Shown: in pieces, positions 1-64,000 of the stretch
How positions within the stretch are numbered: the first letter of the stretch is position 1
How the letters are laid out: each line of letters starts with the position of its first letter
Assembly: GCA_965223545.1 (NCBI GenBank)
Contig: OZ245006.1
Coordinates: 1,568,001 to 1,632,000, forward strand
Origin: Planctomycetota bacterium
GTDB taxonomy: Bacteria; Planctomycetota; UBA1135; UBA2386
Direction of reading: 5' to 3'
DNA length: 64,000 bases
Program-made: the position numbers and the translations under genes
Notes under the pieces: model-generated
What the model saw: the letters and a program-made list of their open reading frames with translations, nothing else
What the model was told of the DNA's origin: nothing
The model's database searches: none

Positions 1-430
1 CGCGCGCGCGGTCGCGCGGCGAGAACACGGACATCGCGCCGAAACCCCGCACGCCGGCGACGTCGTCGAGGTCGTTGTTGTTGGTGAAGTGCAGCACGAC
101 GTCGGGCTGCAGCAGCGACAGCTGGCGGCGCAAGTAGGCGCACTCGGCAATCACATCCCAGCTGCTGATGCCGACGTGCAGCACCTCGACAGAAGCGCCG
201 GCATCGCCCGGCTGCAACATCTCGCGCAAGTAGGCGCCGACCCGATGCTCGGCCGTCGCGCCGTAGCCGAACACGAAGCTATCGCCCGACAACACGACGC
301 GGAGCACCCCGGCGGGCTTCGGCAGCACGTAGCCCCGCTCGCGCATGCCGAACGCGTTGGCGTCGATGGTCGCGCCGCGGAACAGCTTGCCGCTTACGTC
401 GGCCTGCAGGACGCGCCCGACGTCGGGGTC
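1..430 (-). CDS. SGNH/GDSL-type hydrolase (AlgX/AlgJ-like); runs off the left edge, 5' end looks frameshifted
   Basis: Manual translation, not in the ORF track: DPDVGRVLQ..NAFGMRERGY..PKPAGVLRVVLSGDSFVFG..VLHVGISSW..QPDVVLHFTNNND. Shows the GDS block I and the block III Asn. No in-frame start upstream of 430 before a stop at 536-538. Confidence 0.7.
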
Positions 431-515
431 GCGGTGCGTGCAAGCGCGACACTGGTGGAGCCCAGGACCAGCAGGAGCTGGCCGCGCCGGCGGGCCGCGC
501 GTTCCGAAAGCGACG

Positions 516-1730
516 TCAGGACGACACCTGCCAGCTCAGACAGTTGCTGACCAACGTCCCGGTCCCACACAGACCGATCATCTGCGAGCCGAGGGGCGCG
601 CCGCAGAGCGAGGGGTTGGCGGGGATCCGCAACGACAGCGCCGCCACACCCGTGCAGCCCGTGCTGCCGACCGCCGGCACCGGACCGAACACGGTCGTCG
701 TCGGGCCCACCGGAGCGAGGATCGGGCCACAAAACGACGGCAACGACAGGCCTGGAGGAGTGCACGCCCCCGCGCCGAGCGCCAGGAACGCGACGGCGCC
801 GGCCGGAGCGTTCTCCAGCGTGACGCGAAACGACGCACTGCCGACTACGGGATCCCCGCGCAGTGCGTGCACCATCGCCGGACAGGACGTGCAAGCGCCC
901 GCGGTGCAGCTCGTGCCCACCGACGCCTCGGTCGGCGGCATCCAGCCGAGGCCGACCATCGGATCGTTCGACGCGCTGACGCAACACCGCGAGCCGGTGA
1001 ACGCGCAGCTGCCGCGGTCGAACCGCAACTGCACGATGATGCGCCCGGCGACGTAGAGCGTCTTTTGGCACGCATCGTAAGCCAAGCCGGTCAGCCCGGT
1101 CAGCGGGATCATCGCGCACCGATCCAAAGGGATCCGGCAGAACGGGTTGCACGGGTCCGACAGGGGCGCGGCAAACACGGTGCCGCCCGCGCCGGTCGGA
1201 TCCGCCGTGCAGTAGAACAGTGTCCCCGTGCTGTCATCGCAGGCCGCACCACTCAGCACCTCGCCAACCGGCGGCGTGATCGCACACCGCGACACGAACG
1301 ACAGTGCGCAGCCGCTGGTGCGGAAGATGAGGATGTTGTTGCTGGCGTCGGTGACGAACAGCTGTTGGGTCGCCGCGCTGTGGGCCAGTCCGGTCGCCGG
1401 ATTCGAAGCAGAGACGCGCGGAATCGGAGCGACGCTGCACACCTCCGCGCAACCGCCTCGCGGATCCACTCGCCCGATCACCAGCCCGTTGGTGATCCAC
1501 AGACCACGTGTCGTGGCGTCGTAGGCGGCACCGCCGTGCGACGGTGCCGTCGCCGCGGGAAAGCCGGCCAAGGCGCACGAAGTCTGGACGCATGCGCCGA
1601 CGTCGGTGTTCAGAATCGACGGGATCTGTTCGGTCAGCCCCAGCAGACGCCCGCCGGTCTGGGCCGGCAGCGCGGCGGCCAACAGGACAAGGACACCGAC
1701 GCTCCGTCGGCGACGCGGGGTAGTGAACAT
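516..1730 (-). CDS. Secreted Cys-rich beta-propeller-like protein with the shared C-terminal domain
   Basis: ATG at 1730 gives signal peptide MFTTPRRRRSVGVLVLLAAALPA|Q. Repeated G(A/L)A(Y/H/C)D-type blades. C-terminus GTSC..GDPVVG..IPANPSLCG..SQ..SNCL. Confidence 0.8.
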   Translation of the reverse strand: MFTTPRRRRSVGVLVLLAAALPAQTGGRLLGLTEQIPSILNTDVGACVQTSCALAGFPAATAPSHGGAAYDATTRGLWITNGLVIGRVDPRGGCAEVCSVAPIPRVSASNPATGLAHSAATQQLFVTDASNNILIFRTSGCALSFVSRCAITPPVGEVLSGAACDDSTGTLFYCTADPTGAGGTVFAAPLSDPCNPFCRIPLDRCAMIPLTGLTGLAYDACQKTLYVAGRIIVQLRFDRGSCAFTGSRCCVSASNDPMVGLGWMPPTEASVGTSCTAGACTSCPAMVHALRGDPVVGSASFRVTLENAPAGAVAFLALGAGACTPPGLSLPSFCGPILAPVGPTTTVFGPVPAVGSTGCTGVAALSLRIPANPSLCGAPLGSQMIGLCGTGTLVSNCLSWQVSS

Positions 1731-1815
1731 GGGCAAGCTCCGAGTGACGGGACTCCAGATCGTCACCGACTCTTGTCGGAGGCGCAACACCAGCCCAGCA
1801 CCGATCAATCTCGAA

Positions 1816-2223
1816 TCACAGTGCCCGCACCGCCGCGCGCACGCGCTCCGCCTCGACCCCCGCCGAGTCCAAGGCGCGCGCGCCCGTGCTGTCGGAAACC
1901 TGCAACAGACCGAGCAGCAGATGCTCCGTGCCGATATCCGAGTGCCCGAGCGCCGCGCACTCCGCCATCGCCGCCTCGAGCACGCGCTGGACACGCGCAC
2001 TGAACGGCAGCTGCCGTGCGCGACCCGCAGGCGATGTTTCGACAAGCCGCTCCACCGCCTGCTGCACGGAGGCCGGCTCCACGCCGCAAGCGCGCAGGAC
2101 GCGCCGCGCCGTACCGTCCTCGACCCGGCAAAGGCCGAGCAGCACGTGCTCGGTGCCGATGTACTCGTGGCCGAACTCTTCCGCCGCCGCGCGGGCGTGC
2201 CGCATGACGCGCTTGTCGGTCAC
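1816..2223 (-). CDS. Stand-alone Clp protease N-terminal (double Clp_N repeat) domain protein
   Basis: Two repeats: A..FGHEYIGTEHVLLGL and A..LGHSDIGTEHLLLGLL, joined by LPFSARVQRVLE. No AAA+ domain. GTG start overlaps the upstream stop (GTGA). Confidence 0.85.
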   Translation of the reverse strand: MTDKRVMRHARAAAEEFGHEYIGTEHVLLGLCRVEDGTARRVLRACGVEPASVQQAVERLVETSPAGRARQLPFSARVQRVLEAAMAECAALGHSDIGTEHLLLGLLQVSDSTGARALDSAGVEAERVRAAVRAL

Positions 2224-3161
2224 GTCGGGTCCAGGCAATCGCCGGTGATGCGCACGCGTGGATTGCGGCGCAGGAACGCCTGGCGGTCGGAGTCCAGGGC
2301 ATCGAACACCGAAGTCGGCACGTCGAACGGCCAGATGTAGTGGCCGTACTCGAAGCACGAGATCAGAGTGTCGCGGGTCGCCGCTTCGCGGCGGTTGCCG
2401 CGGTGGATGCCGTTGGCGTCGAACATGAACACCGTGCCAGCCTTGCCGGTGCACTGGACCTCCTCGAACTTCGCGAAGCGCTGCAGGGCGTCGCCCTCGA
2501 AGGTCCGGTTGCTGCGCGAGCGCGGGTGCACCAAGCGGTGGCTGCCCTTGAGGTAGCTCATGCACTGGTCGGTCTCGGTGACGTCGGTCAAGATCAGCAT
2601 CGAGGACAGCCGTTTGCCCAACGAGTCGTGGTGCCAGCCGAACGAACCGTAGTTCGAGGGCGGCCGCGGCTCGTAGCGGGCGGCGATCGCCTGGGTCAAC
2701 ATGACGCGCTTGCCCCAGTATCGTTCGGCAATCTCGGCCATCACCGGGTCGGTGGAAACGGTGGCGAAGCCGCGCACGTGCTTGAACGGGTCCCACGACT
2801 CGGTGACCCCCTCCTTCTGGTCGTAGCCCTGCTCTCGATACTTCAGCATCTGGCGCGGCGGCGGCACCGGACGCTCAGGCGCCTGCGGCGCGCTGCGAAT
2901 GCGCTCGACCATCGCCTCGAAGCCCGCCTTGATCTCGCCGAGCAGCGGCTCGCCGATGTGCCCGGGCAACGCGGCAACGCCATCGCGGCGCAGCGCGCGC
3001 ACGGCCTCCCGCACGCTCTCCGAGCCGCCGCGCGCGTGCGATACGCGGAGCGCTGGGTTGGGCAGCCGCGAGAGCCACTCCTTGCTCAAGAACCAGGCGC
3101 CGCCGACGGCGTTGCGGCCGCGGCGGACAAGCTGGTGGACGGGGTTGGTGGACGTCGGCAC
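2220..3161 (-). CDS. Phytanoyl-CoA dioxygenase (PhyH)-family Fe(II)/2-oxoglutarate oxygenase
   Basis: GWHHD (HxD), LILTDV, YLKGSH, distal FDANGIHRG and downstream Arg. Confidence 0.8.
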   Translation of the reverse strand: MPTSTNPVHQLVRRGRNAVGGAWFLSKEWLSRLPNPALRVSHARGGSESVREAVRALRRDGVAALPGHIGEPLLGEIKAGFEAMVERIRSAPQAPERPVPPPRQMLKYREQGYDQKEGVTESWDPFKHVRGFATVSTDPVMAEIAERYWGKRVMLTQAIAARYEPRPPSNYGSFGWHHDSLGKRLSSMLILTDVTETDQCMSYLKGSHRLVHPRSRSNRTFEGDALQRFAKFEEVQCTGKAGTVFMFDANGIHRGNRREAATRDTLISCFEYGHYIWPFDVPTSVFDALDSDRQAFLRRNPRVRITGDCLDPT

Positions 3162-3315
3162 AACTCTGGAGAAGTAGAAGCAGCGCAGTGGCGACCGAGC
3201 ATATCATCCAAGCACGCGCCCAGCGGAGTCCGGCTCCGCCCCATGCGCAGTACCGTCGACTGTCGGCTTCGAAGCGGTGGGCTTGGATCAACCCTCTCGC
3301 GCACGAGATGGTCGC

Positions 3316-4221
3316 CTACCCGAACACGTCCAAATCCAGCACGATCGGAAAGTGCGCGCCCTCGACGACCGCGCCGCGCTCCACGCGCGGCACGCCGCGC
3401 AGCAGTGGCTCGTCGCTGGCACAACGCGTGTCGGTTGCCATGTAGTTGACCACGAGCGCGCGCCGCGGCCGGTCGCTGCGGTTGCCGGCGGACCCGTGCA
3501 GCGTGTGCGAGTGGTGCAGCGTCGCCATCCCCGCGGGAACCGGCACCGCGACCGGGCGGAAAGCGGCGCGCTGCGCGGGGTCGAGGTGCGCCTTCACCGC
3601 GTCGCGCGGCGCGTCGAACGAGACCGGCGGCAGCAGGCCCCAACGGTGGCTTCCCGGGACGAACTCTAGACAACCGCTGTCTTCGTCGGCGTCGTCGAGC
3701 ATGACGTTGGCCGTGATGTGGGCCGCCGGCTCCGTCCGCGTCCAGTACGAGTAGTCCTGATGCCAAGGCACCGCGCCGCGATGCCGCGGCGGTTTGAAGA
3801 ACACCTGATCGTGCCACAGGCGCAGCGCGCGCCGGCCGAGCAGCTGCGCACACGGCACCGCCAATCGCGGCGCGAAGACCAGGTCGTGCAGCCACGGGTC
3901 GACGAGCCAGCCGCCGAGAAAATGACAGACGACGGCGTCGGGCGCGGCGCGGTGTGCGCGTTCGACCTCGTAGAGCCGTGGCTCGAGCCGGTCCAGATCG
4001 CGACGGCAGGCATCGACGGCGGCGCGCAGGCCGGCCAAGCACGCCGCGTCCAGGACCGGAACCGGGCCGACGAAGCCATCGCGCTCGAACCGCTCGACTT
4101 GCTCGTCGGAGAGGCGAAGGTCCGCGGCCTCGGCCGCCGTGCGCAGCGGCGGAAACGCGCCGAGCACCGGCCCGCCGGCACGCAGCAGGTCGGGTGCCTC
4201 GCCTCTCCGCCGCGCGCTCAC
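3316..4221 (-). CDS. PhyH-family Fe(II)/2-oxoglutarate dioxygenase
   Basis: FERDGF, DQVFFKPP, PWHQDYSYW, GCLEFVPGSH, HSHTLHGS.GNRS..PRR. GTG start overlaps the murQ stop. Confidence 0.9.
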   Translation of the reverse strand: MSARRRGEAPDLLRAGGPVLGAFPPLRTAAEAADLRLSDEQVERFERDGFVGPVPVLDAACLAGLRAAVDACRRDLDRLEPRLYEVERAHRAAPDAVVCHFLGGWLVDPWLHDLVFAPRLAVPCAQLLGRRALRLWHDQVFFKPPRHRGAVPWHQDYSYWTRTEPAAHITANVMLDDADEDSGCLEFVPGSHRWGLLPPVSFDAPRDAVKAHLDPAQRAAFRPVAVPVPAGMATLHHSHTLHGSAGNRSDRPRRALVVNYMATDTRCASDEPLLRGVPRVERGAVVEGAHFPIVLDLDVFG

Positions 4222-5114
4222 GCCTCCAGCGCGCTCCGCACGACACCGCCATGCTCCGTGAGCAGCGCGCGCGCCGCGCCGGGCTCCAGCCCGCGCTGCT
4301 GCGCGACCAGCGCCGTCTTCAGCTCGCCGTCGCACCGCACCAACAGCTGCGCCGCGCCCGCGTCGTCGAGGCCGGTCACCTCGCGCACGATGCGGCGCGC
4401 CCGCGCGCGCAGCTTGTCGTTGGTGGCTTGCACATCGACCATCAGGTTGCCGTAGGCCTTGCCGCAGCGCACCATTGCGCCGGTCGACAGCATGTTCAGC
4501 ACCATCTTGGTCGCGGTGCCGGCTTTGAGCCGCGTCGACCCACTCAGCACCTCGGGCCCGACGACCGGAGTGATCGCCAGCGCCACCGCGCGCGCCAGCG
4601 GCGAACCGGCGTTGCACGACAGCCCGATGGTGAACGCACCGGCCGCGGACGCCACGTCGATGGCGCCGAGCACGTAGGGGGTGCGCCCGCTCGCGGTGAT
4701 CCCGACCACCGCGTCGGCCGCCATGGGGCGGTGAGCGGTGAGGTCGGCGTCGCCCAGCGCGCGGTCGTCTTCGGCGCCCTCCACCGATCGCAGCAGCGCG
4801 TCGGCCCCACCGGCGAGCACGCCGACGACCTGCCCGGGCGGCGCGCAGAACGTGGGCCCACACTCGACGGCATCCAACACGCCCAGCCGGCCCGATGTCC
4901 CGGCTCCGACGTAGAACAGCCGTCCGCCGCGACCGAATCGCGCCGCGATCTCTGCGACCGCGGCGGCAATGGACTCCTGCTCGGCGGCGACGGCCCGCGC
5001 GATGCCGGCGTCCTCGTCGTTCATCAGGCGCACCAAGTCGTGCGGGCTCAGGCGATCCAAGTCGGCGGCCCGCGCCAGCCTTGCCTCGGTCGTCAGCCGG
5101 TCCAGGTCGGACAT
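4218..5114 (-). CDS. murQ: N-acetylmuramic acid 6-phosphate etherase
   Basis: LTTEAR, GGRLFYVGAGTSGRLGVLDAVEC.PTF, EGAED, GPEVLSGSTRLKAGTATKMVLNMLST, GNLMVDV.ATN.KL..RA. Confidence 0.97.
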   Translation of the reverse strand: MSDLDRLTTEARLARAADLDRLSPHDLVRLMNDEDAGIARAVAAEQESIAAAVAEIAARFGRGGRLFYVGAGTSGRLGVLDAVECGPTFCAPPGQVVGVLAGGADALLRSVEGAEDDRALGDADLTAHRPMAADAVVGITASGRTPYVLGAIDVASAAGAFTIGLSCNAGSPLARAVALAITPVVGPEVLSGSTRLKAGTATKMVLNMLSTGAMVRCGKAYGNLMVDVQATNDKLRARARRIVREVTGLDDAGAAQLLVRCDGELKTALVAQQRGLEPGAARALLTEHGGVVRSALEA

Positions 5115-5130
5115 CGGGCACCAGGCTAGC

Positions 5131-5159
5131 GAGAAAATCGTGTCAGACTCCGTACTTCC
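5131..5159. repeat. REP-like imperfect palindrome, family A, copy 1
   Basis: GAGAAAATCGTGTCAGACTCCGTACTTCC; 25/29 identical to the reverse complement of 58556-58584. Intergenic. Confidence 0.7.
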
Positions 5160-5164
5160 GCGGG

Positions 5165-5188
5165 GAACGTCTTGGGTGGGACGGCGTA
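5165..5188 (+). promoter_or_regulatory. Putative ECF sigma promoter, GAAC-N16-CGTA
   Basis: GAAC at 5165-5168 and CGTA at 5185-5188, 12 nt before ATG 5201. The same motif precedes the paralog at 38299. Confidence 0.5.
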
Positions 5189-5200
5189 GGGCTCGGCGGC

Positions 5201-6301
5201 ATGGCTCTTTGTTCACCGTTGTCGTTCTGCACCGTTGCCGCCCTGGCGGTGTTCCCTGCTGCCTTGGCTGCCCAGGGGGCTGTCGTGGTGCCTTCGCTCT
5301 ACGCGGCCGTCGACGGTCGCGGCTTGAGCGACTACCCGTTCTCACGGGCCGACGCCCGCACGCAGCTCATCGTCGACAGTGCTTCGGTGGCGACGGCCGC
5401 GGGGGTCATCACGGCGATCGAGTTCCGCGCAAACAACGAGGGACAAAGCTCCCCCCTGCCCGCGACCACCGTGCACAACGTGACGGTGCGCCTGAGCCAG
5501 ACCGGAGTCACGCCGACCACCATGAGTGGGACGTTTGCCAACAACATCACGGCGTCGCCGTCGGTGGGGTTTCAGGGATCGGTGGCGCTGCCGGCCTACA
5601 CGTCGCGGCCAACGTCGGTCGCGCCGTGGTCGGTGCGGATCCCCCTGTCGACGCCGTTCGGGTTCACCACGGCGGCGGGCGACCTGTTGTTCGACATCAC
5701 CGTCGCCAACGCACCACCGTCCGGACCGCAGTACTGGCTCGACGCCGCCACCGCGGATGGCGCGATCACGCGCTTCGGCAACCAGGGGCCGAACCTCGCC
5801 CCCCTCGAGATCACGAGTGTTCCCGGAGGCCGGCTGTTTCCCGGCGGCACGATGTTCGTGATCTACGAGTCGTACGATGCCAGCGTCTTCCACGGAGTGC
5901 CGGTCGCCGGCGCGACCCTGTTCGCCCAGAGTCGGCTCGCGACACCCCTCGACCTGACCTCGGTCGGCGCACCCGGCAACTTCCTCCACTTGCTGCCGGT
6001 GGTGCAGGTGCCGTTCGCGACGCAGGCGATCGTGCCGCCGTGCGCGGCCTTCGAGGGATCCGTGGCCTTCAACGTGCCGAACAGCAGCGCCCTGGTCGGG
6101 GCGCGCTTGGCCGCGCAAGGTGCCGTCGCCGCGCCCTCGGCCAACCCGCTGGGGATCGTCGCGCTCGAGGGCTTCGAATTCACCTTCGCCGACGGCAAGC
6201 CGCACCCGGTGGCTCAGGTGCAGGCGCCGTCGAGCACCGCGACGTTCGGCGCCAAGCCGCTCGCGGCGCTGGTGCTGCGCCTGGTCGGCTCGTTCCAATA
6301 G
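5201..6301 (+). CDS. Secreted protein X1 of unknown function; paralog of 38299..39381
   Basis: Signal peptide ..VFPAALAA|Q. Shares YPF..R.Q..I.FRA.N, LSTPF, GDLLFDIT, PLDLT..G.P and terminal G(S/T)FQ with X2. Confidence 0.85.
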   Translation: MALCSPLSFCTVAALAVFPAALAAQGAVVVPSLYAAVDGRGLSDYPFSRADARTQLIVDSASVATAAGVITAIEFRANNEGQSSPLPATTVHNVTVRLSQTGVTPTTMSGTFANNITASPSVGFQGSVALPAYTSRPTSVAPWSVRIPLSTPFGFTTAAGDLLFDITVANAPPSGPQYWLDAATADGAITRFGNQGPNLAPLEITSVPGGRLFPGGTMFVIYESYDASVFHGVPVAGATLFAQSRLATPLDLTSVGAPGNFLHLLPVVQVPFATQAIVPPCAAFEGSVAFNVPNSSALVGARLAAQGAVAAPSANPLGIVALEGFEFTFADGKPHPVAQVQAPSSTATFGAKPLAALVLRLVGSFQ

Positions 6302-6485
6302 AGCCGACCGGCCGCGCGGCGCCGCTACTTGGTCTTGCGCCGATCGTGCGGCACCACGACGCAGCAGCTCGTCGTGCCGACGTTGCCCGACGGATCGGTC
6401 GCCGCCCCGCTCAAGCCGCACATACAGCCGCAACCAACTTGCGGCCCGCAAGAACGCCAGCGCGCCGAACCGTAGAGTCGCGCCC

Positions 6486-8981
6486 TCAGCGCGTCGCCAC
6501 CGCCGGAACGCCGGTCACGACGACGGGCGCCAGCCGCGTCAACTCGCCCGCGGCCAAGGCACGCGCCGCGCGGACCACCGGATCGCGACCCGGCACGTAG
6601 ATGGTCACGTCGTACTCCCCCGCCGGCAATCCGGCCGCGACATGCTCGGACCGCGAGTTTCGCCGCGCCCACACGTGATCGACCACCAGGTCCGGATGCG
6701 GAACCCATGCCTGCTTCGTCAACGACACGGCGACACCGGGAACCGGCCGGCCGGCCGGCCCCACGACCTCCACGCGCATCCCCGCCGTCGGCATGTCCTC
6801 GGCCCGCAGCGCGAGGCACCACTCCGCGGCGCGCGCGTGCACGGTCCAGGGTTTTCCAGCGGGGACATCGACAGCTGGCGGGAGCGCCACCATGTGGTGT
6901 GCGACGGCCGCCGTCGGGCCGAAGTCGAACCGACCCGCCGTATCCGTCGTCACTTGGCGCGGCCACGGCTCGCCACCGACTCCGGCCGGTCGCATCACCA
7001 ACCGCCAACTCGCCAAGCCCTCGCCATCGGGCCCCAAGAGTCGGCCGTGCAACCGAGCTCGCCCGTCGCCGAGCACGGGGTTCCAGGTCTGTGCCCCCCC
7101 GTTCTCCCATTCGAACAAGCGCCGCCGCACTCCGCCGACACCGCCGTCCACCCACACCGTGACCCGCGGCGAGGAAAACCCTGACAACCGGTAGCGACCC
7201 ATCGCGTCGGTGCGCACGCCGATCTCGGCGCGGTCGCGCTCCGGCTGCCACCAACCCACCCAAGCCCCGGCGAGCGGTCGACCCCGAGAGTCGGCGACCG
7301 TTCCCGCCAACACTCCTTCGACCAGGTCGAGGTCGAACGCGGTGTCCGCACCGGGGTCGACGTCGACGGCCACGGTGCGGCCGACCCGGCCCGGCGCCGA
7401 CACCGAAACCATCGTCCGGCCCGCGGGCACACCCGCGGCCTCGAACACACCACGCGCGTCGGTCCAAACCACCCGCGCCGGCCAGGCCGGCTGCCGCCGC
7501 CCCAGCGCGTCCGCCACCGGCGGCCGATAGCCGGCCCCGATCTCGATCCGCGCGCCCGCGATGCCGGCCCCGAGCCGATCGCGCACGCGTCCGCGCACGC
7601 TGCCGCCCGCCGCCGTCAACCGCAACACCACGTCGTGGTGTCGGCCGCCCAGACACACCACGCGGTGCACCCGCGCCGACGCGAGCGCCGCGTCGTACGC
7701 CTGCAGATAGCGCTCCCCACTGACGTGCTCCAAGCGAAACGCTCCGCGCGCATCGCTGACGGCCACCACCGTGCCCAGCCGCGCCGACGACGGCCGCGAC
7801 AACCAAACCGCGGCCCCGGGCACCGGCGCGCCTGCGCCGTCGACGACCGTACCGGCGATCGAATCACCGGCGGGAATGACCAGCTCGATCGACCCACCGG
7901 GGACGCGCGCCCGCACCAGGCCGCCACGCGCGGCCTCCAGTTCGAGCGCCCCGTCCGGCAGACCGTCCAGCGCGCATTCGCCGCGCGCATCGGTCGTCAA
8001 CCAGCGCGCGTGGAGGAACGGGTTGGCAACCGACTGCGGCCGGGCGTGCACCCGGCTCCCCGCGACGGGCCTGCCATCGGCGAAGCGCACCCGCAATCGA
8101 CCAGCGCCAGGCGACTTGTCTCTTGCCTCGACCAGGTGGCGCGCCGGATCGTCGGCGGCGCCTCGCTCGGGCGTGGCAGCGACGCGAGCCGTCTGCCGCG
8201 CGACTTCGAGCGCCGCGGGCACATCGGGCACCCGCGCCGCCGAGCGCCATTGCGCGCCGAGCATCGCGATCGCGACCACCGCGAGTACACCGGTAGCGAC
8301 CCGCAGGGCGACGCGACGCGACGCGGACGCGTCGACCGGCCGAACCACCTCCGCACGGACCGCGACCGCGTCGGCCGCGGGCGCGGGCGCGGGCGCGGCC
8401 CGCCCACGCTCCAGCAACACCAGCAGCACGACGCCGCGCCAGCCCGCTGGCAGCTGGCGGCGCAGCAGAGCAATGCCGCGCAGCAGCTGCGTGCGCACCG
8501 TCGCCGGCGGGCGCTCGAGCCGCTGCGCGATCTCCGCCGCAGACTCCCCGCGCAGCAAGCGCCGCTCGAGCACCGGGCGGTAGTGCGGCGGCAGCCGAGC
8601 GATCGCCGCAGCGAGGGTCGCCGGCAAATCCGCGAGGGCGGCTTCGAACGCGTCGCCCCGCGCTGGCAGCCCATCCAACGCTGCGCTCGACCGGGGCCGC
8701 CGGCGGGCCGCGCGGCCTCCGGAGCGCGCCTCGTTGCGCAGGATCGCCCGCAGCCACGGGCGCAGCGGGCGACCGGGCAGGTAGGCACGGGCGTGCCGCA
8801 TCGCCAACACGAACGTCTCCTGCACCAGATCGTCCGGCTCGACGCCGGCGGGCGCGAGCTGCAGGGCGAGCGCAGTGAGCTCGGGGCGCACGGCGCGGTA
8901 GATGGTGCTGAGCGAGTCGGGGCAGCCGGTCGCCCGAAACCGGGCGAAGAGCACTTCGAGAGAGTCACCACCGGCGGCCAT
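6486..8981 (-). CDS. ECF sigma-70 factor fused via a TM helix to several carboxypeptidase-regulatory-like (prealbumin/Cna-B-like) domains
   Basis: Sigma2: DDLVQETF, RPWLRAILRN. Sigma4: LPPHYR..AEIAQRLERPPATVRTQLLRG. TM: VATGVLAVVAIAMLG. Repeats G.VVD..G.PV.GA.V..TD..G.F. Start could be 8993. Confidence 0.9.
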   Translation of the reverse strand: MAAGGDSLEVLFARFRATGCPDSLSTIYRAVRPELTALALQLAPAGVEPDDLVQETFVLAMRHARAYLPGRPLRPWLRAILRNEARSGGRAARRRPRSSAALDGLPARGDAFEAALADLPATLAAAIARLPPHYRPVLERRLLRGESAAEIAQRLERPPATVRTQLLRGIALLRRQLPAGWRGVVLLVLLERGRAAPAPAPAADAVAVRAEVVRPVDASASRRVALRVATGVLAVVAIAMLGAQWRSAARVPDVPAALEVARQTARVAATPERGAADDPARHLVEARDKSPGAGRLRVRFADGRPVAGSRVHARPQSVANPFLHARWLTTDARGECALDGLPDGALELEAARGGLVRARVPGGSIELVIPAGDSIAGTVVDGAGAPVPGAAVWLSRPSSARLGTVVAVSDARGAFRLEHVSGERYLQAYDAALASARVHRVVCLGGRHHDVVLRLTAAGGSVRGRVRDRLGAGIAGARIEIGAGYRPPVADALGRRQPAWPARVVWTDARGVFEAAGVPAGRTMVSVSAPGRVGRTVAVDVDPGADTAFDLDLVEGVLAGTVADSRGRPLAGAWVGWWQPERDRAEIGVRTDAMGRYRLSGFSSPRVTVWVDGGVGGVRRRLFEWENGGAQTWNPVLGDGRARLHGRLLGPDGEGLASWRLVMRPAGVGGEPWPRQVTTDTAGRFDFGPTAAVAHHMVALPPAVDVPAGKPWTVHARAAEWCLALRAEDMPTAGMRVEVVGPAGRPVPGVAVSLTKQAWVPHPDLVVDHVWARRNSRSEHVAAGLPAGEYDVTIYVPGRDPVVRAARALAAGELTRLAPVVVTGVPAVATR

Positions 8982-9034
8982 CGCACCGACCATAGTCGGC
9001 GCGGAGCACGGGGGTACCGCCGACCGGCGGACAA

Positions 9035-10645
9035 TCATCTTCCAGTCGACAGACGCAACCCCGCGCTGTGCGCCAAGCCGCCGCTGGCACCGGCATCGAC
9101 GAAGAAGGCCTGGCCGAACAACACCGCGCAGCCGGTGGCCGGGGCGCGCACCGCGAGCCGGGTGCCGGCGGCCGGCACCATGAGCGGCACACTCCACGCC
9201 GGCTGCACCAATGCCGTGGCGCCCCCCGGCAGGGGCACGCTGGCGGCCGCCGTGCCGAGCACCAACGCCGCCGCGGCCGTCGCGGCCTGGCCACTGTCGA
9301 TCTCGAAGTGCGTCAGCGCCCCCCAGGCCGGATCGTCGGACATACCCAGCGTGGGCGTGCCGCCGCCCGCGTGCGCGGAACCGTAGTCACGAAAGCCCGC
9401 CCAGCACAGCGGTCCCGCGACCACGTAGGCGGCGTTCTCGCTCATCGCGCCGACGACGAAATCCAGCCCGCCGTCGCCGTCGAGATCGCCGATCAGATCC
9501 ACGTCCGCACCGAACGAGGCCCTGTTCTGCGTCGACGACACGGTCCACAGACGGCGGCCGTCGCGACCCGAGTACAGTCGCATCTGGCCGGCGTTGGTTG
9601 CACCAGCCGCAGAACGACGCGCGCCGACGAGCACATCGTCGAAGCCATCGCCGTTCACGTCGGGGATGATGCCGCGGCTGCTGAAGCCGACGCCTGGATC
9701 GGCGAACGTGTGCAGCGTCGCACCGGTGCGGCCGGAGAACACGCGCGCTCGGTCCTGGTCGCCTTCGCCGAGAAACAGATCGTCGGTGCCGTCGGCGTCG
9801 ACGTCACCACCGGACGCCAGGTTGTCGCCATCGAGCGGAAGCCCGAGGTCGACGTTGTCGATCTGCAGCCGGACCGCGGTCGTCGTGCCATCGAACCCGA
9901 TGACGTACAGCCGGCCCGCGGTCTGCAGTACACCCGTCCCGAGCCGCGCGGCGATCGCGAGCTCGTCGCGGCCATCGCCGTCGGTGTCGCGCACGAACGC
10001 GAGACCGCTGCCCCAAACCCCTTCCGCGGCGATCGGGTCGATCGTCGTCAGCGGCGCGAACCCGGGCCCCGAGAACACGTAGACCCGCCGCCGCACGCTG
10101 GCGGCAACGGCGACGTCATCGACGCCGTCGCCGTCGAAGTCGCCGCGCGTGGCGACGCTGTAGCCGAAGCGATCGAGCGTTGCTGCACCACTCAGGGTTT
10201 GCAGCGTCGCGCCCGTCGCGCCGGAGAACACGTGCACGAAACCGGGACCGCTGTTCCAGAACGGTGCGCTGGCGAACACCTCGTCCACCCCGTCACCATC
10301 CATGTCGGCGCCGCGCTCGAGCGCGAAGCCGAGGATGTGCGACTGCTGCTGGACGTTCGCGTTGCGACTCCACAGCTCGCTGCCATCGGCGCCCGAGCGC
10401 ATCGAGACGCGACCGATGTTCAGCTGGAAGAACGGCGCGCTGACGGCGAAGTCGACAACGCCATCGCCGTCGACGTCCCCCATCGCGCGCACTCGCCAAC
10501 CGAACAGCTCGGACGTGCCGGCCGGGGCGCTGCCGCGCACAATGGTGCGCGCGGCAGGCTCGAGCCACTGCGCAGCCTGCGAGGGTGAGGAAAGCCCCGC
10601 GAGAAGGGCAAAGGAGAACACGGAACAACGGGCGCTGTGCGGCAT
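9035..10645 (-). CDS. Secreted FG-GAP (integrin-alpha-like) propeller protein with the shared C-terminal domain
   Basis: Seven D(V/M/F/T/L)DGDG-type loops with FG..V and V.VFSG motifs. Signal peptide ..SQAA|Q. Ends FGQAFFVDAGASGGLAHSAGLRLSTGR. Confidence 0.9.
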   Translation of the reverse strand: MPHSARCSVFSFALLAGLSSPSQAAQWLEPAARTIVRGSAPAGTSELFGWRVRAMGDVDGDGVVDFAVSAPFFQLNIGRVSMRSGADGSELWSRNANVQQQSHILGFALERGADMDGDGVDEVFASAPFWNSGPGFVHVFSGATGATLQTLSGAATLDRFGYSVATRGDFDGDGVDDVAVAASVRRRVYVFSGPGFAPLTTIDPIAAEGVWGSGLAFVRDTDGDGRDELAIAARLGTGVLQTAGRLYVIGFDGTTTAVRLQIDNVDLGLPLDGDNLASGGDVDADGTDDLFLGEGDQDRARVFSGRTGATLHTFADPGVGFSSRGIIPDVNGDGFDDVLVGARRSAAGATNAGQMRLYSGRDGRRLWTVSSTQNRASFGADVDLIGDLDGDGGLDFVVGAMSENAAYVVAGPLCWAGFRDYGSAHAGGGTPTLGMSDDPAWGALTHFEIDSGQAATAAAALVLGTAAASVPLPGGATALVQPAWSVPLMVPAAGTRLAVRAPATGCAVLFGQAFFVDAGASGGLAHSAGLRLSTGR

Positions 10646-10745
10646 CGGCTCAATCGGTCGGTGGGGTTGCGGGGCGCGTTCGGACCTGCCAACGGGTAGA
10701 CCGCGCGCCTCGTCGCTGCTTCACCGAAACCGAGTGCCGCCGACT

Positions 10746-12098
10746 TCAGCGCACGTCGATCCGCACGCCGTTGGACAGCGAGAAGCCCAGCGTCGCGCTC
10801 GGATCGATCGCCGCCACCTGCGCGTACACCGAAGCGACTCCAACGCCTGCCGGCAATGGAAGCACGACGTGCGCCTGGCCGATCGGGTTGGCCTGGCCCG
10901 GCACGGTGACCGCGCGACTGGCATCGATCAGCAAACGGCAACCACCCGGCAGGGGAATGTCGGCCGCGCTCGGTGCCAAGGCGAAGACGACGGCACCGCC
11001 GCCCGGCCCTCCCGTGGTCAGCAGGCTGACCCGGTCGCCGCCGGTCGGCCGGCCGATCGCCATCGCGCGCGTCCCACAGCCGGTGCCGTATGGCTGCACG
11101 GCGGTGGGCTCGAGCAGCAGCGCGCGGTTGTCGGGGCCGATGCTGCCGTGCGCGGCGATGCGGCCGCGGTCATCGATGCCGGACACGGTCTCTACCTTTG
11201 CCAGCTGGGCGGGGTCGACCCAGTCGTCCAACCGCTGCAAGCCCAGCCCCGGCACCCAGACGTGCCCGATCCGATCGAAGCGGGGAGGGGAGACGCTGGT
11301 CCGCAGCCACTGCGTGCCGACAACCACGCCGAAGTCGTTGAGCCCACCGACCGTGCGCATCTGCACGGTCGCCGGGCGTGGCAGGACTTCCCATCCCAGC
11401 CCATCGGTGTAGCGCGCCAGCTCGAGGGCAGTGGTCACGCCGACCATCTGCCCGAGCTGGTTGATGCGCTCGGCGACGATCGGACCGAGCGGCAACAGTG
11501 GCTGACCCGGCGTGAGGCGATAGGGTGCGGCGTCCACGACCAGGCAGACCTGCCCGGCGTCATTGAGATCCAGCGCGCTGCTGCTGCCCGCCGAAGGGGC
11601 CAGCTCGATCCGCCCCGACGACGCCGTCCACGAGAACGCGCGCTGTGGCCCACCCATCGTCGTGAAGTTCCCCACGACGGTGCCGCCGGCGTTGATCGCC
11701 AACGCCGTGCTGAACGAGTCGCCCGGCTGCGACAGAGAAACCGCATTGCCCAGGGCATCCCACAACACCGCGATCGTCGGCGTCCCCGCGGTGAACCCAC
11801 GACAGTACCCGGCGGCGAGCCCGACATCGTTGACGTCCGCCGGGCTACCTTGCGAGTAGCCGCTGCAGATCTCCAGCGCGGCCATGCCCGTCGCCGCCGA
11901 CCAGACGAATGGATCCCACACTGCCGAGCCGCAGACGAACTCGCCGTTCGTGCTCATCGCGTCGGCCGTCACTCCGGCGAGCGCGGACTGTCCGGGCACC
12001 ACCCCGAGATCGACGACGCGGTACGGATACGCTTGCGCCGAAACGGTAAACGACGAGAGTAGAAGGCCGAGGGCAGCCATGGGTCGCTTGAGGATCAT
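10746..12098 (-). CDS. Secreted HAF-repeat-like protein with the shared C-terminal domain
   Basis: Signal peptide ..TVSA|Q, YRVVDLG. Repeats ALAINAGGTVVG..RAFSW, LNDAGQV, INQLGQMVG, LNDFGVVVG. Ends YAQVAAIDPSATLGFSLSNGVRIDVR. GGAG RBS upstream. Confidence 0.85.
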   Translation of the reverse strand: MILKRPMAALGLLLSSFTVSAQAYPYRVVDLGVVPGQSALAGVTADAMSTNGEFVCGSAVWDPFVWSAATGMAALEICSGYSQGSPADVNDVGLAAGYCRGFTAGTPTIAVLWDALGNAVSLSQPGDSFSTALAINAGGTVVGNFTTMGGPQRAFSWTASSGRIELAPSAGSSSALDLNDAGQVCLVVDAAPYRLTPGQPLLPLGPIVAERINQLGQMVGVTTALELARYTDGLGWEVLPRPATVQMRTVGGLNDFGVVVGTQWLRTSVSPPRFDRIGHVWVPGLGLQRLDDWVDPAQLAKVETVSGIDDRGRIAAHGSIGPDNRALLLEPTAVQPYGTGCGTRAMAIGRPTGGDRVSLLTTGGPGGGAVVFALAPSAADIPLPGGCRLLIDASRAVTVPGQANPIGQAHVVLPLPAGVGVASVYAQVAAIDPSATLGFSLSNGVRIDVR

Positions 12099-12206
12099 CG
12101 TGTTCTCCGCCGGCCGGTAGACCGGCGATCGCCTTCTGTTGCAGGCAATTCGACGCATCGCGAGGAATTCGCAAGCCCCCCCGGACGCCCCCCAAGTCTC
12201 CCGCCG

Positions 12207-13328
12207 ATGCACGATTCCACCAAGCGCGCACTCTCCCTGACGACGTCCGGCGCCCTCCTGGGAGTTGCCCTGGGCGCGTTCGCCCAGCGACAGTGGGATC
12301 TCCCTTTTCCACCGCGCGAGTACGTCGCAGTGGCCGGGGAACCCACTGGCACGGCACAACAGTTCTTCGGCCCTCCGTTGCGGCAGCCGGAGCTGTTCGT
12401 TGCCGACGCCATGGCAGGCCACCTGCGCCGGGGCAACATCTCTCGTACGCTGCCGTGGCCCGAGCATCCCGATGGCGAGATCGTGCTGCGCACCAACAAC
12501 CTCGGCTTCCGCGAAGACCAGGACACCAAGCCGAACGCGGAGAATGGCGCCCGGCGCGTGCTCGTCCTCGGTGATTCGCACACCGATGGCTTGGTCAACA
12601 ACCACGAGTCGTTCGCCAATCGCATCGAAGACGCGCTGCGCACCCGGACGAACACGGACTGGGAAGTGATCAACGGTGGTGTGGGCTTGCACGGCCCACA
12701 CAACTACGTCGGCGCACTCGAACGGCATCTTCCGCTGGCGCCCGATGCCGTCATTGTCACTGTCTACACCGGCAACGACTTTCTCGACAGCGCGAGGACG
12801 GCGCACCTGCGCAAGGCGATCTACGTACCGCCGCGAAGCACGGAGTACGAAGACCGGCTGCGCGCGGCGCGCCGCATTTCCAATGCTGCAGTCAGCCAAG
12901 CCCTCAACCAAGCGTTCTTCCTGGCCCAGTTCGACACGCTGATCGAGGTCGTCGAGCGGGTCGCGAGGCGGCAGCTGAGCAAGCTGTTGGATCGTTGCAG
13001 AGACGCCGGCGCGACCCCCTTCGTGCTTCTGTTGCCGACCAAGCTCGATGTCGACTGGCCCCGATCCGGGCGCCCCTCTGAGTGGCCGGAGCTACAACGA
13101 ACACTACTGCTCGCCGAACCTGCACTGACCCTCCACCGCGATCTCGCTGCGCGCCTGATGCTGCATCTGCGCCGGCGCGGGAGCCACTCCCTGGACCTTT
13201 TGCCGGCACTTCAACGGCAACGCACACCGATGTTCTGGGAGGCGGACTACCACCTCAACGTCGACGGTCACAGCGTGGTTGCCGAGGCGTTCGTTCAGCG
13301 GTTCGGCGACACGATGGCCGAACTGTAG
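12207..13328 (+). CDS. SGNH/GDSL hydrolase (AlgX/AlgJ-like polysaccharide acyl-modifying enzyme)
   Basis: RTNNLGFR, LVLGDSHTDG, INGGVG, YTGNDF, DYHLN (DxH). Confidence 0.85.
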   Translation: MHDSTKRALSLTTSGALLGVALGAFAQRQWDLPFPPREYVAVAGEPTGTAQQFFGPPLRQPELFVADAMAGHLRRGNISRTLPWPEHPDGEIVLRTNNLGFREDQDTKPNAENGARRVLVLGDSHTDGLVNNHESFANRIEDALRTRTNTDWEVINGGVGLHGPHNYVGALERHLPLAPDAVIVTVYTGNDFLDSARTAHLRKAIYVPPRSTEYEDRLRAARRISNAAVSQALNQAFFLAQFDTLIEVVERVARRQLSKLLDRCRDAGATPFVLLLPTKLDVDWPRSGRPSEWPELQRTLLLAEPALTLHRDLAARLMLHLRRRGSHSLDLLPALQRQRTPMFWEADYHLNVDGHSVVAEAFVQRFGDTMAEL

Positions 13329-13370
13329 TCCCCCGGTGCGCGACCTCGAGGGCTTGACTACAGTGCCGCC

Positions 13371-15899
13371 TTGAACGCTGCGTACCGCCTCCTGTTCGTC
13401 GCGACCGTCGCGCTCTCCACCGGCTGCGCGTCGTTGCGCTACTCCGCCGACATCGCCGCGGTCGTCGACCGCCTACAGCCTGCGCCGGTGATGCGGCACG
13501 TCGACGCGCTGGACCGCCTCGGCCCGCGCCCGGCGAGTGATGGCGAGGCGACCCGCGCCACGGTCGACTGGTTGGCGGCGCAGCTGCGAGCACTCGGACT
13601 CGAGGTCGTCGAGAACCCGGTCGAGGTGCGGTTCGAGCAAGTGTTCGTCGCCGATGTCCGGCCGTCGACCGATCCCGACGCCGCGCCGCAGGAGCTCGAG
13701 GTCGCATTCGACCTACCGCACGCCGGTCGCAACGCAATCCGGGCGCAGTCCGACCTGCTGCGCGCCAAGGGTTGGCTGGTCGACGGCTACGCGCTGCGCA
13801 GCATCGATCCACCCCGGATCGTGACGGTCCCCAACTTGATCGCCACGATCCGCGGTCGAGTCCGCCCCAACGAAGTCGTCGAGCTGAGCGCGCACTACGA
13901 CACCGTGCCGAACACCGCCGGCGCCGACGACAACAGCAGCGGGGTGGCGGCGTTGCTGGAGATCGCGCGCTTGCTGGCCGCAACACCCACGGCGCGCACC
14001 ATTCGCCTCTGCTTCTTCGGCGCGGAGGAGGTCGGGTTGCGCGGCAGCGCGGCCCACGTCGCCGCGATCACTGCCGGCGACGAGGAGCTGATCGGCCTGA
14101 TCAATCTCGACGCGGTGGGATTCACCGCGCCTGCCAGCGCGGCGCAGCGCACGCCGCCCGGAGTACCGTGGTTCTGGTCGCTACCGGACGAGGGCAACTT
14201 CGTCGCGGTGATCGGCACATCGTCGTCGGGCTGGTTGGGCAACCTGTTCGAGGCGGCGATCGACACCTACGTTCCAGAGCTGCGCTACTACAGCGCCAAT
14301 CGCATCGGCGGCTGGTTCAGAGATGCCGAGCGCAGCGATCACGCCCAGTACTGGCGTGCCGGGCTGCCGGCGATCTTCATCACCGATACCGGCGAGTTCC
14401 GCAGCCCTCACTACCACCGACCGAGCGACGTGCCGGAGACGCTGGACGCGGGCTTTCTCACCGCGGTGGCGCGCGCGACGTTGGCCACGGCCCTACACCT
14501 CGCCCAGCCGATCTGGCCGGAGCGAGGCGCGCCCGTGCGACAGTCCGCCACACCGCTGCCCGCGCTCGACCCCAGCGCGCTGCAGACCGAAGAGGACGAG
14601 TGGTTTGGCATCTACATCGATGGCCAGAAAGCGGGCTGGTCTCACACCCGCAGCGGCCCGGCGCCGGCGCGGGCCGGCGGCGCGCGGTGGCAGCGAACGA
14701 CGAGATCGAGGATGCACCTGTCCGGCGCGGCGGGCGCCTTCGAGATCACAACGTTGCAAGAAGACGTCTACCAGGGCGACGCGCCCTTTCTGTTGCTCGA
14801 GTCGGTGTCGCGCACGGTGCGCGGCGGCGACGGCGAGACGACCCGGATCGTGCGGCGAGGCCAGGACCTCTACATCGAGCAAGACCGGCAACCGAAGGGT
14901 GTGATCGAAAGCGCCGACTACGGTCTCGCCGACGCGCTGCACGAGCGCCGTTGGCTCTCGACCATGCCGCCGATCGGGACGACGCTGGCCACGCGGGTCC
15001 TCGATACCGACGGTGCGCGGCTCGCCTCGGCGACCAGCCGCGTGCTGCGGCGGGGTGCCTCGATGGTGCGAGGCGTGCCCGTGCACTGGGTCGAGATCGA
15101 GCGCACGCGGCCGGGCGACCCGGAACCGGAAACGCAGAGCTGTGATGACCGCGGCCGCACCTGGCACTGGCGCATGGGCGCCTACGAGCTGCGCCGCGAG
15201 CCGCGCGCGATCGCGCAACAACTGGATCGGCCGGTCGACCTCGGCCTGCTGGGCGCGGTCTCGCTGCGGCCCGCAGTGGCCGACATTCGCGAGCGGGACG
15301 CGCTGCGACTGACCGCGATCGGCGAAGGCACGCGGCACTTGCGCGACGGCCCCGGCCAACGCGTCGAGGCGCGCGGGCCCGACCACGTCGTGGTGCTGCT
15401 GGCTCCGCGACGACTGCCCCTACCGGCCGACCCCGCCTCGGTCCGGGCGGCGACCGCGGCGAGGGCCGACCTGCCGGAATCGGTACACCGGCTCGCGGCG
15501 AACACGGTCGGCGACATCGTGGGGGAGAACGCGCGCGTCCGCCGACTGGTCGCCTTCGTCCGCGACCACCTCGAAGACGACGACTGGGTCGCCGACCACC
15601 CGACGTTGGACGCGCTGCTGGCGGCCGGCCGGGGCGACTGCAGCGACCACGCGCGCCTGTTGGTCGCGCTGGCGCAGGCCGCGGGCACCGCCGCACGCCG
15701 GGTCGCCGGCCTCCTGTCCGAGGACGGGGTCACCTTCCATCCACACGAATGGTGCGAAGTCGCCGTCGACGGCACGTGGTGGCCCGTCGATCCGATCTTC
15801 GGCCGCACCGCGCTGCATGCGGGCTACCTGCGTATGGGCGGCGACGCCAGCGTATTGCTCGCGCCACGCATGGAACTGCGGCACGCAGACTCGCCCTGA
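13371..15899 (+). CDS. Lipoprotein: M28 metallopeptidase domain fused to a transglutaminase-like domain
   Basis: Lipobox LSTG|C. M28 motifs SAHYDT, GADDNSSG, AEEVG, LDAVG, SDH, YHRPSD. Transglutaminase-like triad GDCSDHA / HEWCEV / PVDP. TTG start uncertain. Confidence 0.85.
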   Translation: MNAAYRLLFVATVALSTGCASLRYSADIAAVVDRLQPAPVMRHVDALDRLGPRPASDGEATRATVDWLAAQLRALGLEVVENPVEVRFEQVFVADVRPSTDPDAAPQELEVAFDLPHAGRNAIRAQSDLLRAKGWLVDGYALRSIDPPRIVTVPNLIATIRGRVRPNEVVELSAHYDTVPNTAGADDNSSGVAALLEIARLLAATPTARTIRLCFFGAEEVGLRGSAAHVAAITAGDEELIGLINLDAVGFTAPASAAQRTPPGVPWFWSLPDEGNFVAVIGTSSSGWLGNLFEAAIDTYVPELRYYSANRIGGWFRDAERSDHAQYWRAGLPAIFITDTGEFRSPHYHRPSDVPETLDAGFLTAVARATLATALHLAQPIWPERGAPVRQSATPLPALDPSALQTEEDEWFGIYIDGQKAGWSHTRSGPAPARAGGARWQRTTRSRMHLSGAAGAFEITTLQEDVYQGDAPFLLLESVSRTVRGGDGETTRIVRRGQDLYIEQDRQPKGVIESADYGLADALHERRWLSTMPPIGTTLATRVLDTDGARLASATSRVLRRGASMVRGVPVHWVEIERTRPGDPEPETQSCDDRGRTWHWRMGAYELRREPRAIAQQLDRPVDLGLLGAVSLRPAVADIRERDALRLTAIGEGTRHLRDGPGQRVEARGPDHVVVLLAPRRLPLPADPASVRAATAARADLPESVHRLAANTVGDIVGENARVRRLVAFVRDHLEDDDWVADHPTLDALLAAGRGDCSDHARLLVALAQAAGTAARRVAGLLSEDGVTFHPHEWCEVAVDGTWWPVDPIFGRTALHAGYLRMGGDASVLLAPRMELRHADSP

Positions 15900-15933
15900 C
15901 CGCCTTTCCATCCCAGCGGCTACGATTGTCCGC

Positions 15934-16449
15934 GTGCAGTCGATCCCTCCTCTCGGCCAACGCATCCGCATCTTGCTCTGGATCGGATGGAGCATCGCGG
16001 CGGTGCGCCTCGCGTTGGACGCGCTGTGGCCGCACGGGCCGATCACGATGTACTTCGGCAACTACTTCTTGTTGCCACTGGTCATGGCCTGGATCGGCCT
16101 GCGCCGCGACTGGGGTCCGATCGGCTGGCGCGCGGTCGCGCTGAGCATGGTCGTGGTCGCCGCCGCAGTCTGGGGCATCGGCAACGCAATCGCGTACAGC
16201 ACGGGCCAGGTGATGGAGTGGACCCACGGCCGCTTCTCACCGGGCACTGCCGTGGTCGCGGCCGATGGCAGCGTCGAGTACGAAGGTGCGCGCGCCGCAC
16301 CGGTGCAGGACACGCTGCTCGAGAAGCTGGGCCAGGGAGCCCTGCACGGTGTGCTGAGCACGCTGGCGGCCAGTGTTTGGTGCGTCGTCCTCGGCACCGT
16401 CCTGATTTGGCTCCCCGCCCGGGTTACCTCGCGACGGATCGCCCACTAG
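15934..16449 (+). CDS. Hypothetical membrane protein (about 4 TM helices)
   Basis: Four hydrophobic segments. GTG at 15934 chosen because it clears the upstream gene. Confidence 0.7.
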   Translation: MQSIPPLGQRIRILLWIGWSIAAVRLALDALWPHGPITMYFGNYFLLPLVMAWIGLRRDWGPIGWRAVALSMVVVAAAVWGIGNAIAYSTGQVMEWTHGRFSPGTAVVAADGSVEYEGARAAPVQDTLLEKLGQGALHGVLSTLAASVWCVVLGTVLIWLPARVTSRRIAH

Positions 16450-16458
16450 GCAAGGCTC

Positions 16459-18798
16459 ATGCACGAGGGCTCCCGCCCAGCACGCGCCGTCGCCGCTGCG
16501 ACCCTGGCCCTGGCCACCTTCGCCGCCGCGCAAGCGCGACGCGACGACGGCGTGCGCCGCGCGTTGTCGGTGCAGAGCGAGGCGCAGCTCACCCGGCTCC
16601 TCGGCGCGCATCCGTTCGCGGTCTTGGCGGCGCGCGCCCGGCTGCCTCGCGCAGAGGCTGCCGCGCAGTGGCCGCACCAGCGCGGCGACGTCCCCCTCCA
16701 CCTGCACCGCGAGGCGCTGGTCTGTGGGCTTTGGTCTTCGGACCGCGAGGTGGCATTCACCGCCGCGAGCGTGGTTCCCGAGCAGTGCCTCGATCTCGCC
16801 GACATCGACCGCTACCTCGCCATCTGTCGGCCCCGGCTGTTCGAGCCTGACTTGCGCTTCTCGTGGGACACGTTCAGTCACTGTCTCGACCCGGCAGGCG
16901 TCACCGCCGTGCTGCGCGGCATGGCGCGCGCACCCCGGGAATGCGACGCGCGCCACATGCTCGGCGATCTGCACCGCCTGCTGCGGATGGCGCACGCCGA
17001 GCCGCTCGCCGCCCTCTGCCACCACCCCGACTCGCTGCTGCGCGTCGAAGCCCGTGCTCACCTCGCCTACCTGACACACTTCGCGCCCGGCCCGCGGTCG
17101 CTGGTCGCCAGCGTCCTGCTCGAGTGGTCCGGCGGCGACGACGTCCGGCTGCGCGCCACGCCGGATGCCGAGTACACCCCACGACGGTACCAGCTGCCGG
17201 CGGAGCGGCCGGGTTGGCCAGCGGCGCTGCGCGCCTGCCTGCACCGGCTCTATCTGGAGCTGCCGGCGCCACCGGGCGACCCGACCGCGCGCTGGCCGCA
17301 GTTCGCCCCCTTTCTGCTGCGCTGGGCCGCGGACGAGGTCCCGACCGATGCAGACATCCCCCTGCTGGTCAGCCTGCTGGGCAGCGATCGAAGCGGCGCG
17401 CACGCGATCGCGCTGCGGGCAGCGCGATCGCTAAGTAGCAACCCTCGCCTCGACACTGCGCTGCGCCGCTTCATCGAAACACGCGCTCCGGATGAAAGCG
17501 GGCACTACTGGCTTGCGCACGCCGCCGCGGGGGGCGCCGCGCGGGGACAGCTGATCGCACACGCAGCGCGCGACGCGACGGCGCTGGCGGTCGCCCTCGA
17601 GATCGCACCCAACGAGGCCGCGGCGGCATGGGCGGCGACACTCACCTCGCCCGCACACGCCACCGCCGGCATCGATCGACTGATCGATGCCCACGACCTC
17701 TGCGGCTGGGCACCGGTGCACTGGTCGCCGAACGCGCCGGCCGCCATCGGCGACGTGCTCGATCGACACGCACCGACCCTGCCCTACCCCGCGCTGCACC
17801 GGCTGCTGGGCACCCTGCCGCGCTACCGCACGGCTGCAACGGTGAATGCCTACGCACAGGCCACCGATGGACCGCGCTCGGTCGACTGCCACGCCGCGCT
17901 GCTCGAAGTGCACGATCGCGCCGACCTCCGCGCCCGCCTTGCCGCCTGGCGAACGCACGCCGACTCCGCGGTCACCGACCACGCCCACCTGCGTCTGCTG
18001 CAGCTCGGTGCAACCGCACACGGTCCCGACCTGGTGCGGTGGACGGACGGACGGCCGGCGCATTGGATCACCTTGGCGCGGGCCGGCGGCAGCAAGGCGG
18101 TGCGCGACGCGCTGTCGCACCGCTTGCGCACGCACCCACCCCCCGGCGGCGAGTTCGACGAGACCGCCCTCATCCCCTTGGCGGCGGCCGCGGCGTTGAC
18201 TGTGCCCGAACGCGCGGCGCGGAACTGGCTGGCATCGCTGCGGCGACGACCGGACCTGGTCGCCGCACATTACGACACTTGGCGGGACGCAGTCCTCGCG
18301 GGAAACGCTGCGTCGGCCTTGCGCCACTTCGCCCAGGCGCAGCCGATGGAGACTCTGGAGCCCCGCGGTCTCGGCCTGGTCGACGATGCCGCGCTGCGTG
18401 CGCACCTGCACACGGTGCGCGCCACGCCAGGCGCCGCCGTCCAGGCGGTGATCGGTGAGCTCGCGCTGGCGGGAGAAGCATCGGCCCTCCACGAGCTCGC
18501 GCGCGTGCGCGCCAGGAAGCTGTACGGCTGGATCGACGACTCCCGCCCCGCCATCCTCACTCTGGGCAACCGCCTCGATCTCACCACCGAGTGGATCGAC
18601 GAGCTCGGCACCATCTGCTGCCGGCGCAACGCGGCAGCGTCGGCACTGGAAGCGCTGACCGGCTTCGACGCCCACGACGCCGCCGAGCACGGCCTCGTCG
18701 GCCAGCGCGACCACGCCCGCGCCTGGTTCGACGCGGTGCGCGACCGGCTGCGGTTCAGCCGCATCGCGCAGCGCTTCGTGGTCGCTCCGGCACGCTGA
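16459..18798 (+). CDS. Hypothetical secreted Ala/Leu-rich helical protein
   Basis: 779-aa ORF filling the gap before aroF. Signal-like TLALATFAAA|Q. No recognisable motif. Confidence 0.7.
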   Translation: MHEGSRPARAVAAATLALATFAAAQARRDDGVRRALSVQSEAQLTRLLGAHPFAVLAARARLPRAEAAAQWPHQRGDVPLHLHREALVCGLWSSDREVAFTAASVVPEQCLDLADIDRYLAICRPRLFEPDLRFSWDTFSHCLDPAGVTAVLRGMARAPRECDARHMLGDLHRLLRMAHAEPLAALCHHPDSLLRVEARAHLAYLTHFAPGPRSLVASVLLEWSGGDDVRLRATPDAEYTPRRYQLPAERPGWPAALRACLHRLYLELPAPPGDPTARWPQFAPFLLRWAADEVPTDADIPLLVSLLGSDRSGAHAIALRAARSLSSNPRLDTALRRFIETRAPDESGHYWLAHAAAGGAARGQLIAHAARDATALAVALEIAPNEAAAAWAATLTSPAHATAGIDRLIDAHDLCGWAPVHWSPNAPAAIGDVLDRHAPTLPYPALHRLLGTLPRYRTAATVNAYAQATDGPRSVDCHAALLEVHDRADLRARLAAWRTHADSAVTDHAHLRLLQLGATAHGPDLVRWTDGRPAHWITLARAGGSKAVRDALSHRLRTHPPPGGEFDETALIPLAAAAALTVPERAARNWLASLRRRPDLVAAHYDTWRDAVLAGNAASALRHFAQAQPMETLEPRGLGLVDDAALRAHLHTVRATPGAAVQAVIGELALAGEASALHELARVRARKLYGWIDDSRPAILTLGNRLDLTTEWIDELGTICCRRNAAASALEALTGFDAHDAAEHGLVGQRDHARAWFDAVRDRLRFSRIAQRFVVAPAR

Positions 18799-19813
18799 CC
18801 GCGAGCTCGGCCAGAATCGCCGCATCGGCGGCGATGCCGGTCAGCGTCGGCACATCGATGGTCTGGCGTGCGTCGGTGTAGCTGTGCTGCGGAGAGGTGT
18901 GCGCTTCGATCAGCAGGCCGTGCGCGCCACACGCCAGCGCGGCGCGCGCCATCGGCCGCACGCGCTCGCGCACGCCGACGCCATGCGACGGATCGACCAG
19001 GATCGGCAGGTGGCTCAGCTGCCGCACCGCCGGGACGACATTGAGATCCAACGTGTTGCGCGCGTGGTCGGCGAAGGTCCGCACGCCGCGCTCGCACAGG
19101 ATCACCCGCGGGTTGCCGGCGGCCATCACGTACTCGGCAGCCATCAGCCACTCTTCCAGCGTGGCGGCGAGCCCCCGCTTGAGCAGCACCGGTCGATCCA
19201 CCGCCCCGAGCCGCTTCAGCAGCGAGGTGTTCTGCATGTTGCGCGCACCGACCTGCAACACATCCACACACTCGGCCATCGCCGCCACGGTGTCGGTGTC
19301 CATGACCTCGCTGACGACCGGCAGCCCGACCTGCTCGCGCACCCGGCGCAGCGTCACCAGCGCCTCTTGCCCCAGCCCCTGGAAGGCATACGGGCTGGTA
19401 CGCGGCTTGAACGCCCCGGCGCGGAACATCACGGCGCCGGCGTCGCGCGCCGCGGCGGCGACCGCCAGGGTGCGCGCCTCGGTCTCCACCGAGCACGGCC
19501 CCGCGATCAACACGGGGGTGCGGCCGCCGATCTCGACCACGCCGCCGGCCGGCGTCGGCACCCGGACCACGGTGTCTTCCGGTTGGACCTCGCGACTGAC
19601 GAGCTTGTAGGCGCGAGTCACTGGAATGCACTCGAGCACACCGGGCAGCCCCACCAACGTCGACGGGTCGACCGGCCCCGAGTTGCCGGTGACGCAGATC
19701 GCGGTGCGGTTCTCGCCCGGCACGGCGAGCGGCACGAAGCCGAGGCGTTCGACCGCGGCCTCGACGCGTTCACAATCGGCGACGGTGCTGTCGCGGTGCA
19801 TCAGGATCAACAT
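18755..19813 (-). CDS. aroF: 3-deoxy-7-phosphoheptulonate (DAHP) synthase, class I-beta
   Basis: IAGPCSVE, AFKPRTSPYAFQGLG, QVGARNMQN, LLKRG, LCERG, DPSH; N-terminal regulatory domain present. Confidence 0.96.
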   Translation of the reverse strand: MLILMHRDSTVADCERVEAAVERLGFVPLAVPGENRTAICVTGNSGPVDPSTLVGLPGVLECIPVTRAYKLVSREVQPEDTVVRVPTPAGGVVEIGGRTPVLIAGPCSVETEARTLAVAAAARDAGAVMFRAGAFKPRTSPYAFQGLGQEALVTLRRVREQVGLPVVSEVMDTDTVAAMAECVDVLQVGARNMQNTSLLKRLGAVDRPVLLKRGLAATLEEWLMAAEYVMAAGNPRVILCERGVRTFADHARNTLDLNVVPAVRQLSHLPILVDPSHGVGVRERVRPMARAALACGAHGLLIEAHTSPQHSYTDARQTIDVPTLTGIAADAAILAELAVSVPERPRSAARCG

Positions 19814-20646
19814 TCGGACCTCCTACTCTCGCCGGTAGTGCCGGCGGCTCGGGAAACGGAATCAGTGTGGGTCGCCGCCGCGGCGGCGAGGGCGCGGCAG
19901 CGCGACGCGAGGGCCTCGGGCAGCGCCGGCCGCGGCGTGCGCTCGATCAGCTGCGCCAAGTGGCTGCCGACCACCGCGATGCGTGCACCGGCGGCGAACG
20001 CGGCGGCCACCTGGGCAGCCGACGACAAGCCGAAGCCGACGCAGACCGGCACCGCGCTGGCCGCGCGCAGGGCGTCATCGGCCGGCGCCTCGCGCCGCGC
20101 TCCAGTGACCGCTTGCTGCGCCGCCAAGTAGACGAAGCCGCTCGCCGTCGCCGCCAGCGCCGCCCGCCGTGCCGCCGGCGTGCGCACCGACAACAGCGGC
20201 ACGTGGCCGAGGTCGGCCTCGCGACAGGCGCGCTGCAGCGGGATCGACTCCTCGAGCGGCACGTCGGGCACCAACAGCGAAGAGGCACCGGCAGCCGCCG
20301 CGTCGCGGCAGAAAGCGTCGAGCCCGCGCGCGTGCACCAGGTTGGCGTAGACCAGGAGGTTGAGCGGCGTCCGCGGCAGCGCGGCGCGCAGCGCCGCCAG
20401 CTGTGCGAGCGCCGCGTCGGTCGACGTGCCAGCTGCCAGCGCGCGCTGCGCGGCACGCTGGATGGCGACCCCGTCGGCGCACGGATCGGAGTACGCAATG
20501 CCCAGCTCGAGCATGGTGGCGCCGGCTTTGACCGCGCCCACCGCGAGCTCGTGCGAGATGGCTGGCTCGGGATCGCCGATCACGAAGAACGCGGCAAAGT
20601 GCGGCCGTGGCTCGGCCAGGGATTGCTGCAAGACGCGCAGAGTCAT
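19807..20646 (-). CDS. trpA: Tryptophan synthase alpha chain
   Basis: [48 protein letters not shown]. Confidence 0.95.
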
Positions 20647-21872
20647 GCTGGGCCCCCATCGACGGCCGCCGTCGGGGCGCCGCGACCGACCGCGGCAACC
20701 CGATCGAGATCTTTGTCGCCTCGCCCCGACAAGCACAAGACCACGCACGCGCCAGAGGGCAGCAGGCTGCGGCGGACAGCAGAGAGAGCTACCGCCACCG
20801 CGTGCGCGGATTCCAACGCCGGCACGATGCCTTCGAGCCTCGCCAGTGCTCGAAAGGCGTCGCTCGCCTCGTCGTCGGTCGCGGTGACGTAGCGCGCCCG
20901 GCCGGTGTCGCGCAGCTGCGCGTGCTCCGGACCGACCGCCGGGTAGTCGAGACCCGCCGCGATGCTGTGGCTCGCCTTGACTTGCCCATCCGCCTGCTGC
21001 AGCACCAGGGTGCGCGCGCCGTGCAGGATGCCGGGCACACCGGCGGCCAGCGGCGCGCCATGTGCGCCGGAGTCGAGCCCGCGGCCGGCGGGCTCGACCC
21101 CGATCAGCTGCACCCCCGTATCGAAGAACTCGCGGAACAGCCCGATCGCGTTGGAGCCGCCCCCGACACACGCGATCGCGGCATCGGGCAAGCCGCCGAG
21201 CGCCGCCCGGCACTGGGCGCGGGCCTCGCGGCCGATGACCGCCTGCAGATCACCGACGAGCGCGGGATAGGGATCCGGGCCACAGACCGTGCCGAGCACG
21301 TAGTGCGTGTCATCGATCCGCGCGACCCAGTCGCGCAGCGCCTCGTTGATCGCGTCCTTCAGGGTGGCGGAGCCGCTGTCGATGCCGACGACGTCGGCGC
21401 CGCACAACCGCATGCGGTCGACGTTCGCCGCCTGACGGCGCACGTCGCGCGCGCCCATGTAGACCGTGACCTCCATCCCCAGCCGCGCGCCGACCATCGC
21501 GGTGGCGACACCGTGCTGGCCGGCGCCGGTCTCGGCGACCAACCGGCGCTTGCCCATGGCCTGCGCCAGCAGGGCCTGGCCGACGACATTGTTGGTCTTG
21601 TGCGCGCCGCCGTGCAGCAGGTCCTCGCGCTTGAGCCAGACCTGCAGGCCGCATTCCCTCGATAGCCGCGGCGCAGCGGTCAGCGGCGTCGGGCGCCCCG
21701 CCCAACTCCGCAGCTCGCGGCGCAACCGACGGCGGAACGCGGGCGAGGGCAGCACGGTCTGGCGCGCGGCCTCGAGCTCTTGCAGGGCCGGCATCAACAG
21801 CTCCGAGACGAACCGTCCGCCGTACTCACCGAACGCGCCACACACCGGCGCTTCGCGACAGGGTTGCTTCAC
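20643..21872 (-). CDS. trpB: Tryptophan synthase beta chain
   Basis: [29 protein letters not shown] (PLP Lys), [43 protein letters not shown]. Confidence 0.97.
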
Positions 21873-21873
21873 T

Positions 21874-22488
21874 TCACCGCTCCTCGACTCCGACCACGGC
21901 GAACAGCCGCCGCAGGGCATCCGCGTCCTTGACCCCGGGCGCACACTCCACGCCACTCGACAGGTCGATGCCAAAGGGTCGATAGCGCAGCAGGCCTTTG
22001 ACGTTGGTCGCATCGATGCCCCCGGCGATCCACACCCCGCGCGGCGCGCGCGGTGCGAGCATCTGCCAATCGAACACCCGACCGCCGCCGCCGGCGCCGC
22101 GGTCGAGGAGCACGGACCCATCGCCACCAGGGGGCGGCGCGATCGGCGGCAGGTGCCGCTGGCCGGCGACGACCTCCACCGCGGTGGTCACGGCCAAGCC
22201 GTCGCCCCGCAACGTCTCGGCGAGGCCAGTCGCGGCCCGGTGCAGCTGGACGTGCCCGACGCCGGTGTCCTCGCAGGCCCGGCGCACGGAATCGATCACC
22301 GGCCGGCGGAACACCAGGACGACGTCGACCGCGCCGACGACCGCGCGGGACACGGCGCGCACCTGCTGGGTGGTCGCACGCCGCGGCGAGTCCTCCGCCA
22401 GCACGCAGCCGATACGACGCGCGCCGAGCCGAGCAGCCAGCTCCGCATCTCGCGCCCGCCGCACGCCGCAGATCTTGACGACAGTCAC
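21874..22488 (-). CDS. trpF: Phosphoribosylanthranilate isomerase
   Basis: VKICG, SPR, VQLH, LLD..GGG.VFDW, AGGI...[16 protein letters not shown]. Confidence 0.95.
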
Positions 22489-23252
22489 TGCGCACCCTCC
22501 GACAAGAGGTCGCCGCGACGGCGCATCAGCGCGGTGCCGACCAGGACCCCATCCGCAATGCCCAGCAGCCCGTCCAGCTGGCGCCGCTCGCTGTAGCCGC
22601 TCTCGGCGACGCGCAGTCGTCCGTGCGGCACCGCGCGCAGCAACCGGGGCGCAACCGAAAGATCGACGCCGAGGGTCTCCAAGTCACGGTTGTTGGCGCC
22701 GATGATCGCTCCCTCGATCGCCAGGGCGGCTTCCAGCTCGGCCTCGGTGTGACACTCGACCAAGGCGGCGACGCCGCAGGCGGCACAGGCGGCGCCGAGC
22801 TCTTCGAGCAACACGCCGTCGACGCAGCGCACCAACAGCAGCACCGCGGCGGCACCCAGCTGTGCCGCCCGTTCGACCTGCCGCGGCGACATGACGAAGT
22901 CCTTCATCAAAACCGGCAGCGAGCAGGCCGCCACCGCCGCGGCGAGGTCGGCCTCATTGCCGCCGAACCGGGTCGGCTCGGTCAGCACGCTCACCGCGGC
23001 GGCCCCGCCGCGCTCGTAATCGCGCACGACCGCGGCGACGTCGGCGTCGAGCGCGATCGCGCCCCGACTCGGACTGCGGCGCTTGAATTCGGCGATCAGC
23101 GCGACACCCTCGGCGCCGCGCAGCGCGGCCGCGAACGCCCCTGGCGCGGTCTCCGCCCTCGCCGCGGGCGACGCCTCGGCGCCGGCCACAACGGGATCGA
23201 GCGCGGCAGCCCGGTGCCGCGCCGCGGCGACGATCTCGGCGAGGACCGTCAT
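22485..23252 (-). CDS. trpC: Indole-3-glycerol phosphate synthase
   Basis: LIAEFKRRSPSRG, AVSVLTE..FGG, PVLMKDF, LVECH, GANNRDL, VAESG, LVGTALM. Confidence 0.96.
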   Translation of the reverse strand: MTVLAEIVAAARHRAAALDPVVAGAEASPAARAETAPGAFAAALRGAEGVALIAEFKRRSPSRGAIALDADVAAVVRDYERGGAAAVSVLTEPTRFGGNEADLAAAVAACSLPVLMKDFVMSPRQVERAAQLGAAAVLLLVRCVDGVLLEELGAACAACGVAALVECHTEAELEAALAIEGAIIGANNRDLETLGVDLSVAPRLLRAVPHGRLRVAESGYSERRQLDGLLGIADGVLVGTALMRRRGDLLSEGAQ

Positions 23253-24277
23253 CCGACCGCCCTCGTCGCCGCGCGCGCACCACACTCCACGTAGCGTTCG
23301 AGCACGGCCAGAGCCGCGCCACCGGCCAGCAGCGCCCGCGCGCGCTCGACCCCGGCCAGCAGATCGCCGGCCAAACCAGCGAGCTCCAGTGCCGCACCAG
23401 CGTTGAGGGCCACCGCATCGGCGCACGGCCCGACCTCGCCCGCCAGCACGGCGCGCAGCACCGCCGCGTTGTGCGCGGCATCCCCGCCGCGCAGCGCCGC
23501 CAGCGGCGCGCGCGCCAGCCCCAGCTCGCGGGGTTCGCAGGCAAAGGCCTCGATGGCCCCGGCGCGCAACCGGTGTCCACGGCTCACCGCGTGCAGGCCG
23601 AGCTCGTCGAGACCATCGCAGTGCACGACCAGGGCGTCGCGCGCGCCGAGCTCGGCCAGCGCTTCGCACATCGGACGGGTGACGGCGGGGTCGTAGACGC
23701 CGACCAACTGGTGCTCGGCAAGGGCGGGGTTGGCCAGCGGCCCGAGCAAGTTGAACAGGGTGCGCACGCCCAAGCCGCGCCGCACGGGAGCGACCTGGGC
23801 CATCGCCGGGTGGTAGGCGGGCGCGAACAAGAAGACGAACCCGCACGCATCGAGCACCGCACTCGCAGCGCGCGCATCCAGCTGCAGGCAGCCACCGAGC
23901 GCCTCGATGACGTCGGCGCTGCCGACCGGCGAGGAGACCCCGCGGTTGCCGTGCTTGGCCACCGCGGCGCCGCCGGCCGCCACGACGAGCGCCGCCGCGG
24001 TCGACACGTTGAAGCTGCCCGCGCCGTCGCCACCGGTGCCGCAGGTGTCGACGACGGGGCGGACGTTGGCGTGCATCGCGACGCGGTGGGCACGCAAGAC
24101 GCGAGCACCCGCAGCCAGCAATGCACCGCTCGGTGGACGCATCGACAACGCGACCAGCAGACCCGCGACCGCGGCGGGGTCCGCCTCGCCGCGCATGATG
24201 GCGTGCATCGCCTCTTCGACGCGGTCCGGCGCGGGCTCGCGCCCGGCCTGCACTTGTTTGATCAGATCGGAAATCAT
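23249..24277 (-). CDS. trpD: Anthranilate phosphoribosyltransferase
   Basis: VDTCGTGGDG..FNVST, AKHGNR.VSS..GSAD, FAP.YHPAM, RTLFNLLGPLANP, GLDE. Confidence 0.97.
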   Translation of the reverse strand: MISDLIKQVQAGREPAPDRVEEAMHAIMRGEADPAAVAGLLVALSMRPPSGALLAAGARVLRAHRVAMHANVRPVVDTCGTGGDGAGSFNVSTAAALVVAAGGAAVAKHGNRGVSSPVGSADVIEALGGCLQLDARAASAVLDACGFVFLFAPAYHPAMAQVAPVRRGLGVRTLFNLLGPLANPALAEHQLVGVYDPAVTRPMCEALAELGARDALVVHCDGLDELGLHAVSRGHRLRAGAIEAFACEPRELGLARAPLAALRGGDAAHNAAVLRAVLAGEVGPCADAVALNAGAALELAGLAGDLLAGVERARALLAGGAALAVLERYVECGARAATRAVG

Positions 24278-24304
24278 CTCGGCTCCTTGGTTGACTCGGT
24301 GACG

Positions 24305-24925
24305 TCAGGCGGTCGCGCGTACGACACCGCGCGCGTGGTTGAGAACTCCGTCGAGCAGGGCGGCGCCGTGCGGCGTCAGCACCGACTCGGGATGGAACTG
24401 CAGGCCGAGCTGCGGCAACGTCCGGTGCCGCATGGCCATGACCTCGCCGTCGACCGTGCGGGCGACGACCTCGCAAGCTGCCGGCACGTCGGTGACCACC
24501 AGGCTGTGGTAGCGCGCGACGGTCAGCGATGCCGGCAACCCGGCGAGGCGCGGGTCGGCGACGCATTCGACCAAAGACGCGACGCCGTGGACCGGAGCCG
24601 CTGCCCGCGCAACTCGGCCGCCGTGCGCGACGGCCAACGCTTGATGCCCGAGACAGACGCCCAGCACCGGCACTGCCGGGCGCGACGCCAACCAGGGCAG
24701 CGTCACGCCGGTGTCCTGCGGCCGGCCGGGGCCCGGCGACAGCACGACCAGGTGTGGCCGGTCCGCGGCCAAGCGGTCCTGCAGTACGGCGAGCGGCAGG
24801 TCGCAGCGATACACGCGGGTGGCCGCACCACACCGCGCGAGCTGGTCGGCCAACAAGAAGACGAAGCTGTCGCGATGGTCGATCAGCACCACCCGCGTCC
24901 GCGGCGATCGAGGGCCTGCGCTCAT
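24305..24925 (-). CDS. trpG: Anthranilate synthase component II (glutamine amidotransferase)
   Basis: LIDHRDSF, LSPGPG.P, GVCLGHQ, ARYHSL, GLQFHPES. Confidence 0.95.
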   Translation of the reverse strand: MSAGPRSPRTRVVLIDHRDSFVFLLADQLARCGAATRVYRCDLPLAVLQDRLAADRPHLVVLSPGPGRPQDTGVTLPWLASRPAVPVLGVCLGHQALAVAHGGRVARAAAPVHGVASLVECVADPRLAGLPASLTVARYHSLVVTDVPAACEVVARTVDGEVMAMRHRTLPQLGLQFHPESVLTPHGAALLDGVLNHARGVVRATA

Positions 24926-26538
24926 CGTGCGACCTCCGCCCCGCAGCCAACATCGGAGAGCGCCTCGGCTGCCGCCACCGCTTGCACACACGCACGCATC
25001 TTGTGCGCCGTCTCGGCCAGCTCGCGCTCCGGCTCGCTGAGCCAGACCACGCCGGCCCCGGCGCGCACGTGGTAGACCCCACCGCCGCCCGCCGCGCCCA
25101 CGACGTAGCGCAGGGCCCGGATGGTGATGCAGGTGTCGAGCGAGCCGTCCTGCAGCAGGTAGCCAACCGCACCGCCGTAGAAGCCGCGCGCCTGCGGCTC
25201 CAAGGCGCGGATCAGCTCGAGCGCGCGCAGCTTCGGCGCGCCGGTGAGCGTGCCGGCGTTGGCCAGCGCGCGGTAGGCGTGCAGCGCGTCCAGGCCCGGC
25301 CGCAGCACACCCTGCACACGACTCACCAGGTGCTGGACGTGACGGTAGCGCACTACGCGCAGCTGCTCGACCACGCGGGTCGAGCCAGCTACCGACACGC
25401 GCGCGATGTCGTTGCGCGCCAGGTCGAGCAGCATGCAATGCTCGGCGAGCTCCTTGCGATCGAGCTGTAGGGCGAGCGCCAGCCGGGCATCGAGATCGGG
25501 ATCCACCTCGCCGCTCGGAGCCGCGCCTGGGCGCCGCCCCCGCGGGGCGGTGCCGGCGATCGGCATCGTCTCGACCACGCCGCCACCGACCTTCAAGAAC
25601 GTCTCCGGCGAAGCACCCATCAGCACCCCGCGCGGCAGCTCGAGATAGAACTGGTAGGGAGACGGGTTGTCGGCCCGCAGGGCGCTGTACACCGCCAGCG
25701 GCGCGGCGGCGCTGGGGAGTGCCCGCGCGCGCGACAGCACCGTTTGGAACACGTCGCCGTCGGCGATGTGCGCCCGCACGGTCTCGACGGCGGCGCAGAA
25801 CGCATCGTCGACGTCGGTGCCCAGCGGCGCCCGGCCGACGACCGGCGGGGTCGCGCACGTTCCGGACGCCGCCACTCGCCTCAGCTGCTCCACCTGCCGC
25901 GCGTGCCGCGCCCGCACCGCCGACCGGGCCTGCCACGGCAACCCGCGCGTCACCACGACCGCGCGGCGCTCGAGCGGCTCGAACACGATCATGTCACCGG
26001 CCAGCACGAAGCTCGCGTCCGGCTCGTCGAGGGGGTCGTGCGACCGGGGAGGCAGAGTCTCGAACCGGTCGACGAGGTCGTGCGCGAACGCCCCGAACAA
26101 CCCCGGCGCCATCGGCACGCGGGATCCCACCGGATCGGCCACCGCCCCGGCCACGACGCGCAACCCGTCGAGTGCGCCCGGCGCGCGCAAGCGCGCATCG
26201 TCGTCGAGCCCCGTCCCGGCATTCGCCATCGGGCGCGCGCACCGGGCGAGCTGCCCGCGCAGACCGTCAACCAGCGGCCCCGTGTCATCGGCGAGCGGCT
26301 CGACCTCGACGCGGCCATCGCGCAGCTGCACGCGCAGCCAGGGCCGCGTCACCAGAATCGAACGCGGCGGCGCGCCGGCCTCGGCGGCATCGGAGCTCTC
26401 GAGCAGGACGCGGCCCGCGCCACTGCCGCCGGCAGCGGCGCTGAGCAGCGCCACCGCGGCTTCGGGGGGCACGCCCTGAACGACCCGCACGAGGGGAGCG
26501 GCGACGAAGAGTGGCGTCGTGATCAGTCTTCGGAACAT
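24922..26538 (-). CDS. trpE: Anthranilate synthase component I
   Basis: LLES (Trp feedback motif), GDVFQTVLSR, NPSPY, GASPE, PIAGT, KELAEH.MLLDLARND, VQHLVS, GTLTGAPK.RA, RGFYGG. Confidence 0.96.
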   Translation of the reverse strand: MFRRLITTPLFVAAPLVRVVQGVPPEAAVALLSAAAGGSGAGRVLLESSDAAEAGAPPRSILVTRPWLRVQLRDGRVEVEPLADDTGPLVDGLRGQLARCARPMANAGTGLDDDARLRAPGALDGLRVVAGAVADPVGSRVPMAPGLFGAFAHDLVDRFETLPPRSHDPLDEPDASFVLAGDMIVFEPLERRAVVVTRGLPWQARSAVRARHARQVEQLRRVAASGTCATPPVVGRAPLGTDVDDAFCAAVETVRAHIADGDVFQTVLSRARALPSAAAPLAVYSALRADNPSPYQFYLELPRGVLMGASPETFLKVGGGVVETMPIAGTAPRGRRPGAAPSGEVDPDLDARLALALQLDRKELAEHCMLLDLARNDIARVSVAGSTRVVEQLRVVRYRHVQHLVSRVQGVLRPGLDALHAYRALANAGTLTGAPKLRALELIRALEPQARGFYGGAVGYLLQDGSLDTCITIRALRYVVGAAGGGGVYHVRAGAGVVWLSEPERELAETAHKMRACVQAVAAAEALSDVGCGAEVAR

Positions 26539-26614
26539 CGGTGTGCGCAAGGCACACCGCGCCGAAGGCAGCTCAGACCCACGCGGCCGAGGCACCCGGG
26601 CGCGGGATGCCTCG
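26539..26614 (-). promoter_or_regulatory. Hairpins in the trp leader (putative attenuator structures)
   Basis: On the - strand: 10-bp stem CGAGGCAUCC/GGGUGCCUCG (26614-26588, one G-U pair) and perfect 8-bp stem CGGUGUGC/GCACACCG (26559-26539) abutting the trpE AUG. Neither is followed by a U-tract. Confidence 0.6.
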
Positions 26615-26634
26615 TCGTGAGAAAGCGAAAAGCG

Positions 26635-26730
26635 CTAGGACGGCGGCAACCCGAAGGGTACGGACCACCACCAGCGCCAAGTGTGGGTGCGGGGGTGTTG
26701 GGTCGCGCCGTGCATGAGTCGAATACTCAT
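26635..26730 (-). CDS. trpL: trp operon leader peptide
   Basis: Manual translation MSIRLMHGATQHPRTHTWRWWWSVPFGLPPS*, with four TGG codons in five positions. Ends 96 nt before trpE. Alternative ATG at 26715. Confidence 0.88.
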   Translation of the reverse strand: MSIRLMHGATQHPRTHTWRWWWSVPFGLPPS

Positions 26731-26802
26731 AGAGCTCGATCGCCGGTTGGCAACCCCCGACCCGGATGTTTCCGGCGGCAGACTGGCACCGAGCGCTGCC
26801 CC

Positions 26803-28224
26803 TCAGCGCTCGCGCGCGTAGACCAGGAGCCCGCGGCGGGCCGCCGCTGCTTCTAGCTCATCGGGCAGCTCGACCACCCGATATCCCCGCGCGACGAAGT
26901 CCTCATGCGTCACGCCCGTCCGCCCGCGCACCGCGACGGCGAACCCGACTCCGGCCTGCTCGAACGCGCGCAGCACGTCGGCGCGCGTCAGCACCACGTT
27001 CGGCGCCGGCTCCTGCCCCGCGAAGTACTCGAGGCGCGGGATCATCTCGGTCGCGAGCTTCTGCCGCACTCCGAGTCGAGGCCGCAACCAAGCGCCCAGG
27101 TCGATCAAGACCCGCCGGTCCGCGCGCCGAGTCTGTGGAATCCGCGCCAGGTCACCGGCCACCGCGATGCAGACCAAGGCCGCCACGCCCCACCTCGGCA
27201 GTTGAGCAAGGCGCCGCGACAGCACTTGCCAACTCAAGCCGGCGAACACCAACAACAGGCAGCCGTAACCCGAGACGAAGCGAAAGTGACTCCTCAGCAA
27301 CGGGATCACCAGGACTTGCAGCCCCACGAGACCGACGACCAACACCATCGGAGCGCGCCCCACCCGCGATGCCGACAGCCACAGGCCGTGCAGGGCCATG
27401 GGCAACGCGACGTAGCCCACGACCTCGAACAGATCGCCGGGCACCTGGACCAAGTGCGCCAAGTAGTGACCGATCGCGGAGCCGCTGCGGCCAATGCCGA
27501 CCTCGTAGTTGAAGGCGATCTTCGGCGAGACGACGAAGCCGACTCCCCACCGCCAGTAGCCGAGCGAACACAGAAGCCCGACGGCCGCCGCGGCCAGCGT
27601 GGCGGCGAGCGCGATCCGACGCGCGCCGAGGACCCACAGCCACGGCACCCCCACCAGCACCAACGACGCCCCCTCGGGCCGCGTCGCGAACGCCAACCCC
27701 GCCAACACGCCGACGGCCGTGCCGCGCGCCGCACCACCCCGCGCCTCCCCCCGCACCCCGAGCATCAACCAAACCGCGGCAGCGACGAACAGGTAGAACG
27801 GGCCCTCGGACAGGCAGTCGGCGGGGTGCCGGGCAAACCAGATGCCCACCCCGTACAGCCCGCCGCAGCCGAGCGCGGCACGGCGGCCGAACAGCCGCTG
27901 GGCCGTGGCCGCGAGAGGCAGTACCGCCAGCGCCCCCAGCCCTGCCGACACGATCTGCCCGGCGACCACCGTGTCCAGCCCCGGTGCCGTCACCAACAAG
28001 GCCGCGATCAGCAGCGAGTACAACGGGTGGAACGCGGTCTCGAACGCCGCCGCGAACGACCCGGCCGCGACCTGGTCGGCGATCCACAAGTAGGCCGCCG
28101 CATCCCGCCCCGGGACCTCGGTGCCGTGCGCCACGATCGCTCGCACGACGACGGCGAAGGCCAACAGGGCCCCCGCGTCGCGCGGCCTGAGCCCGGGTCG
28201 TGAGTCGGCGGAACCCAGAGGCAT
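26803..28224 (-). CDS. GT-C fold membrane glycosyltransferase (ArnT/PMT-like)
   Basis: First-loop RDAAAYL, HPLYS, LSEGPF, TRPEG; 10 or more TM helices plus a short C-terminal soluble domain. Confidence 0.8.
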   Translation of the reverse strand: MPLGSADSRPGLRPRDAGALLAFAVVVRAIVAHGTEVPGRDAAAYLWIADQVAAGSFAAAFETAFHPLYSLLIAALLVTAPGLDTVVAGQIVSAGLGALAVLPLAATAQRLFGRRAALGCGGLYGVGIWFARHPADCLSEGPFYLFVAAAVWLMLGVRGEARGGAARGTAVGVLAGLAFATRPEGASLVLVGVPWLWVLGARRIALAATLAAAAVGLLCSLGYWRWGVGFVVSPKIAFNYEVGIGRSGSAIGHYLAHLVQVPGDLFEVVGYVALPMALHGLWLSASRVGRAPMVLVVGLVGLQVLVIPLLRSHFRFVSGYGCLLLVFAGLSWQVLSRRLAQLPRWGVAALVCIAVAGDLARIPQTRRADRRVLIDLGAWLRPRLGVRQKLATEMIPRLEYFAGQEPAPNVVLTRADVLRAFEQAGVGFAVAVRGRTGVTHEDFVARGYRVVELPDELEAAAARRGLLVYARER

Positions 28225-28303
28225 TCGGTTGCCCGACTCTAAGAGCAGGGACGCGGCCCCGCCGCCGCATTTCCAAAGGCGAGCCGCTCGCCCGGCCCGG
28301 CCG

Positions 28304-29911
28304 TCACTGCGTCGACAACACCATTGCGCCGACCGATGTCGTGCGCGTTTGTCGGGTCGCTTGCGATTGTTGATGCATCAGGCCGACCTCCAGACCGTCG
28401 ACGCCCGTCAGGGTCCACGCCCGCCCGGTCGCCGGATCCAGAGTGAGCACGCGAGCGCGCAGGTGAAAAGCGCTGCCGCCGTCACCCGGGGCGCTGTCGG
28501 TGTCGACGCCGCCCGACCGCCAGCGCAACGCACTCGCGGTGTATGATCCCACCATGCGGCGCACCGCCGCCACCGGGCGCACGGCGAGGACTGCCCCACC
28601 GATCCCCAGCGCCGCTGTGTCCTGCAGTGCGTGCGTGACCGCGGTCCCCTGGCCCAGCGAGTCGTTGACCGAGGCATCGCCATCATGCGGCCAGTCGGCG
28701 ACCGCGTTGAACGAGCCGTTCCAACCGACATGGCTGCCGACGGCGTTGGGTCGCAACAAGCGCACGCGACCGTCGGTCGGGAGGGCGTTGTCGGCAATCT
28801 GCACGTCGTCGTAGAAGTAGTCCGCGAATCCGCCGTTGCGCGCCGAACGCCCCAAGTGGACCCGCGCCGCGATCTGGTCGGAGCAGCTCGCATCGGCCAC
28901 CGCGACCTCGACGTTGCCGTCCACCAGCAGCTCGAGTCGCGTGGCGGGCCCTGAGCCGACCCGCATTCCGATGCGGTACCACTGATCGGGCACCAGGACC
29001 GTGCTGCCGATGTAGCGCGTCGCCGAGGCATCCTCGACGCTCAACACGCCGCTCGGCTCGATCTCGAGCCGCGCCTTGGTCGCCGACGTGCCCGTGACCT
29101 CCGCGATCCGAACCCGCCCACTGGACGCGGCGTAGCGAAAGTGGAAGAGCAAGAACGTGTCGACGAGACCGAGGTCGCCGTCCGGCATCGCGGCGACGTC
29201 GTCCCGCTTGATCGTCGCGTAGCCGTACTCTCCGGTGTTGGTCGTCGAGCGCATCGCGAAGCCGCCACTGCGCGCGACAGCGCTCTGCACCGAAACCGTC
29301 GAGCTGACGAACGAGAACTCGCTGGCGTCACCGGTCTCCATGCCGGCGAACTGAACGATGTTCGCCGTCGGCTGTGGCGGTGCCACGGCAAAGGTGCAGA
29401 TCGCAAAAAACCCGGGCGACAGCGGAGTCGCCGCCGGACTGCACCCGACCAACGGCCCCGTGCTGGTGTCATAGATCAGCGACCCCGCCGGCACGGAGCT
29501 GGCCCCGGGAGGCGGCACGGCGGGCCAGGCCAACGGCACGCCGACGTTGCCGTGCACGGTCAAGCCGGTCGGCCCGACCGTACCCCGCCACGGCGTTCCC
29601 GCCTGGACCGTCGCGCCGAGCTCGACGTCGCGATTCCACGCGCAAGAGTTGGGCTCGAAGAACAGCAAGACCTCGACGTTCAATTGCACCGGCAGCAGGC
29701 TCAGCGCCGGCGGATAGAAGTTGGCGAGGTGGTGGGCAGGCTGACCGTTGACGCGGGGCACCGGGTTGTAGATCAGGAGCGCCGGCGAACCGTTCCAGTC
29801 GGGCAACACGTCGAAGCGGTTGCCGTTGAGATCGAGATTGAACGGAAAGATCGGCCCCGCCTGGGCAGGCAGAGCAGCGGCCACGACGCAGAGAGCGATG
29901 GCGCGACTCAT
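28304..29911 (-). CDS. Secreted multidomain protein with a concanavalin/LamG-like central domain
   Basis: Signal peptide MSRAIALCVVAAALPA|Q. FAGMETGD..F, WYRIGMRV, LLVDG, FYDDVQI pattern. Start may be 29932 or 29938. Confidence 0.7.
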   Translation of the reverse strand: MSRAIALCVVAAALPAQAGPIFPFNLDLNGNRFDVLPDWNGSPALLIYNPVPRVNGQPAHHLANFYPPALSLLPVQLNVEVLLFFEPNSCAWNRDVELGATVQAGTPWRGTVGPTGLTVHGNVGVPLAWPAVPPPGASSVPAGSLIYDTSTGPLVGCSPAATPLSPGFFAICTFAVAPPQPTANIVQFAGMETGDASEFSFVSSTVSVQSAVARSGGFAMRSTTNTGEYGYATIKRDDVAAMPDGDLGLVDTFLLFHFRYAASSGRVRIAEVTGTSATKARLEIEPSGVLSVEDASATRYIGSTVLVPDQWYRIGMRVGSGPATRLELLVDGNVEVAVADASCSDQIAARVHLGRSARNGGFADYFYDDVQIADNALPTDGRVRLLRPNAVGSHVGWNGSFNAVADWPHDGDASVNDSLGQGTAVTHALQDTAALGIGGAVLAVRPVAAVRRMVGSYTASALRWRSGGVDTDSAPGDGGSAFHLRARVLTLDPATGRAWTLTGVDGLEVGLMHQQSQATRQTRTTSVGAMVLSTQ

Positions 29912-30278
29912 TCCGGAGAGCGACGCGAACATTGACATTCTTCCAGCGGACACGAAATCGGCAACTCGGAGGGACAGACGTCGGAGGTTGGGAGCCGATC
30001 GGGTCGGGGAAGAATAGCGTCGCCGGCGGTCGCGGGGGCCGGGGTCGTCCAACGATTTCCGGTGCACCGGCTGGCCGCTCCGTCCGCCGGCCAACCGGAT
30101 CGCACCCGGAGCATGTCGTAACCCCCGCTAACAACCCTCCGAACGCCCGCTCATGTTCCCCGTCTCGGCATCGGGACTCCACCGAGGCCACACCGTCTCG
30201 ATTCGAGTAGCCTGCCTCGCGCTCACCCGAATCGGGCTCCCGCCGCCACACCTCGCCCCGCCCGTCACCCCGCATCGG

Positions 30279-32180
30279 ATGATCCCGCGCCCCACCCTGT
30301 TCTCCTCCACCAGCGCCCGAGCCCTCCTGACGACGGCCCTACTCGCCGGCGTGTGCCCGACCCAACCGACCGCGCGGAGCGCGGCGGGATCGACATTCTA
30401 CGTCGCGCCGAATGGCGATGACGCCGGCCCGGGCTCGCTGCAGAGGCCTTGGGCCACCGTCGCACGCGCGGTCACCGCGTTGCGCGCAGGCGACACGTTG
30501 CTGCTTCGCGGCGGCACCTACCACGAGCGCTACATCGACATCGCGGTCGCCGGTACCGCCGATCGATGGATCACGATCGGCGCCTATCCCGGCGAGCGCG
30601 CGCGCATCGACGGCGGCATCGCCGAGTTCCGCGCTCCCGGCAACTCGGACTGGGAGCTCGTCGATGCTGCCAAGCAGATCTACCGCTCGAAGCGGAGCTT
30701 TCCCAACGCCAAGCCCATTTATGGCTACTTCGGCCCGGTCGATCGCCAGCACCGCTTGGTGACCTACGAGAGCTACGCCCCTTTCAGCACGGACAACGAG
30801 ACCTACCTCGACGTGCCACCGTACTACTACGTGGGGCCGGGGCTGTTTTGGAACCCGCTGGACGCGCGGATCTATCTGCGCACGGCGAGGACGGGCTTGC
30901 AGGGGCGATTGGCACTGCCGTTTCCGCTGGCGTCCGACCCCGCGAGCATGCGCATCGTGCTGTTCGAAAGCGCGCCGATCTTGGACTTCCAAGCGGGTGC
31001 GGCGCACGTGCAAGTGCAAGACCTCGACTTGCTACATGCGGGCTCACCGGCGCGCATCGGCACCGGCGCGCACGACATCGCCGTCCGCCGCTGTACCCTG
31101 CGCGGTGGTCGCTATCACGTCACCATCCGCGACGGCGCGCGCGCCGTGGTGCTCGAAGACCTCGCGATCGAAGACGCGGTGCCGGCTTGGATCACCTGGA
31201 CCGACGTCAAGCTCCCGCCGGTGGGCCGCCCGGCCCACTTGCTACAGGGTGCGGCGGTATGGATCGGCGACCGCGTCGACGACGTCGAGATCGCCCGCTG
31301 TCAGGTGCGCGCCGTGTTCGACGGGATCACCGCCACGCAGAGGGTGACCAACCTGCGCGTACATCACTGCCGCTTCGACGAGATTCGCGATGACGTTCTG
31401 CAGATCGGAACCGCCGGAGAGGGTCTCGAGTTCGCCTACAACGTGGCTACCCGGTGCTATTCCGGTGTGTCGCGGCACGGCAATGGCGCACCGAGCGCGA
31501 CCGCGCGCGAGACCAAGTTCATTCACCACAACGTCATCGAAACCGCCACCGCGCAGATGGTGAGCCGGGACGACCCGCGCCGACTGCTCCCGGCCAAGCT
31601 GCGGGGCCCCGCCGGCAATGGCCTCGGCTCCGGCCGCCCGTTCGGCCGCCACCGGCTGTCGTCGATCACCGGCCCCGACCCTTGGAAGATCTACCACAAC
31701 ACGCTCATCGGCACGCAGGACATCGACGCCGGCGGCCTCGGCGTGACCTACGACCTCGTGCCGTTCGACCCGGCCGCCCCGCAGGAGGTGTTCAACAACA
31801 TCTTCGTGCAAGTCGCGGACTACCACCTGGTGCGCGACGCGCGCACCGCGGACGGCTCGATGGTCATGGACGGCAATCTCTACTACCGAGTGCCGGCGAC
31901 CCCTGCCCAACCGCTGCTACGACGCTACGCCAACGGCACCGCGACCCGCCACTTCCGCACGCTCGAGGAGTTTCTGGGATCCGCGCACTGGCGCGCATCG
32001 CAGGCCTACTACCCGCCGGGCTGGGAGGCGAGCGGCGCGCACGGCGCCCCGCTCTTGGACGCGCTGTTCCGCCCGAAGGCCGGCAGTCCAGCGGCGGCGG
32101 GCGCGGTGGCACTGGCCGGCCGCCCCTGGCCGGGCTTGGCCGGCGAGACGTTTCGAGGCGCGCTGCCTCCGCTGCCCTGA
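30279..32180 (+). CDS. Secreted right-handed beta-helix (pectin lyase-like) protein
   Basis: FYVAPNGDDAGPGS..PWAT, GDTLLLRGGTY, I.AYPGE...IDG, IHHNVI, IYHNT, FNNIF, DGNLYY. Confidence 0.85.
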   Translation: MIPRPTLFSSTSARALLTTALLAGVCPTQPTARSAAGSTFYVAPNGDDAGPGSLQRPWATVARAVTALRAGDTLLLRGGTYHERYIDIAVAGTADRWITIGAYPGERARIDGGIAEFRAPGNSDWELVDAAKQIYRSKRSFPNAKPIYGYFGPVDRQHRLVTYESYAPFSTDNETYLDVPPYYYVGPGLFWNPLDARIYLRTARTGLQGRLALPFPLASDPASMRIVLFESAPILDFQAGAAHVQVQDLDLLHAGSPARIGTGAHDIAVRRCTLRGGRYHVTIRDGARAVVLEDLAIEDAVPAWITWTDVKLPPVGRPAHLLQGAAVWIGDRVDDVEIARCQVRAVFDGITATQRVTNLRVHHCRFDEIRDDVLQIGTAGEGLEFAYNVATRCYSGVSRHGNGAPSATARETKFIHHNVIETATAQMVSRDDPRRLLPAKLRGPAGNGLGSGRPFGRHRLSSITGPDPWKIYHNTLIGTQDIDAGGLGVTYDLVPFDPAAPQEVFNNIFVQVADYHLVRDARTADGSMVMDGNLYYRVPATPAQPLLRRYANGTATRHFRTLEEFLGSAHWRASQAYYPPGWEASGAHGAPLLDALFRPKAGSPAAAGAVALAGRPWPGLAGETFRGALPPLP

Positions 32181-32275
32181 TCCGCGGCGCCCCGACGGGG
32201 TCGCGTGATTTCTCGTAACGTGGGCGTCCCCGGGGCTCATTCAGGGCTTCCGTCACCTCGCCTTCCTCCACGCCC

Positions 32276-35200
32276 ATGGCCGATCCCCGCCTTCGTCCAT
32301 CTCCGTTCCGCGGCCTGCTGCTGCCCCTCGCCACCTGCACCGGGCTCTTGGCCACGGATGCCCGACTGACGGGTCAGGGGGCGGCGCTCCTCGCGGACAT
32401 CAACGTGCAGCCGGGCAGCGTGAACACCAACTCGTCGCCCTTCGGGTTCGCGGCGCTCGGCCCCTTCGCCTACTGCTCGCTGACCGGGGCCGGCGTCGGC
32501 CGCGAGCTCTACCGGACCATCGGGGCGTCGGGGACCACCCAGCTGATCGCGGACATCGAGCCCGGCCCCACCAGCTCGAGCCCGGGTGGATTGCTGATCG
32601 TCGGAACGACGGTGTTCTTCAGCGCCGAGACTGCGACCAGCGGCCGAGAGCTGTGGAAATCGGACGGCACGGCCGCCGGCACGGTGCTCGTCGCCGACAT
32701 CCAACCCGGGCCGGGCTCCAGCAACCCTTCCGGCCTGGTGACCGACGGCAGCTTGGTCTACTTCAGCGCGGACGACGGCGGCACGGGGGCCGAGTTGTGG
32801 CGCACGGACGGGACGGCCAACGGCACTTTCATGGTCGCCGACATCAACGCGGGTTTGGCGTCGTCCAAGCCGCGCGGCATGCTCTGGCTGCCCACCGGGC
32901 TCGTATTCGCCGCCGACGACGGCACCAACGGCAACGAGCTCTGGTTCTCGGATGGCACCACCGCCGGCACGTTGCAGCTGGCCGACATCGCCCTGGGCTC
33001 GGCCTCGTCGTCACCGAGCAGCTGGACCCGGCTCGGCAACCGCGTCCTGTTCACCGCGGACGACGGCGGCACTGGTCGCGAGCCGTGGATGACCGACGGC
33101 ACCGCGGCGGGGACGTTTCAGGTCGCCGATATCGCCAGCGGGCCCAACTCGTCCTCTCCCAGCCCCGGAGTGCAGCTGGGCAATCACATCTACTTCACCG
33201 CCGACGACGGTGTGTCCGGCCGCGAACCGTGGCGCACCGATGGTACTACCACGACTCTGGTCGCCGACATCAACCCCAGCGGCGACGGGCTTGGCTCGCC
33301 ACTCGTCGCTCTCAATGGCTGGCTGTACCTCTCGGCGGACGACGGCCAGACCGGCACGGAGCTGTGGCGCACCGACGGAGCCACGACCGCCCTGGTCGCC
33401 GATCTCGAGCCGGGTCCAGCGTCTTCCAGACCCGGCCGCGCGGTGGTGCTCGGGCAAGAGCTCGTGCTCACCGCCTACAACACAGCCACGGGCGAAGAGC
33501 TGTGGAAGTCCGACGGAACCGCTGCGGGCACCAGCCTGTTGCGCGACATCCGGCCCGGCACGTTGTCCAGCGTCCCCCAACATCTGTTCTCGCACCTGTC
33601 GTGGGTCCTGTTTGCAGCCAGCGACGGCACCACCGGCAACGATCTGTGGGCCACCGATGGCACCACCGCCGGCACGAACCCGCTCGACCAAGGACTGATC
33701 GAAGGCAACCAGAGCAGCTTTCCCAGCGAGATGGTCGACCTGTCCGGTGGCACGCTGTTCGTCGCCAGCGATGGCCTCACCGGGCGCGAGCTCTGGCGCA
33801 CCGACGGCACCGGCGCCGGCACGCAGATCGTGCGCGACATCCGGCCGGGCATCGCCGACTCGAGTCCGGGCAACCTGACGAGAGTCGGACGTCACGTGTA
33901 TTTCGCCGCGGACGACGGCACCAACGGGCGCGAGCTCTGGCGCACCGACGGCACCAGCTCCGGTACCGCGATGGTCGCCGACCTTTCGCCGGGCAGCGGT
34001 GGATCCGCTCCCACCGCGCTCGCCGCGTTTCGCGGCGCGCTGTACTTCGCCGCCCTCGACCCGAGCGCCGGCTTCGAGCTCTGGCGCTCCGACGGCACTG
34101 CCGCCGGCACCAGCGTCCTGGCCGACATCTGGCCGGGATCGGGCAGCTCGATTCCCGCCGGTTTGACCCCGGTCGGCGGCTTGCTGTTCTTCGCGGCTTC
34201 GACGCAGACCGCGGGCCGCGAGCTCTGGCGCACCGATGGCTCCGCGGCAGGCACCGTGCTGGTCGCCGACATCGTCAGCGGATCGGCCAGCTCCTCGCCG
34301 AGCACGTTCACGGCATTCGGCAACCTTCTGGTGTTTGCCGCCGCGGACGCCGCCGGCACCGAGCTCTGGCGGTCGGATGGCACGGCGAGCGGCACCGTCC
34401 GCGTCGCCGACATCAACGCGGGGGCATCCTCGTCGGCTCCCGGTGAGCTCACCGCCGTCAACGGCCTGCTCTACTTCGCGGCAACCGACAGCCGCGGACG
34501 CGAGCTGTGGCGGACCAACGGCACGGCGCAGGGCACGGTGCTGGTGCGCGACCTCGAAGTCGGCGCCAACAGCTCCGACCCCACCGGCCTGACCGCGTTC
34601 GAAGACACTCTGCTGTTCGCGGCCAACACCGCCGCGGCGGGCGAGGAACTCTACGCACTGCGCACCGTGACCCCGGTGCTCCTCGACCTCGTGCCGGGAC
34701 CTGCGGGATCGTCGCCACACTCGTTCACGCCGACCGGCAGCCGTTTCGCGTTCTTCTCCGCCGCGACACCGTCGACGGGCCACGAGCTCTGGGTCACCGA
34801 CGGCACTGCCGCAGGCAGCGCGATGCTGCCCGAGCTGTGGGCCGGCGGGGTCGGCTCCGACCCCGACGATCTGCTCCTGAGCGGCGGCGGTCTCGTGTTC
34901 TCCGCCAGTGACCAGCAGCTGGGCCGCGAGCTGTTCGCGCTCGACCCCGGGGCATCGGTGCAGGCCATCGACGTACCCTGCGGCCAAAGCGCGGCGACCC
35001 TGAGCGCCAAGGACCCCGTGCTGGGCACCGCCCTGCGCATGTCCGGCAACGGGGCGCGCGTGGGCGGCGCGGTGGTCGTCCTCCTGAGCTTGCCGACTCC
35101 GGCGATCCCGATGCGCGGCGGCTGCTTCTTCTACCTGTTCCCTCCGACGTTCTCGACGCTGTTCGTGCTCTCGCCAACGAGCACGGCGTGGAGTGCGAGC

Positions 35201-35326
35201 GTTCCGCTGCCGGGGCTCGCTGCGCTCAACGGTATCCAGGTCGGCGCGCAGGCCCTGGTCGCGCCGAGCACGGCCGCGCTCGGCTTCGACCTCACCAACG
35301 CGTTGCGATTGGGGTTAGGCCGCTGA
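32276..35326 (+). CDS. Secreted ELWxxDGT-repeat protein with the shared C-terminal domain
   Basis: 18 counted G.E(L/P)W..DGT-type repeats. Signal peptide ..RLTG|Q. Ends GAQALVAPSTAALGFDLTNALRLGLGR. Confidence 0.93.
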   Translation: MADPRLRPSPFRGLLLPLATCTGLLATDARLTGQGAALLADINVQPGSVNTNSSPFGFAALGPFAYCSLTGAGVGRELYRTIGASGTTQLIADIEPGPTSSSPGGLLIVGTTVFFSAETATSGRELWKSDGTAAGTVLVADIQPGPGSSNPSGLVTDGSLVYFSADDGGTGAELWRTDGTANGTFMVADINAGLASSKPRGMLWLPTGLVFAADDGTNGNELWFSDGTTAGTLQLADIALGSASSSPSSWTRLGNRVLFTADDGGTGREPWMTDGTAAGTFQVADIASGPNSSSPSPGVQLGNHIYFTADDGVSGREPWRTDGTTTTLVADINPSGDGLGSPLVALNGWLYLSADDGQTGTELWRTDGATTALVADLEPGPASSRPGRAVVLGQELVLTAYNTATGEELWKSDGTAAGTSLLRDIRPGTLSSVPQHLFSHLSWVLFAASDGTTGNDLWATDGTTAGTNPLDQGLIEGNQSSFPSEMVDLSGGTLFVASDGLTGRELWRTDGTGAGTQIVRDIRPGIADSSPGNLTRVGRHVYFAADDGTNGRELWRTDGTSSGTAMVADLSPGSGGSAPTALAAFRGALYFAALDPSAGFELWRSDGTAAGTSVLADIWPGSGSSIPAGLTPVGGLLFFAASTQTAGRELWRTDGSAAGTVLVADIVSGSASSSPSTFTAFGNLLVFAAADAAGTELWRSDGTASGTVRVADINAGASSSAPGELTAVNGLLYFAATDSRGRELWRTNGTAQGTVLVRDLEVGANSSDPTGLTAFEDTLLFAANTAAAGEELYALRTVTPVLLDLVPGPAGSSPHSFTPTGSRFAFFSAATPSTGHELWVTDGTAAGSAMLPELWAGGVGSDPDDLLLSGGGLVFSASDQQLGRELFALDPGASVQAIDVPCGQSAATLSAKDPVLGTALRMSGNGARVGGAVVVLLSLPTPAIPMRGGCFFYLFPPTFSTLFVLSPTSTAWSASVPLPGLAALNGIQVGAQALVAPSTAALGFDLTNALRLGLGR

Positions 35327-38135
35327 GCCGGGCGAGGGGCACGACCTCGCCGTAGCTCGCATCGACCGGCTCGACGACGAGGCGGTGCGCGGCGCCGTAG
35401 CCGTGCGCGGACACCACCTCGACCACGTACTCGTCGACTTCGAGTTCGAGGGCGGCCTGCCACGCTGACAGGTACGGCTCGACCGTGAAGCGGAGCACCC
35501 CACCCTGCGAGCCCCGCAGCGAGACGTCGAGGGGCCCGAACGGCGCCGCGGTCCCCGGATGCAAGAACTGCAGCACGCGCCGGAACATGCGGCGCTGCCC
35601 GCCCTCGGGCGCCACCGCCAGCAGCTCCACGGTGCCCGCATCGTGGACCTGCGCGCCGCGCAGCTCGAAGGGGCGCGATCGCCCGCCGCCGCTGCCGGCC
35701 TCGAGCCAACACGTGCCCTCCGGCAGTGCCTCCAGCTCCAGCGGGAGCCGCTCACCCGCGCCGACAACACCGAGTCGCAAGCGCCCCCAGTCGCGGTGAA
35801 CCAGGTAGATCGGCATCGGTGCGCGACTCTGAACGAGATGCGCGACGCCGCGGAGACCGGCCGTGCGCTGGTGGCGCCCCGCCACCTGCAGCTCGATCCC
35901 GTCACCGCCGGGCAGCGCCCCGCGGGCCACGGCGAGCGGCAGGGATACCGGCTCGCCATCGCGAATGCCATCGCGCGGATACACCGACAGCGTCCACGTG
36001 CGTTCGGCCTCGGTGCCCTCGACGGCAAAAGCGAAGCTCCCGTCCGCCTGCAAGATGGCGCGCTCCGTCAAACGACCGGCAGCGCGCTGCACCAACCAGT
36101 CCTCGGCCCGGCCGTGCCAACCCACGACGCGGCCATGCAGGCGGCGATACGAGCGACTCAGCTTCGCGCGCCAGGTCGCATGCCCCCCGCTGTCGACCAC
36201 CACGCTGCCCAATGCACGGCTGCCGCCGTCGGCAGACGTCGCGCTGACCCGGTGGGTTCCCGGAGTGACGCCGCGCAGCGCATAGCGTCCCGCCGCGTCG
36301 GTCCGCGCCGCGACATAGCCGAGCTCGAGCCAGGGGCGCCCGATGACGACGCGGGCCGACGGCACCGGCGCACCCGACTCGTCGACCACGACCCCACTGA
36401 CCTCGGCACAGACGGGCAACGACAGAGTCGTCCGCGCGCGCGCGCCGGCGGTGATCTCGACCTCCGCGGTCGCCACGCCGGAGGCACCTTCCGCGGCCTC
36501 GACGCGAACCCGACCGGGCGCGAGCGCGTCCACCGCGAACCGACCCTCGGCGTCGGTGCGCAACCGAATCGGCGCGGCACCGCGCACGTGCGCGCCGGCC
36601 GAGAGCTCGACCGAGGAAGCGGCGGCCACCGTGTCGATCACGCTCCCGACCTGAACGATCGCGCCCGGCCGCGGACGTCCGCGCGCGTCGACGACCACGC
36701 CCTCGAGCCGGCCAGCTCCCGCGAGCAAGGAGACCACCTGTTGTCCGCCGTCGGCGACCTGGAACACCGCCGCGCGATAGCCGGGTGCGCGCACCATGAC
36801 GTAGCCACCCCGGCGCACATAGGTCGTAAACGCGCCATCGGGCGAGCAGACTCCCAGCCGCTCGCACGGGATCCGGTCGGGGTCCGGCGCCGCCCAGAGC
36901 ACGGCGCCAGCAACCGGGCCGGCGTCGGCGACGACCACTCCATGCACGGCCACTACGTCCGCGGCCAACGCCACTTCCACCGTCGCCAGCTCGTTTCCGA
37001 CGATCTCGATCTCTCGCGTCTGGCCGGGCAGCCGCAGCAACCACCGGCCGGCGCGCAATCCCTCCATGCGCAACTCGCCGCGCGCGTCGGTGGTGCCTGC
37101 ACACGGCGCCTGGGCGGGCCTCGAGGTCGTTGGCTGCACGAGTTGTCGCGGACCCCAACGATCTTCGATCCGCGCCACCCAGTGCAGCGCGTCGTCGGCC
37201 AAGGCCTCCAGCCGAACCGGAACGCTCGGCGCCGGCGCACCGTCGCGCGCCACCCGCAGCAGCAGGCCGGTGCTGCCGGCAGCAACAGCGGTCGGCGCCG
37301 CGATCGCCACCCGGCGGCGCCAACCTCCGCCGACCGCGGACTCCGCCGCGGACACCGGATCGGCAACCCGAGCAAACCGCACCACGCCCGGCGGCGACTC
37401 CGCTGGTGGCAGCAAGACGCTGACCAGAGCGATCGTGGCACCGACGGCGGCGACACCGATCGTTGTGCGGCGCACCGCGCGCAGCTGCGAGGACTCGACG
37501 CCGCGCAGCGCTTCACCGTTCGCACCATTCGGCGTCGCGGCAGCCGCGGCGGGCTGCGCCCAGAACGCGGCGGCGAGCGCCGCTGCGAACCCGGCGGGCA
37601 GGTTGCGGCGCAACATCTCGAGGCCTCGGCTGAGCTGCACCCGCACCCGACCCGCTGGCCGCGACAGGCGCACCGCGATCTGCGCCGGCGTGGCGCCTTC
37701 GATCAGCCGTTGCTCGACCACGGCGCGGTACGGCTGTGGCAGACCAGCGACGCCACGGCGAACCGCTGCCAAGAACTCGCGCACCTCGACCTCGATGAGT
37801 GGATCAGCGCGGTCGTTCAGGCGCATGCGCTCGGGTTCGACGGAGTTGCCGCGCGCGCGCCGCACCCGCCGCACCCAGTTGTGGAGGATGCCGACGAGCC
37901 ACGGCCAAAGCGGCCGGTCGTCGTCCCAGCTGCGGGCCGATTCCAAGGCCGCGGCGAACGTCGCCTGCACGGCATCGTCGACGTCGGCGGGGTCATCGCA
38001 CAAGAACGCGGCGACCAACCTCAGTCGGGCGCCGGTACGGGCATAGATTTGCTCGATGCTGCCCGAGTCGCCGCGGTGGCGATAGCGCTCGAACAGCACC
38101 TCCAGCGACGGAGTCAGGGTCGGGGCCAGGTCCAC
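35292..38135 (-). CDS. ECF sigma-70 factor fused via a TM helix to carboxypeptidase-regulatory-like domains; paralog of 6486..8981
   Basis: SLEVLFERYR, DDAVQATF, WPWLVGILHN, LPQPYR..AQIAVRLSRPAGRVRVQLSRG, TM IGVAAVGATIALVSVLL, repeats GVVVD..G.P.P.A.V..TDA.GR(F/Y). Confidence 0.9.
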   Translation of the reverse strand: MDLAPTLTPSLEVLFERYRHRGDSGSIEQIYARTGARLRLVAAFLCDDPADVDDAVQATFAAALESARSWDDDRPLWPWLVGILHNWVRRVRRARGNSVEPERMRLNDRADPLIEVEVREFLAAVRRGVAGLPQPYRAVVEQRLIEGATPAQIAVRLSRPAGRVRVQLSRGLEMLRRNLPAGFAAALAAAFWAQPAAAAATPNGANGEALRGVESSQLRAVRRTTIGVAAVGATIALVSVLLPPAESPPGVVRFARVADPVSAAESAVGGGWRRRVAIAAPTAVAAGSTGLLLRVARDGAPAPSVPVRLEALADDALHWVARIEDRWGPRQLVQPTTSRPAQAPCAGTTDARGELRMEGLRAGRWLLRLPGQTREIEIVGNELATVEVALAADVVAVHGVVVADAGPVAGAVLWAAPDPDRIPCERLGVCSPDGAFTTYVRRGGYVMVRAPGYRAAVFQVADGGQQVVSLLAGAGRLEGVVVDARGRPRPGAIVQVGSVIDTVAAASSVELSAGAHVRGAAPIRLRTDAEGRFAVDALAPGRVRVEAAEGASGVATAEVEITAGARARTTLSLPVCAEVSGVVVDESGAPVPSARVVIGRPWLELGYVAARTDAAGRYALRGVTPGTHRVSATSADGGSRALGSVVVDSGGHATWRAKLSRSYRRLHGRVVGWHGRAEDWLVQRAAGRLTERAILQADGSFAFAVEGTEAERTWTLSVYPRDGIRDGEPVSLPLAVARGALPGGDGIELQVAGRHQRTAGLRGVAHLVQSRAPMPIYLVHRDWGRLRLGVVGAGERLPLELEALPEGTCWLEAGSGGGRSRPFELRGAQVHDAGTVELLAVAPEGGQRRMFRRVLQFLHPGTAAPFGPLDVSLRGSQGGVLRFTVEPYLSAWQAALELEVDEYVVEVVSAHGYGAAHRLVVEPVDASYGEVVPLARLSGLTPIATRW

Positions 38136-38225
38136 TCAGCGGCATCATAGACGGTCGGGCAGACACCACCACTCCCCCGCTCGCGCGGGGCGCAGAGGCC
38201 TCCCAACTGCCTCGGGGGGGACGAC

Positions 38226-38250
38226 GAACCGGTCCGCCCCATCGATCGTA
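38226..38250 (+). promoter_or_regulatory. Putative ECF sigma promoter, GAAC-N17-CGTA
   Basis: GAAC at 38226-38229 and CGTA at 38247-38250, in the divergent gap between the ECF gene and X2. Confidence 0.55.
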
Positions 38251-38298
38251 AACGAGGGTAACCTCTCGGCTTCAACCCTCCTCTCCTCCCGCCAGCCA

Positions 38299-39381
38299 AT
38301 GCGACCACCCCTCTGTTTCGCCATCACTGCCCTGCTCGCCGCCACAGCCAACGCCCAGGGTGTCTTCATCCCGCCGATCGCCAATACCACGGAGGGCAAC
38401 GACATCTCGTCGTACCCATTCGGCTTCACCCAGTTCCGCTCCCAGCTGCTGCTCGACCAGAGCATGGTCGCGCCGAACTCGGCAGTGATCACCGCGATCG
38501 CGTTCCGCGCCGACAACGACAACTCCTCGGCGAAGCCAGCGGTGACGGTGCAGAACGTGACCATCGACATGAGCCACAGCACGGTGGCGACCGGCGCGAT
38601 GTCGACCACCTACGCGTTGAACGTCACCGGCACTCCAATGACGGTGTTCACCGGCTCGGTCAGCATGCCGGCCTACACGCCCAGTGAGCTCGGCGTCGCG
38701 CCGTGGTTCACGATCAACCTGGACACGCCGTTCGCGTACAATGCGGCGAACGGCAACTTGTTGATCGACATCACCGCGATCGACGTCAACGGCTCCCAGC
38801 GCACGAACTACTCGCTCGACACGTTCTTGCCGGGCGGCAACGTGCGCTCCTTCGGCAACTCCGGCGTGCCGTCGGGCGGTGGCCTTCCCGAACGCATCAC
38901 CGTGTCCTCGAGCAGCGGTGCGAACGGACGCTTTTCCGGTCTGTCGCCGGGCGGCTCGGTCGACGCAGCCGCGGGCGGCTTCTTCGCCGCGGCACCGAAT
39001 GGCTTCTTCATGATCGGCACCGAGCTGATGCCGCCGCTCGACCTGACCGCGCTGGGCATGCCAACGAGCACCGCGTACGTGAACCCGGTGTTCTTCGACG
39101 TGATCTTCCCGTCCGGTCCGCTGCAGCGATGGTTGGCGACGTACCCGCTGCCCAACTCGCCCAACATCGTGGGCGGCCGCATCTTCAGCCAATCGCTGGT
39201 GCAGGACGCGGGCTACCCCGCCGGCTACTACGCAACCACCGCCCAGCAGGTGACGATCGGCGTGGCCACCGTGCAGAGCAACCAGCTCCGCGGCCAGGAT
39301 CCGGCCGCCGCCACCGGCTTCTTGGACAAGACCACCGTCGGCGGCGGCCCCGCCATGCAGTTGAGCGGAACCTTCCAGTAG
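38299..39381 (+). CDS. Secreted protein X2 of unknown function; paralog of 5201..6301
   Basis: Signal peptide ..ATANA|Q. SYPF, VITAIAFRADN, LDTPFAY..GNLLIDIT, PLDLTALGMP, terminal GTFQ. Confidence 0.88.
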   Translation: MRPPLCFAITALLAATANAQGVFIPPIANTTEGNDISSYPFGFTQFRSQLLLDQSMVAPNSAVITAIAFRADNDNSSAKPAVTVQNVTIDMSHSTVATGAMSTTYALNVTGTPMTVFTGSVSMPAYTPSELGVAPWFTINLDTPFAYNAANGNLLIDITAIDVNGSQRTNYSLDTFLPGGNVRSFGNSGVPSGGGLPERITVSSSSGANGRFSGLSPGGSVDAAAGGFFAAAPNGFFMIGTELMPPLDLTALGMPTSTAYVNPVFFDVIFPSGPLQRWLATYPLPNSPNIVGGRIFSQSLVQDAGYPAGYYATTAQQVTIGVATVQSNQLRGQDPAAATGFLDKTTVGGGPAMQLSGTFQ

Positions 39382-39412
39382 CAACGGAGTTGAGACGCTT
39401 GGCCCGGCCCAG

Positions 39413-39435
39413 GACCGCCGCTGATATCGGCGGTC
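39413..39435. other. Intergenic GC hairpin (possible terminator or processing stem)
   Basis: GACCGCCG-N7-CGGCGGTC perfect 8-bp stem, 31 nt after the X2 stop. No U-tract. Confidence 0.4.
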
Positions 39436-39489
39436 TGGCGCCTGGCCCCCTTGCCGGACCGGGCGTTTCGGTGCGAAATACACTGTTCC

Positions 39490-42399
39490 ATGCGCTCGCC
39501 CCCCTCCGCTGCCCTGCTCTTCCCGGTCTTGGCCACGGTCCTGGCCGGCGTCGCGCCGGCTCAGCTGACGGTGAGCCAGTTCTCTGGAGTCAACCCCGGT
39601 GACGAGTACGGGCGCGCGGTCGCCGTAATCGGCGACGTCGACGGCGACCTGGTGCCGGACGTCGCAATGGGGATTCCGGGGGACGACACCGGGGGCAACG
39701 ACGCGGGCGCGGTGGAAATCCACTCCGGCGCCGACGGCACGATCATCACTCGCTTGTTCGGAAGCCGGGCAGGCGAGCGGTTCGGCGCGGCTCTGGCCAG
39801 CGCGGGCGACTTCGACGGCGACGGGCGCGCCGACCTGATCGCAGGCGCCCCCACCGCGGCTGGTCTGGTGCGCGTGGTTTCCGGCGCCGACGGCAGCGAT
39901 CTGCTGTTGGTCACCGGCGGAGCTGGCGACCAGCTCGGCACCGCTGTGGCCGGCGACGCCGACTTCGACAACGACGGGTTCTCCGACGTCGCGATGGGTG
40001 CGCCGGGCGCCGGCGGCAGGGGTCAGGTGCGGCTCTACTCGGGCCGCAACGGCCGGTTGCTGCAGACCCTCTCGGGCAACTTCCCGGGCGACCGTTTCGG
40101 CGCCGCGCTCGCGACCTTGCCCGACATCGACGGCGACGGCAACGACGAAGTGCTGGTCGGCATTCCCGGTTTGGACGCCGGCGGCGTCGACGCCGGTGGC
40201 GCGCGGATCTATTCGCCGAACGGGCGGCCGCTGCGCGAGTGGACCGGCGACGCCGCGGGCGACGGCTTCGGCAGCGCGGTGGCCCGGGGCGGTGACATCG
40301 ACGGCGATGGGGTTTCTGAAGCGCTCGTCGGCGCGCCCTTCAACGACGCGGCGGCGCCCGACGGAGGCCAGGTCTCCGCGCTGAGCGGGGCGGACGGGAC
40401 CCGGATCTCGGTGTGGTTCGGCCGGCGGGACAACGACAACTTCGGGACCGCGGTCAGCGGCGGCCAAGACCTGGACGGCGACAACTCGCCGGACGTCATG
40501 GTCGGCGTCCCCGGACGCGACACCGCGGGGCTGGACGCCGGCGCAGTCGAAGTCTTCGCCGGCTTCGACGCACGGCCGCTCTACGAGATCCACGGCACCG
40601 CTGCGGGCGACGGCTTGGGCACGGCGGTGGACCTCGGTGACGACACGAACAGCGACGGCTACGCCGACATGGTCGCCGGCATGCCCGGCAACGACACCGG
40701 CGGCGCGGATGCGGGCGCGGCCTGGCTGCGGAGCCAGAATCCCTACGATGGGGTCGCCGCGCTGCTCAGCCGCGCCGACGCCGGCACCGACGGCAAGCTG
40801 GGAGGCACCCTCGCGATCACCGGCGACGTCAATGGCGATGGCACCGCCGATTACGTTTCAGGCGCCCGCCACGACAACGGTCAGCTCGGCAGCCTGTGGG
40901 TGTACTCGGGCCTCGACCAGAGCGTGCTGCACACGTTCTGGGGCGATGCTCCCGGGGACTCGCTCGGCACCGCTGTCGCCAGCGCGGGGGACGTCGACGG
41001 CGACGGGCTCGACGACATCATCGCCGGCGCCTGGCACGAACAGTCATTCACCTTCGCCAACGGCATGGCCCGGGTGTACTCGGGCGCGACCGGCGCCGTG
41101 CTGCACACCTTCTACGGAACCAGCTATCGCGACCACATGGGTACCGCCGTCGGCGGCATCGGCGACGTCGACGGCGATGGTGTCCCCGACCTGGCGGTCG
41201 GTCTCGGCATCCGTTTCCGCAACACGGAGGAGGGCTCGGTCTGGGTCTACTCGGGCGCGACCGGCAACAAGCTGTACGAGGTCGATGGCAAGTTCAACTT
41301 CGAGTGGTTCGGCTGGAAGCTCGCCGCGCTGCACGGTGATCTCAATGGCGACGGCGTGCCCGACTTCATCGCCGCGGGGCCGCAGTATCTGCCGCAGGTC
41401 ACGGGCCCCGGGCTGGTGCGCGCCATCTCGGGCGTCGACGGCGCCGTGCTCTACTCGGTGGCCGGCATCGCGCTGGGCGACCGCTTCGGCAACAGCTTGC
41501 ACGGCCTCGGCGATATCGATGACGACGGCGCCCCCGACTTCGTCGTCGGTGCCACCGAGGACGACGTCGGCGCTCCGGACGCCGGCGCGGCGCGGGTGTA
41601 CTCCGGTGCCACCGGCGCGCTGCTCGCCCAATGGGTGGGTGAGAACGCCGGCGACAGGTTCGGCGCAGTGGGTAGCGGCGGCGACGCCGACGGTGACGGC
41701 CTGGACGACATCGCCGTCGGCGCAACCGGCTACGACGGACCGGCGGGCGCGGACGCGGGCCGGATCTACATCTATTCGTCGCGCACCTTCGCGCTGCTGG
41801 TGACGATCGAAGGCACCCAGTCGTCGATCGATTTCGGCGTGACCACCAACATCCTCCCGGACACGGACGGCGACGGTTACGGCGAAGTCGTGGCCGGGGC
41901 ACAGCTCGCCGACGACAACGGTATGGACAGCGGTCGCATCGAGGTCTTCACCTCGTTGGCGGCCAGTCAGCCCGGAAGCGCGCGCACGTTTGGCATCGGC
42001 TGCGCAACGGCCGACGGCAAGCTGATGCGCCTCGCCGTCGAAGCGCGCCCTCAACTGGGTCGCCGCGCCGACGTGTCGGTACGGGCCGGCCCGGCGTCCA
42101 GTGTCGGCCTGATCGCGATCGGAGACAGCGCCACTCAATGGAGCGGAGTGCCCCTCCCGCTGGCCCTCGGTCCCGCCGCTCCGGCATGTTCGTTGACCAC
42201 CAACATGCGTCTGACGATTCCGGTCGGCTTCGACGCGCTTGGTCAGGCGCGCGTACCACTGGGGGTTCCCGCCAACGCCGGCCTCCTCGGCGCGGTGCTC
42301 TACATGCAGTTCGCCGCGGTCTCGCCGGGCGCCAATCCACTCGGCGTAGCGCTGAGCGATACCGCCGAGATCCGCATCGGCGAGCTCCACAGCCTCTGA
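39490..42399 (+). CDS. Secreted FG-GAP repeat protein (about 14 repeats, probably two propellers) with the shared C-terminal domain
   Basis: Repeated FG.A(V/L)...GD.DGDG..D..VGAP..G.V..YSG. Signal peptide ..VAPA|Q. Ends LYMQFAAVSPGANPLGVALSDTAEIRIGELHSL. Confidence 0.92.
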   Translation: MRSPPSAALLFPVLATVLAGVAPAQLTVSQFSGVNPGDEYGRAVAVIGDVDGDLVPDVAMGIPGDDTGGNDAGAVEIHSGADGTIITRLFGSRAGERFGAALASAGDFDGDGRADLIAGAPTAAGLVRVVSGADGSDLLLVTGGAGDQLGTAVAGDADFDNDGFSDVAMGAPGAGGRGQVRLYSGRNGRLLQTLSGNFPGDRFGAALATLPDIDGDGNDEVLVGIPGLDAGGVDAGGARIYSPNGRPLREWTGDAAGDGFGSAVARGGDIDGDGVSEALVGAPFNDAAAPDGGQVSALSGADGTRISVWFGRRDNDNFGTAVSGGQDLDGDNSPDVMVGVPGRDTAGLDAGAVEVFAGFDARPLYEIHGTAAGDGLGTAVDLGDDTNSDGYADMVAGMPGNDTGGADAGAAWLRSQNPYDGVAALLSRADAGTDGKLGGTLAITGDVNGDGTADYVSGARHDNGQLGSLWVYSGLDQSVLHTFWGDAPGDSLGTAVASAGDVDGDGLDDIIAGAWHEQSFTFANGMARVYSGATGAVLHTFYGTSYRDHMGTAVGGIGDVDGDGVPDLAVGLGIRFRNTEEGSVWVYSGATGNKLYEVDGKFNFEWFGWKLAALHGDLNGDGVPDFIAAGPQYLPQVTGPGLVRAISGVDGAVLYSVAGIALGDRFGNSLHGLGDIDDDGAPDFVVGATEDDVGAPDAGAARVYSGATGALLAQWVGENAGDRFGAVGSGGDADGDGLDDIAVGATGYDGPAGADAGRIYIYSSRTFALLVTIEGTQSSIDFGVTTNILPDTDGDGYGEVVAGAQLADDNGMDSGRIEVFTSLAASQPGSARTFGIGCATADGKLMRLAVEARPQLGRRADVSVRAGPASSVGLIAIGDSATQWSGVPLPLALGPAAPACSLTTNMRLTIPVGFDALGQARVPLGVPANAGLLGAVLYMQFAAVSPGANPLGVALSDTAEIRIGELHSL

Positions 42400-42400
42400 C

Positions 42401-43444
42401 TCAGCGAGTGCGCGTGACCTTCTGCAGGCCGCGTGGAGCCTGCGGGTCGAGCCCCTTGGCACGCGTCAGGTGGTACGCGAACAGCTGGCACGGGCCGATC
42501 GAAACCAGCGGGCTGAGCCACTCTGGCACGGCGGGCGGCAAGCGCAACGGCACACTGGCCTCTGCCAGGGCATCGCTGTCACCGGAGACCACCAGTGTCT
42601 CCGCCTCGAGCTCGCGACGAAGACGGCGCAACAGATCGACCAGGTCGCCGCACACCGCGCCGGGACTGGCCACCGCCAACACCGGAAAACCGGCGGCGAC
42701 GACGGCGATCGGTCCATGGCGGAAATCAGCAGCCGAGTAGCGCTCGGCAACAACGTAGGCCAGCTCTTTGAGCTTGAGCGACCACTCGTGCGTGGTTGCG
42801 TAGTCGTAGCCGCGGCCGACCACCACACAGCGCTCCATCGCGGCGTAGCGCTCGGCGGCAGCCATCACTTGCGGTTCGAGCGCCAGCGCCGCCGCCAATG
42901 CTTCTGGCACGGTGCGGAGCTCTTCGCCCCACTGCCGGCGCATCGAACCGTCGTGCATCGCGACCGACAGCATGGCCATCGCCTGCAGCTGGGCGGTGTA
43001 GGTCTTGGTGGCGGCAACCTCGCGCTCGGGGCCGGCACCCAGCTCCAGCACCCGATCCGCGGCATGGGCCAGAGGAGAGTCGGGCTCGTTGACGATCGCC
43101 AGCGACGGACAACCCTGGCGGCGGGCCTCCTCGACGACAGCCACGACATCCGGCGACTGACCGGATTGGGAGATGCCGACCACGAGCGCACCCGCGATGC
43201 GCGGCGGGCGCTCGTACTTGGTGAACAGCGACGGCGCGGCGAACGCGACGTTGAGCTCGTTGTGCGTTGCCCACAGGTAGCGCGCGAACAAGCCGGCGTG
43301 CGCCGAAGTACCGCGTGCAGCGATCAGCACGTAGAACGGCCGGCACTCGCGCAGCCACGCACCGAGGCGCTCGAACTCCGCACCGCGCTCCAGCATGCTC
43401 GCCAGCACCCGAGGCTGCTCGGCGATCTCAGCAGGAAGGCTCAT
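42401..43444 (-). CDS. Double-SIS sugar-phosphate isomerase/deaminase (NagB-II / GlmS C-terminal-like)
   Basis: EIAEQP, AARGTS, GISQSGQSPD, GPE..VAATKTY, GRG, LKLKE, FRHGP, DP..PRGL.KVT.T. No glutaminase domain. Confidence 0.9.
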   Translation of the reverse strand: MSLPAEIAEQPRVLASMLERGAEFERLGAWLRECRPFYVLIAARGTSAHAGLFARYLWATHNELNVAFAAPSLFTKYERPPRIAGALVVGISQSGQSPDVVAVVEEARRQGCPSLAIVNEPDSPLAHAADRVLELGAGPEREVAATKTYTAQLQAMAMLSVAMHDGSMRRQWGEELRTVPEALAAALALEPQVMAAAERYAAMERCVVVGRGYDYATTHEWSLKLKELAYVVAERYSAADFRHGPIAVVAAGFPVLAVASPGAVCGDLVDLLRRLRRELEAETLVVSGDSDALAEASVPLRLPPAVPEWLSPLVSIGPCQLFAYHLTRAKGLDPQAPRGLQKVTRTR

Positions 43445-43472
43445 CGCGGCGACGGCGGCGGCATCGCCTCGC

Positions 43473-43514
43473 AAAGGTTGTCGAAGCTCGACGATTCGAG
43501 GCGCCGGACGCTCA
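43473..43514. repeat. Intergenic repeat family B, copy 1
   Basis: 36/42 identical, ungapped, to 56403-56444. Both copies include and follow the stop codon of a - strand gene. Confidence 0.75.
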
Positions 43515-45200
43515 TGGAGTGATCACCGTCGCGGTGGGATTGGTGACGAACGCGGGCGTCCCGCTCGGGTCCGCGCCAAGCACCGCCCAGGTCAGGGCCC
43601 GGGGCACCAACGGTGCCAACACGCCCGCCGGGACCGAGAACACCGCTGAGCCGCGGCCGTTCGCATCCAGCGTGGCGAAGCCGTTGACCAGCACCGGGGT
43701 GTTCACCGAAGCCAGCAGGGCGGCAGTGACCGAGTCGTAGTTGATGGGCAGCACGAGCCCGCCGATCGGAGTGCCTGGGCTGCTGCCGGACAAGCTCCCC
43801 GTCACCAAATACGAATGGCCCGCGCCACCGGGGCCGACGTCGAAGGTGATCGACACCGGTCCGCCCGCCGCCGCCGACACCAACACCGGGGCACCGAGCA
43901 CCGGCCCCGCGACCGCCGACCGCGCCGTCGCACCAACGTGACCCTGCGCGTCGCGCACCTGAACACCGATGCGCAGACTGCCGGGCCCGCGGGCGAGGAC
44001 GTTGCGAGGACCGCTACTGCCCCAGGGGGTCTCGAACACTCCATCGTTGTCGAGGTCGTAACGCACCGTGAGACTGGCAGCGGTCTGCTTGGCACTCCGA
44101 CTGCCGCTGGCATCGCACACCGCGGTCAAGCCATCGATCCCCACTGCAACACCCGGCACGGGCAGATCGGGTCCCGGGGCTGCGTACTGCGCGAGCACCG
44201 GCCACCAGGCCGCCTGCATCGTGCCATAGCGGAACGCGTTGTAGCCGCTCGCACCGCCGCCCATGGCGCCGGTGATCGAGGCGGCGATCGTCTGCGGCGT
44301 CGCAGTCTCGTTCGCGTCGGTCCAGCAGCGGATCGCCGGCACGACGCGGCGCGGACCGGTTCCGGCGCGCTGCACCGCTTGTTGGCAATAGAGCGCGGTC
44401 TGCCGCACGTAGGCCTGATGCAGCGTGTACGTCGAGTAGATCGAACCATCCGCGGTGTAGGCCATCGGCATCAGCACGTCGACCCACCGCGAGAGCTCTT
44501 CCCAGTCCTGGCCGTAGCACGACCGCAGCGTGGAGCGAACCTGCGCGTACGAGTTGAAGACGCCGTTGTAGGTCGGTCCGTCGAAGGTGAACCGGTTGGC
44601 GATCAGGTAGGCGTGCAGCGACCGCCCTCCGAGTCGCTGCTTGACGTCGCGGACGAAGTCGGTGACGACCTGCGGATCGTTGGTGCAGCTCGTGCCCACG
44701 AAACGGACGTAGTCCAGCGATAGGCCATCGAGGTCGTAGTGGGGCGCTCCCGTCGGGTCGAAGCTGTTCACCAGGTAGTCACAGATCGACAGCAAGTACG
44801 CGCGGTGTGCGGCATCCGTCGGCTGCACGCCGGCATCGAAGCACTTGACGACACCGACGACCTGCAGGTTTTGCGCGTGGGCCTGTGCGATCAGCGCGCG
44901 CAAATCGATGCCCACCCGGTTCGGGCGCACGGGTCCCCAGGCCGGGTTCCAGGTGCCGGCAGCGTCGTCGATCCACAACGTGCCGGCCCGCGGACCGGTG
45001 GTGCGAAACACGTTGACGTAGATGGTGTCGAGGTTGCGCCCGCGGGTCTGCGTCACCAGCGCACCGATCTGCGGATCCATGTTGCCGACCAGGAAGGGCC
45101 AGGTGCCGATCGAAGCGTCGGTGGAGAGCTGGGCGGGCGCGAGACCGGTTGCCGCGAGCAGGGCGGCGCACGAGCGCCAGGCACGGAAGAGCATCGCCAT
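43512..45200 (-). CDS. Secreted GHL10-like TIM-barrel glycoside hydrolase with a PKD-like domain and a variant of the shared C-terminal domain
   Basis: Signal peptide ..GLAPA|Q. DTIYVNV, LIAQAH...LQV, DGLSLDYVRF, GQDW, VDVLMPMAY; PKD-like DASGS..YDLDNDG..VRD..G; LDANGRGSA.F.VP..TNP. Confidence 0.75.
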   Translation of the reverse strand: MAMLFRAWRSCAALLAATGLAPAQLSTDASIGTWPFLVGNMDPQIGALVTQTRGRNLDTIYVNVFRTTGPRAGTLWIDDAAGTWNPAWGPVRPNRVGIDLRALIAQAHAQNLQVVGVVKCFDAGVQPTDAAHRAYLLSICDYLVNSFDPTGAPHYDLDGLSLDYVRFVGTSCTNDPQVVTDFVRDVKQRLGGRSLHAYLIANRFTFDGPTYNGVFNSYAQVRSTLRSCYGQDWEELSRWVDVLMPMAYTADGSIYSTYTLHQAYVRQTALYCQQAVQRAGTGPRRVVPAIRCWTDANETATPQTIAASITGAMGGGASGYNAFRYGTMQAAWWPVLAQYAAPGPDLPVPGVAVGIDGLTAVCDASGSRSAKQTAASLTVRYDLDNDGVFETPWGSSGPRNVLARGPGSLRIGVQVRDAQGHVGATARSAVAGPVLGAPVLVSAAAGGPVSITFDVGPGGAGHSYLVTGSLSGSSPGTPIGGLVLPINYDSVTAALLASVNTPVLVNGFATLDANGRGSAVFSVPAGVLAPLVPRALTWAVLGADPSGTPAFVTNPTATVITP

Positions 45201-45319
45201 GGACAACGGACCTCGGTAAAGACCTCGGTTTGCGGAGGAGAGGGTAGCGTACCGCGGCGCCGGCGAGGGCAAAGGGGGTCGAAGCGGGAAGATGGAGCGG
45301 GACTCCGTACAGTCCGTGC

Positions 45320-45697
45320 ATGGCCAAGAACGCACGCAACGTCCTGGGGACGGCTCTCCAGCCGTGCTGCCACGAGCCGATGACCGGCTTCTACCGCGAC
45401 GGCATGTGCCGCACCGGTCCCGACGACCTCGGGCTGCACATCGTGTGCGCGCGGATGACCGACGGCTTCCTCGCCTTCAGCAAGAGTCGCGGCAACGACC
45501 TGTCGACGCCACAGCCCGAGCTCGGCTTCCCGGGCCTGCGCGATGGCGATGGCTGGTGTCTGTGCGTCACCCGGTGGAAAGAGGCGCTCGAGGCCGGCGT
45601 GGCCCCGCCGGTCGTCTTGGAGGCCACGCACTTCGGCGCACTCGAGTGGGTCGACTTGGAGGACCTCCAACGCCACGCTGTTCGCTCCGAGAGCTGA
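45320..45697 (+). CDS. DUF2237 family protein
   Basis: NVLG..LQPC..PMTGFYRDG.C.TG..D.G.H.VCA, FS..GNDLSTP, FPGL..GD.WCLC..RW.EA, ATH. Confidence 0.92.
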   Translation: MAKNARNVLGTALQPCCHEPMTGFYRDGMCRTGPDDLGLHIVCARMTDGFLAFSKSRGNDLSTPQPELGFPGLRDGDGWCLCVTRWKEALEAGVAPPVVLEATHFGALEWVDLEDLQRHAVRSES

Positions 45698-45713
45698 CCA
45701 CGCCGGAGACGCA

Positions 45714-47153
45714 TTGAACATCGAGCCGATCGACCTGTCCCTGCTGATCGTCTACGTGCTGGCGGTCGTCGCCTTCGGGCTGTGGCAGAGCCGCGGCGCG
45801 TCCAGCTTGAGCGAGTTCACCGTCGGCGGGCGGGCCATCCCGTGGCCGGTCGTGCTGCTGTCGATCGTCGCCACCGAGACCAGCACGGTGACGTTCCTCA
45901 GCGTGCCGGGCGTCGCCTACACGGGCGATTGGACCTTCTTGCAGCTGCCGCTCGGCTACGTCATCGGCCGGCTATTGGTCATCGTCCTACTACTGCCGCG
46001 GTACCTCACCGGCAACATGCTCACCGCCTACGAAGTGCTGTCGCAGCGCTTCGGCGGCGCGACGCGCAAGGTCGCCAGCCTGCTGTTCCTGGTCACGCGC
46101 AACCTGGCCGACGGCCTGCGGCTGTTTCTCACCGCTGTCGTGCTCCGCGAGCTCGCCGGCATCGATCTACCGACCGCGGTGATCGCGATCGGCACCGCGA
46201 CCATCCTCTACACCGTGATCGGCGGCATGAAGGCGGTGGTGTGGACCGACGCGCTGCAGTTCGTGATCTACATGGCCGGCGCCGGCGTCGCCCTCGCCGT
46301 GTTGTGCGAGGCGATCCCGGGCGGAATGGACGGTCTGCTGCAGCGCGCCGCCGACGCGGACAAGCTGCGCGTCATCGACGCGACCTTCGCCCTCGACCAG
46401 AGCTACGTGCTGTGGGCCGGGGTGATCGGGGGCGCGTTCCTTTCGCTGGGAACGCACGGTGCAGACCAAATGATGGTGCAGCGCTACCTCTGCGCGCGGG
46501 GGCCGCGGCAAGCCGGCCTTGCGTTGGGGCTGTCGGGCGTCGTCGTGCTGGTCCAGTTCGCGCTGTTCTTGCTGATCGGCACCGCGCTGTGGGCGTTCTA
46601 CAGCGGCCAGACACCACCGGTGGAGTTCGAACGCGCCGATCGCGTGTTCGCCACGTGGATCGTGCACGAGCTGCCGACGCCATGGCGCGGTGTGCTGCTG
46701 GGCGCGCTGTTCTCGGCGGCGATGTCGACGCTCTCGAGCTCGCTCAACTCTTCGGCAACCACCATCGTGCACGACCTGCTGCCGCGGCCGCACACCGACG
46801 ACGCGCGGCGCGCCCTGCGTCACACGCGGCTGTGGACGGTCGCGTTCGGCGTGCTGCAGATCGGTGTCGGCATCGGCGCGCACTTCGTCCACGACCAGAG
46901 CGTGGTCGACAGCGTGCTGGCGATCGCGGGGTTCACCACCGGCATCATTCTGGGCGTGTTCCTGCTCGGCATTCTGACCCGCGTCAACCAGAGCAGCGCA
47001 CTCGCGGCCCTGGTGGTCGGGCTCACCGCGATGACGCTGATCAAGTTCAACACCGCGCTGGCGTGGCCCTGGTTCGCGCTCGTCGGCTCGACCATTACGC
47101 TGGTCGCGGGCCTCGGGTTCCACTCGGTCTTGGACCGCCGCACTCAAACATGA
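45714..47153 (+). CDS. Sodium:solute symporter (SSS family)
   Basis: SIVATETS..TFLSVPG, GGMKAVVWTDALQ, HGADQMMVQRYL, AAMSTLSSSLNS; about 13 TM helices. TTG start after GGAG. Confidence 0.93.
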   Translation: MNIEPIDLSLLIVYVLAVVAFGLWQSRGASSLSEFTVGGRAIPWPVVLLSIVATETSTVTFLSVPGVAYTGDWTFLQLPLGYVIGRLLVIVLLLPRYLTGNMLTAYEVLSQRFGGATRKVASLLFLVTRNLADGLRLFLTAVVLRELAGIDLPTAVIAIGTATILYTVIGGMKAVVWTDALQFVIYMAGAGVALAVLCEAIPGGMDGLLQRAADADKLRVIDATFALDQSYVLWAGVIGGAFLSLGTHGADQMMVQRYLCARGPRQAGLALGLSGVVVLVQFALFLLIGTALWAFYSGQTPPVEFERADRVFATWIVHELPTPWRGVLLGALFSAAMSTLSSSLNSSATTIVHDLLPRPHTDDARRALRHTRLWTVAFGVLQIGVGIGAHFVHDQSVVDSVLAIAGFTTGIILGVFLLGILTRVNQSSALAALVVGLTAMTLIKFNTALAWPWFALVGSTITLVAGLGFHSVLDRRTQT

Positions 47154-48355
47154 CCAAGCGATTGCATCCCTCGCGGGCGGCCGCTGCCGCCGCTCTCCTC
47201 CTGACTGCCGCGACGGCGCAGTCACCGCCCACGCTGACCGGTATCGACGTCATGGAGCTGGAGAACTTCAGGCGGTTGGCGGGCGCAAAGGTCGGGCTGA
47301 TCACCAACGCGACCGGCCGCAACCGGTTCGGCGAGCGCACCGCCGACATCATGGCGCGCAACGCGGAGTTCCAGCTCGTGTCGCTGTTCAGCCCAGAGCA
47401 CGGCCCACAGGCCGATGCCGAGGGGGCAGTCGACAGCTCGGTCGACGCGGCCACCGGCCTGCCGGTCCACAGTCTGTACGGCGAGACGCGGGAGCCGACT
47501 CCGGCAATGCTCGACGGCCTGGACACCATGGTGTTCGACATCCAGGACATCGGCTGCCGCTTCTACACCTACGTCTCGACGATGAAGCTGGCACTGCGCG
47601 CGGCCGGCGCCAGCGCCATGCGCTTCGTGGTCCTCGACCGGCCCAATCCGCTCGGCGACGTGGTGGACGGACCGATGCTCGACTCCGGCCGAGAGAACTT
47701 CGTCGGCACCCACTCACTGCCGATCCGGCACGGCATGACCGCCGGTGAGCTGGCGCGGATGTTCAACGAAGAAGACGAGCTCAACGCCGACGTGCGCGTG
47801 GTCCAGGTGCGCAACTGGACGCGCGGGCAGACCTTCGACGAGACCGGCCTGCCATGGGTCAATCCGTCCCCCAACATGCGCAGCATCAACCAGGCGTTCC
47901 TCTATCCCGGCGTCGGCCTGCTCGAGTTCACCAACCTGTCGGTCGGCCGCGGCACCGATCGGCCGTTCGAGTGGATCGGCGCGCCGTGGATGGACGGCTA
48001 CCGTTTGGCCCAATGGCTGCGCGGTCAGCCACTGCGCGGCGTGCGCGTGCTGCCGCGCCGCCAGACCCCCGTCACGTCGAAGTTCGCGGGCGAGGAGTGC
48101 TCCGGCATCGAGTTCGCGATCCACGACCGGGCGGCGTTCGATCCCTTCGACCTCGGCCTGCGGCTGGCGTGCAGCCTGCGCGACCTGTTCCCCGACGCAT
48201 GGGAGATGGAGCACTACGACCGCTTGCTCGGCGATGCGGCGACGCTCGATGCTCTGCGCGACGGCAAGACGGCAGAAGAGATCCGGGCGTTGTGGACCGA
48301 AGAGCTCGACGCGTTCAAGGAGCGGCGCAAGCCCTACCTGCTCTACTCGCAGTGA
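47150..48355 (+). CDS. Exo-beta-N-acetylmuramidase NamZ family (DUF1343), secreted
   Basis: GLITN.TG, LFSPEHG, SLYG, FDIQDIG.RFYTY, VLDRPNP, RHGMT.GE, W..PSPN, EFTNLSVGRGT. Signal peptide ..ATA|Q. ATGA overlap with the symporter stop. Confidence 0.93.
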   Translation: MTKRLHPSRAAAAAALLLTAATAQSPPTLTGIDVMELENFRRLAGAKVGLITNATGRNRFGERTADIMARNAEFQLVSLFSPEHGPQADAEGAVDSSVDAATGLPVHSLYGETREPTPAMLDGLDTMVFDIQDIGCRFYTYVSTMKLALRAAGASAMRFVVLDRPNPLGDVVDGPMLDSGRENFVGTHSLPIRHGMTAGELARMFNEEDELNADVRVVQVRNWTRGQTFDETGLPWVNPSPNMRSINQAFLYPGVGLLEFTNLSVGRGTDRPFEWIGAPWMDGYRLAQWLRGQPLRGVRVLPRRQTPVTSKFAGEECSGIEFAIHDRAAFDPFDLGLRLACSLRDLFPDAWEMEHYDRLLGDAATLDALRDGKTAEEIRALWTEELDAFKERRKPYLLYSQ

Positions 48356-49539
48356 CGTCCCCCCTCGCGACCGGCCTCGACGTCTGCGCCGCCGCCCCGC
48401 CGGCGAGGCTGCGACGCGCCCGACTCGGCCTGCTCACCAATCAGGCCGCGCTCGACGACAACCTCGTCGGCGCGGCCGAACGCGTGGCCGAGGTGTTCCC
48501 GGGCCAGCTGCAGGCGCTGTTCGGGCCGCAGCACGGTCTGTTCCAGGAGCAGCAAGACAACATGATCGAGACCGCGCACGCGCGACACCCGCGCCTCGCG
48601 GTCCCCGTGCACAGCTTGTACAGCGCGACCCGGCGCCCGACTCCCGCCATGCTCGAGCCGATCGACGTGCTGCTCGTCGACCTTCCGGACGTCGGCACGC
48701 GGGTGTACACGTACGTCTGGACGCTGTACGAGTGCCTTCAGGCATGCCGGGACGCCGATGTCGCCGTCACCGTGCTCGACCGCCCCAACCCAATCGGCGG
48801 CGTGATCGTCGAGGGCCCCTTGCTCGATCCTGAGTTCAGCAGCTTCGTCGGTCTGCGGCCAATGCCCATGCGCCACGCCCTGACGCTCGGCGAGGCGGCC
48901 CGCTGGCTCAATGCGGAGGTCGGCGCCGAGCTCGACGTGATTTCGGCGCGCGGCTGGCGGCGCGCGCAACAACAGCCGGACACCGGCCGCGCGTGGATCC
49001 CCCCATCGCCCAACTTGCCGCGGTTCGCCGGCGCCGCCGTGTATCCGGGACAAGTGCTGCTCGAGGGCACCAACGTCTCCGAAGGCCGCGGCACGACGAC
49101 GCCGTTCGAGGTCTGCGGCGCGCCGTGGCTCGATCCGTTCGCGTTGACCGACGACTTGCGCTGCCACGACCTGCCGGGAGTCGTGGCCCAGCCGTACCGG
49201 TTCGAGCCCACCTTCCACAAGTTCGCCGGCGAGAGCTGCGGTGGCGTCTTTCTGCACGTCGCCGACCCACAGCGCTTTCGCCCCTACCGGACAACGCTCA
49301 CGCTGCTGAACGCCATTCGCCAGCAGGCGCCGGACCGCTTTGCCTGGCGCCCGCCCGGCTACGAGTACGACCAAGTGCACATGCCGATCGATCTGCTGAC
49401 GGGCGCGGCCACGGCCCGCTTGGCGATGGACGCGGGGAAGGCCGACCCAGCGGCCCTGAGCCGAGTCGACGTCGAGGCGTGGCGGCACGCCGTCGCTGAC
49501 GCACTGTTGTACGACCGCAATGCCGCGTTCGAGGGATAA
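48352..49539 (+). CDS. NamZ family (DUF1343) protein without a signal peptide
   Basis: GLLTNQA, LFGPQHG, DLPDVGTRVYTY, LDRPNP, W.PPSPN, EGTNVSEGRGTTTPFE, YEY. GTGA overlap with the upstream stop. Confidence 0.92.
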   Translation: MTSPLATGLDVCAAAPPARLRRARLGLLTNQAALDDNLVGAAERVAEVFPGQLQALFGPQHGLFQEQQDNMIETAHARHPRLAVPVHSLYSATRRPTPAMLEPIDVLLVDLPDVGTRVYTYVWTLYECLQACRDADVAVTVLDRPNPIGGVIVEGPLLDPEFSSFVGLRPMPMRHALTLGEAARWLNAEVGAELDVISARGWRRAQQQPDTGRAWIPPSPNLPRFAGAAVYPGQVLLEGTNVSEGRGTTTPFEVCGAPWLDPFALTDDLRCHDLPGVVAQPYRFEPTFHKFAGESCGGVFLHVADPQRFRPYRTTLTLLNAIRQQAPDRFAWRPPGYEYDQVHMPIDLLTGAATARLAMDAGKADPAALSRVDVEAWRHAVADALLYDRNAAFEG

Positions 49540-49661
49540 CCCAAAGAATCGACGGCCAAACCGACACTCCGACGAGCGCTGGCCCCGGCTTCGCCCTACG
49601 CTGCGCCCTGTCAGGTCACAGAACCCCCGGCGCACCGGCCGATACAACCATCGGCCGCCAC

Positions 49662-51143
49662 ATGACATCGATCGAAACCGAGATCCCCGCTGAGCCGTCA
49701 GCGGGCGGCGCGCCGCCGCCCGCGCCCGCGCCCCCCGAGGAGTCGATGCGGCGTCGCGTGATCCGCGGGTCGATGTGGACGATTCTCGGCTACGGCGGCA
49801 CCCAGCTGATCCGGTTCGGCTCCAACCTCGTGCTGACGCGGATGCTGGTGCCGGAGATGTTCGGCACGATGGTGCTGGTCAACACGATGTTGATCGGCCT
49901 GCACCTGTTCAGCGACGTCGGCATCACGCCGGCCATCGTGCAGAACAAGCGCGGCGACGAACGGGACTTCCTCAACACGGCCTGGACCATCCAGGTCCTG
50001 CGCGGAGTGCTGCTGTTCGCGATCGCCTGTGCGGCGGCGGCCCCGATGGCTCGCTTCTACGGCGACGAGATCCTGCTGACCATCGTTCCGATCGCGGCGA
50101 TCACGGCGTTGTGCGACGGTCTGTGCTCGACCAAGCTGATCTCGCTGCACCGGCATCTACGCCTGGCCCGCGCGACGCTGATCGAGGTCAGCAGCCAGAT
50201 CGTGACCGCGGTGATCATGATCAGCTGGGCGCTGATCGACGCCTCGATCTGGGCCCTGGTCTGCGGCACGGTCTGCGGCGCGGCGTTCCGCACGGGCGCG
50301 AGCCATCTGCTGCCCGGGATCCGCAACCGCTTGCGCTGGGATCCCGCGATCGCGCGCGAGTTGTTCCACTTCGGGCGCTGGATCTTCCTCAGCACGGTGC
50401 TGACGTTCTGCGCCGACTACTGCGACCGGCTGGTGTTCGGCAAGATCACCGACACCCACCAGCTCGGCATCTACGGCATCGCGCTGACGATCGCCCTGAT
50501 CCCGACCCACGCGATCTCGCACGTCGGCTCGTCGGTGTTCTTTCCGTCGTTCAGTCGCAAGCTCGCCGTTGGCGACGGGCTCGCCTCCGCACTCCGCAGC
50601 GCGCGCGGGGTCTTGTCGGTGGCGGGCGGCTATCTGATCGCGGGCATGATCGCCGCCGGCCAGCCCGCGGTGGAGTCGATCTACACCGAGGAATGGTGGT
50701 CTGCGGGGTGGATGCTGCAGCTGTTCGCGATCGGCGCGTGGTTCTACATCCTCGACTGTAGCTCCGGCGCCGCGCTGTTGGCGCTCGGCCGCGTGCCGTG
50801 GCTGGCGGGCGCCAACTTCGCCAAGGCGGCCGGCCTGATCACGCTCCTGCCCCTGGGCTACGTCTGGGGCGGCTTCCCGGGTGCTTTGCTCGGTCTCGCC
50901 GCTGCGGCGTTCTCGAAGTACCTGGTGATCACCGTCGGAGCCGCCCGCCAACAGCTGCCGGTGATCCGCAACGACGTGACGCTCACCGGCTGGGTCGCCC
51001 TCACCGGTCTCGCCGGCTACTGGGCGAGCTCGACAGCGGACGCGGCGTTCGGCTCGAGCGTGGCAGCCTTCGCGGTGGCCGTCGTCGTGGTCACGCTGCT
51101 GTGGGCCCCGCTGGGCTGGGCGCTGTGGCGTAGGCACCGCTGA
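49662..51143 (+). CDS. Oligosaccharide flippase (Wzx-like polysaccharide exporter)
   Basis: RFGSNLVLTRML.PE.FG, FSDVG...AIVQ, NTAWT.Q..RG, FG.WIF, DR, LGIY; about 12 TM helices. Confidence 0.9.
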   Translation: MTSIETEIPAEPSAGGAPPPAPAPPEESMRRRVIRGSMWTILGYGGTQLIRFGSNLVLTRMLVPEMFGTMVLVNTMLIGLHLFSDVGITPAIVQNKRGDERDFLNTAWTIQVLRGVLLFAIACAAAAPMARFYGDEILLTIVPIAAITALCDGLCSTKLISLHRHLRLARATLIEVSSQIVTAVIMISWALIDASIWALVCGTVCGAAFRTGASHLLPGIRNRLRWDPAIARELFHFGRWIFLSTVLTFCADYCDRLVFGKITDTHQLGIYGIALTIALIPTHAISHVGSSVFFPSFSRKLAVGDGLASALRSARGVLSVAGGYLIAGMIAAGQPAVESIYTEEWWSAGWMLQLFAIGAWFYILDCSSGAALLALGRVPWLAGANFAKAAGLITLLPLGYVWGGFPGALLGLAAAAFSKYLVITVGAARQQLPVIRNDVTLTGWVALTGLAGYWASSTADAAFGSSVAAFAVAVVVVTLLWAPLGWALWRRHR

Positions 51144-51222
51144 GCGGCCGCCCCGCAGGGCCGCGACTCGAGGGCCGCTTGGGGTGGTGCGCCACCGGCG
51201 CGGTGCTAGGCTCGCGCAAACC

Positions 51223-52047
51223 ATGCGGTTTGCGATCTGCAACGAGCTGTTCGGCGAGCAGGACTTCGAGCGCACGTGCGCGACGGTGGCGGCCACCGGC
51301 TACGACGGGATCGAGCTCGCCCCGTTCACCCTGGCGCCCTCGATCGACCAGCTGTCGCCCGCCCAACGCATCGCTCTGCGGCGCACGGCCGAAGACGCGG
51401 GACTCGAGGTCGTCGGCCTGCACTGGCTGCTGGCCAAGACCGAGGGCCTGCACCTGACCAGCGCCGACGCGGAAGTCCGCGCGCGCACCACGCGCTATCT
51501 CGAAGAGCTGGCGCGCGCGTGCGCCGACCTCGGCGGCACCGTGCTCGTGTTCGGTTCGCCTGGACAGCGCTCGCTGCAGCCCGGCACCACGCCCGCGCAA
51601 GCGCTCGACCGCGCCAGTGAAGTGTTCGAGCGCGCACTGCCGACGATCGCCGACGCCGGGGTGCAGCTCTGCATCGAACCCCTGTCCACGGCGGAGACCG
51701 ACTTCATCACCACGTGCGCAATGGGCGCGGCCCTGGTCGAGCGCCTGGCCCACCCCGCGTTCGGCCTGCACCTCGACGTCAAGGCGATGTGCAGCGAGAA
51801 CGAGCCGGTCGAGACGCTGGTGCGCCGCCACGGCGCCGACGCCTTCCATTTTCACGCCAACGACGCCAACCTGCGCGGCCCGGGCTCCGGCGATGTCGAC
51901 TTCGCGCCGATCTTCGCCGCGCTGCGCGACACCGGCTACCGCGGCTGGGTGTCGGTCGAGGTCTTCGACTATTCGCCCGACCCCGAGACCATCGCCACCG
52001 AGAGCCTGCGCTACATGCAGGGGGTCTGGGACACCCTTCCCGCCTGA
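51223..52047 (+). CDS. Sugar phosphate isomerase/epimerase (xylose-isomerase-like TIM barrel, ketose 3-epimerase-like)
   Basis: GYDGIELAP, VFGSP..R, CIEPL, LHLD, HFHAND, GPGSG..DF, SVEVF. Confidence 0.9.
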   Translation: MRFAICNELFGEQDFERTCATVAATGYDGIELAPFTLAPSIDQLSPAQRIALRRTAEDAGLEVVGLHWLLAKTEGLHLTSADAEVRARTTRYLEELARACADLGGTVLVFGSPGQRSLQPGTTPAQALDRASEVFERALPTIADAGVQLCIEPLSTAETDFITTCAMGAALVERLAHPAFGLHLDVKAMCSENEPVETLVRRHGADAFHFHANDANLRGPGSGDVDFAPIFAALRDTGYRGWVSVEVFDYSPDPETIATESLRYMQGVWDTLPA

Positions 52048-52122
52048 TCCCGGCGACAGATCGGAGCGGCAAGCGGCCACTCGCCCTCCGACTCACCCCC
52101 AATCCAGGAGACTCTCCACACC

Positions 52123-52527
52123 ATGCTCGCTCGCTTCGGCGCGATCGCCATCTTCCTCTTCGGCACCGGCTGCATCTTCCATCTCGACGGGGCCGACATC
52201 GACCCCGACTGGGCGCAGGGCGAGCCGAGCGAGGTCCGCAAGCTCAACAAGCAGCGCCTGCAAGCCGTCGAGCTCGGCATGTCGCTGGAGCAAGTCCACG
52301 AGGCCATGGGCACCGACCCCGTGTGGCTCGGCGACGCCGGCTGGGTCCCCAACCCCTACCGCACCGAGAGCTTTCGCGACAGCAACGGCGACCGGCTCGA
52401 CGTGCTCTACTACTACACCCACCTGACCAAGCGCGACGACCTGGTCACCGACGACGAATTGACCCCGATCGTGTTGCGGCAGGGCGCGGTCGACGGCTGG
52501 GGCTGGCCGTACCTCGAGCGGATGTGA
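52123..52527 (+). CDS. DUF3192-like lipoprotein
   Basis: Lipobox FGTG|C; L..VELGMS...V...MG, VLYYYT, TDDELTPIV, GWG. AGGAG RBS upstream. Confidence 0.8.
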   Translation: MLARFGAIAIFLFGTGCIFHLDGADIDPDWAQGEPSEVRKLNKQRLQAVELGMSLEQVHEAMGTDPVWLGDAGWVPNPYRTESFRDSNGDRLDVLYYYTHLTKRDDLVTDDELTPIVLRQGAVDGWGWPYLERM

Positions 52528-52873
52528 GCGCGGGCATGCCCGAAGGTCCGCGGGCCAGGGCTCCCCAACACCCAGCGAAGGCTGTTTCCGCCGAGGACTC
52601 GGCACGCATCTCAGCGTCTCAGCGCGGCCCCGGCCAAGACACAGAACGAGCGCACGGCGAGGGCAACGGAGCCTGCCTTGACCGCGCACGCGGACCGCGC
52701 TCTGAGCGCACGAAGAGGAGACCAGAAACCTGGTCGTCGCTTCGTCGTGCGACGCAGGTTACTACCGCCGGTGCCGATCGACACTGGCATGGCGGCTGGA
52801 CGCCGAGCAGCCGTGAGTGACGGCGACGCGCGCACAGTGAAGGCCCCACGACTTGGTCAACCTCCTTCGAGGC

Positions 52874-52902
52874 TTGACACGCGGCCGGTGCCTGGCTAAC
52901 CG
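52874..52902 (+). promoter_or_regulatory. Possible sigma-70 promoter
   Basis: Perfect TTGACA at 52874-52879, 17-nt spacer, weak -10 (TAACCG), upstream of ATG 52958. Confidence 0.35.
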
Positions 52903-52957
52903 TTGCAGTGCAAAAGGGGTCAATCTGCCGAACAACAGTCTGCCAAGGCAAAACTGC

Positions 52958-54103
52958 ATGGACGCACCGACTCTCAATCAGCGTGGTGAGTTGCTTGCCT
53001 CGCTCGTCCGCATTGTGTTCGGCCAGAAGCCCTTCTTGTGGCTGCTTGCCAGCGTCGGTTTCTTCTTCATTCTAGACAAGGCCGTCCTTCCCTGGGCGGC
53101 GGGCACATTGTCCATCGAAGGGTCTCCACTGACATGGGTGCCCGATCTTGAAGGGTTGCAGATCGGCCTGATCAGCTTCCCGTTCCTCAGCTGGTACTTC
53201 TTGCGGCTCGACTTCACGATTCGCGAAGTCTTCGACGGACTCGGCACAACCGACGTCTTCCCATCAATCGAGTTCGCCAAGCTGCGAAAAGAGGCCGAAG
53301 CGGTCCTATTCAGCTACTGGTGGGTTCCGCTCTGCGCACTATTCGGCGTCCTCGGAACGGCATACGCATACGTTGATCTCTGGAACCCAGCACTGCCGTG
53401 GTGGGCAGGGTCTGAGATGCCGACTGCCTGGAGGGGCCCACCATGGGCCTACTCGTTGCTGGGGTGGCTGCAGCGCGGCCTGGCAGTTGCTCTCGCCTTC
53501 TATGCTATCTATGCCATCGTCAACATCCTATGCCGACAGTTGACACTCTTTTACTGGTTGCACATGCTCTGGAGTCGGCTGGGGTCGAAGGTGCGCCTCG
53601 CCCCGTACCACGCAGACGAAGCTGGAGGTATTGGTGCCATCGGACAGCATGCGATGCGCTTCTCCGGTTGTCTATTGGTCATGGGATTAATGATCGTCAT
53701 GGGGTCTCTCCTCCCACTGTTTCGCGGCAAGGCCGACGGGGTCCTCGCAGCAATTGACACCTCCATGTTCGTTTCCTGGTTCGTTTATTCGTTCTTGGTC
53801 GCGATTGCGTTCCGGGCCCTGCTGTGGGAGCCGCACATCCACATGGTGCGCGCCCGCGACAAGGCCATGACCTTCACGCAACACATGGATGACTTCTTGC
53901 TGGCCGAGGGCGCCCTGTCGACCAAAGCAGATCTGGAGCGGATGGAGACCCTCAAGCAACGGCGCTCGTGGTGTCTACAGGACTGGCCAACCTGGCCACT
54001 CCAGCCGCCGTTTCGCCGCTACCTCGAGTTGACCGCGGTTCTGCCGGTGATCCCGGGCGCCATCGAAGTAACATACAAAGCCGTGCGGGAATTGGCAGCG
54101 TGA
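52958..54103 (+). CDS. Hypothetical polytopic membrane protein (lower-GC islet)
   Basis: About 6-7 hydrophobic segments; PYHADEAGGIG loop and C-terminal WPTWP. Confidence 0.75.
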   Translation: MDAPTLNQRGELLASLVRIVFGQKPFLWLLASVGFFFILDKAVLPWAAGTLSIEGSPLTWVPDLEGLQIGLISFPFLSWYFLRLDFTIREVFDGLGTTDVFPSIEFAKLRKEAEAVLFSYWWVPLCALFGVLGTAYAYVDLWNPALPWWAGSEMPTAWRGPPWAYSLLGWLQRGLAVALAFYAIYAIVNILCRQLTLFYWLHMLWSRLGSKVRLAPYHADEAGGIGAIGQHAMRFSGCLLVMGLMIVMGSLLPLFRGKADGVLAAIDTSMFVSWFVYSFLVAIAFRALLWEPHIHMVRARDKAMTFTQHMDDFLLAEGALSTKADLERMETLKQRRSWCLQDWPTWPLQPPFRRYLELTAVLPVIPGAIEVTYKAVRELAA

Positions 54104-55716
54104 CAGCATGCCGTGTCTCATCACTCGCCATCCTCGCGATCCTCTTTGTCTACATGTGGTCGGCGGCCCCGGGCCTCAACTGGGGCGATGGCGCAAGGCT
54201 GCAGCTAGAGGCGATCGGCGGCGGCGCAACATACCACTTTATAGATTCAGTAGAAGGACTGCGCGGCTCGTCCGTGATCGGCCGACTCGGCTGCACGCCT
54301 TGGGACCACCCGCCGTACCTACTGCTCACGCACTTCCTGGCTGAGCTTTCCACGAATCCACTACGCGACCTCAACCTGCTGTCCTCGGCTTGTGCCGCCC
54401 TCGCTCTATCGCTCTTGCTTCGCGCGATGCGCGGCCTCGCCCCCAGCCTTGGTGCACTGGGCGCCGTTGTGATGCTGGCGGGGTCACATACGTTCTGGTT
54501 CCACGCGGCCACGACGGAGGTGTACGCCCTGCACGTAGCATTCATGGCATGGTTGATCGGCAGAATTTTACGCGGTGGTCCAACTGGAGCGCCCCAAACC
54601 TTCACGTACGGTCTAACGTGCGGCTTGGCGGTCGCCAACCACGTCATGATGGCGCTGACGATCCTGCCCTCGCTGTTGTTCGTCCGGTGGCGGGCCATGC
54701 GACGGCGGGACGTCATACTTGGCACCGCGGGATTCGTGTGCGGCTTGACTCCGTGGCTCGTGGCATTTGCGGGCGTGACAAGAACCCATGGTGCCGAAAT
54801 AGCACTACGCTCGGCGTCCTGGTTCGGCGGCCTTCTCGGGTTGTGGAGCAACCAGTCCGTCGCGGATTGGCTGTGGAACCCAATCGAGTACGCGCTGCTG
54901 CTGACCTACCAGTTCACGCCAATCGGCGTCTTGCTCGCGTACTCGGGCGTCAAGAGGTTGCGAAACCAGAACGAAACCGCGGCGCGCTACCTGATGTTGC
55001 TGTTTGTGGCGCACGCGCTGTTCTCGACGAACTTTCCCGTGGCCGACCGGTTCGCATTCCACCTGCCTTCGTACTGCGTGTTTTCGATCTGGATTGCCGT
55101 GGGGTTGGACGGAGGAGTGTCCTCATTGCATCGTTCGCGGCCAATCGTTGTGGCGCTTTTGATCGTCGGTCTGCAGATTTCGGTGTACGCGGCCGCTCCG
55201 ACTCTTGCTCGCGCCGCAGGACTAGACGAGCAGCAGTTGGGGATCTCGGTCGTCGGCTCAAAGCAGCGCGACGGGATGCGCTACTACCTCACTCCATGGA
55301 AGCGAGGCGACGACTCGGCCGAACGCTTCGGCGCCCACTCTTTGTCGGCCCTAGAGCGAGATGCGCTGGTCGTCGCACCGCACCCGGATGTCGAGGCGTT
55401 CCTGGTGCTACGTTGCCTCCAGCTCCTTCGCGATGTCCGCACCGACGTCGTCGTCGACCCGGTCGCCTTCGGTCGGCCGGAGGACTCGGGAGCGCTGGTG
55501 ACGGCCGCAATTGAACGGGCGCGAGCGCGCAGGCCCATCTATCTCGCCAGCGAAGCGGTCGTCCAGCTGGCGCCATGGGTTCGTGAAGCGTTCCACACGA
55601 TCCCAGAGGCCGGCATGCTCCGCCTGGTACGGCGACCTGGCCGCGACTCCCCGGAACGCAGCGTCGATCCTCCCACCTCCAGCCTCCGCTCGACGCTGCT
55701 TCGCGCCGTGCGATAG
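54100..55716 (+). CDS. DUF2723 / TMEM260-like GT-C membrane glycosyltransferase
   Basis: APGLNWGD, DHPPY, NLLSS, SHTFWFHA.TTEVYAL, GL...NH; multiple TM helices. GTGA overlap with the upstream stop. Confidence 0.8.
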   Translation: MTACRVSSLAILAILFVYMWSAAPGLNWGDGARLQLEAIGGGATYHFIDSVEGLRGSSVIGRLGCTPWDHPPYLLLTHFLAELSTNPLRDLNLLSSACAALALSLLLRAMRGLAPSLGALGAVVMLAGSHTFWFHAATTEVYALHVAFMAWLIGRILRGGPTGAPQTFTYGLTCGLAVANHVMMALTILPSLLFVRWRAMRRRDVILGTAGFVCGLTPWLVAFAGVTRTHGAEIALRSASWFGGLLGLWSNQSVADWLWNPIEYALLLTYQFTPIGVLLAYSGVKRLRNQNETAARYLMLLFVAHALFSTNFPVADRFAFHLPSYCVFSIWIAVGLDGGVSSLHRSRPIVVALLIVGLQISVYAAAPTLARAAGLDEQQLGISVVGSKQRDGMRYYLTPWKRGDDSAERFGAHSLSALERDALVVAPHPDVEAFLVLRCLQLLRDVRTDVVVDPVAFGRPEDSGALVTAAIERARARRPIYLASEAVVQLAPWVREAFHTIPEAGMLRLVRRPGRDSPERSVDPPTSSLRSTLLRAVR

Positions 55717-55754
55717 ACACACCGCGACGCATCGTCACTGCCCGTAGTCGCCCG

Positions 55755-56264
55755 CTACTGCACGAACACGCACACCGCCGACGAGAACGTCCACCCCGTC
55801 CCCGGCTGCGCCGGCGTGCCGACCGCGGCCGCGGCCTGAAAGCCGACTTGCGCGTTGACGGGCAACCCCCGCGGCACGGGGATCGCGCGCGTCTCGAGGC
55901 CGTCGTAGCAGAAGCGCGTGCCGTTCGGCGTCGATACCGCACCCCCCATCAGTCCGATCAGCGGTGGCGCCAACACCAAGTTGTTCCAGATCCCCTGCAC
56001 CGGCAGACACAGGATCGCCATCGGCGCCATGACCACGACGTACGGAGCACCGAGCGGCGCGCGCACGGTGAACGTCAGCTGGTCCGGACTCCGGGTGTTG
56101 ATGGCGTAGGGGTTGCAGGAGAACCCCCAGCAGGAGTCACCGCCGGAGCCGATGCTGCTCTGCACCGTGAACCCCATGTCGCCGAACACGATCTGCGCCG
56201 AAGCACGGGGGCTGGACAGCGCCGCGATAGCGGCCACAGCGATGATCCAAGAACGCACGCGCAT
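55755..56264 (-). CDS. Small secreted protein consisting almost entirely of the shared C-terminal-type domain
   Basis: Signal peptide ..PRASA|Q; G..C..LTFTVRAP.GAP..V..LPVQG..L.L..G...IPVP...VGFQA..FSSAVCVFVQ. Confidence 0.75.
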   Translation of the reverse strand: MRVRSWIIAVAAIAALSSPRASAQIVFGDMGFTVQSSIGSGGDSCWGFSCNPYAINTRSPDQLTFTVRAPLGAPYVVVMAPMAILCLPVQGIWNNLVLAPPLIGLMGGAVSTPNGTRFCYDGLETRAIPVPRGLPVNAQVGFQAAAAVGTPAQPGTGWTFSSAVCVFVQ

Positions 56265-56402
56265 CGCGATTCTCCTTCGCCGGCCTCGGCGAGCACGGCG
56301 GGGCTAGGACGAAACGGTCATCCAAGTCTAGCCGCGCGGGCGCTCCGGGTAACCCGGGTCGGCCCCTTGGCGGGGGCAGCTCTTGCCAGCGGCGTCCCCT
56401 AG

Positions 56403-56444
56403 AAAAGTCGTCGAAGCTCGGCGATTCGCGGCGCCGGAGGCTTA
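56403..56444. repeat. Intergenic repeat family B, copy 2
   Basis: 36/42 identical to 43473-43514. Confidence 0.75.
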
Positions 56445-56951
56445 TCCGCCCCCGAGGCTGAGCGCGCGGATGCTCCCATCCGCGTCGAAGATCGTCATGC
56501 CGGGGTCCGACAGCAGCCACGATCGCGTGCCGAACTCGACCCGGCGCCCCACCCACCGCAGGGTCGGGCGGCCCTCGACCGCCAGGTTCCACTCGATCTC
56601 GCCGTCGACCTCGCGGCGCAGGTAGCGCACCGGCGCGTCGGTCCGATAGCCGCGCACCGCCGCTCGCGCGCCGCCGTAGCGAAACTCGACATCGTCGGCA
56701 CCGACCCGCAGCTCGAGCGGCGGGTCCCGGTCCGGCTCGCTCCAGGCCAGGGGCTCGCCGGGAGCAAGCTCGAGCGGCACCGGTTCTTCCGACGCGAGGT
56801 CCGGAGCCACCGCCTCGGGCGGCGCGGATTCGGTGCCGGGAGCCTCCGTCGGAGCGGGCTCCACCTCTTCGCCCGTCGTGCCGCAGGCCGCCAACAGCAG
56901 GACGACACCGGCGATCGGCCGGTGACAGCGGAGCTTGCAATCGCGCTTCAT
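56442..56951 (-). CDS. Hypothetical lipoprotein
   Basis: Lipobox LLAA|C, then a Pro/Glu-rich linker and a small beta domain. Confidence 0.65.
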   Translation of the reverse strand: MKRDCKLRCHRPIAGVVLLLAACGTTGEEVEPAPTEAPGTESAPPEAVAPDLASEEPVPLELAPGEPLAWSEPDRDPPLELRVGADDVEFRYGGARAAVRGYRTDAPVRYLRREVDGEIEWNLAVEGRPTLRWVGRRVEFGTRSWLLSDPGMTIFDADGSIRALSLGGG

Positions 56952-57086
56952 GGGGCTCAAGAGGTTGCCGCACGGCAGCCCACGCGACAAGAAATCTCGC
57001 GGGCACCGGAGCGCATCCCCGTATTCAGACGTGGTGTCCGCAATGATCCAGGCGTCTCCTTCGACCCACCGAGACCGGAGCACGGC

Positions 57087-58550
57087 ATGACGACGCGCCT
57101 CTTCGCCTCCCTCTCCCTGCTGGCCGCCGGCCTGGCCTGCGGCGCGACCGCGCTGCGACCGGCGTCTGCCGGCCCGAGCCTCGCCGCCGAGGGCACGCCC
57201 CAAGACCCGCTGCGGTTGGACGCCGACCCCAGCTCGCCGCTGATGCAGACCGCCAGCGACGACCTGGACCTCCGCGTAACGCCCGTGGTCAAGGCAGTGC
57301 GCCGCTCGGCCGACTCGGTCGTCAGCATCTATCTGCTCGAACGCGGGCTGGCGCAGGCCTCGCACGACCTGCGCGCCGCCGACGGCCAGGGGTCGGGTGT
57401 GATCCTCGACGAGAGCGGACTGGTGATCACCAACTGGCACGTCGTCGCCCGCGCCCTCGGCTCCGACCACGACGTCCTCGTCGCGCTGAAGAACGGCGGC
57501 AAGCACCCCGCCACCGTGCTGAGCAGCTCGGCGGAGCACGATCTCGCCCTGCTGAAGATGCGGCTGCCGGCGGACGCGTCGGTGCAACCGATCACGCTCG
57601 GGGATTCGAGCGCGCTGATGATCGGCGAGACCGTGATCGCGATCGGCAACCCGCAGGGCCATGCCAACACGGTCACCACGGGTGTCTTGTCGGCGGAGGA
57701 CCGCAGCATCACCGTGCGCGCGCCCGACGGAGCCGTGCGTCGCTACACGGGTCTCCTGCAGACCGATGCCGCCATCAACCAGGGCAACAGCGGTGGCGCG
57801 TTGCTCGACATCACCGGCAAGCTCATCGGCATCAACAACGCGATGGTCGTCGGCAGCGAAAACATCGGCTTCGCGATCCCCGTCGACCAGATGAAGCGGG
57901 TGTTCCGCGACGTGCTGCTGTCCGTGGACCGCCTGTCGCACGTCTGGCTCGGAATGAACCTGTCGACCGACGGCGCGCTCGAAGTGACCGCGCTCGACGA
58001 GTCGGGACCGGCCGCTCGCGCTGGGCTTCGCCTGGGCGACCGCTTGGTCTCGATCGCCGACCGCCCGGTCAGCAGCACGCTCGACTACATTCGACAGATG
58101 GCCGACGCCGAGCCAGGGCGGGCGATCGAGCTCGGGATCGAACGCCGTGGACGGCAGATGACCGTGGAGCCACGCCCCCTGAGCAACGCCGGTGCGGAAG
58201 TCTGGCGACGCATCGGGGTCGAGGTCGACACCATCGAGGCGGAGCGCGACCGGGATCTCGTCCGCCAGGCGACATCGCTGTTCTACGCGGGCTACCGCCG
58301 CGTGCAGATGCTGCCCTCGGTCGTGCGCGTGCGCCACGTCGATGCAGAGAGCACCGCCGGTGCGCTCGGCGTCCGCCCCGGTGACGTGCTCCTCGGCATC
58401 CAGTTTCGGGACTACTGGCGCAGCCGCGAACTACCCTTCATCTCCGAGGAAGACCTCGCTGACAAGCTGCGCGCCTTTGCCCGCACCGAGATCAAGGTCT
58501 TCGTCATGCGCGACGGCGAGGAGCTGAGCGGCCCCCTCGCCGTGCGCTGA
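57087..58550 (+). CDS. HtrA/DegP-family serine protease with two PDZ-like domains
   Basis: GSGVI, ITNWHV (His), DLALL (Asp), AIGNP.G, QTDAAINQGNSGG (Ser), GIN, GFAIP; AARAGLR.GD and GVRPGD PDZ motifs. Confidence 0.93.
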   Translation: MTTRLFASLSLLAAGLACGATALRPASAGPSLAAEGTPQDPLRLDADPSSPLMQTASDDLDLRVTPVVKAVRRSADSVVSIYLLERGLAQASHDLRAADGQGSGVILDESGLVITNWHVVARALGSDHDVLVALKNGGKHPATVLSSSAEHDLALLKMRLPADASVQPITLGDSSALMIGETVIAIGNPQGHANTVTTGVLSAEDRSITVRAPDGAVRRYTGLLQTDAAINQGNSGGALLDITGKLIGINNAMVVGSENIGFAIPVDQMKRVFRDVLLSVDRLSHVWLGMNLSTDGALEVTALDESGPAARAGLRLGDRLVSIADRPVSSTLDYIRQMADAEPGRAIELGIERRGRQMTVEPRPLSNAGAEVWRRIGVEVDTIEAERDRDLVRQATSLFYAGYRRVQMLPSVVRVRHVDAESTAGALGVRPGDVLLGIQFRDYWRSRELPFISEEDLADKLRAFARTEIKVFVMRDGEELSGPLAVR

Positions 58551-58555
58551 CCAAT

Positions 58556-58584
58556 GGAAGTACCGAGTCTGACTCGATTTTTCC
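58556..58584. repeat. REP-like palindrome, family A, copy 2
   Basis: GGAAGTACCGAGTCTGACTCGATTTTTCC with inner CGAGTC-T-GACTCG and outer GGAA/TTCC. Lies between convergent genes. Confidence 0.7.
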
Positions 58585-58591
58585 GCGCGCG

Positions 58592-59044
58592 TCAGTCCCG
58601 CCACACCGCCCGGTGGTACGCCCCACCCTCCGCCAGCCAGCGCACGAAGCTCTGGTGGTAGGGTGCGGCCAGCCACTGCTCGAGTTGCACCCGCTGCAGC
58701 TGCCGCGCAGCCACGACCTCCCCGCTGGCGGTTGGCACGCCGCGCCAACTCGACACCGAGAAGAAGAACGAGCGCCACGCGTAGCGCCGCGCCCCGCCGG
58801 TGACGCGCTCTCCCTCTTGCAGAAACAACAGCACGGGCTCGTCGTCGACGACCTCGATGGCGAGCTCTTCGCGCAGCTCGCGGCACAACGCCTCCACGAG
58901 CAGCTCGCCATCTTCGACCCGACCACCGGGCAGATCCCACACCAGCTGCTCGCGGCCCGCGATCAGGCGCCGGTTCTGCACGAACCAGATGCCCGCGGGA
59001 TCCTCGAGCACGGCGAAAGCTCCGAGAAAGTCCGCTGCGGTCAT
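58592..59044 (-). CDS. NUDIX hydrolase
   Basis: Nudix box WDLPGGRVEDGELLVEALCRELREELAI. ATGA overlap with the GT4 stop. Confidence 0.88.
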   Translation of the reverse strand: MTAADFLGAFAVLEDPAGIWFVQNRRLIAGREQLVWDLPGGRVEDGELLVEALCRELREELAIEVVDDEPVLLFLQEGERVTGGARRYAWRSFFFSVSSWRGVPTASGEVVAARQLQRVQLEQWLAAPYHQSFVRWLAEGGAYHRAVWRD

Positions 59045-60234
59045 GGCGGCACAGCATCCGCGGCTCGCGGCGCGTTGCAAGCCGCGCTGGCCAGCGCGCG
59101 CCGGTACGCCTCGACGAGCTGGCGCGCGACCTGCGCCGGTTGAAAGCGCCACAGCTCCCGCCGACTGCGCTCGACCAGTGCCGCGCGCCGCTCCGGCTCG
59201 GTGAGCAGCTGCTGGACCGCGCGGACCAAGCCATCGATTCCGTCGGCGCGCGGCACCAGCACACCGGCACCCCAGGTGGCCAGCGCATCCCGCACGCCCG
59301 GCACATCGAACCCGACCACCGGCACACCGGCGGCGAACGCCTCGATGGCGGCCAGTGGGCAACCTTCGCGCTCACTGGTCAGCACCAACGCATCCATCGC
59401 GGGCAAGCACGCGGCCAGGTCCCCGCGGTTTCCGTGCAGACGCAGCCGCTCGCCAGCCGCGTGCAGCGCACCGCGCAGTGGCCCGTCGCCGAACACGTGG
59501 CCGACGGCACCCGCAACCGCAGCGACCACGCTGGCAAAACGATCGGGGCGCTTGATCGGCACCAGCCGACCGACGAACCCCAGCTGCGGATCGCTGCCGA
59601 CGACTCCCAAGTGCTGCCGCGCCGCGTCGCGGTCCCCGGCGAAGAACGCGCCGAGCTCGATCGCCGGCGGCGTCACTTCGGTCGAAGCCGGCACCACCCC
59701 CAGCGCGCACAGCTCGTCGCGGCACGACGGACTCACGGCGAACAGGAGGTCCGTGCGACGCGCCAGCCGGGCCTCGACGCGCCGCAGCAGACTGGACACC
59801 GGCCGGGCGTAGTAGTCGCGCAACACCATCCCGTGGAAGGTGTGGGCAATGACCGGCACACCGTGGCGGCGGGCCACCCGCCGGCCGATCAGGCCGGCCT
59901 TGCTGGTGTGCGTGTGCACGACGTCGGGCCGCAGGGAGCGCACGCACGCGGCCAACCGGCGCGCCGCCAGCGCATCGCGCCACGGTGACGGCGCCCGGCC
60001 CAGCTCCGCCACCTCGAGCCAACCCGCCGCCTGGCCACGGCCACGCGCCAGATCCTCCAGCGCCAGGCGCGGCACTCCGTGCGCCGTCAAGTCGACCGGC
60101 TCCTCGCCGTCTCCGCACCGGCCGACGGCGAGCACCGTCTGCACTCCCATCTCCCGGTGGGCATGCCAGAACGCGATCATCTGCCGCGTCGGGCCGCCGA
60201 CGTTGGGCCGGGTCAGAACACGCAGCACGCGCAT
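59041..60234 (-). CDS. Family 4 (GT-B) glycosyltransferase
   Basis: TRPNVGGP, DVVHTHTSKAG, HTFHG, FVGRLVPIK, GDGP, SEREGCPLAAIEA.AAG.PVV. Confidence 0.92.
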   Translation of the reverse strand: MRVLRVLTRPNVGGPTRQMIAFWHAHREMGVQTVLAVGRCGDGEEPVDLTAHGVPRLALEDLARGRGQAAGWLEVAELGRAPSPWRDALAARRLAACVRSLRPDVVHTHTSKAGLIGRRVARRHGVPVIAHTFHGMVLRDYYARPVSSLLRRVEARLARRTDLLFAVSPSCRDELCALGVVPASTEVTPPAIELGAFFAGDRDAARQHLGVVGSDPQLGFVGRLVPIKRPDRFASVVAAVAGAVGHVFGDGPLRGALHAAGERLRLHGNRGDLAACLPAMDALVLTSEREGCPLAAIEAFAAGVPVVGFDVPGVRDALATWGAGVLVPRADGIDGLVRAVQQLLTEPERRAALVERSRRELWRFQPAQVARQLVEAYRRALASAACNAPRAADAVPP

Positions 60235-62006
60235 CAGCAGCTCCCCTCGCGCACGCGCATGTAGAACTCGACGGCGGCGACCAGGTAGAGCGCGTGGCCC
60301 AAGCGCGCACGTCCGGCGCGGTGCAGATCGAGCATGCGATCGAGTCCCACCGCGCGCACGTGCGGGCGCTGTCGCGTGCGAGCGTCACGCAGCACGTCGG
60401 TGATCAGCGAGCCTCCGGCGGTGCGCAGCCACCGGTCGAGCGGCAGGCCGAAGCCGCGCTTGCGCTGTTCGAGAATGCCGGCCGGCAGCGCACCGGCGAA
60501 CGCGCGCTTGAGCGCGACCTTGCCGAGCACGGCGCGCGCGCGCCGCGTGCCGGTCTCCGGCGAGGCCAGCACCTCGGGATCCAAGTAAGGGCACCGCGCC
60601 TCGACGCCCGCCGCCATGGTCGCCGTGTCGCACTTCGGCAGCAGGTCGAAGCGCAGATAGAAGGCGCGGTCGACATGGCGGGCGCGGTCGAGCGCCGGCG
60701 GCAACCGCGAGGGCAGCGGCAGCCGCCCCGCGTCCCAGCTCGGCACCGCCAACGCGGCGCGGGCAAACGCCGGCGGCGTCACCTCCAACAGCGCGTCGTA
60801 GGGCGACGGCGCCGCGAGCGCACGCGACACCCGGGCCGCGGTGCCGGTCGCCAGCTGCGCCGCCGGCGCACGCCGCATTCCCCGGCGAGGGAGCCAAGCC
60901 GCGGCCCGATGCCGGCGGTAGCCGAGCCACTGATCATCGGCGCCCTCGCCCGACAACAGCACGCGGACACCGTCGGCGTGCGCCGCCCGCGCCGTCGCGT
61001 GCATGGCGAGCACCGATGGATCGCCCTGTGGCAAGCCGGTCAAGGCCGTGAGGCGCGGCAGGGCGTCGAGGACCTCGACGCCACCGTCCACCGGCACGAG
61101 CGTCGCACCGGTGGCGCGCGCCACCGCGACCGCGCGCGCACGCTCGGCAGCATCAGCGCCGACGGCCTTGAACTGATAGGCGCGCAGCTCGTCGCCGCCA
61201 TCGTCGTTCGCGCGATCGCGCAACGCCGCGGCCAGGCACGAGCTGTCGACCCCGCCCGACAGGCAGAGGCCGATCGGCACCTCGGTGCGGGCACAACGCG
61301 CGGCGGCGCGGCGCACGCGAGTGCGCAGGTCGGCCGGGCTTCGCGCTTCCGGCGGCGCCGCCGCGACGACCCGACGCAGCGGTCGCCGCGCAACCGCCTC
61401 GTGCACTCCGCGCAGATCGGCGTGCAGCACCGCATCGGCACTCGCCAGCGACGGACCCGTGCAGAACCCGTAGCGGAGCAGCCGCGCCAGCTCGACTTCG
61501 GACAACGCGAGGTCGATGCCGAGGACGCGCAATGCCGACACCGACGAGCCGAACGCCACCAGCGCACCCCCGTGGCTCACCGCCCAAAGCGGCTTCTCGC
61601 CCTCGGGATCGCGCGCCAACCAAACCGTGTCGCTCGCCGGCTCGAGGACGGCCAACGCGTAGCCGCCGCACGTCGCGGCGAGCGCCGCCGGCCCGCCGCG
61701 CTCGAGCCGCAACAGCGCCAGCTCGGCGTCGTTGCGCGTGGCGGCACGCGTGCCGTGCTCACGCCATTCGCGCGCCGAGGACGTCACCGCGCCGTTGAAC
61801 ACCGCGACCCGCCCGGTGCGCGGGCAGTGGATCGGCTGCGGCGCAGCGGGGTCGGTGATCGCCAGCCGCGCGACTCCCACCCACCAGTCGCCGGCCTCGA
61901 CGATCGCGCAACCGTCGGGCCCACGCCAGCGCAAGGCGTCCACGCCGCGGTCGAACGCGGCGCGCGTTCGCAACCAAGATCGCCGGGCTCCGAGAATGCC
62001 GCACAT
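60234..62006 (-). CDS. Asparagine synthase-like (AsnB family) glutamine amidotransferase, probably glycan amidation
   Basis: MCGI (Ntn Cys), RGPD, RLAITD, FNG, ARD..G.KPL, LSGGVDSS, LSGEGADD, E.RCPYLD, KRGF..P. Confidence 0.88.
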   Translation of the reverse strand: MCGILGARRSWLRTRAAFDRGVDALRWRGPDGCAIVEAGDWWVGVARLAITDPAAPQPIHCPRTGRVAVFNGAVTSSAREWREHGTRAATRNDAELALLRLERGGPAALAATCGGYALAVLEPASDTVWLARDPEGEKPLWAVSHGGALVAFGSSVSALRVLGIDLALSEVELARLLRYGFCTGPSLASADAVLHADLRGVHEAVARRPLRRVVAAAPPEARSPADLRTRVRRAAARCARTEVPIGLCLSGGVDSSCLAAALRDRANDDGGDELRAYQFKAVGADAAERARAVAVARATGATLVPVDGGVEVLDALPRLTALTGLPQGDPSVLAMHATARAAHADGVRVLLSGEGADDQWLGYRRHRAAAWLPRRGMRRAPAAQLATGTAARVSRALAAPSPYDALLEVTPPAFARAALAVPSWDAGRLPLPSRLPPALDRARHVDRAFYLRFDLLPKCDTATMAAGVEARCPYLDPEVLASPETGTRRARAVLGKVALKRAFAGALPAGILEQRKRGFGLPLDRWLRTAGGSLITDVLRDARTRQRPHVRAVGLDRMLDLHRAGRARLGHALYLVAAVEFYMRVREGSC

Positions 62007-62111
62007 TGCCGCCGTTGGACGTCGTCACGGGACAAAGTACGGAGCCAATCGGCAGATTTCTGCCCTCGGCTTGCCGCAGCCGTCAGCCGGGCCGCGGGGC
62101 GGCGCCGCGGC

Positions 62112-62594
62112 TCACGGGATGTAGGCCGTCAGGTGGAAGTGCCAGCCGAGCAGCGCGGTGTAGCCGAGCAAGACCAGCGACAGCCCGATCCGCGAGGCCA
62201 TGAAGTTCTTGGTGACGGTCAGGAACGCGACGCACAGGCCGATGCCGACCGATTTGACGGCGATGAAGCCCCACACGCCGGTCTCGCGCAAGACCCAGTC
62301 GACGAAGGGGTTGAGCTCGGTGCCGCCGTGGCTGAGGAACAGCACCGTGTAGAAGGCGTCCAGGATGTTGAGCATGGCGACGCCCGTTACCGCGAGGAAG
62401 AGCAGCACACCGTGCTGATCCGGGATCGTTCCCCACTCCTCGCCCACGCGCCGCGCGGCGACGCGGCGGCCGCCGAAGAAGGCGTGGTGGGTCAGTGCAG
62501 GGCCGCGGCGGCGGTCGCCGAGGGTGCGTCCTCGGACCGGAGACGCAGAACGAAGAGGACGAGGACGCGACAGAGCTGGTGTGGCAATTCCCAT
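62112..62594 (-). CDS. DUF5658-like membrane protein
   Basis: Arg-rich N-terminus with GGRR; LNILDAFYT, GGTELNP, F..VK; 3 TM helices. Confidence 0.75.
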   Translation of the reverse strand: MGIATPALSRPRPLRSASPVRGRTLGDRRRGPALTHHAFFGGRRVAARRVGEEWGTIPDQHGVLLFLAVTGVAMLNILDAFYTVLFLSHGGTELNPFVDWVLRETGVWGFIAVKSVGIGLCVAFLTVTKNFMASRIGLSLVLLGYTALLGWHFHLTAYIP

Positions 62595-62739
62595 GGTTGA
62601 CTCGAGCCAAAGCCTACGCCGAGGGGTGCCGGCGGATCGGTTGCGGCGCGCCTCGAAGCCGATCGAGTGGGCCGCGAACCGGCGTTGCGGCCGGCTGTTC
62701 CGCGCCGATCTCGTTTTGAGAGCGGCCGGAGCCCGGCTC

Positions 62740-63261
62740 TCAGTGGGCCCCGCTCGGCGCGTCTTCGTCGAGCTCCACCCGGATGCGCCGCTCGCCCCGC
62801 ACCAGCTCGTAGGCGTGCGCCCAGCGCGCGGCGACCGTCGCGTCCGCGCCGACGGCGCGCGCAGGCCCCGGCTCGACGAGCGCGATCACGCGGTCGAGCG
62901 CTTTCCGCAACGCCGGCGTCGGCTCGACCGGGGTGCCGTCGTGGAAGGCGCGGATCTGGCCATCGCCGAGCCAGACCAAGCTGTCGGCATGCCCATCGCG
63001 GCGCAGCGTCAGCTGGTAGTGGGCGGCGGTACGATCGAAGGCGAGCTCACCGCGCACCGCGGCGCCCTCGTCACCGTTCTCGATGATGGTCACAACGCCG
63101 CGAAACGAGGCGCGCTCGGACAGCAGGGCCGTCGGCCGCGGACCGCACGCTGTGGCGGCACACAGCGCGGCCAGCGCCAGCCCCGACGGCGGGCGCGCAG
63201 AACGGACTGTGCTGGGTTGTTGCGGACGCACCGGTGGGGCCGATGCTACGGTCAGGGCCAT
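62740..63261 (-). CDS. Hypothetical protein, possibly a lipoprotein
   Basis: LALAALCAATA|C lipobox-like segment followed by a beta-rich domain. Start uncertain. Confidence 0.55.
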   Translation of the reverse strand: MALTVASAPPVRPQQPSTVRSARPPSGLALAALCAATACGPRPTALLSERASFRGVVTIIENGDEGAAVRGELAFDRTAAHYQLTLRRDGHADSLVWLGDGQIRAFHDGTPVEPTPALRKALDRVIALVEPGPARAVGADATVAARWAHAYELVRGERRIRVELDEDAPSGAH

Positions 63262-63320
63262 CGACCTTCTCCCATGCCACACCTTGTTTTCTGCCCCACC
63301 GGACGGTCAAAACGACCGGC

Positions 63321-64000
63321 TTGAACCTGCCTGAGATCCAGCTCGCGGTGCGGGTGCACGGCCGGCATCCGTGGTTCTTCCGCAAGATGATCCGGCGGCC
63401 ACGGCAGTCGCTGCCGGCCGGGGCCGCCGTGCGCGTCCGCGACCGCGACGGCGCGCCGGTGGGGATCGGGTTCTACAACGCGCGCTGCGAGCTGGCCCTG
63501 CGCATCCTCCGGCGCGGCACTCCGGACAACGGCGGCGACGACATCGAAGCATGCCTGCAGGAGTTGCTCGACGATGCCTTGGAGCTGCGCCACGACGTGC
63601 TCGATCTACCGGCGCGCACTACCGCATACCGGCTGGTCCACGCCGAGGGCGACGGCCTGCCCGGCCTGATTCTCGACCGGCTGGCGGACACCATCGTGGC
63701 CCAGGTGTTCGCCCTAGGCATTCACCACCACATCGAGCCGATCGGCGAGCACCTGTTGCAGCGGCTGCCCGACAGCAAGCTCGTGCTGACGGTCGACAGC
63801 GAGGCCGCCAAGCGCGAAGGCATTCCCGCGGCGCCTCCAGTGCGCGCGCGGGAGGTCGAAGTGCACGAGCACGGCGTGCTCTTCGCCGTTCGACCCGGCG
63901 AGGGACACAAGACCGGCTTCTTCGCCGATCAGCGCGGCGCGCGGCAGCGCGTGCGCTCCCTGGCGCACGGCCGCCGCGTGCTCGACCTCTTCTGCAACGC
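63321..64000 (+). CDS. RlmI-like class I SAM-dependent rRNA methyltransferase; truncated by the window edge
   Basis: Manual translation from TTG 63321: HPWFF, GFYN, AYRLVHAEGDGLPGLILDR, EHGV.F, GHKTGFFADQR, GRRVLDLFC. Confidence 0.9.
   Translation, partial: MNLPEIQLAVRVHGRHPWFFRKMIRRPRQSLPAGAAVRVRDRDGAPVGIGFYNARCELALRILRRGTPDNGGDDIEACLQELLDDALELRHDVLDLPARTTAYRLVHAEGDGLPGLILDRLADTIVAQVFALGIHHHIEPIGEHLLQRLPDSKLVLTVDSEAAKREGIPAAPPVRAREVEVHEHGVLFAVRPGEGHKTGFFADQRGARQRVRSLAHGRRVLDLFCN

Follow-up and report, generated by a model that had tools for sequence, protein, structure and literature searches.

The locus raises the question of why exported proteins with unrelated bodies end in the same domain, and whether this domain is a sorting or surface-anchoring signal. 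In the window, that is, the whole 64-kb stretch of planctomycete DNA that was analysed, a preliminary description had listed nine genes with this domain.

Members of the family in the window

Two profiles free of window sequences were built. The main one consists of 305 copies from elsewhere in the same genome, with E-values computed against 60,586 six-frame ORFs, and the second of 20 non-window copies. The C-terminal domain (CTD) profile without window sequences recovers seven window proteins, five with canonical and two with divergent copies (table 1). The common C-terminal domain is real and far above chance in seven of the nine listed genes.

The other two do not hold as members. The product of ORF 43512-45335 has no match at E<=100 or E<=1000 with two leave-out profiles, and its hhalign probability is 0.1. 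The protein of 55755-56264 is marginal with the 305-copy profile, goes unmatched by a different leave-out profile at E<=1000 and also reaches 0.1 in hhalign; at best it would be a very distant relative. Both had scored in a first profile only because they were among its seeds.

Table 1. Exported proteins of the family, their neighbors and the two doubtful members in the 64-kb window (E, E-value of the CTD)
Protein	Coordinates (ORF)	Strand	CTD	E, 305-copy profile	E, 20-copy profile	Other features
Cys-rich exported protein	516..1730 (516-2219)	-	~522-1016	1.8e-11	missed	No Pfam or NCBIfam family match; signal peptide in the translation starts at the Met encoded at 1730
X1, small exported protein	5201..6301 (4742-6301)	+	~5741-6211	2.7e-9	1.1e-6	Divergent CTD without cysteines; C-terminal tail ends GSFQ
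Long protein, ECF sigma regions 2 and 4 then CarboxypepD_reg repeats	6486..9386	-				Pfam
FG-GAP exported protein	9035..10645 (9035-10720)	-	~9038-9454	3.6e-12	9.1e-11	Pfam FG-GAP 8.2e-32
HAF-repeat exported protein	10746..12101 (10746-13091)	-	~10752-11156	9.6e-20	1.8e-16	NCBIfam HAF_rpt
ELWxxDGT-repeat exported protein	32276..35326 (32219-35326)	+	~34886-35323	2.8e-4	4.6e-11	NCBIfam ELWxxDGT_rpt 2.3e-280
Second long ECF-sigma/CarboxypepD_reg protein	35292..38135	-				Pfam; between the ELWxxDGT cargo gene and X2
X2, paralogue of X1	38299..39381 (38086-39381)	+	~38782-39276	3.5e-7	4.8e-5	Divergent CTD; tail ends GTFQ
FG-GAP exported protein	39490..42399 (39394-42399)	+	~41905-42390	1.2e-22		Pfam FG-GAP 1.7e-59; copy used for the AlphaFold2 model
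Exported protein, weak DUF4015 glycoside-hydrolase-like match	43512..45200 (43512-45335)	-				Membership unsupported by leave-out profiles
Small exported protein, 169 residues	55755..56264	-		0.012 across full profile length		

The two divergent copies, X1 and X2, are extended by a tail of about 35 residues. They had been described as carrying the domain internally; however, it is not located mid-protein, since only a tail of 34–39 residues with no hydrophobic helix comes after it. The first of the long ECF-sigma/CarboxypepD_reg proteins adjoins an FG-GAP cargo gene and lies outside the family.

Position, copy number and spread of the domain

The CTD is about 130 residues long (125–135) and is found in 312 six-frame ORFs of the genome with exactly one domain in each. 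In accordance with the enrichment at C-termini that had been predicted, it lies at the extreme end of the protein: no more than 3 residues separate it from the stop codon in 234/312 copies, and no more than 10 in 256/312. The motif pattern first read from the window is conserved across the 312 copies: Q is retained in 297 of them, a P in 280 and a G at three positions in 267–278. The cysteine pair covaries, both residues being present in 184 copies, neither in 120 and a single one in 8.

The same position is found elsewhere. Among the 150 best matches from a search of 1.84 billion representatives, which gave 28,939 clusters, the CTD is single in all 150 and C-terminal in 144, and in 20 genomes that represent other families of the phylum, the best match of each has it C-terminal, 0–5 residues from the stop codon (20/20). 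There are a few exceptions. More than 47 residues follow the CTD in 10/312 genome copies, and some copies precede a hydrolase domain; it is near the N-terminus in 3 of the best 150 global matches, and two of the three acidobacterial proteins checked have 100 and 282 residues after it. Therefore, the fold can serve as an ordinary module too.

Twenty of the 21 genomes of the order contain the CTD, with 14 to at least 150 matches per genome, the sole genome with no match being G015. In the phylum, 41 of the 201 sampled genomes are positive, and the distribution is all-or-none by family. Ten named mainstream genomes of the phylum (of Gemmata, Singulisphaera or Phycisphaerales type) were all negative, and in Acidobacteriota the CTD is rare and low-copy (5/121 genomes). 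The supposed lineage specificity thus takes the form of a domain restricted to, and strongly expanded in, part of one phylum, with rare occurrence in Acidobacteriota. The overall pattern is what a tag for sorting or anchoring would show, but machinery for it was not found (see below).

Fold of the domain and its relation to known domains and sorting signals

The AlphaFold2 model of the CTD is a confidently predicted all-beta sandwich of seven strands (pLDDT 93.9), Ig-like in broad terms. Its C-terminus is the last strand of the globular domain, and the absence of a transmembrane helix with a basic tail, noted at first from the sequence, is borne out. Foldseek gave a best TMq of 0.52, with galactose oxidase among the matches (TMq 0.31–0.34). 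In VIA the best matches were MG and Ig-like domains (Z 8.0–8.8, rmsd 3.1–4.1 over 108–115 residues); as Z of about 7–8 is usual for unrelated best matches on this scale, the fold matches are generic. In broad fold class the CTD would go with the Ig-like, macroglobulin and E-set domains, for instance the MG domains of alpha-2-macroglobulin and domain 3 of galactose oxidase behind its Kelch propeller, but there is no profile match to the Ig or E-set Pfam families and the structural scores are close to the unrelated-fold background.

The domain has no curated match in the HMM libraries of Pfam and NCBIfam. No match of either library covers the CTD in the seven window proteins, no family has its best stretch on the CTD in 82 global matches, and 25 domain sequences gave single chance matches only, at E>0.02 (Pfam >0.03). 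Its nearest clusters in the ESM Atlas share no Pfam family. A name for it was sought in Pfam, NCBIfam, PDB sequences, the ESM Atlas and the literature, and none was found. Pre-peptidase C-terminal (PPC) domains are beta-sandwiches at the C-terminus of secreted proteases and are thought to aid secretion; the CTD is similar in being a C-terminal beta-sandwich on secreted enzymes, but across all Pfam families, PPC among them, the 25 CTD sequences showed only the chance matches mentioned above.

A generic fold of this kind (TMq 0.52, Z 8.8) would also suit a plain extracytoplasmic module for binding or adhesion, of Ig-like or carbohydrate-binding type, through which many enzymes and propeller proteins would share one ligand (for example a glycan of the cell wall, the capsule or a prey surface), with no role in transport. 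The minority of internal or N-terminal copies, the low-copy versions in Acidobacteriota (5/121) and the fact that no machinery was found (see below) agree with such a module. However, the position of binding modules usually differs between proteins, and tandem repeats of them are frequent, whereas the CTD is single in 312/312 ORFs, ends no more than 3 residues before the stop in 234/312 and behaves alike in 20/20 other genomes; its all-or-none spread, at dozens to hundreds of copies in each genome, would be expected of a system more than of a module. A binding module is a possible but somewhat unlikely explanation.

Among the sorting signals, the type A CTD of the type IX secretion system (T9SS), which occurs in Bacteroidota and relatives, is close in kind. 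Both are beta-sandwiches at the extreme C-terminus of unrelated, Sec-exported cargo, present once per protein and in more than 100 copies per genome. Because fold, position, cargo and copy number are alike, the planctomycete CTD probably works, by analogy, like that of the T9SS. They differ in length (about 72–80 residues, or 72 profile positions, in the T9SS CTD), in the cysteine pair conserved in most planctomycete copies, in phylum and in the translocon, as SprA was not found.

The same likenesses could indicate a divergent T9SS CTD that uses a cryptic T9SS. The Por_Secre_tail model (TIGR04183) had 0 matches in the domain-rich genomes G000, G011 and G009, but 148 and at least 150 in the two controls, a Bacteroidetes MAG and an Ignavibacteriae MAG; similarly, the SprA/Sov translocon (TIGR04189) was not found in these three genomes and is above the cut-off in both controls. 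The hhalign probability between 25 CTD copies and 20 T9SS CTDs of the two control genomes is 0.05, and about 130 residues stand against 72 profile positions. GldM/PorM (TIGR03517) had no match in the searched genomes, and none in either of the T9SS-positive controls. For the T9SS type B CTD (model TIGR04131, presumably part of NCBIfam), a scan of the seven window proteins and 25 domain sequences with the entire library gave no match, with no positive control. The dissimilarity to the T9SS CTD, seen earlier by eye, is hence confirmed by profiles, and a cryptic T9SS is highly improbable.

PEP-CTERM/exosortase, LPXTG/sortase and similar short signals also mark the C-termini of many exported proteins of one lineage. 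These consist of a short motif followed by a transmembrane helix and a basic tail, whereas the planctomycete CTD is globular, about 130 residues long and free of any hydrophobic helix. The PEP_CTERM model (TIGR02595) had 0 matches in G000, the genome that contains the window.

Cargo, export and a possible route to the surface

The combination of a Sec signal and a C-terminal domain, as first described, is found throughout the family members of the window, since a Sec-type signal peptide is located at the N-terminus of all seven. In the genome, 173/301 members passed a signal-peptide heuristic against 210/800 control ORFs (odds ratio 3.8), which is a crude measure as 26% of the controls pass.

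Bodies of at least 60 residues left after removal of the CTD (292) form 98 BLAST clusters, 67 of them singletons. A Pfam family was found in 17 of 38 cluster representatives scanned, and the families include Kelch, FG-GAP, DUF7948, sulfatase, beta-lactamase fold, GSDH, peptidases M43 and M14, CotH, BNR, CCP_MauG, Laminin_G_3, beta-helix and lactonase. In the 82 top global matches, on the other hand, Kelch bodies (58/82) and FG-GAP bodies (6/82) dominate, and therefore the cargo there is less diverse. The diverse and unrelated cargo of the preliminary description applies to the genome, and less so to the best global matches, which are mainly Kelch. One sulfatase cargo illustrates the modular arrangement: orthologues with the CTD are 570–600 residues long, and close homologues without it, 48–58% identical, have 414–472 residues and cover only 67–76% of the query. 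Their sequences suggest modular tagging.

The cargo includes typical periplasmic enzymes (cytochrome c peroxidase, GSDH, beta-lactamase fold), and therefore the cell surface is not necessarily the destination. A module for periplasmic retention, scaffolding or stabilization, which keeps enzymes and propellers in the enlarged planctomycete periplasm or guards their C-termini, would account for cargo such as CCP_MauG, GSDH, the beta-lactamase fold and peptidase M14, and the cysteine pair is compatible with periplasmic folding. A surface tag, however, predicts the same pattern equally, and the largest cargo clusters are Kelch, FG-GAP and ELWxxDGT bodies, which usually belong to surface or extracellular proteins. 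Periplasmic retention is considered improbable.

In agreement with the preliminary description, Pfam annotation of the 64-kb window shows no secretion or anchoring machinery, and the analysis found no receptor, translocon, peptidase or attachment enzyme for the CTD. The neighbors of the 312 CTD genes are just large paralogous families (kinases, sulfatases, transposases and ECF-sigma fusions). The ECF-sigma/CarboxypepD_reg proteins are recurrent neighbors, with 11/35 paralogues at most 100 bp from a CTD gene against a background of 96/862 (binomial p 0.001).

One candidate partner, a conserved lipoprotein (about 1,150 residues), had matches in 23 CTD-positive genomes and in 0/160 CTD-negative ones, but it is also present in the CTD-negative G015 of the same order (E 1.4e-60); for this reason the co-occurrence most likely reflects shared descent. 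FadL-like and TraF_2-like outer-membrane proteins are unconserved even within the family.

That this unnamed Ig-like C-terminal domain serves as a cargo tag, for crossing the outer membrane or for being held on it, is a reading to which we give an even chance. By this mechanism, Sec would take CTD proteins through the inner membrane, and they would fold in the periplasm, with a disulfide between the two covarying cysteines. Q, D-P and S/T-N, the polar positions that are conserved, may constitute a recognition surface, through which an envelope component, in a dedicated receptor, translocon or attachment step, would recognize the folded domain. The protein would then be moved across the outer membrane or held on it, in a working logic that would parallel the T9SS CTD without homology. 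The broader proposal, that this branch of Planctomycetota runs a CTD-directed sorting unrelated to the T9SS for about 1 in 20 genes, with machinery of no described family, is more tentative and is placed below even.

If the CTD does serve for sorting or anchoring, it labels the exported and surface proteins of a branch of Planctomycetota that has been little studied and is largely uncultured. The tagged share would be roughly 5–6% of the genes in this genome (312 ORFs against a crude count of 5,050), and an undescribed outer-membrane route would be implied. G015, of the same order, in which the CTD was not found, offers a natural experiment for finding the machinery. A curated CTD profile would annotate at least 28,939 clusters that are now "hypothetical" or named by their N-terminal part alone.

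The C-terminal domain in the genes of the window

The G+C content of the window is ~71% and its source genome (G000) comprises 8.1 Mb in two contigs. The preliminary description had ascribed a shared C-terminal domain of ~110-140 residues to nine genes of the window and had proposed a sorting or anchoring system. When translated, these genes showed Sec-type signal peptides and mutually unrelated bodies, with the families presented in the table. The last ~130 residues were covered by no Pfam or NCBIfam family in any of the proteins. Alignment of the C-terminal 150 residues reproduced the motif already described by eye, that is, (Y/F)GxGC, PxxG, LPxGC with the second cysteine, P, LxG, Q, DP, and (S/T)N near the end.

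The membership of the window genes was tested with profiles built solely from non-window copies of G000. The larger of these had 305 seeds, and its E-values were scaled to 60,586 six-frame ORFs. Seven of the nine proposed genes were recovered by the leave-window-out profiles, and the stand-alone gene at 55755 is marginal. The protein at 43512 is not a member, since it fails the leave-out profiles and the profile-sequence comparison. In detail, neither 43512 nor 55755 was matched at E ≤ 1000 by another leave-out profile, and the profile-sequence comparison gave a probability of 0.1 for each.

X1 and X2, two small exported proteins, are paralogues with true starts near 5201 and 38299. Their domain copies are divergent and lack cysteines, and the 34-39 residues that follow form a tail that terminates in G(S/T)FQ and contains no hydrophobic helix. 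The subfamily to which they belong has a common N-terminal region of ~200 residues without Pfam match and a cysteine-free domain, plus 31-47 additional residues as a tail, in many cases with G(S/T)FQ or a short hydrophobic strand at its end.

Features of the window and of the source genome (E-values from the 305-seed profile)
Feature	Coordinates	Strand	E-value	Remarks
Cys-rich protein	516-1730		1.8e-11	No family in Pfam or NCBIfam; missed by 20-copy profile
SIS/GKRP-like gene	4221-5366
X1	4742-6301	+	2.7e-9
ECF sigma regions 2 and 4 with CarboxypepD_reg repeats, long protein	6486-9386	-		Directly adjoins tagged gene
FG-GAP exported protein	9035-10645		3.6e-12	Family from Pfam/NCBIfam
HAF exported protein	10746-12101		9.6e-20	Family from Pfam/NCBIfam
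ELWxxDGT exported protein	32276-35326		2.8e-4	Family from Pfam/NCBIfam; E 4.6e-11 with 20 non-window copies
ECF sigma regions 2 and 4 with CarboxypepD_reg repeats, long protein	35292-38135	-		Directly adjoins tagged gene
X2	38086-39381	+	3.5e-7
FG-GAP exported protein	39490-42399		1.2e-22	Family from Pfam/NCBIfam; profile match to ORF 39394-42399
SIS-domain protein	42404-43522
DUF4015-like exported protein	43512-45200			No match at E ≤ 100
Sodium:solute symporter	45459-47150
Exo-beta-N-acetylmuramidase NamZ	47749-49536
Stand-alone gene	55755		0.012	Marginal
L206, conserved predicted lipoprotein of ~1,150 residues	G000:C1:381918-385490	-
L206 paralogue	C1:508680-512549	+

Two long ECF-sigma/CarboxypepD_reg proteins of the window lie next to tagged genes, i.e., genes carrying the domain. 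Genome-wide, 11 of the 35 paralogues are located ≤100 bp from a tagged gene, vs 96 of 862 control genes (binomial p 0.001), and such a protein and its tagged neighbour may form a paired regulator-cargo arrangement. The region 42401-49539 resembles a cluster for cell-wall sugar recycling. Aromatic amino-acid genes are grouped at 18758-26634 on the reverse strand, namely DAHP synthase, a PALP enzyme (likely TrpB-type), anthranilate phosphoribosyltransferase and anthranilate synthase component I. Among named genomes, the DAHP synthase is closest to those of Acidobacteriota MAGs (64-71% identity), and Planctomycetota follow only at 51-57%, which may point to gene transfer or to a deep lineage.

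Copies, cargoes and fold in the source genome

After one round of iteration, 312 six-frame ORFs of G000 carried the domain at i-E ≤ 1e-4, each in a single copy; a further round gave 311, and thus the set was stable. In 234 of the 312 ORFs the domain ends ≤3 residues from the stop, and in 256 ≤10 residues from it. Another 24 have 11-30 residues after the domain, 22 have 31-47 (the tail length of the X1/X2 subfamily) and 10 have more than 47. Nine ORFs in which the domain is internal or N-terminal showed no recognisable secretion or peptidase module, and in two of them a PETase-like hydrolase lies downstream of the domain. Every copy is chromosomal, and pairs of neighbours ≤5 kb apart number 81 vs ~55 expected. 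The third-position G+C is below 0.80 in 74 of the 312 tagged ORFs, down to 0.59, with 0.85-0.92 in the clear window genes.

Both cysteines are present in 184 copies, one in 8 and neither in 120. The two therefore covary, which is the pattern expected of a disulfide pair. The Q of the motif is kept in 297 of the 312 copies.

The 292 domain-free bodies of at least 60 residues formed 98 BLAST clusters, the largest having 49, 29, 22, 21, 17 and 16 members, with 67 singletons. A Pfam scan of 38 cluster representatives assigned a family to 17 and none to 21. The cargo families include Kelch, FG-GAP, DUF7948, sulfatase, beta-lactamase fold, glucose/sorbosone dehydrogenase, peptidases M43 and M14, CotH with LTD, BNR, di-haem cytochrome c peroxidase, Laminin_G_3, a Rax2-type propeller, beta-helix and lactonase. 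Within the 82 full-length proteins from the best global matches, the bodies were Kelch in 58, FG-GAP in six, fn3 in one, weak other matches in two and none in 15, and no family had its best stretch on the C-terminal domain. The bodies are thus unrelated, as had been claimed, though strongly skewed to beta-propellers. Periplasmic retention or scaffolding would fit some of this cargo, and we consider it an improbable role for the domain.

Comparison of homologues shows the domain as an apparent add-on in one sulfatase cargo. Orthologues with the domain have 570-600 residues, whereas homologues without it (48-58% identical, 67-76% query coverage) have 414-472.

In all seven window members the signal peptide runs from a basic through a hydrophobic stretch to an Ala-rich cleavage region, frequently with a final A-Q, and most full-length global matches have the same layout. 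A crude heuristic, applied close to the start as judged by the increase in third-position G+C, found signal peptides in 173 of 301 members vs 210 of 800 control ORFs (odds ratio 3.8, Fisher p 1.6e-21). A looser version allowing all internal start codons was discarded, as it accepted 260 of 301 members but also 360 of 600 controls.

AlphaFold2 with a 25-copy alignment gave a confident all-beta model of seven main strands (mean pLDDT 93.9, pTM 0.83). Foldseek against the PDB returned weak Ig-like matches only (best TMq 0.52). Exhaustive alignment against 48,161 chains retrieved macroglobulin-type and Ig-like domains at Z 8.0-8.8, values that are common for unrelated best matches. A homodimer prediction scored 0.01 against a mark of 0.42, which bears neither way on the idea of a lattice. 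The main rival to a sorting function is a common binding or adhesion module. The generic fold and the minority of non-terminal copies speak for such a module, which is possible though on balance unlikely.

The domain received no name from any of the databases searched. Pfam and NCBIfam gave single chance matches only for 25 domain sequences, and a PDB sequence search one chance match (E 0.048). The nearest ESM Atlas clusters are "hypothetical protein" without a common Pfam family, mostly from Planctomycetota. No description was found in the literature searched on C-terminal sorting or secretion in Planctomycetota and on conserved C-terminal domains, Kelch and FG-GAP. Passages on C-terminal domains, secretion, Kelch and FG-GAP in papers on one planctomycete clade, which may not be that of the window, describe no such domain.

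Distribution in Planctomycetota and other phyla

Among 1.84 billion representative proteins, a profile search retrieved 28,939 matches at E ≤ 1e-3, of which 11,014 had E ≤ 1e-10. Among the best 150 of the 28,939, the domain ended ≤3 residues from the C-terminus in 144, was single-copy in 150 and followed the signal peptide at the N-terminal end in three. The relatives' proteins are named "hypothetical" or after their body, and their sources are "Planctomycetota bacterium" MAGs.

Within the order the domain was found in 20 of 21 genomes, with per-genome counts from 14 to at least 150; no other order is represented in the sampled class. The exception is G015 (2.9 Mb, 91% complete), in which none of 25 candidates matched, and which is a useful contrast genome. 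It has no sulfatase candidate for the query used. In a sample of the phylum, 41 of 201 genomes had the domain, in an all-or-none manner by family (e.g., 5/5, 4/4 and 5/5 vs 0/9, 0/10 and 0/7). The best match per genome in 20 genomes of other families of the phylum, picked by score and not by position, had 0-5 residues after the domain in all 20 cases. None of ten named mainstream genomes carried it (Gemmata, Fimbriiglobus, Zavarzinella, Limnoglobus, Frigoriglobus, Gemmatales, Singulisphaera, Planctomycetaceae, a Planctomycetales MAG and a Phycisphaerales MAG). Named control genomes came from the DAHP synthase search. G000 also has the planctomycete PSCyt/PSD1 families.

In other phyla a single match was present in one of 18 genomes. 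In Acidobacteriota 1-3 copies occurred in five of 121 genomes. Of three acidobacterial proteins checked, one had a canonical and terminal domain, and two had domains without cysteines, followed by 100 and 282 more residues.

Known sorting systems and candidate machinery

The CTD of type IX secretion (T9SS) follows the same logic as the planctomycete domain, but membership in the T9SS family is contradicted by the profile searches and is very improbable. In detail, the Por_Secre_tail and SprA profiles found nothing in three domain-rich genomes. In the positive controls (a Bacteroidetes MAG and an Ignavibacteriae MAG), SprA was above the cut-off and the tail profile had 148 and at least 150 matches, respectively. 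Profile-profile comparison of the planctomycete and T9SS alignments gave a probability of 0.05. The GldM profile had no match in the T9SS-positive controls either. PEP-CTERM was not found in G000.

The genes adjoining the 312 members fall into large families of paralogues, with nothing like a translocon or a sortase among them. That no partner was found again speaks for a binding or adhesion module. The commonest neighbour family, with 43 members, is that of Ser/Thr kinases carrying long TPR arrays. Twelve IS110-type transposase ORFs, all of 461 residues, are also found among the neighbours.

Outer-membrane candidates comprised 59 ORFs with a C-terminal beta-signal, 20 of which were scanned with Pfam. 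One of these 20, L206, is predicted to be a lipoprotein, as the alignment consensus shows an almost invariant cysteine directly behind the hydrophobic stretch at the N-terminus. Its relatives are 47-65% identical over 93-96% of the length and have a Big_5 match, which is absent from its own Pfam scan. The protein has glycine-rich stretches and was seen only in part of the phylum, often in multiple copies, apparently four in tandem in the genome G041. In the model of L206 (pLDDT 80), Ig-like and beta-rich domains are arranged in a chain, without a large barrel, and only the Ig-like parts were matched by Foldseek (TMq ≤ 0.09). A first search matched L206 in 23 of 41 domain-positive and 0 of 160 domain-negative genomes. 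A later profile detected it in the domain-negative sister G015 (E 1.4e-60), with weaker partial matches in two other negatives. L206 was therefore rejected as domain-linked machinery, and its association with the domain is read as shared descent. The FadL-like L217 and the TraF_2-like L220 were also rejected, as they were not found in five other genomes (G011, G017, G030, G015 and G021) and are not conserved even within the family.

A folded C-terminal sorting domain is the most likely mechanism, and we give it about an even chance. This reading is based on a pattern familiar from such sorting domains, namely on the presence of one copy at the extreme C-terminus of hundreds of unrelated Sec-exported cargoes, on the conserved polar positions, on the all-or-none distribution with massive expansion, and on the tag-free homologues elsewhere. 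As a sorting domain, this shared terminal unit would be recognised by a machine.
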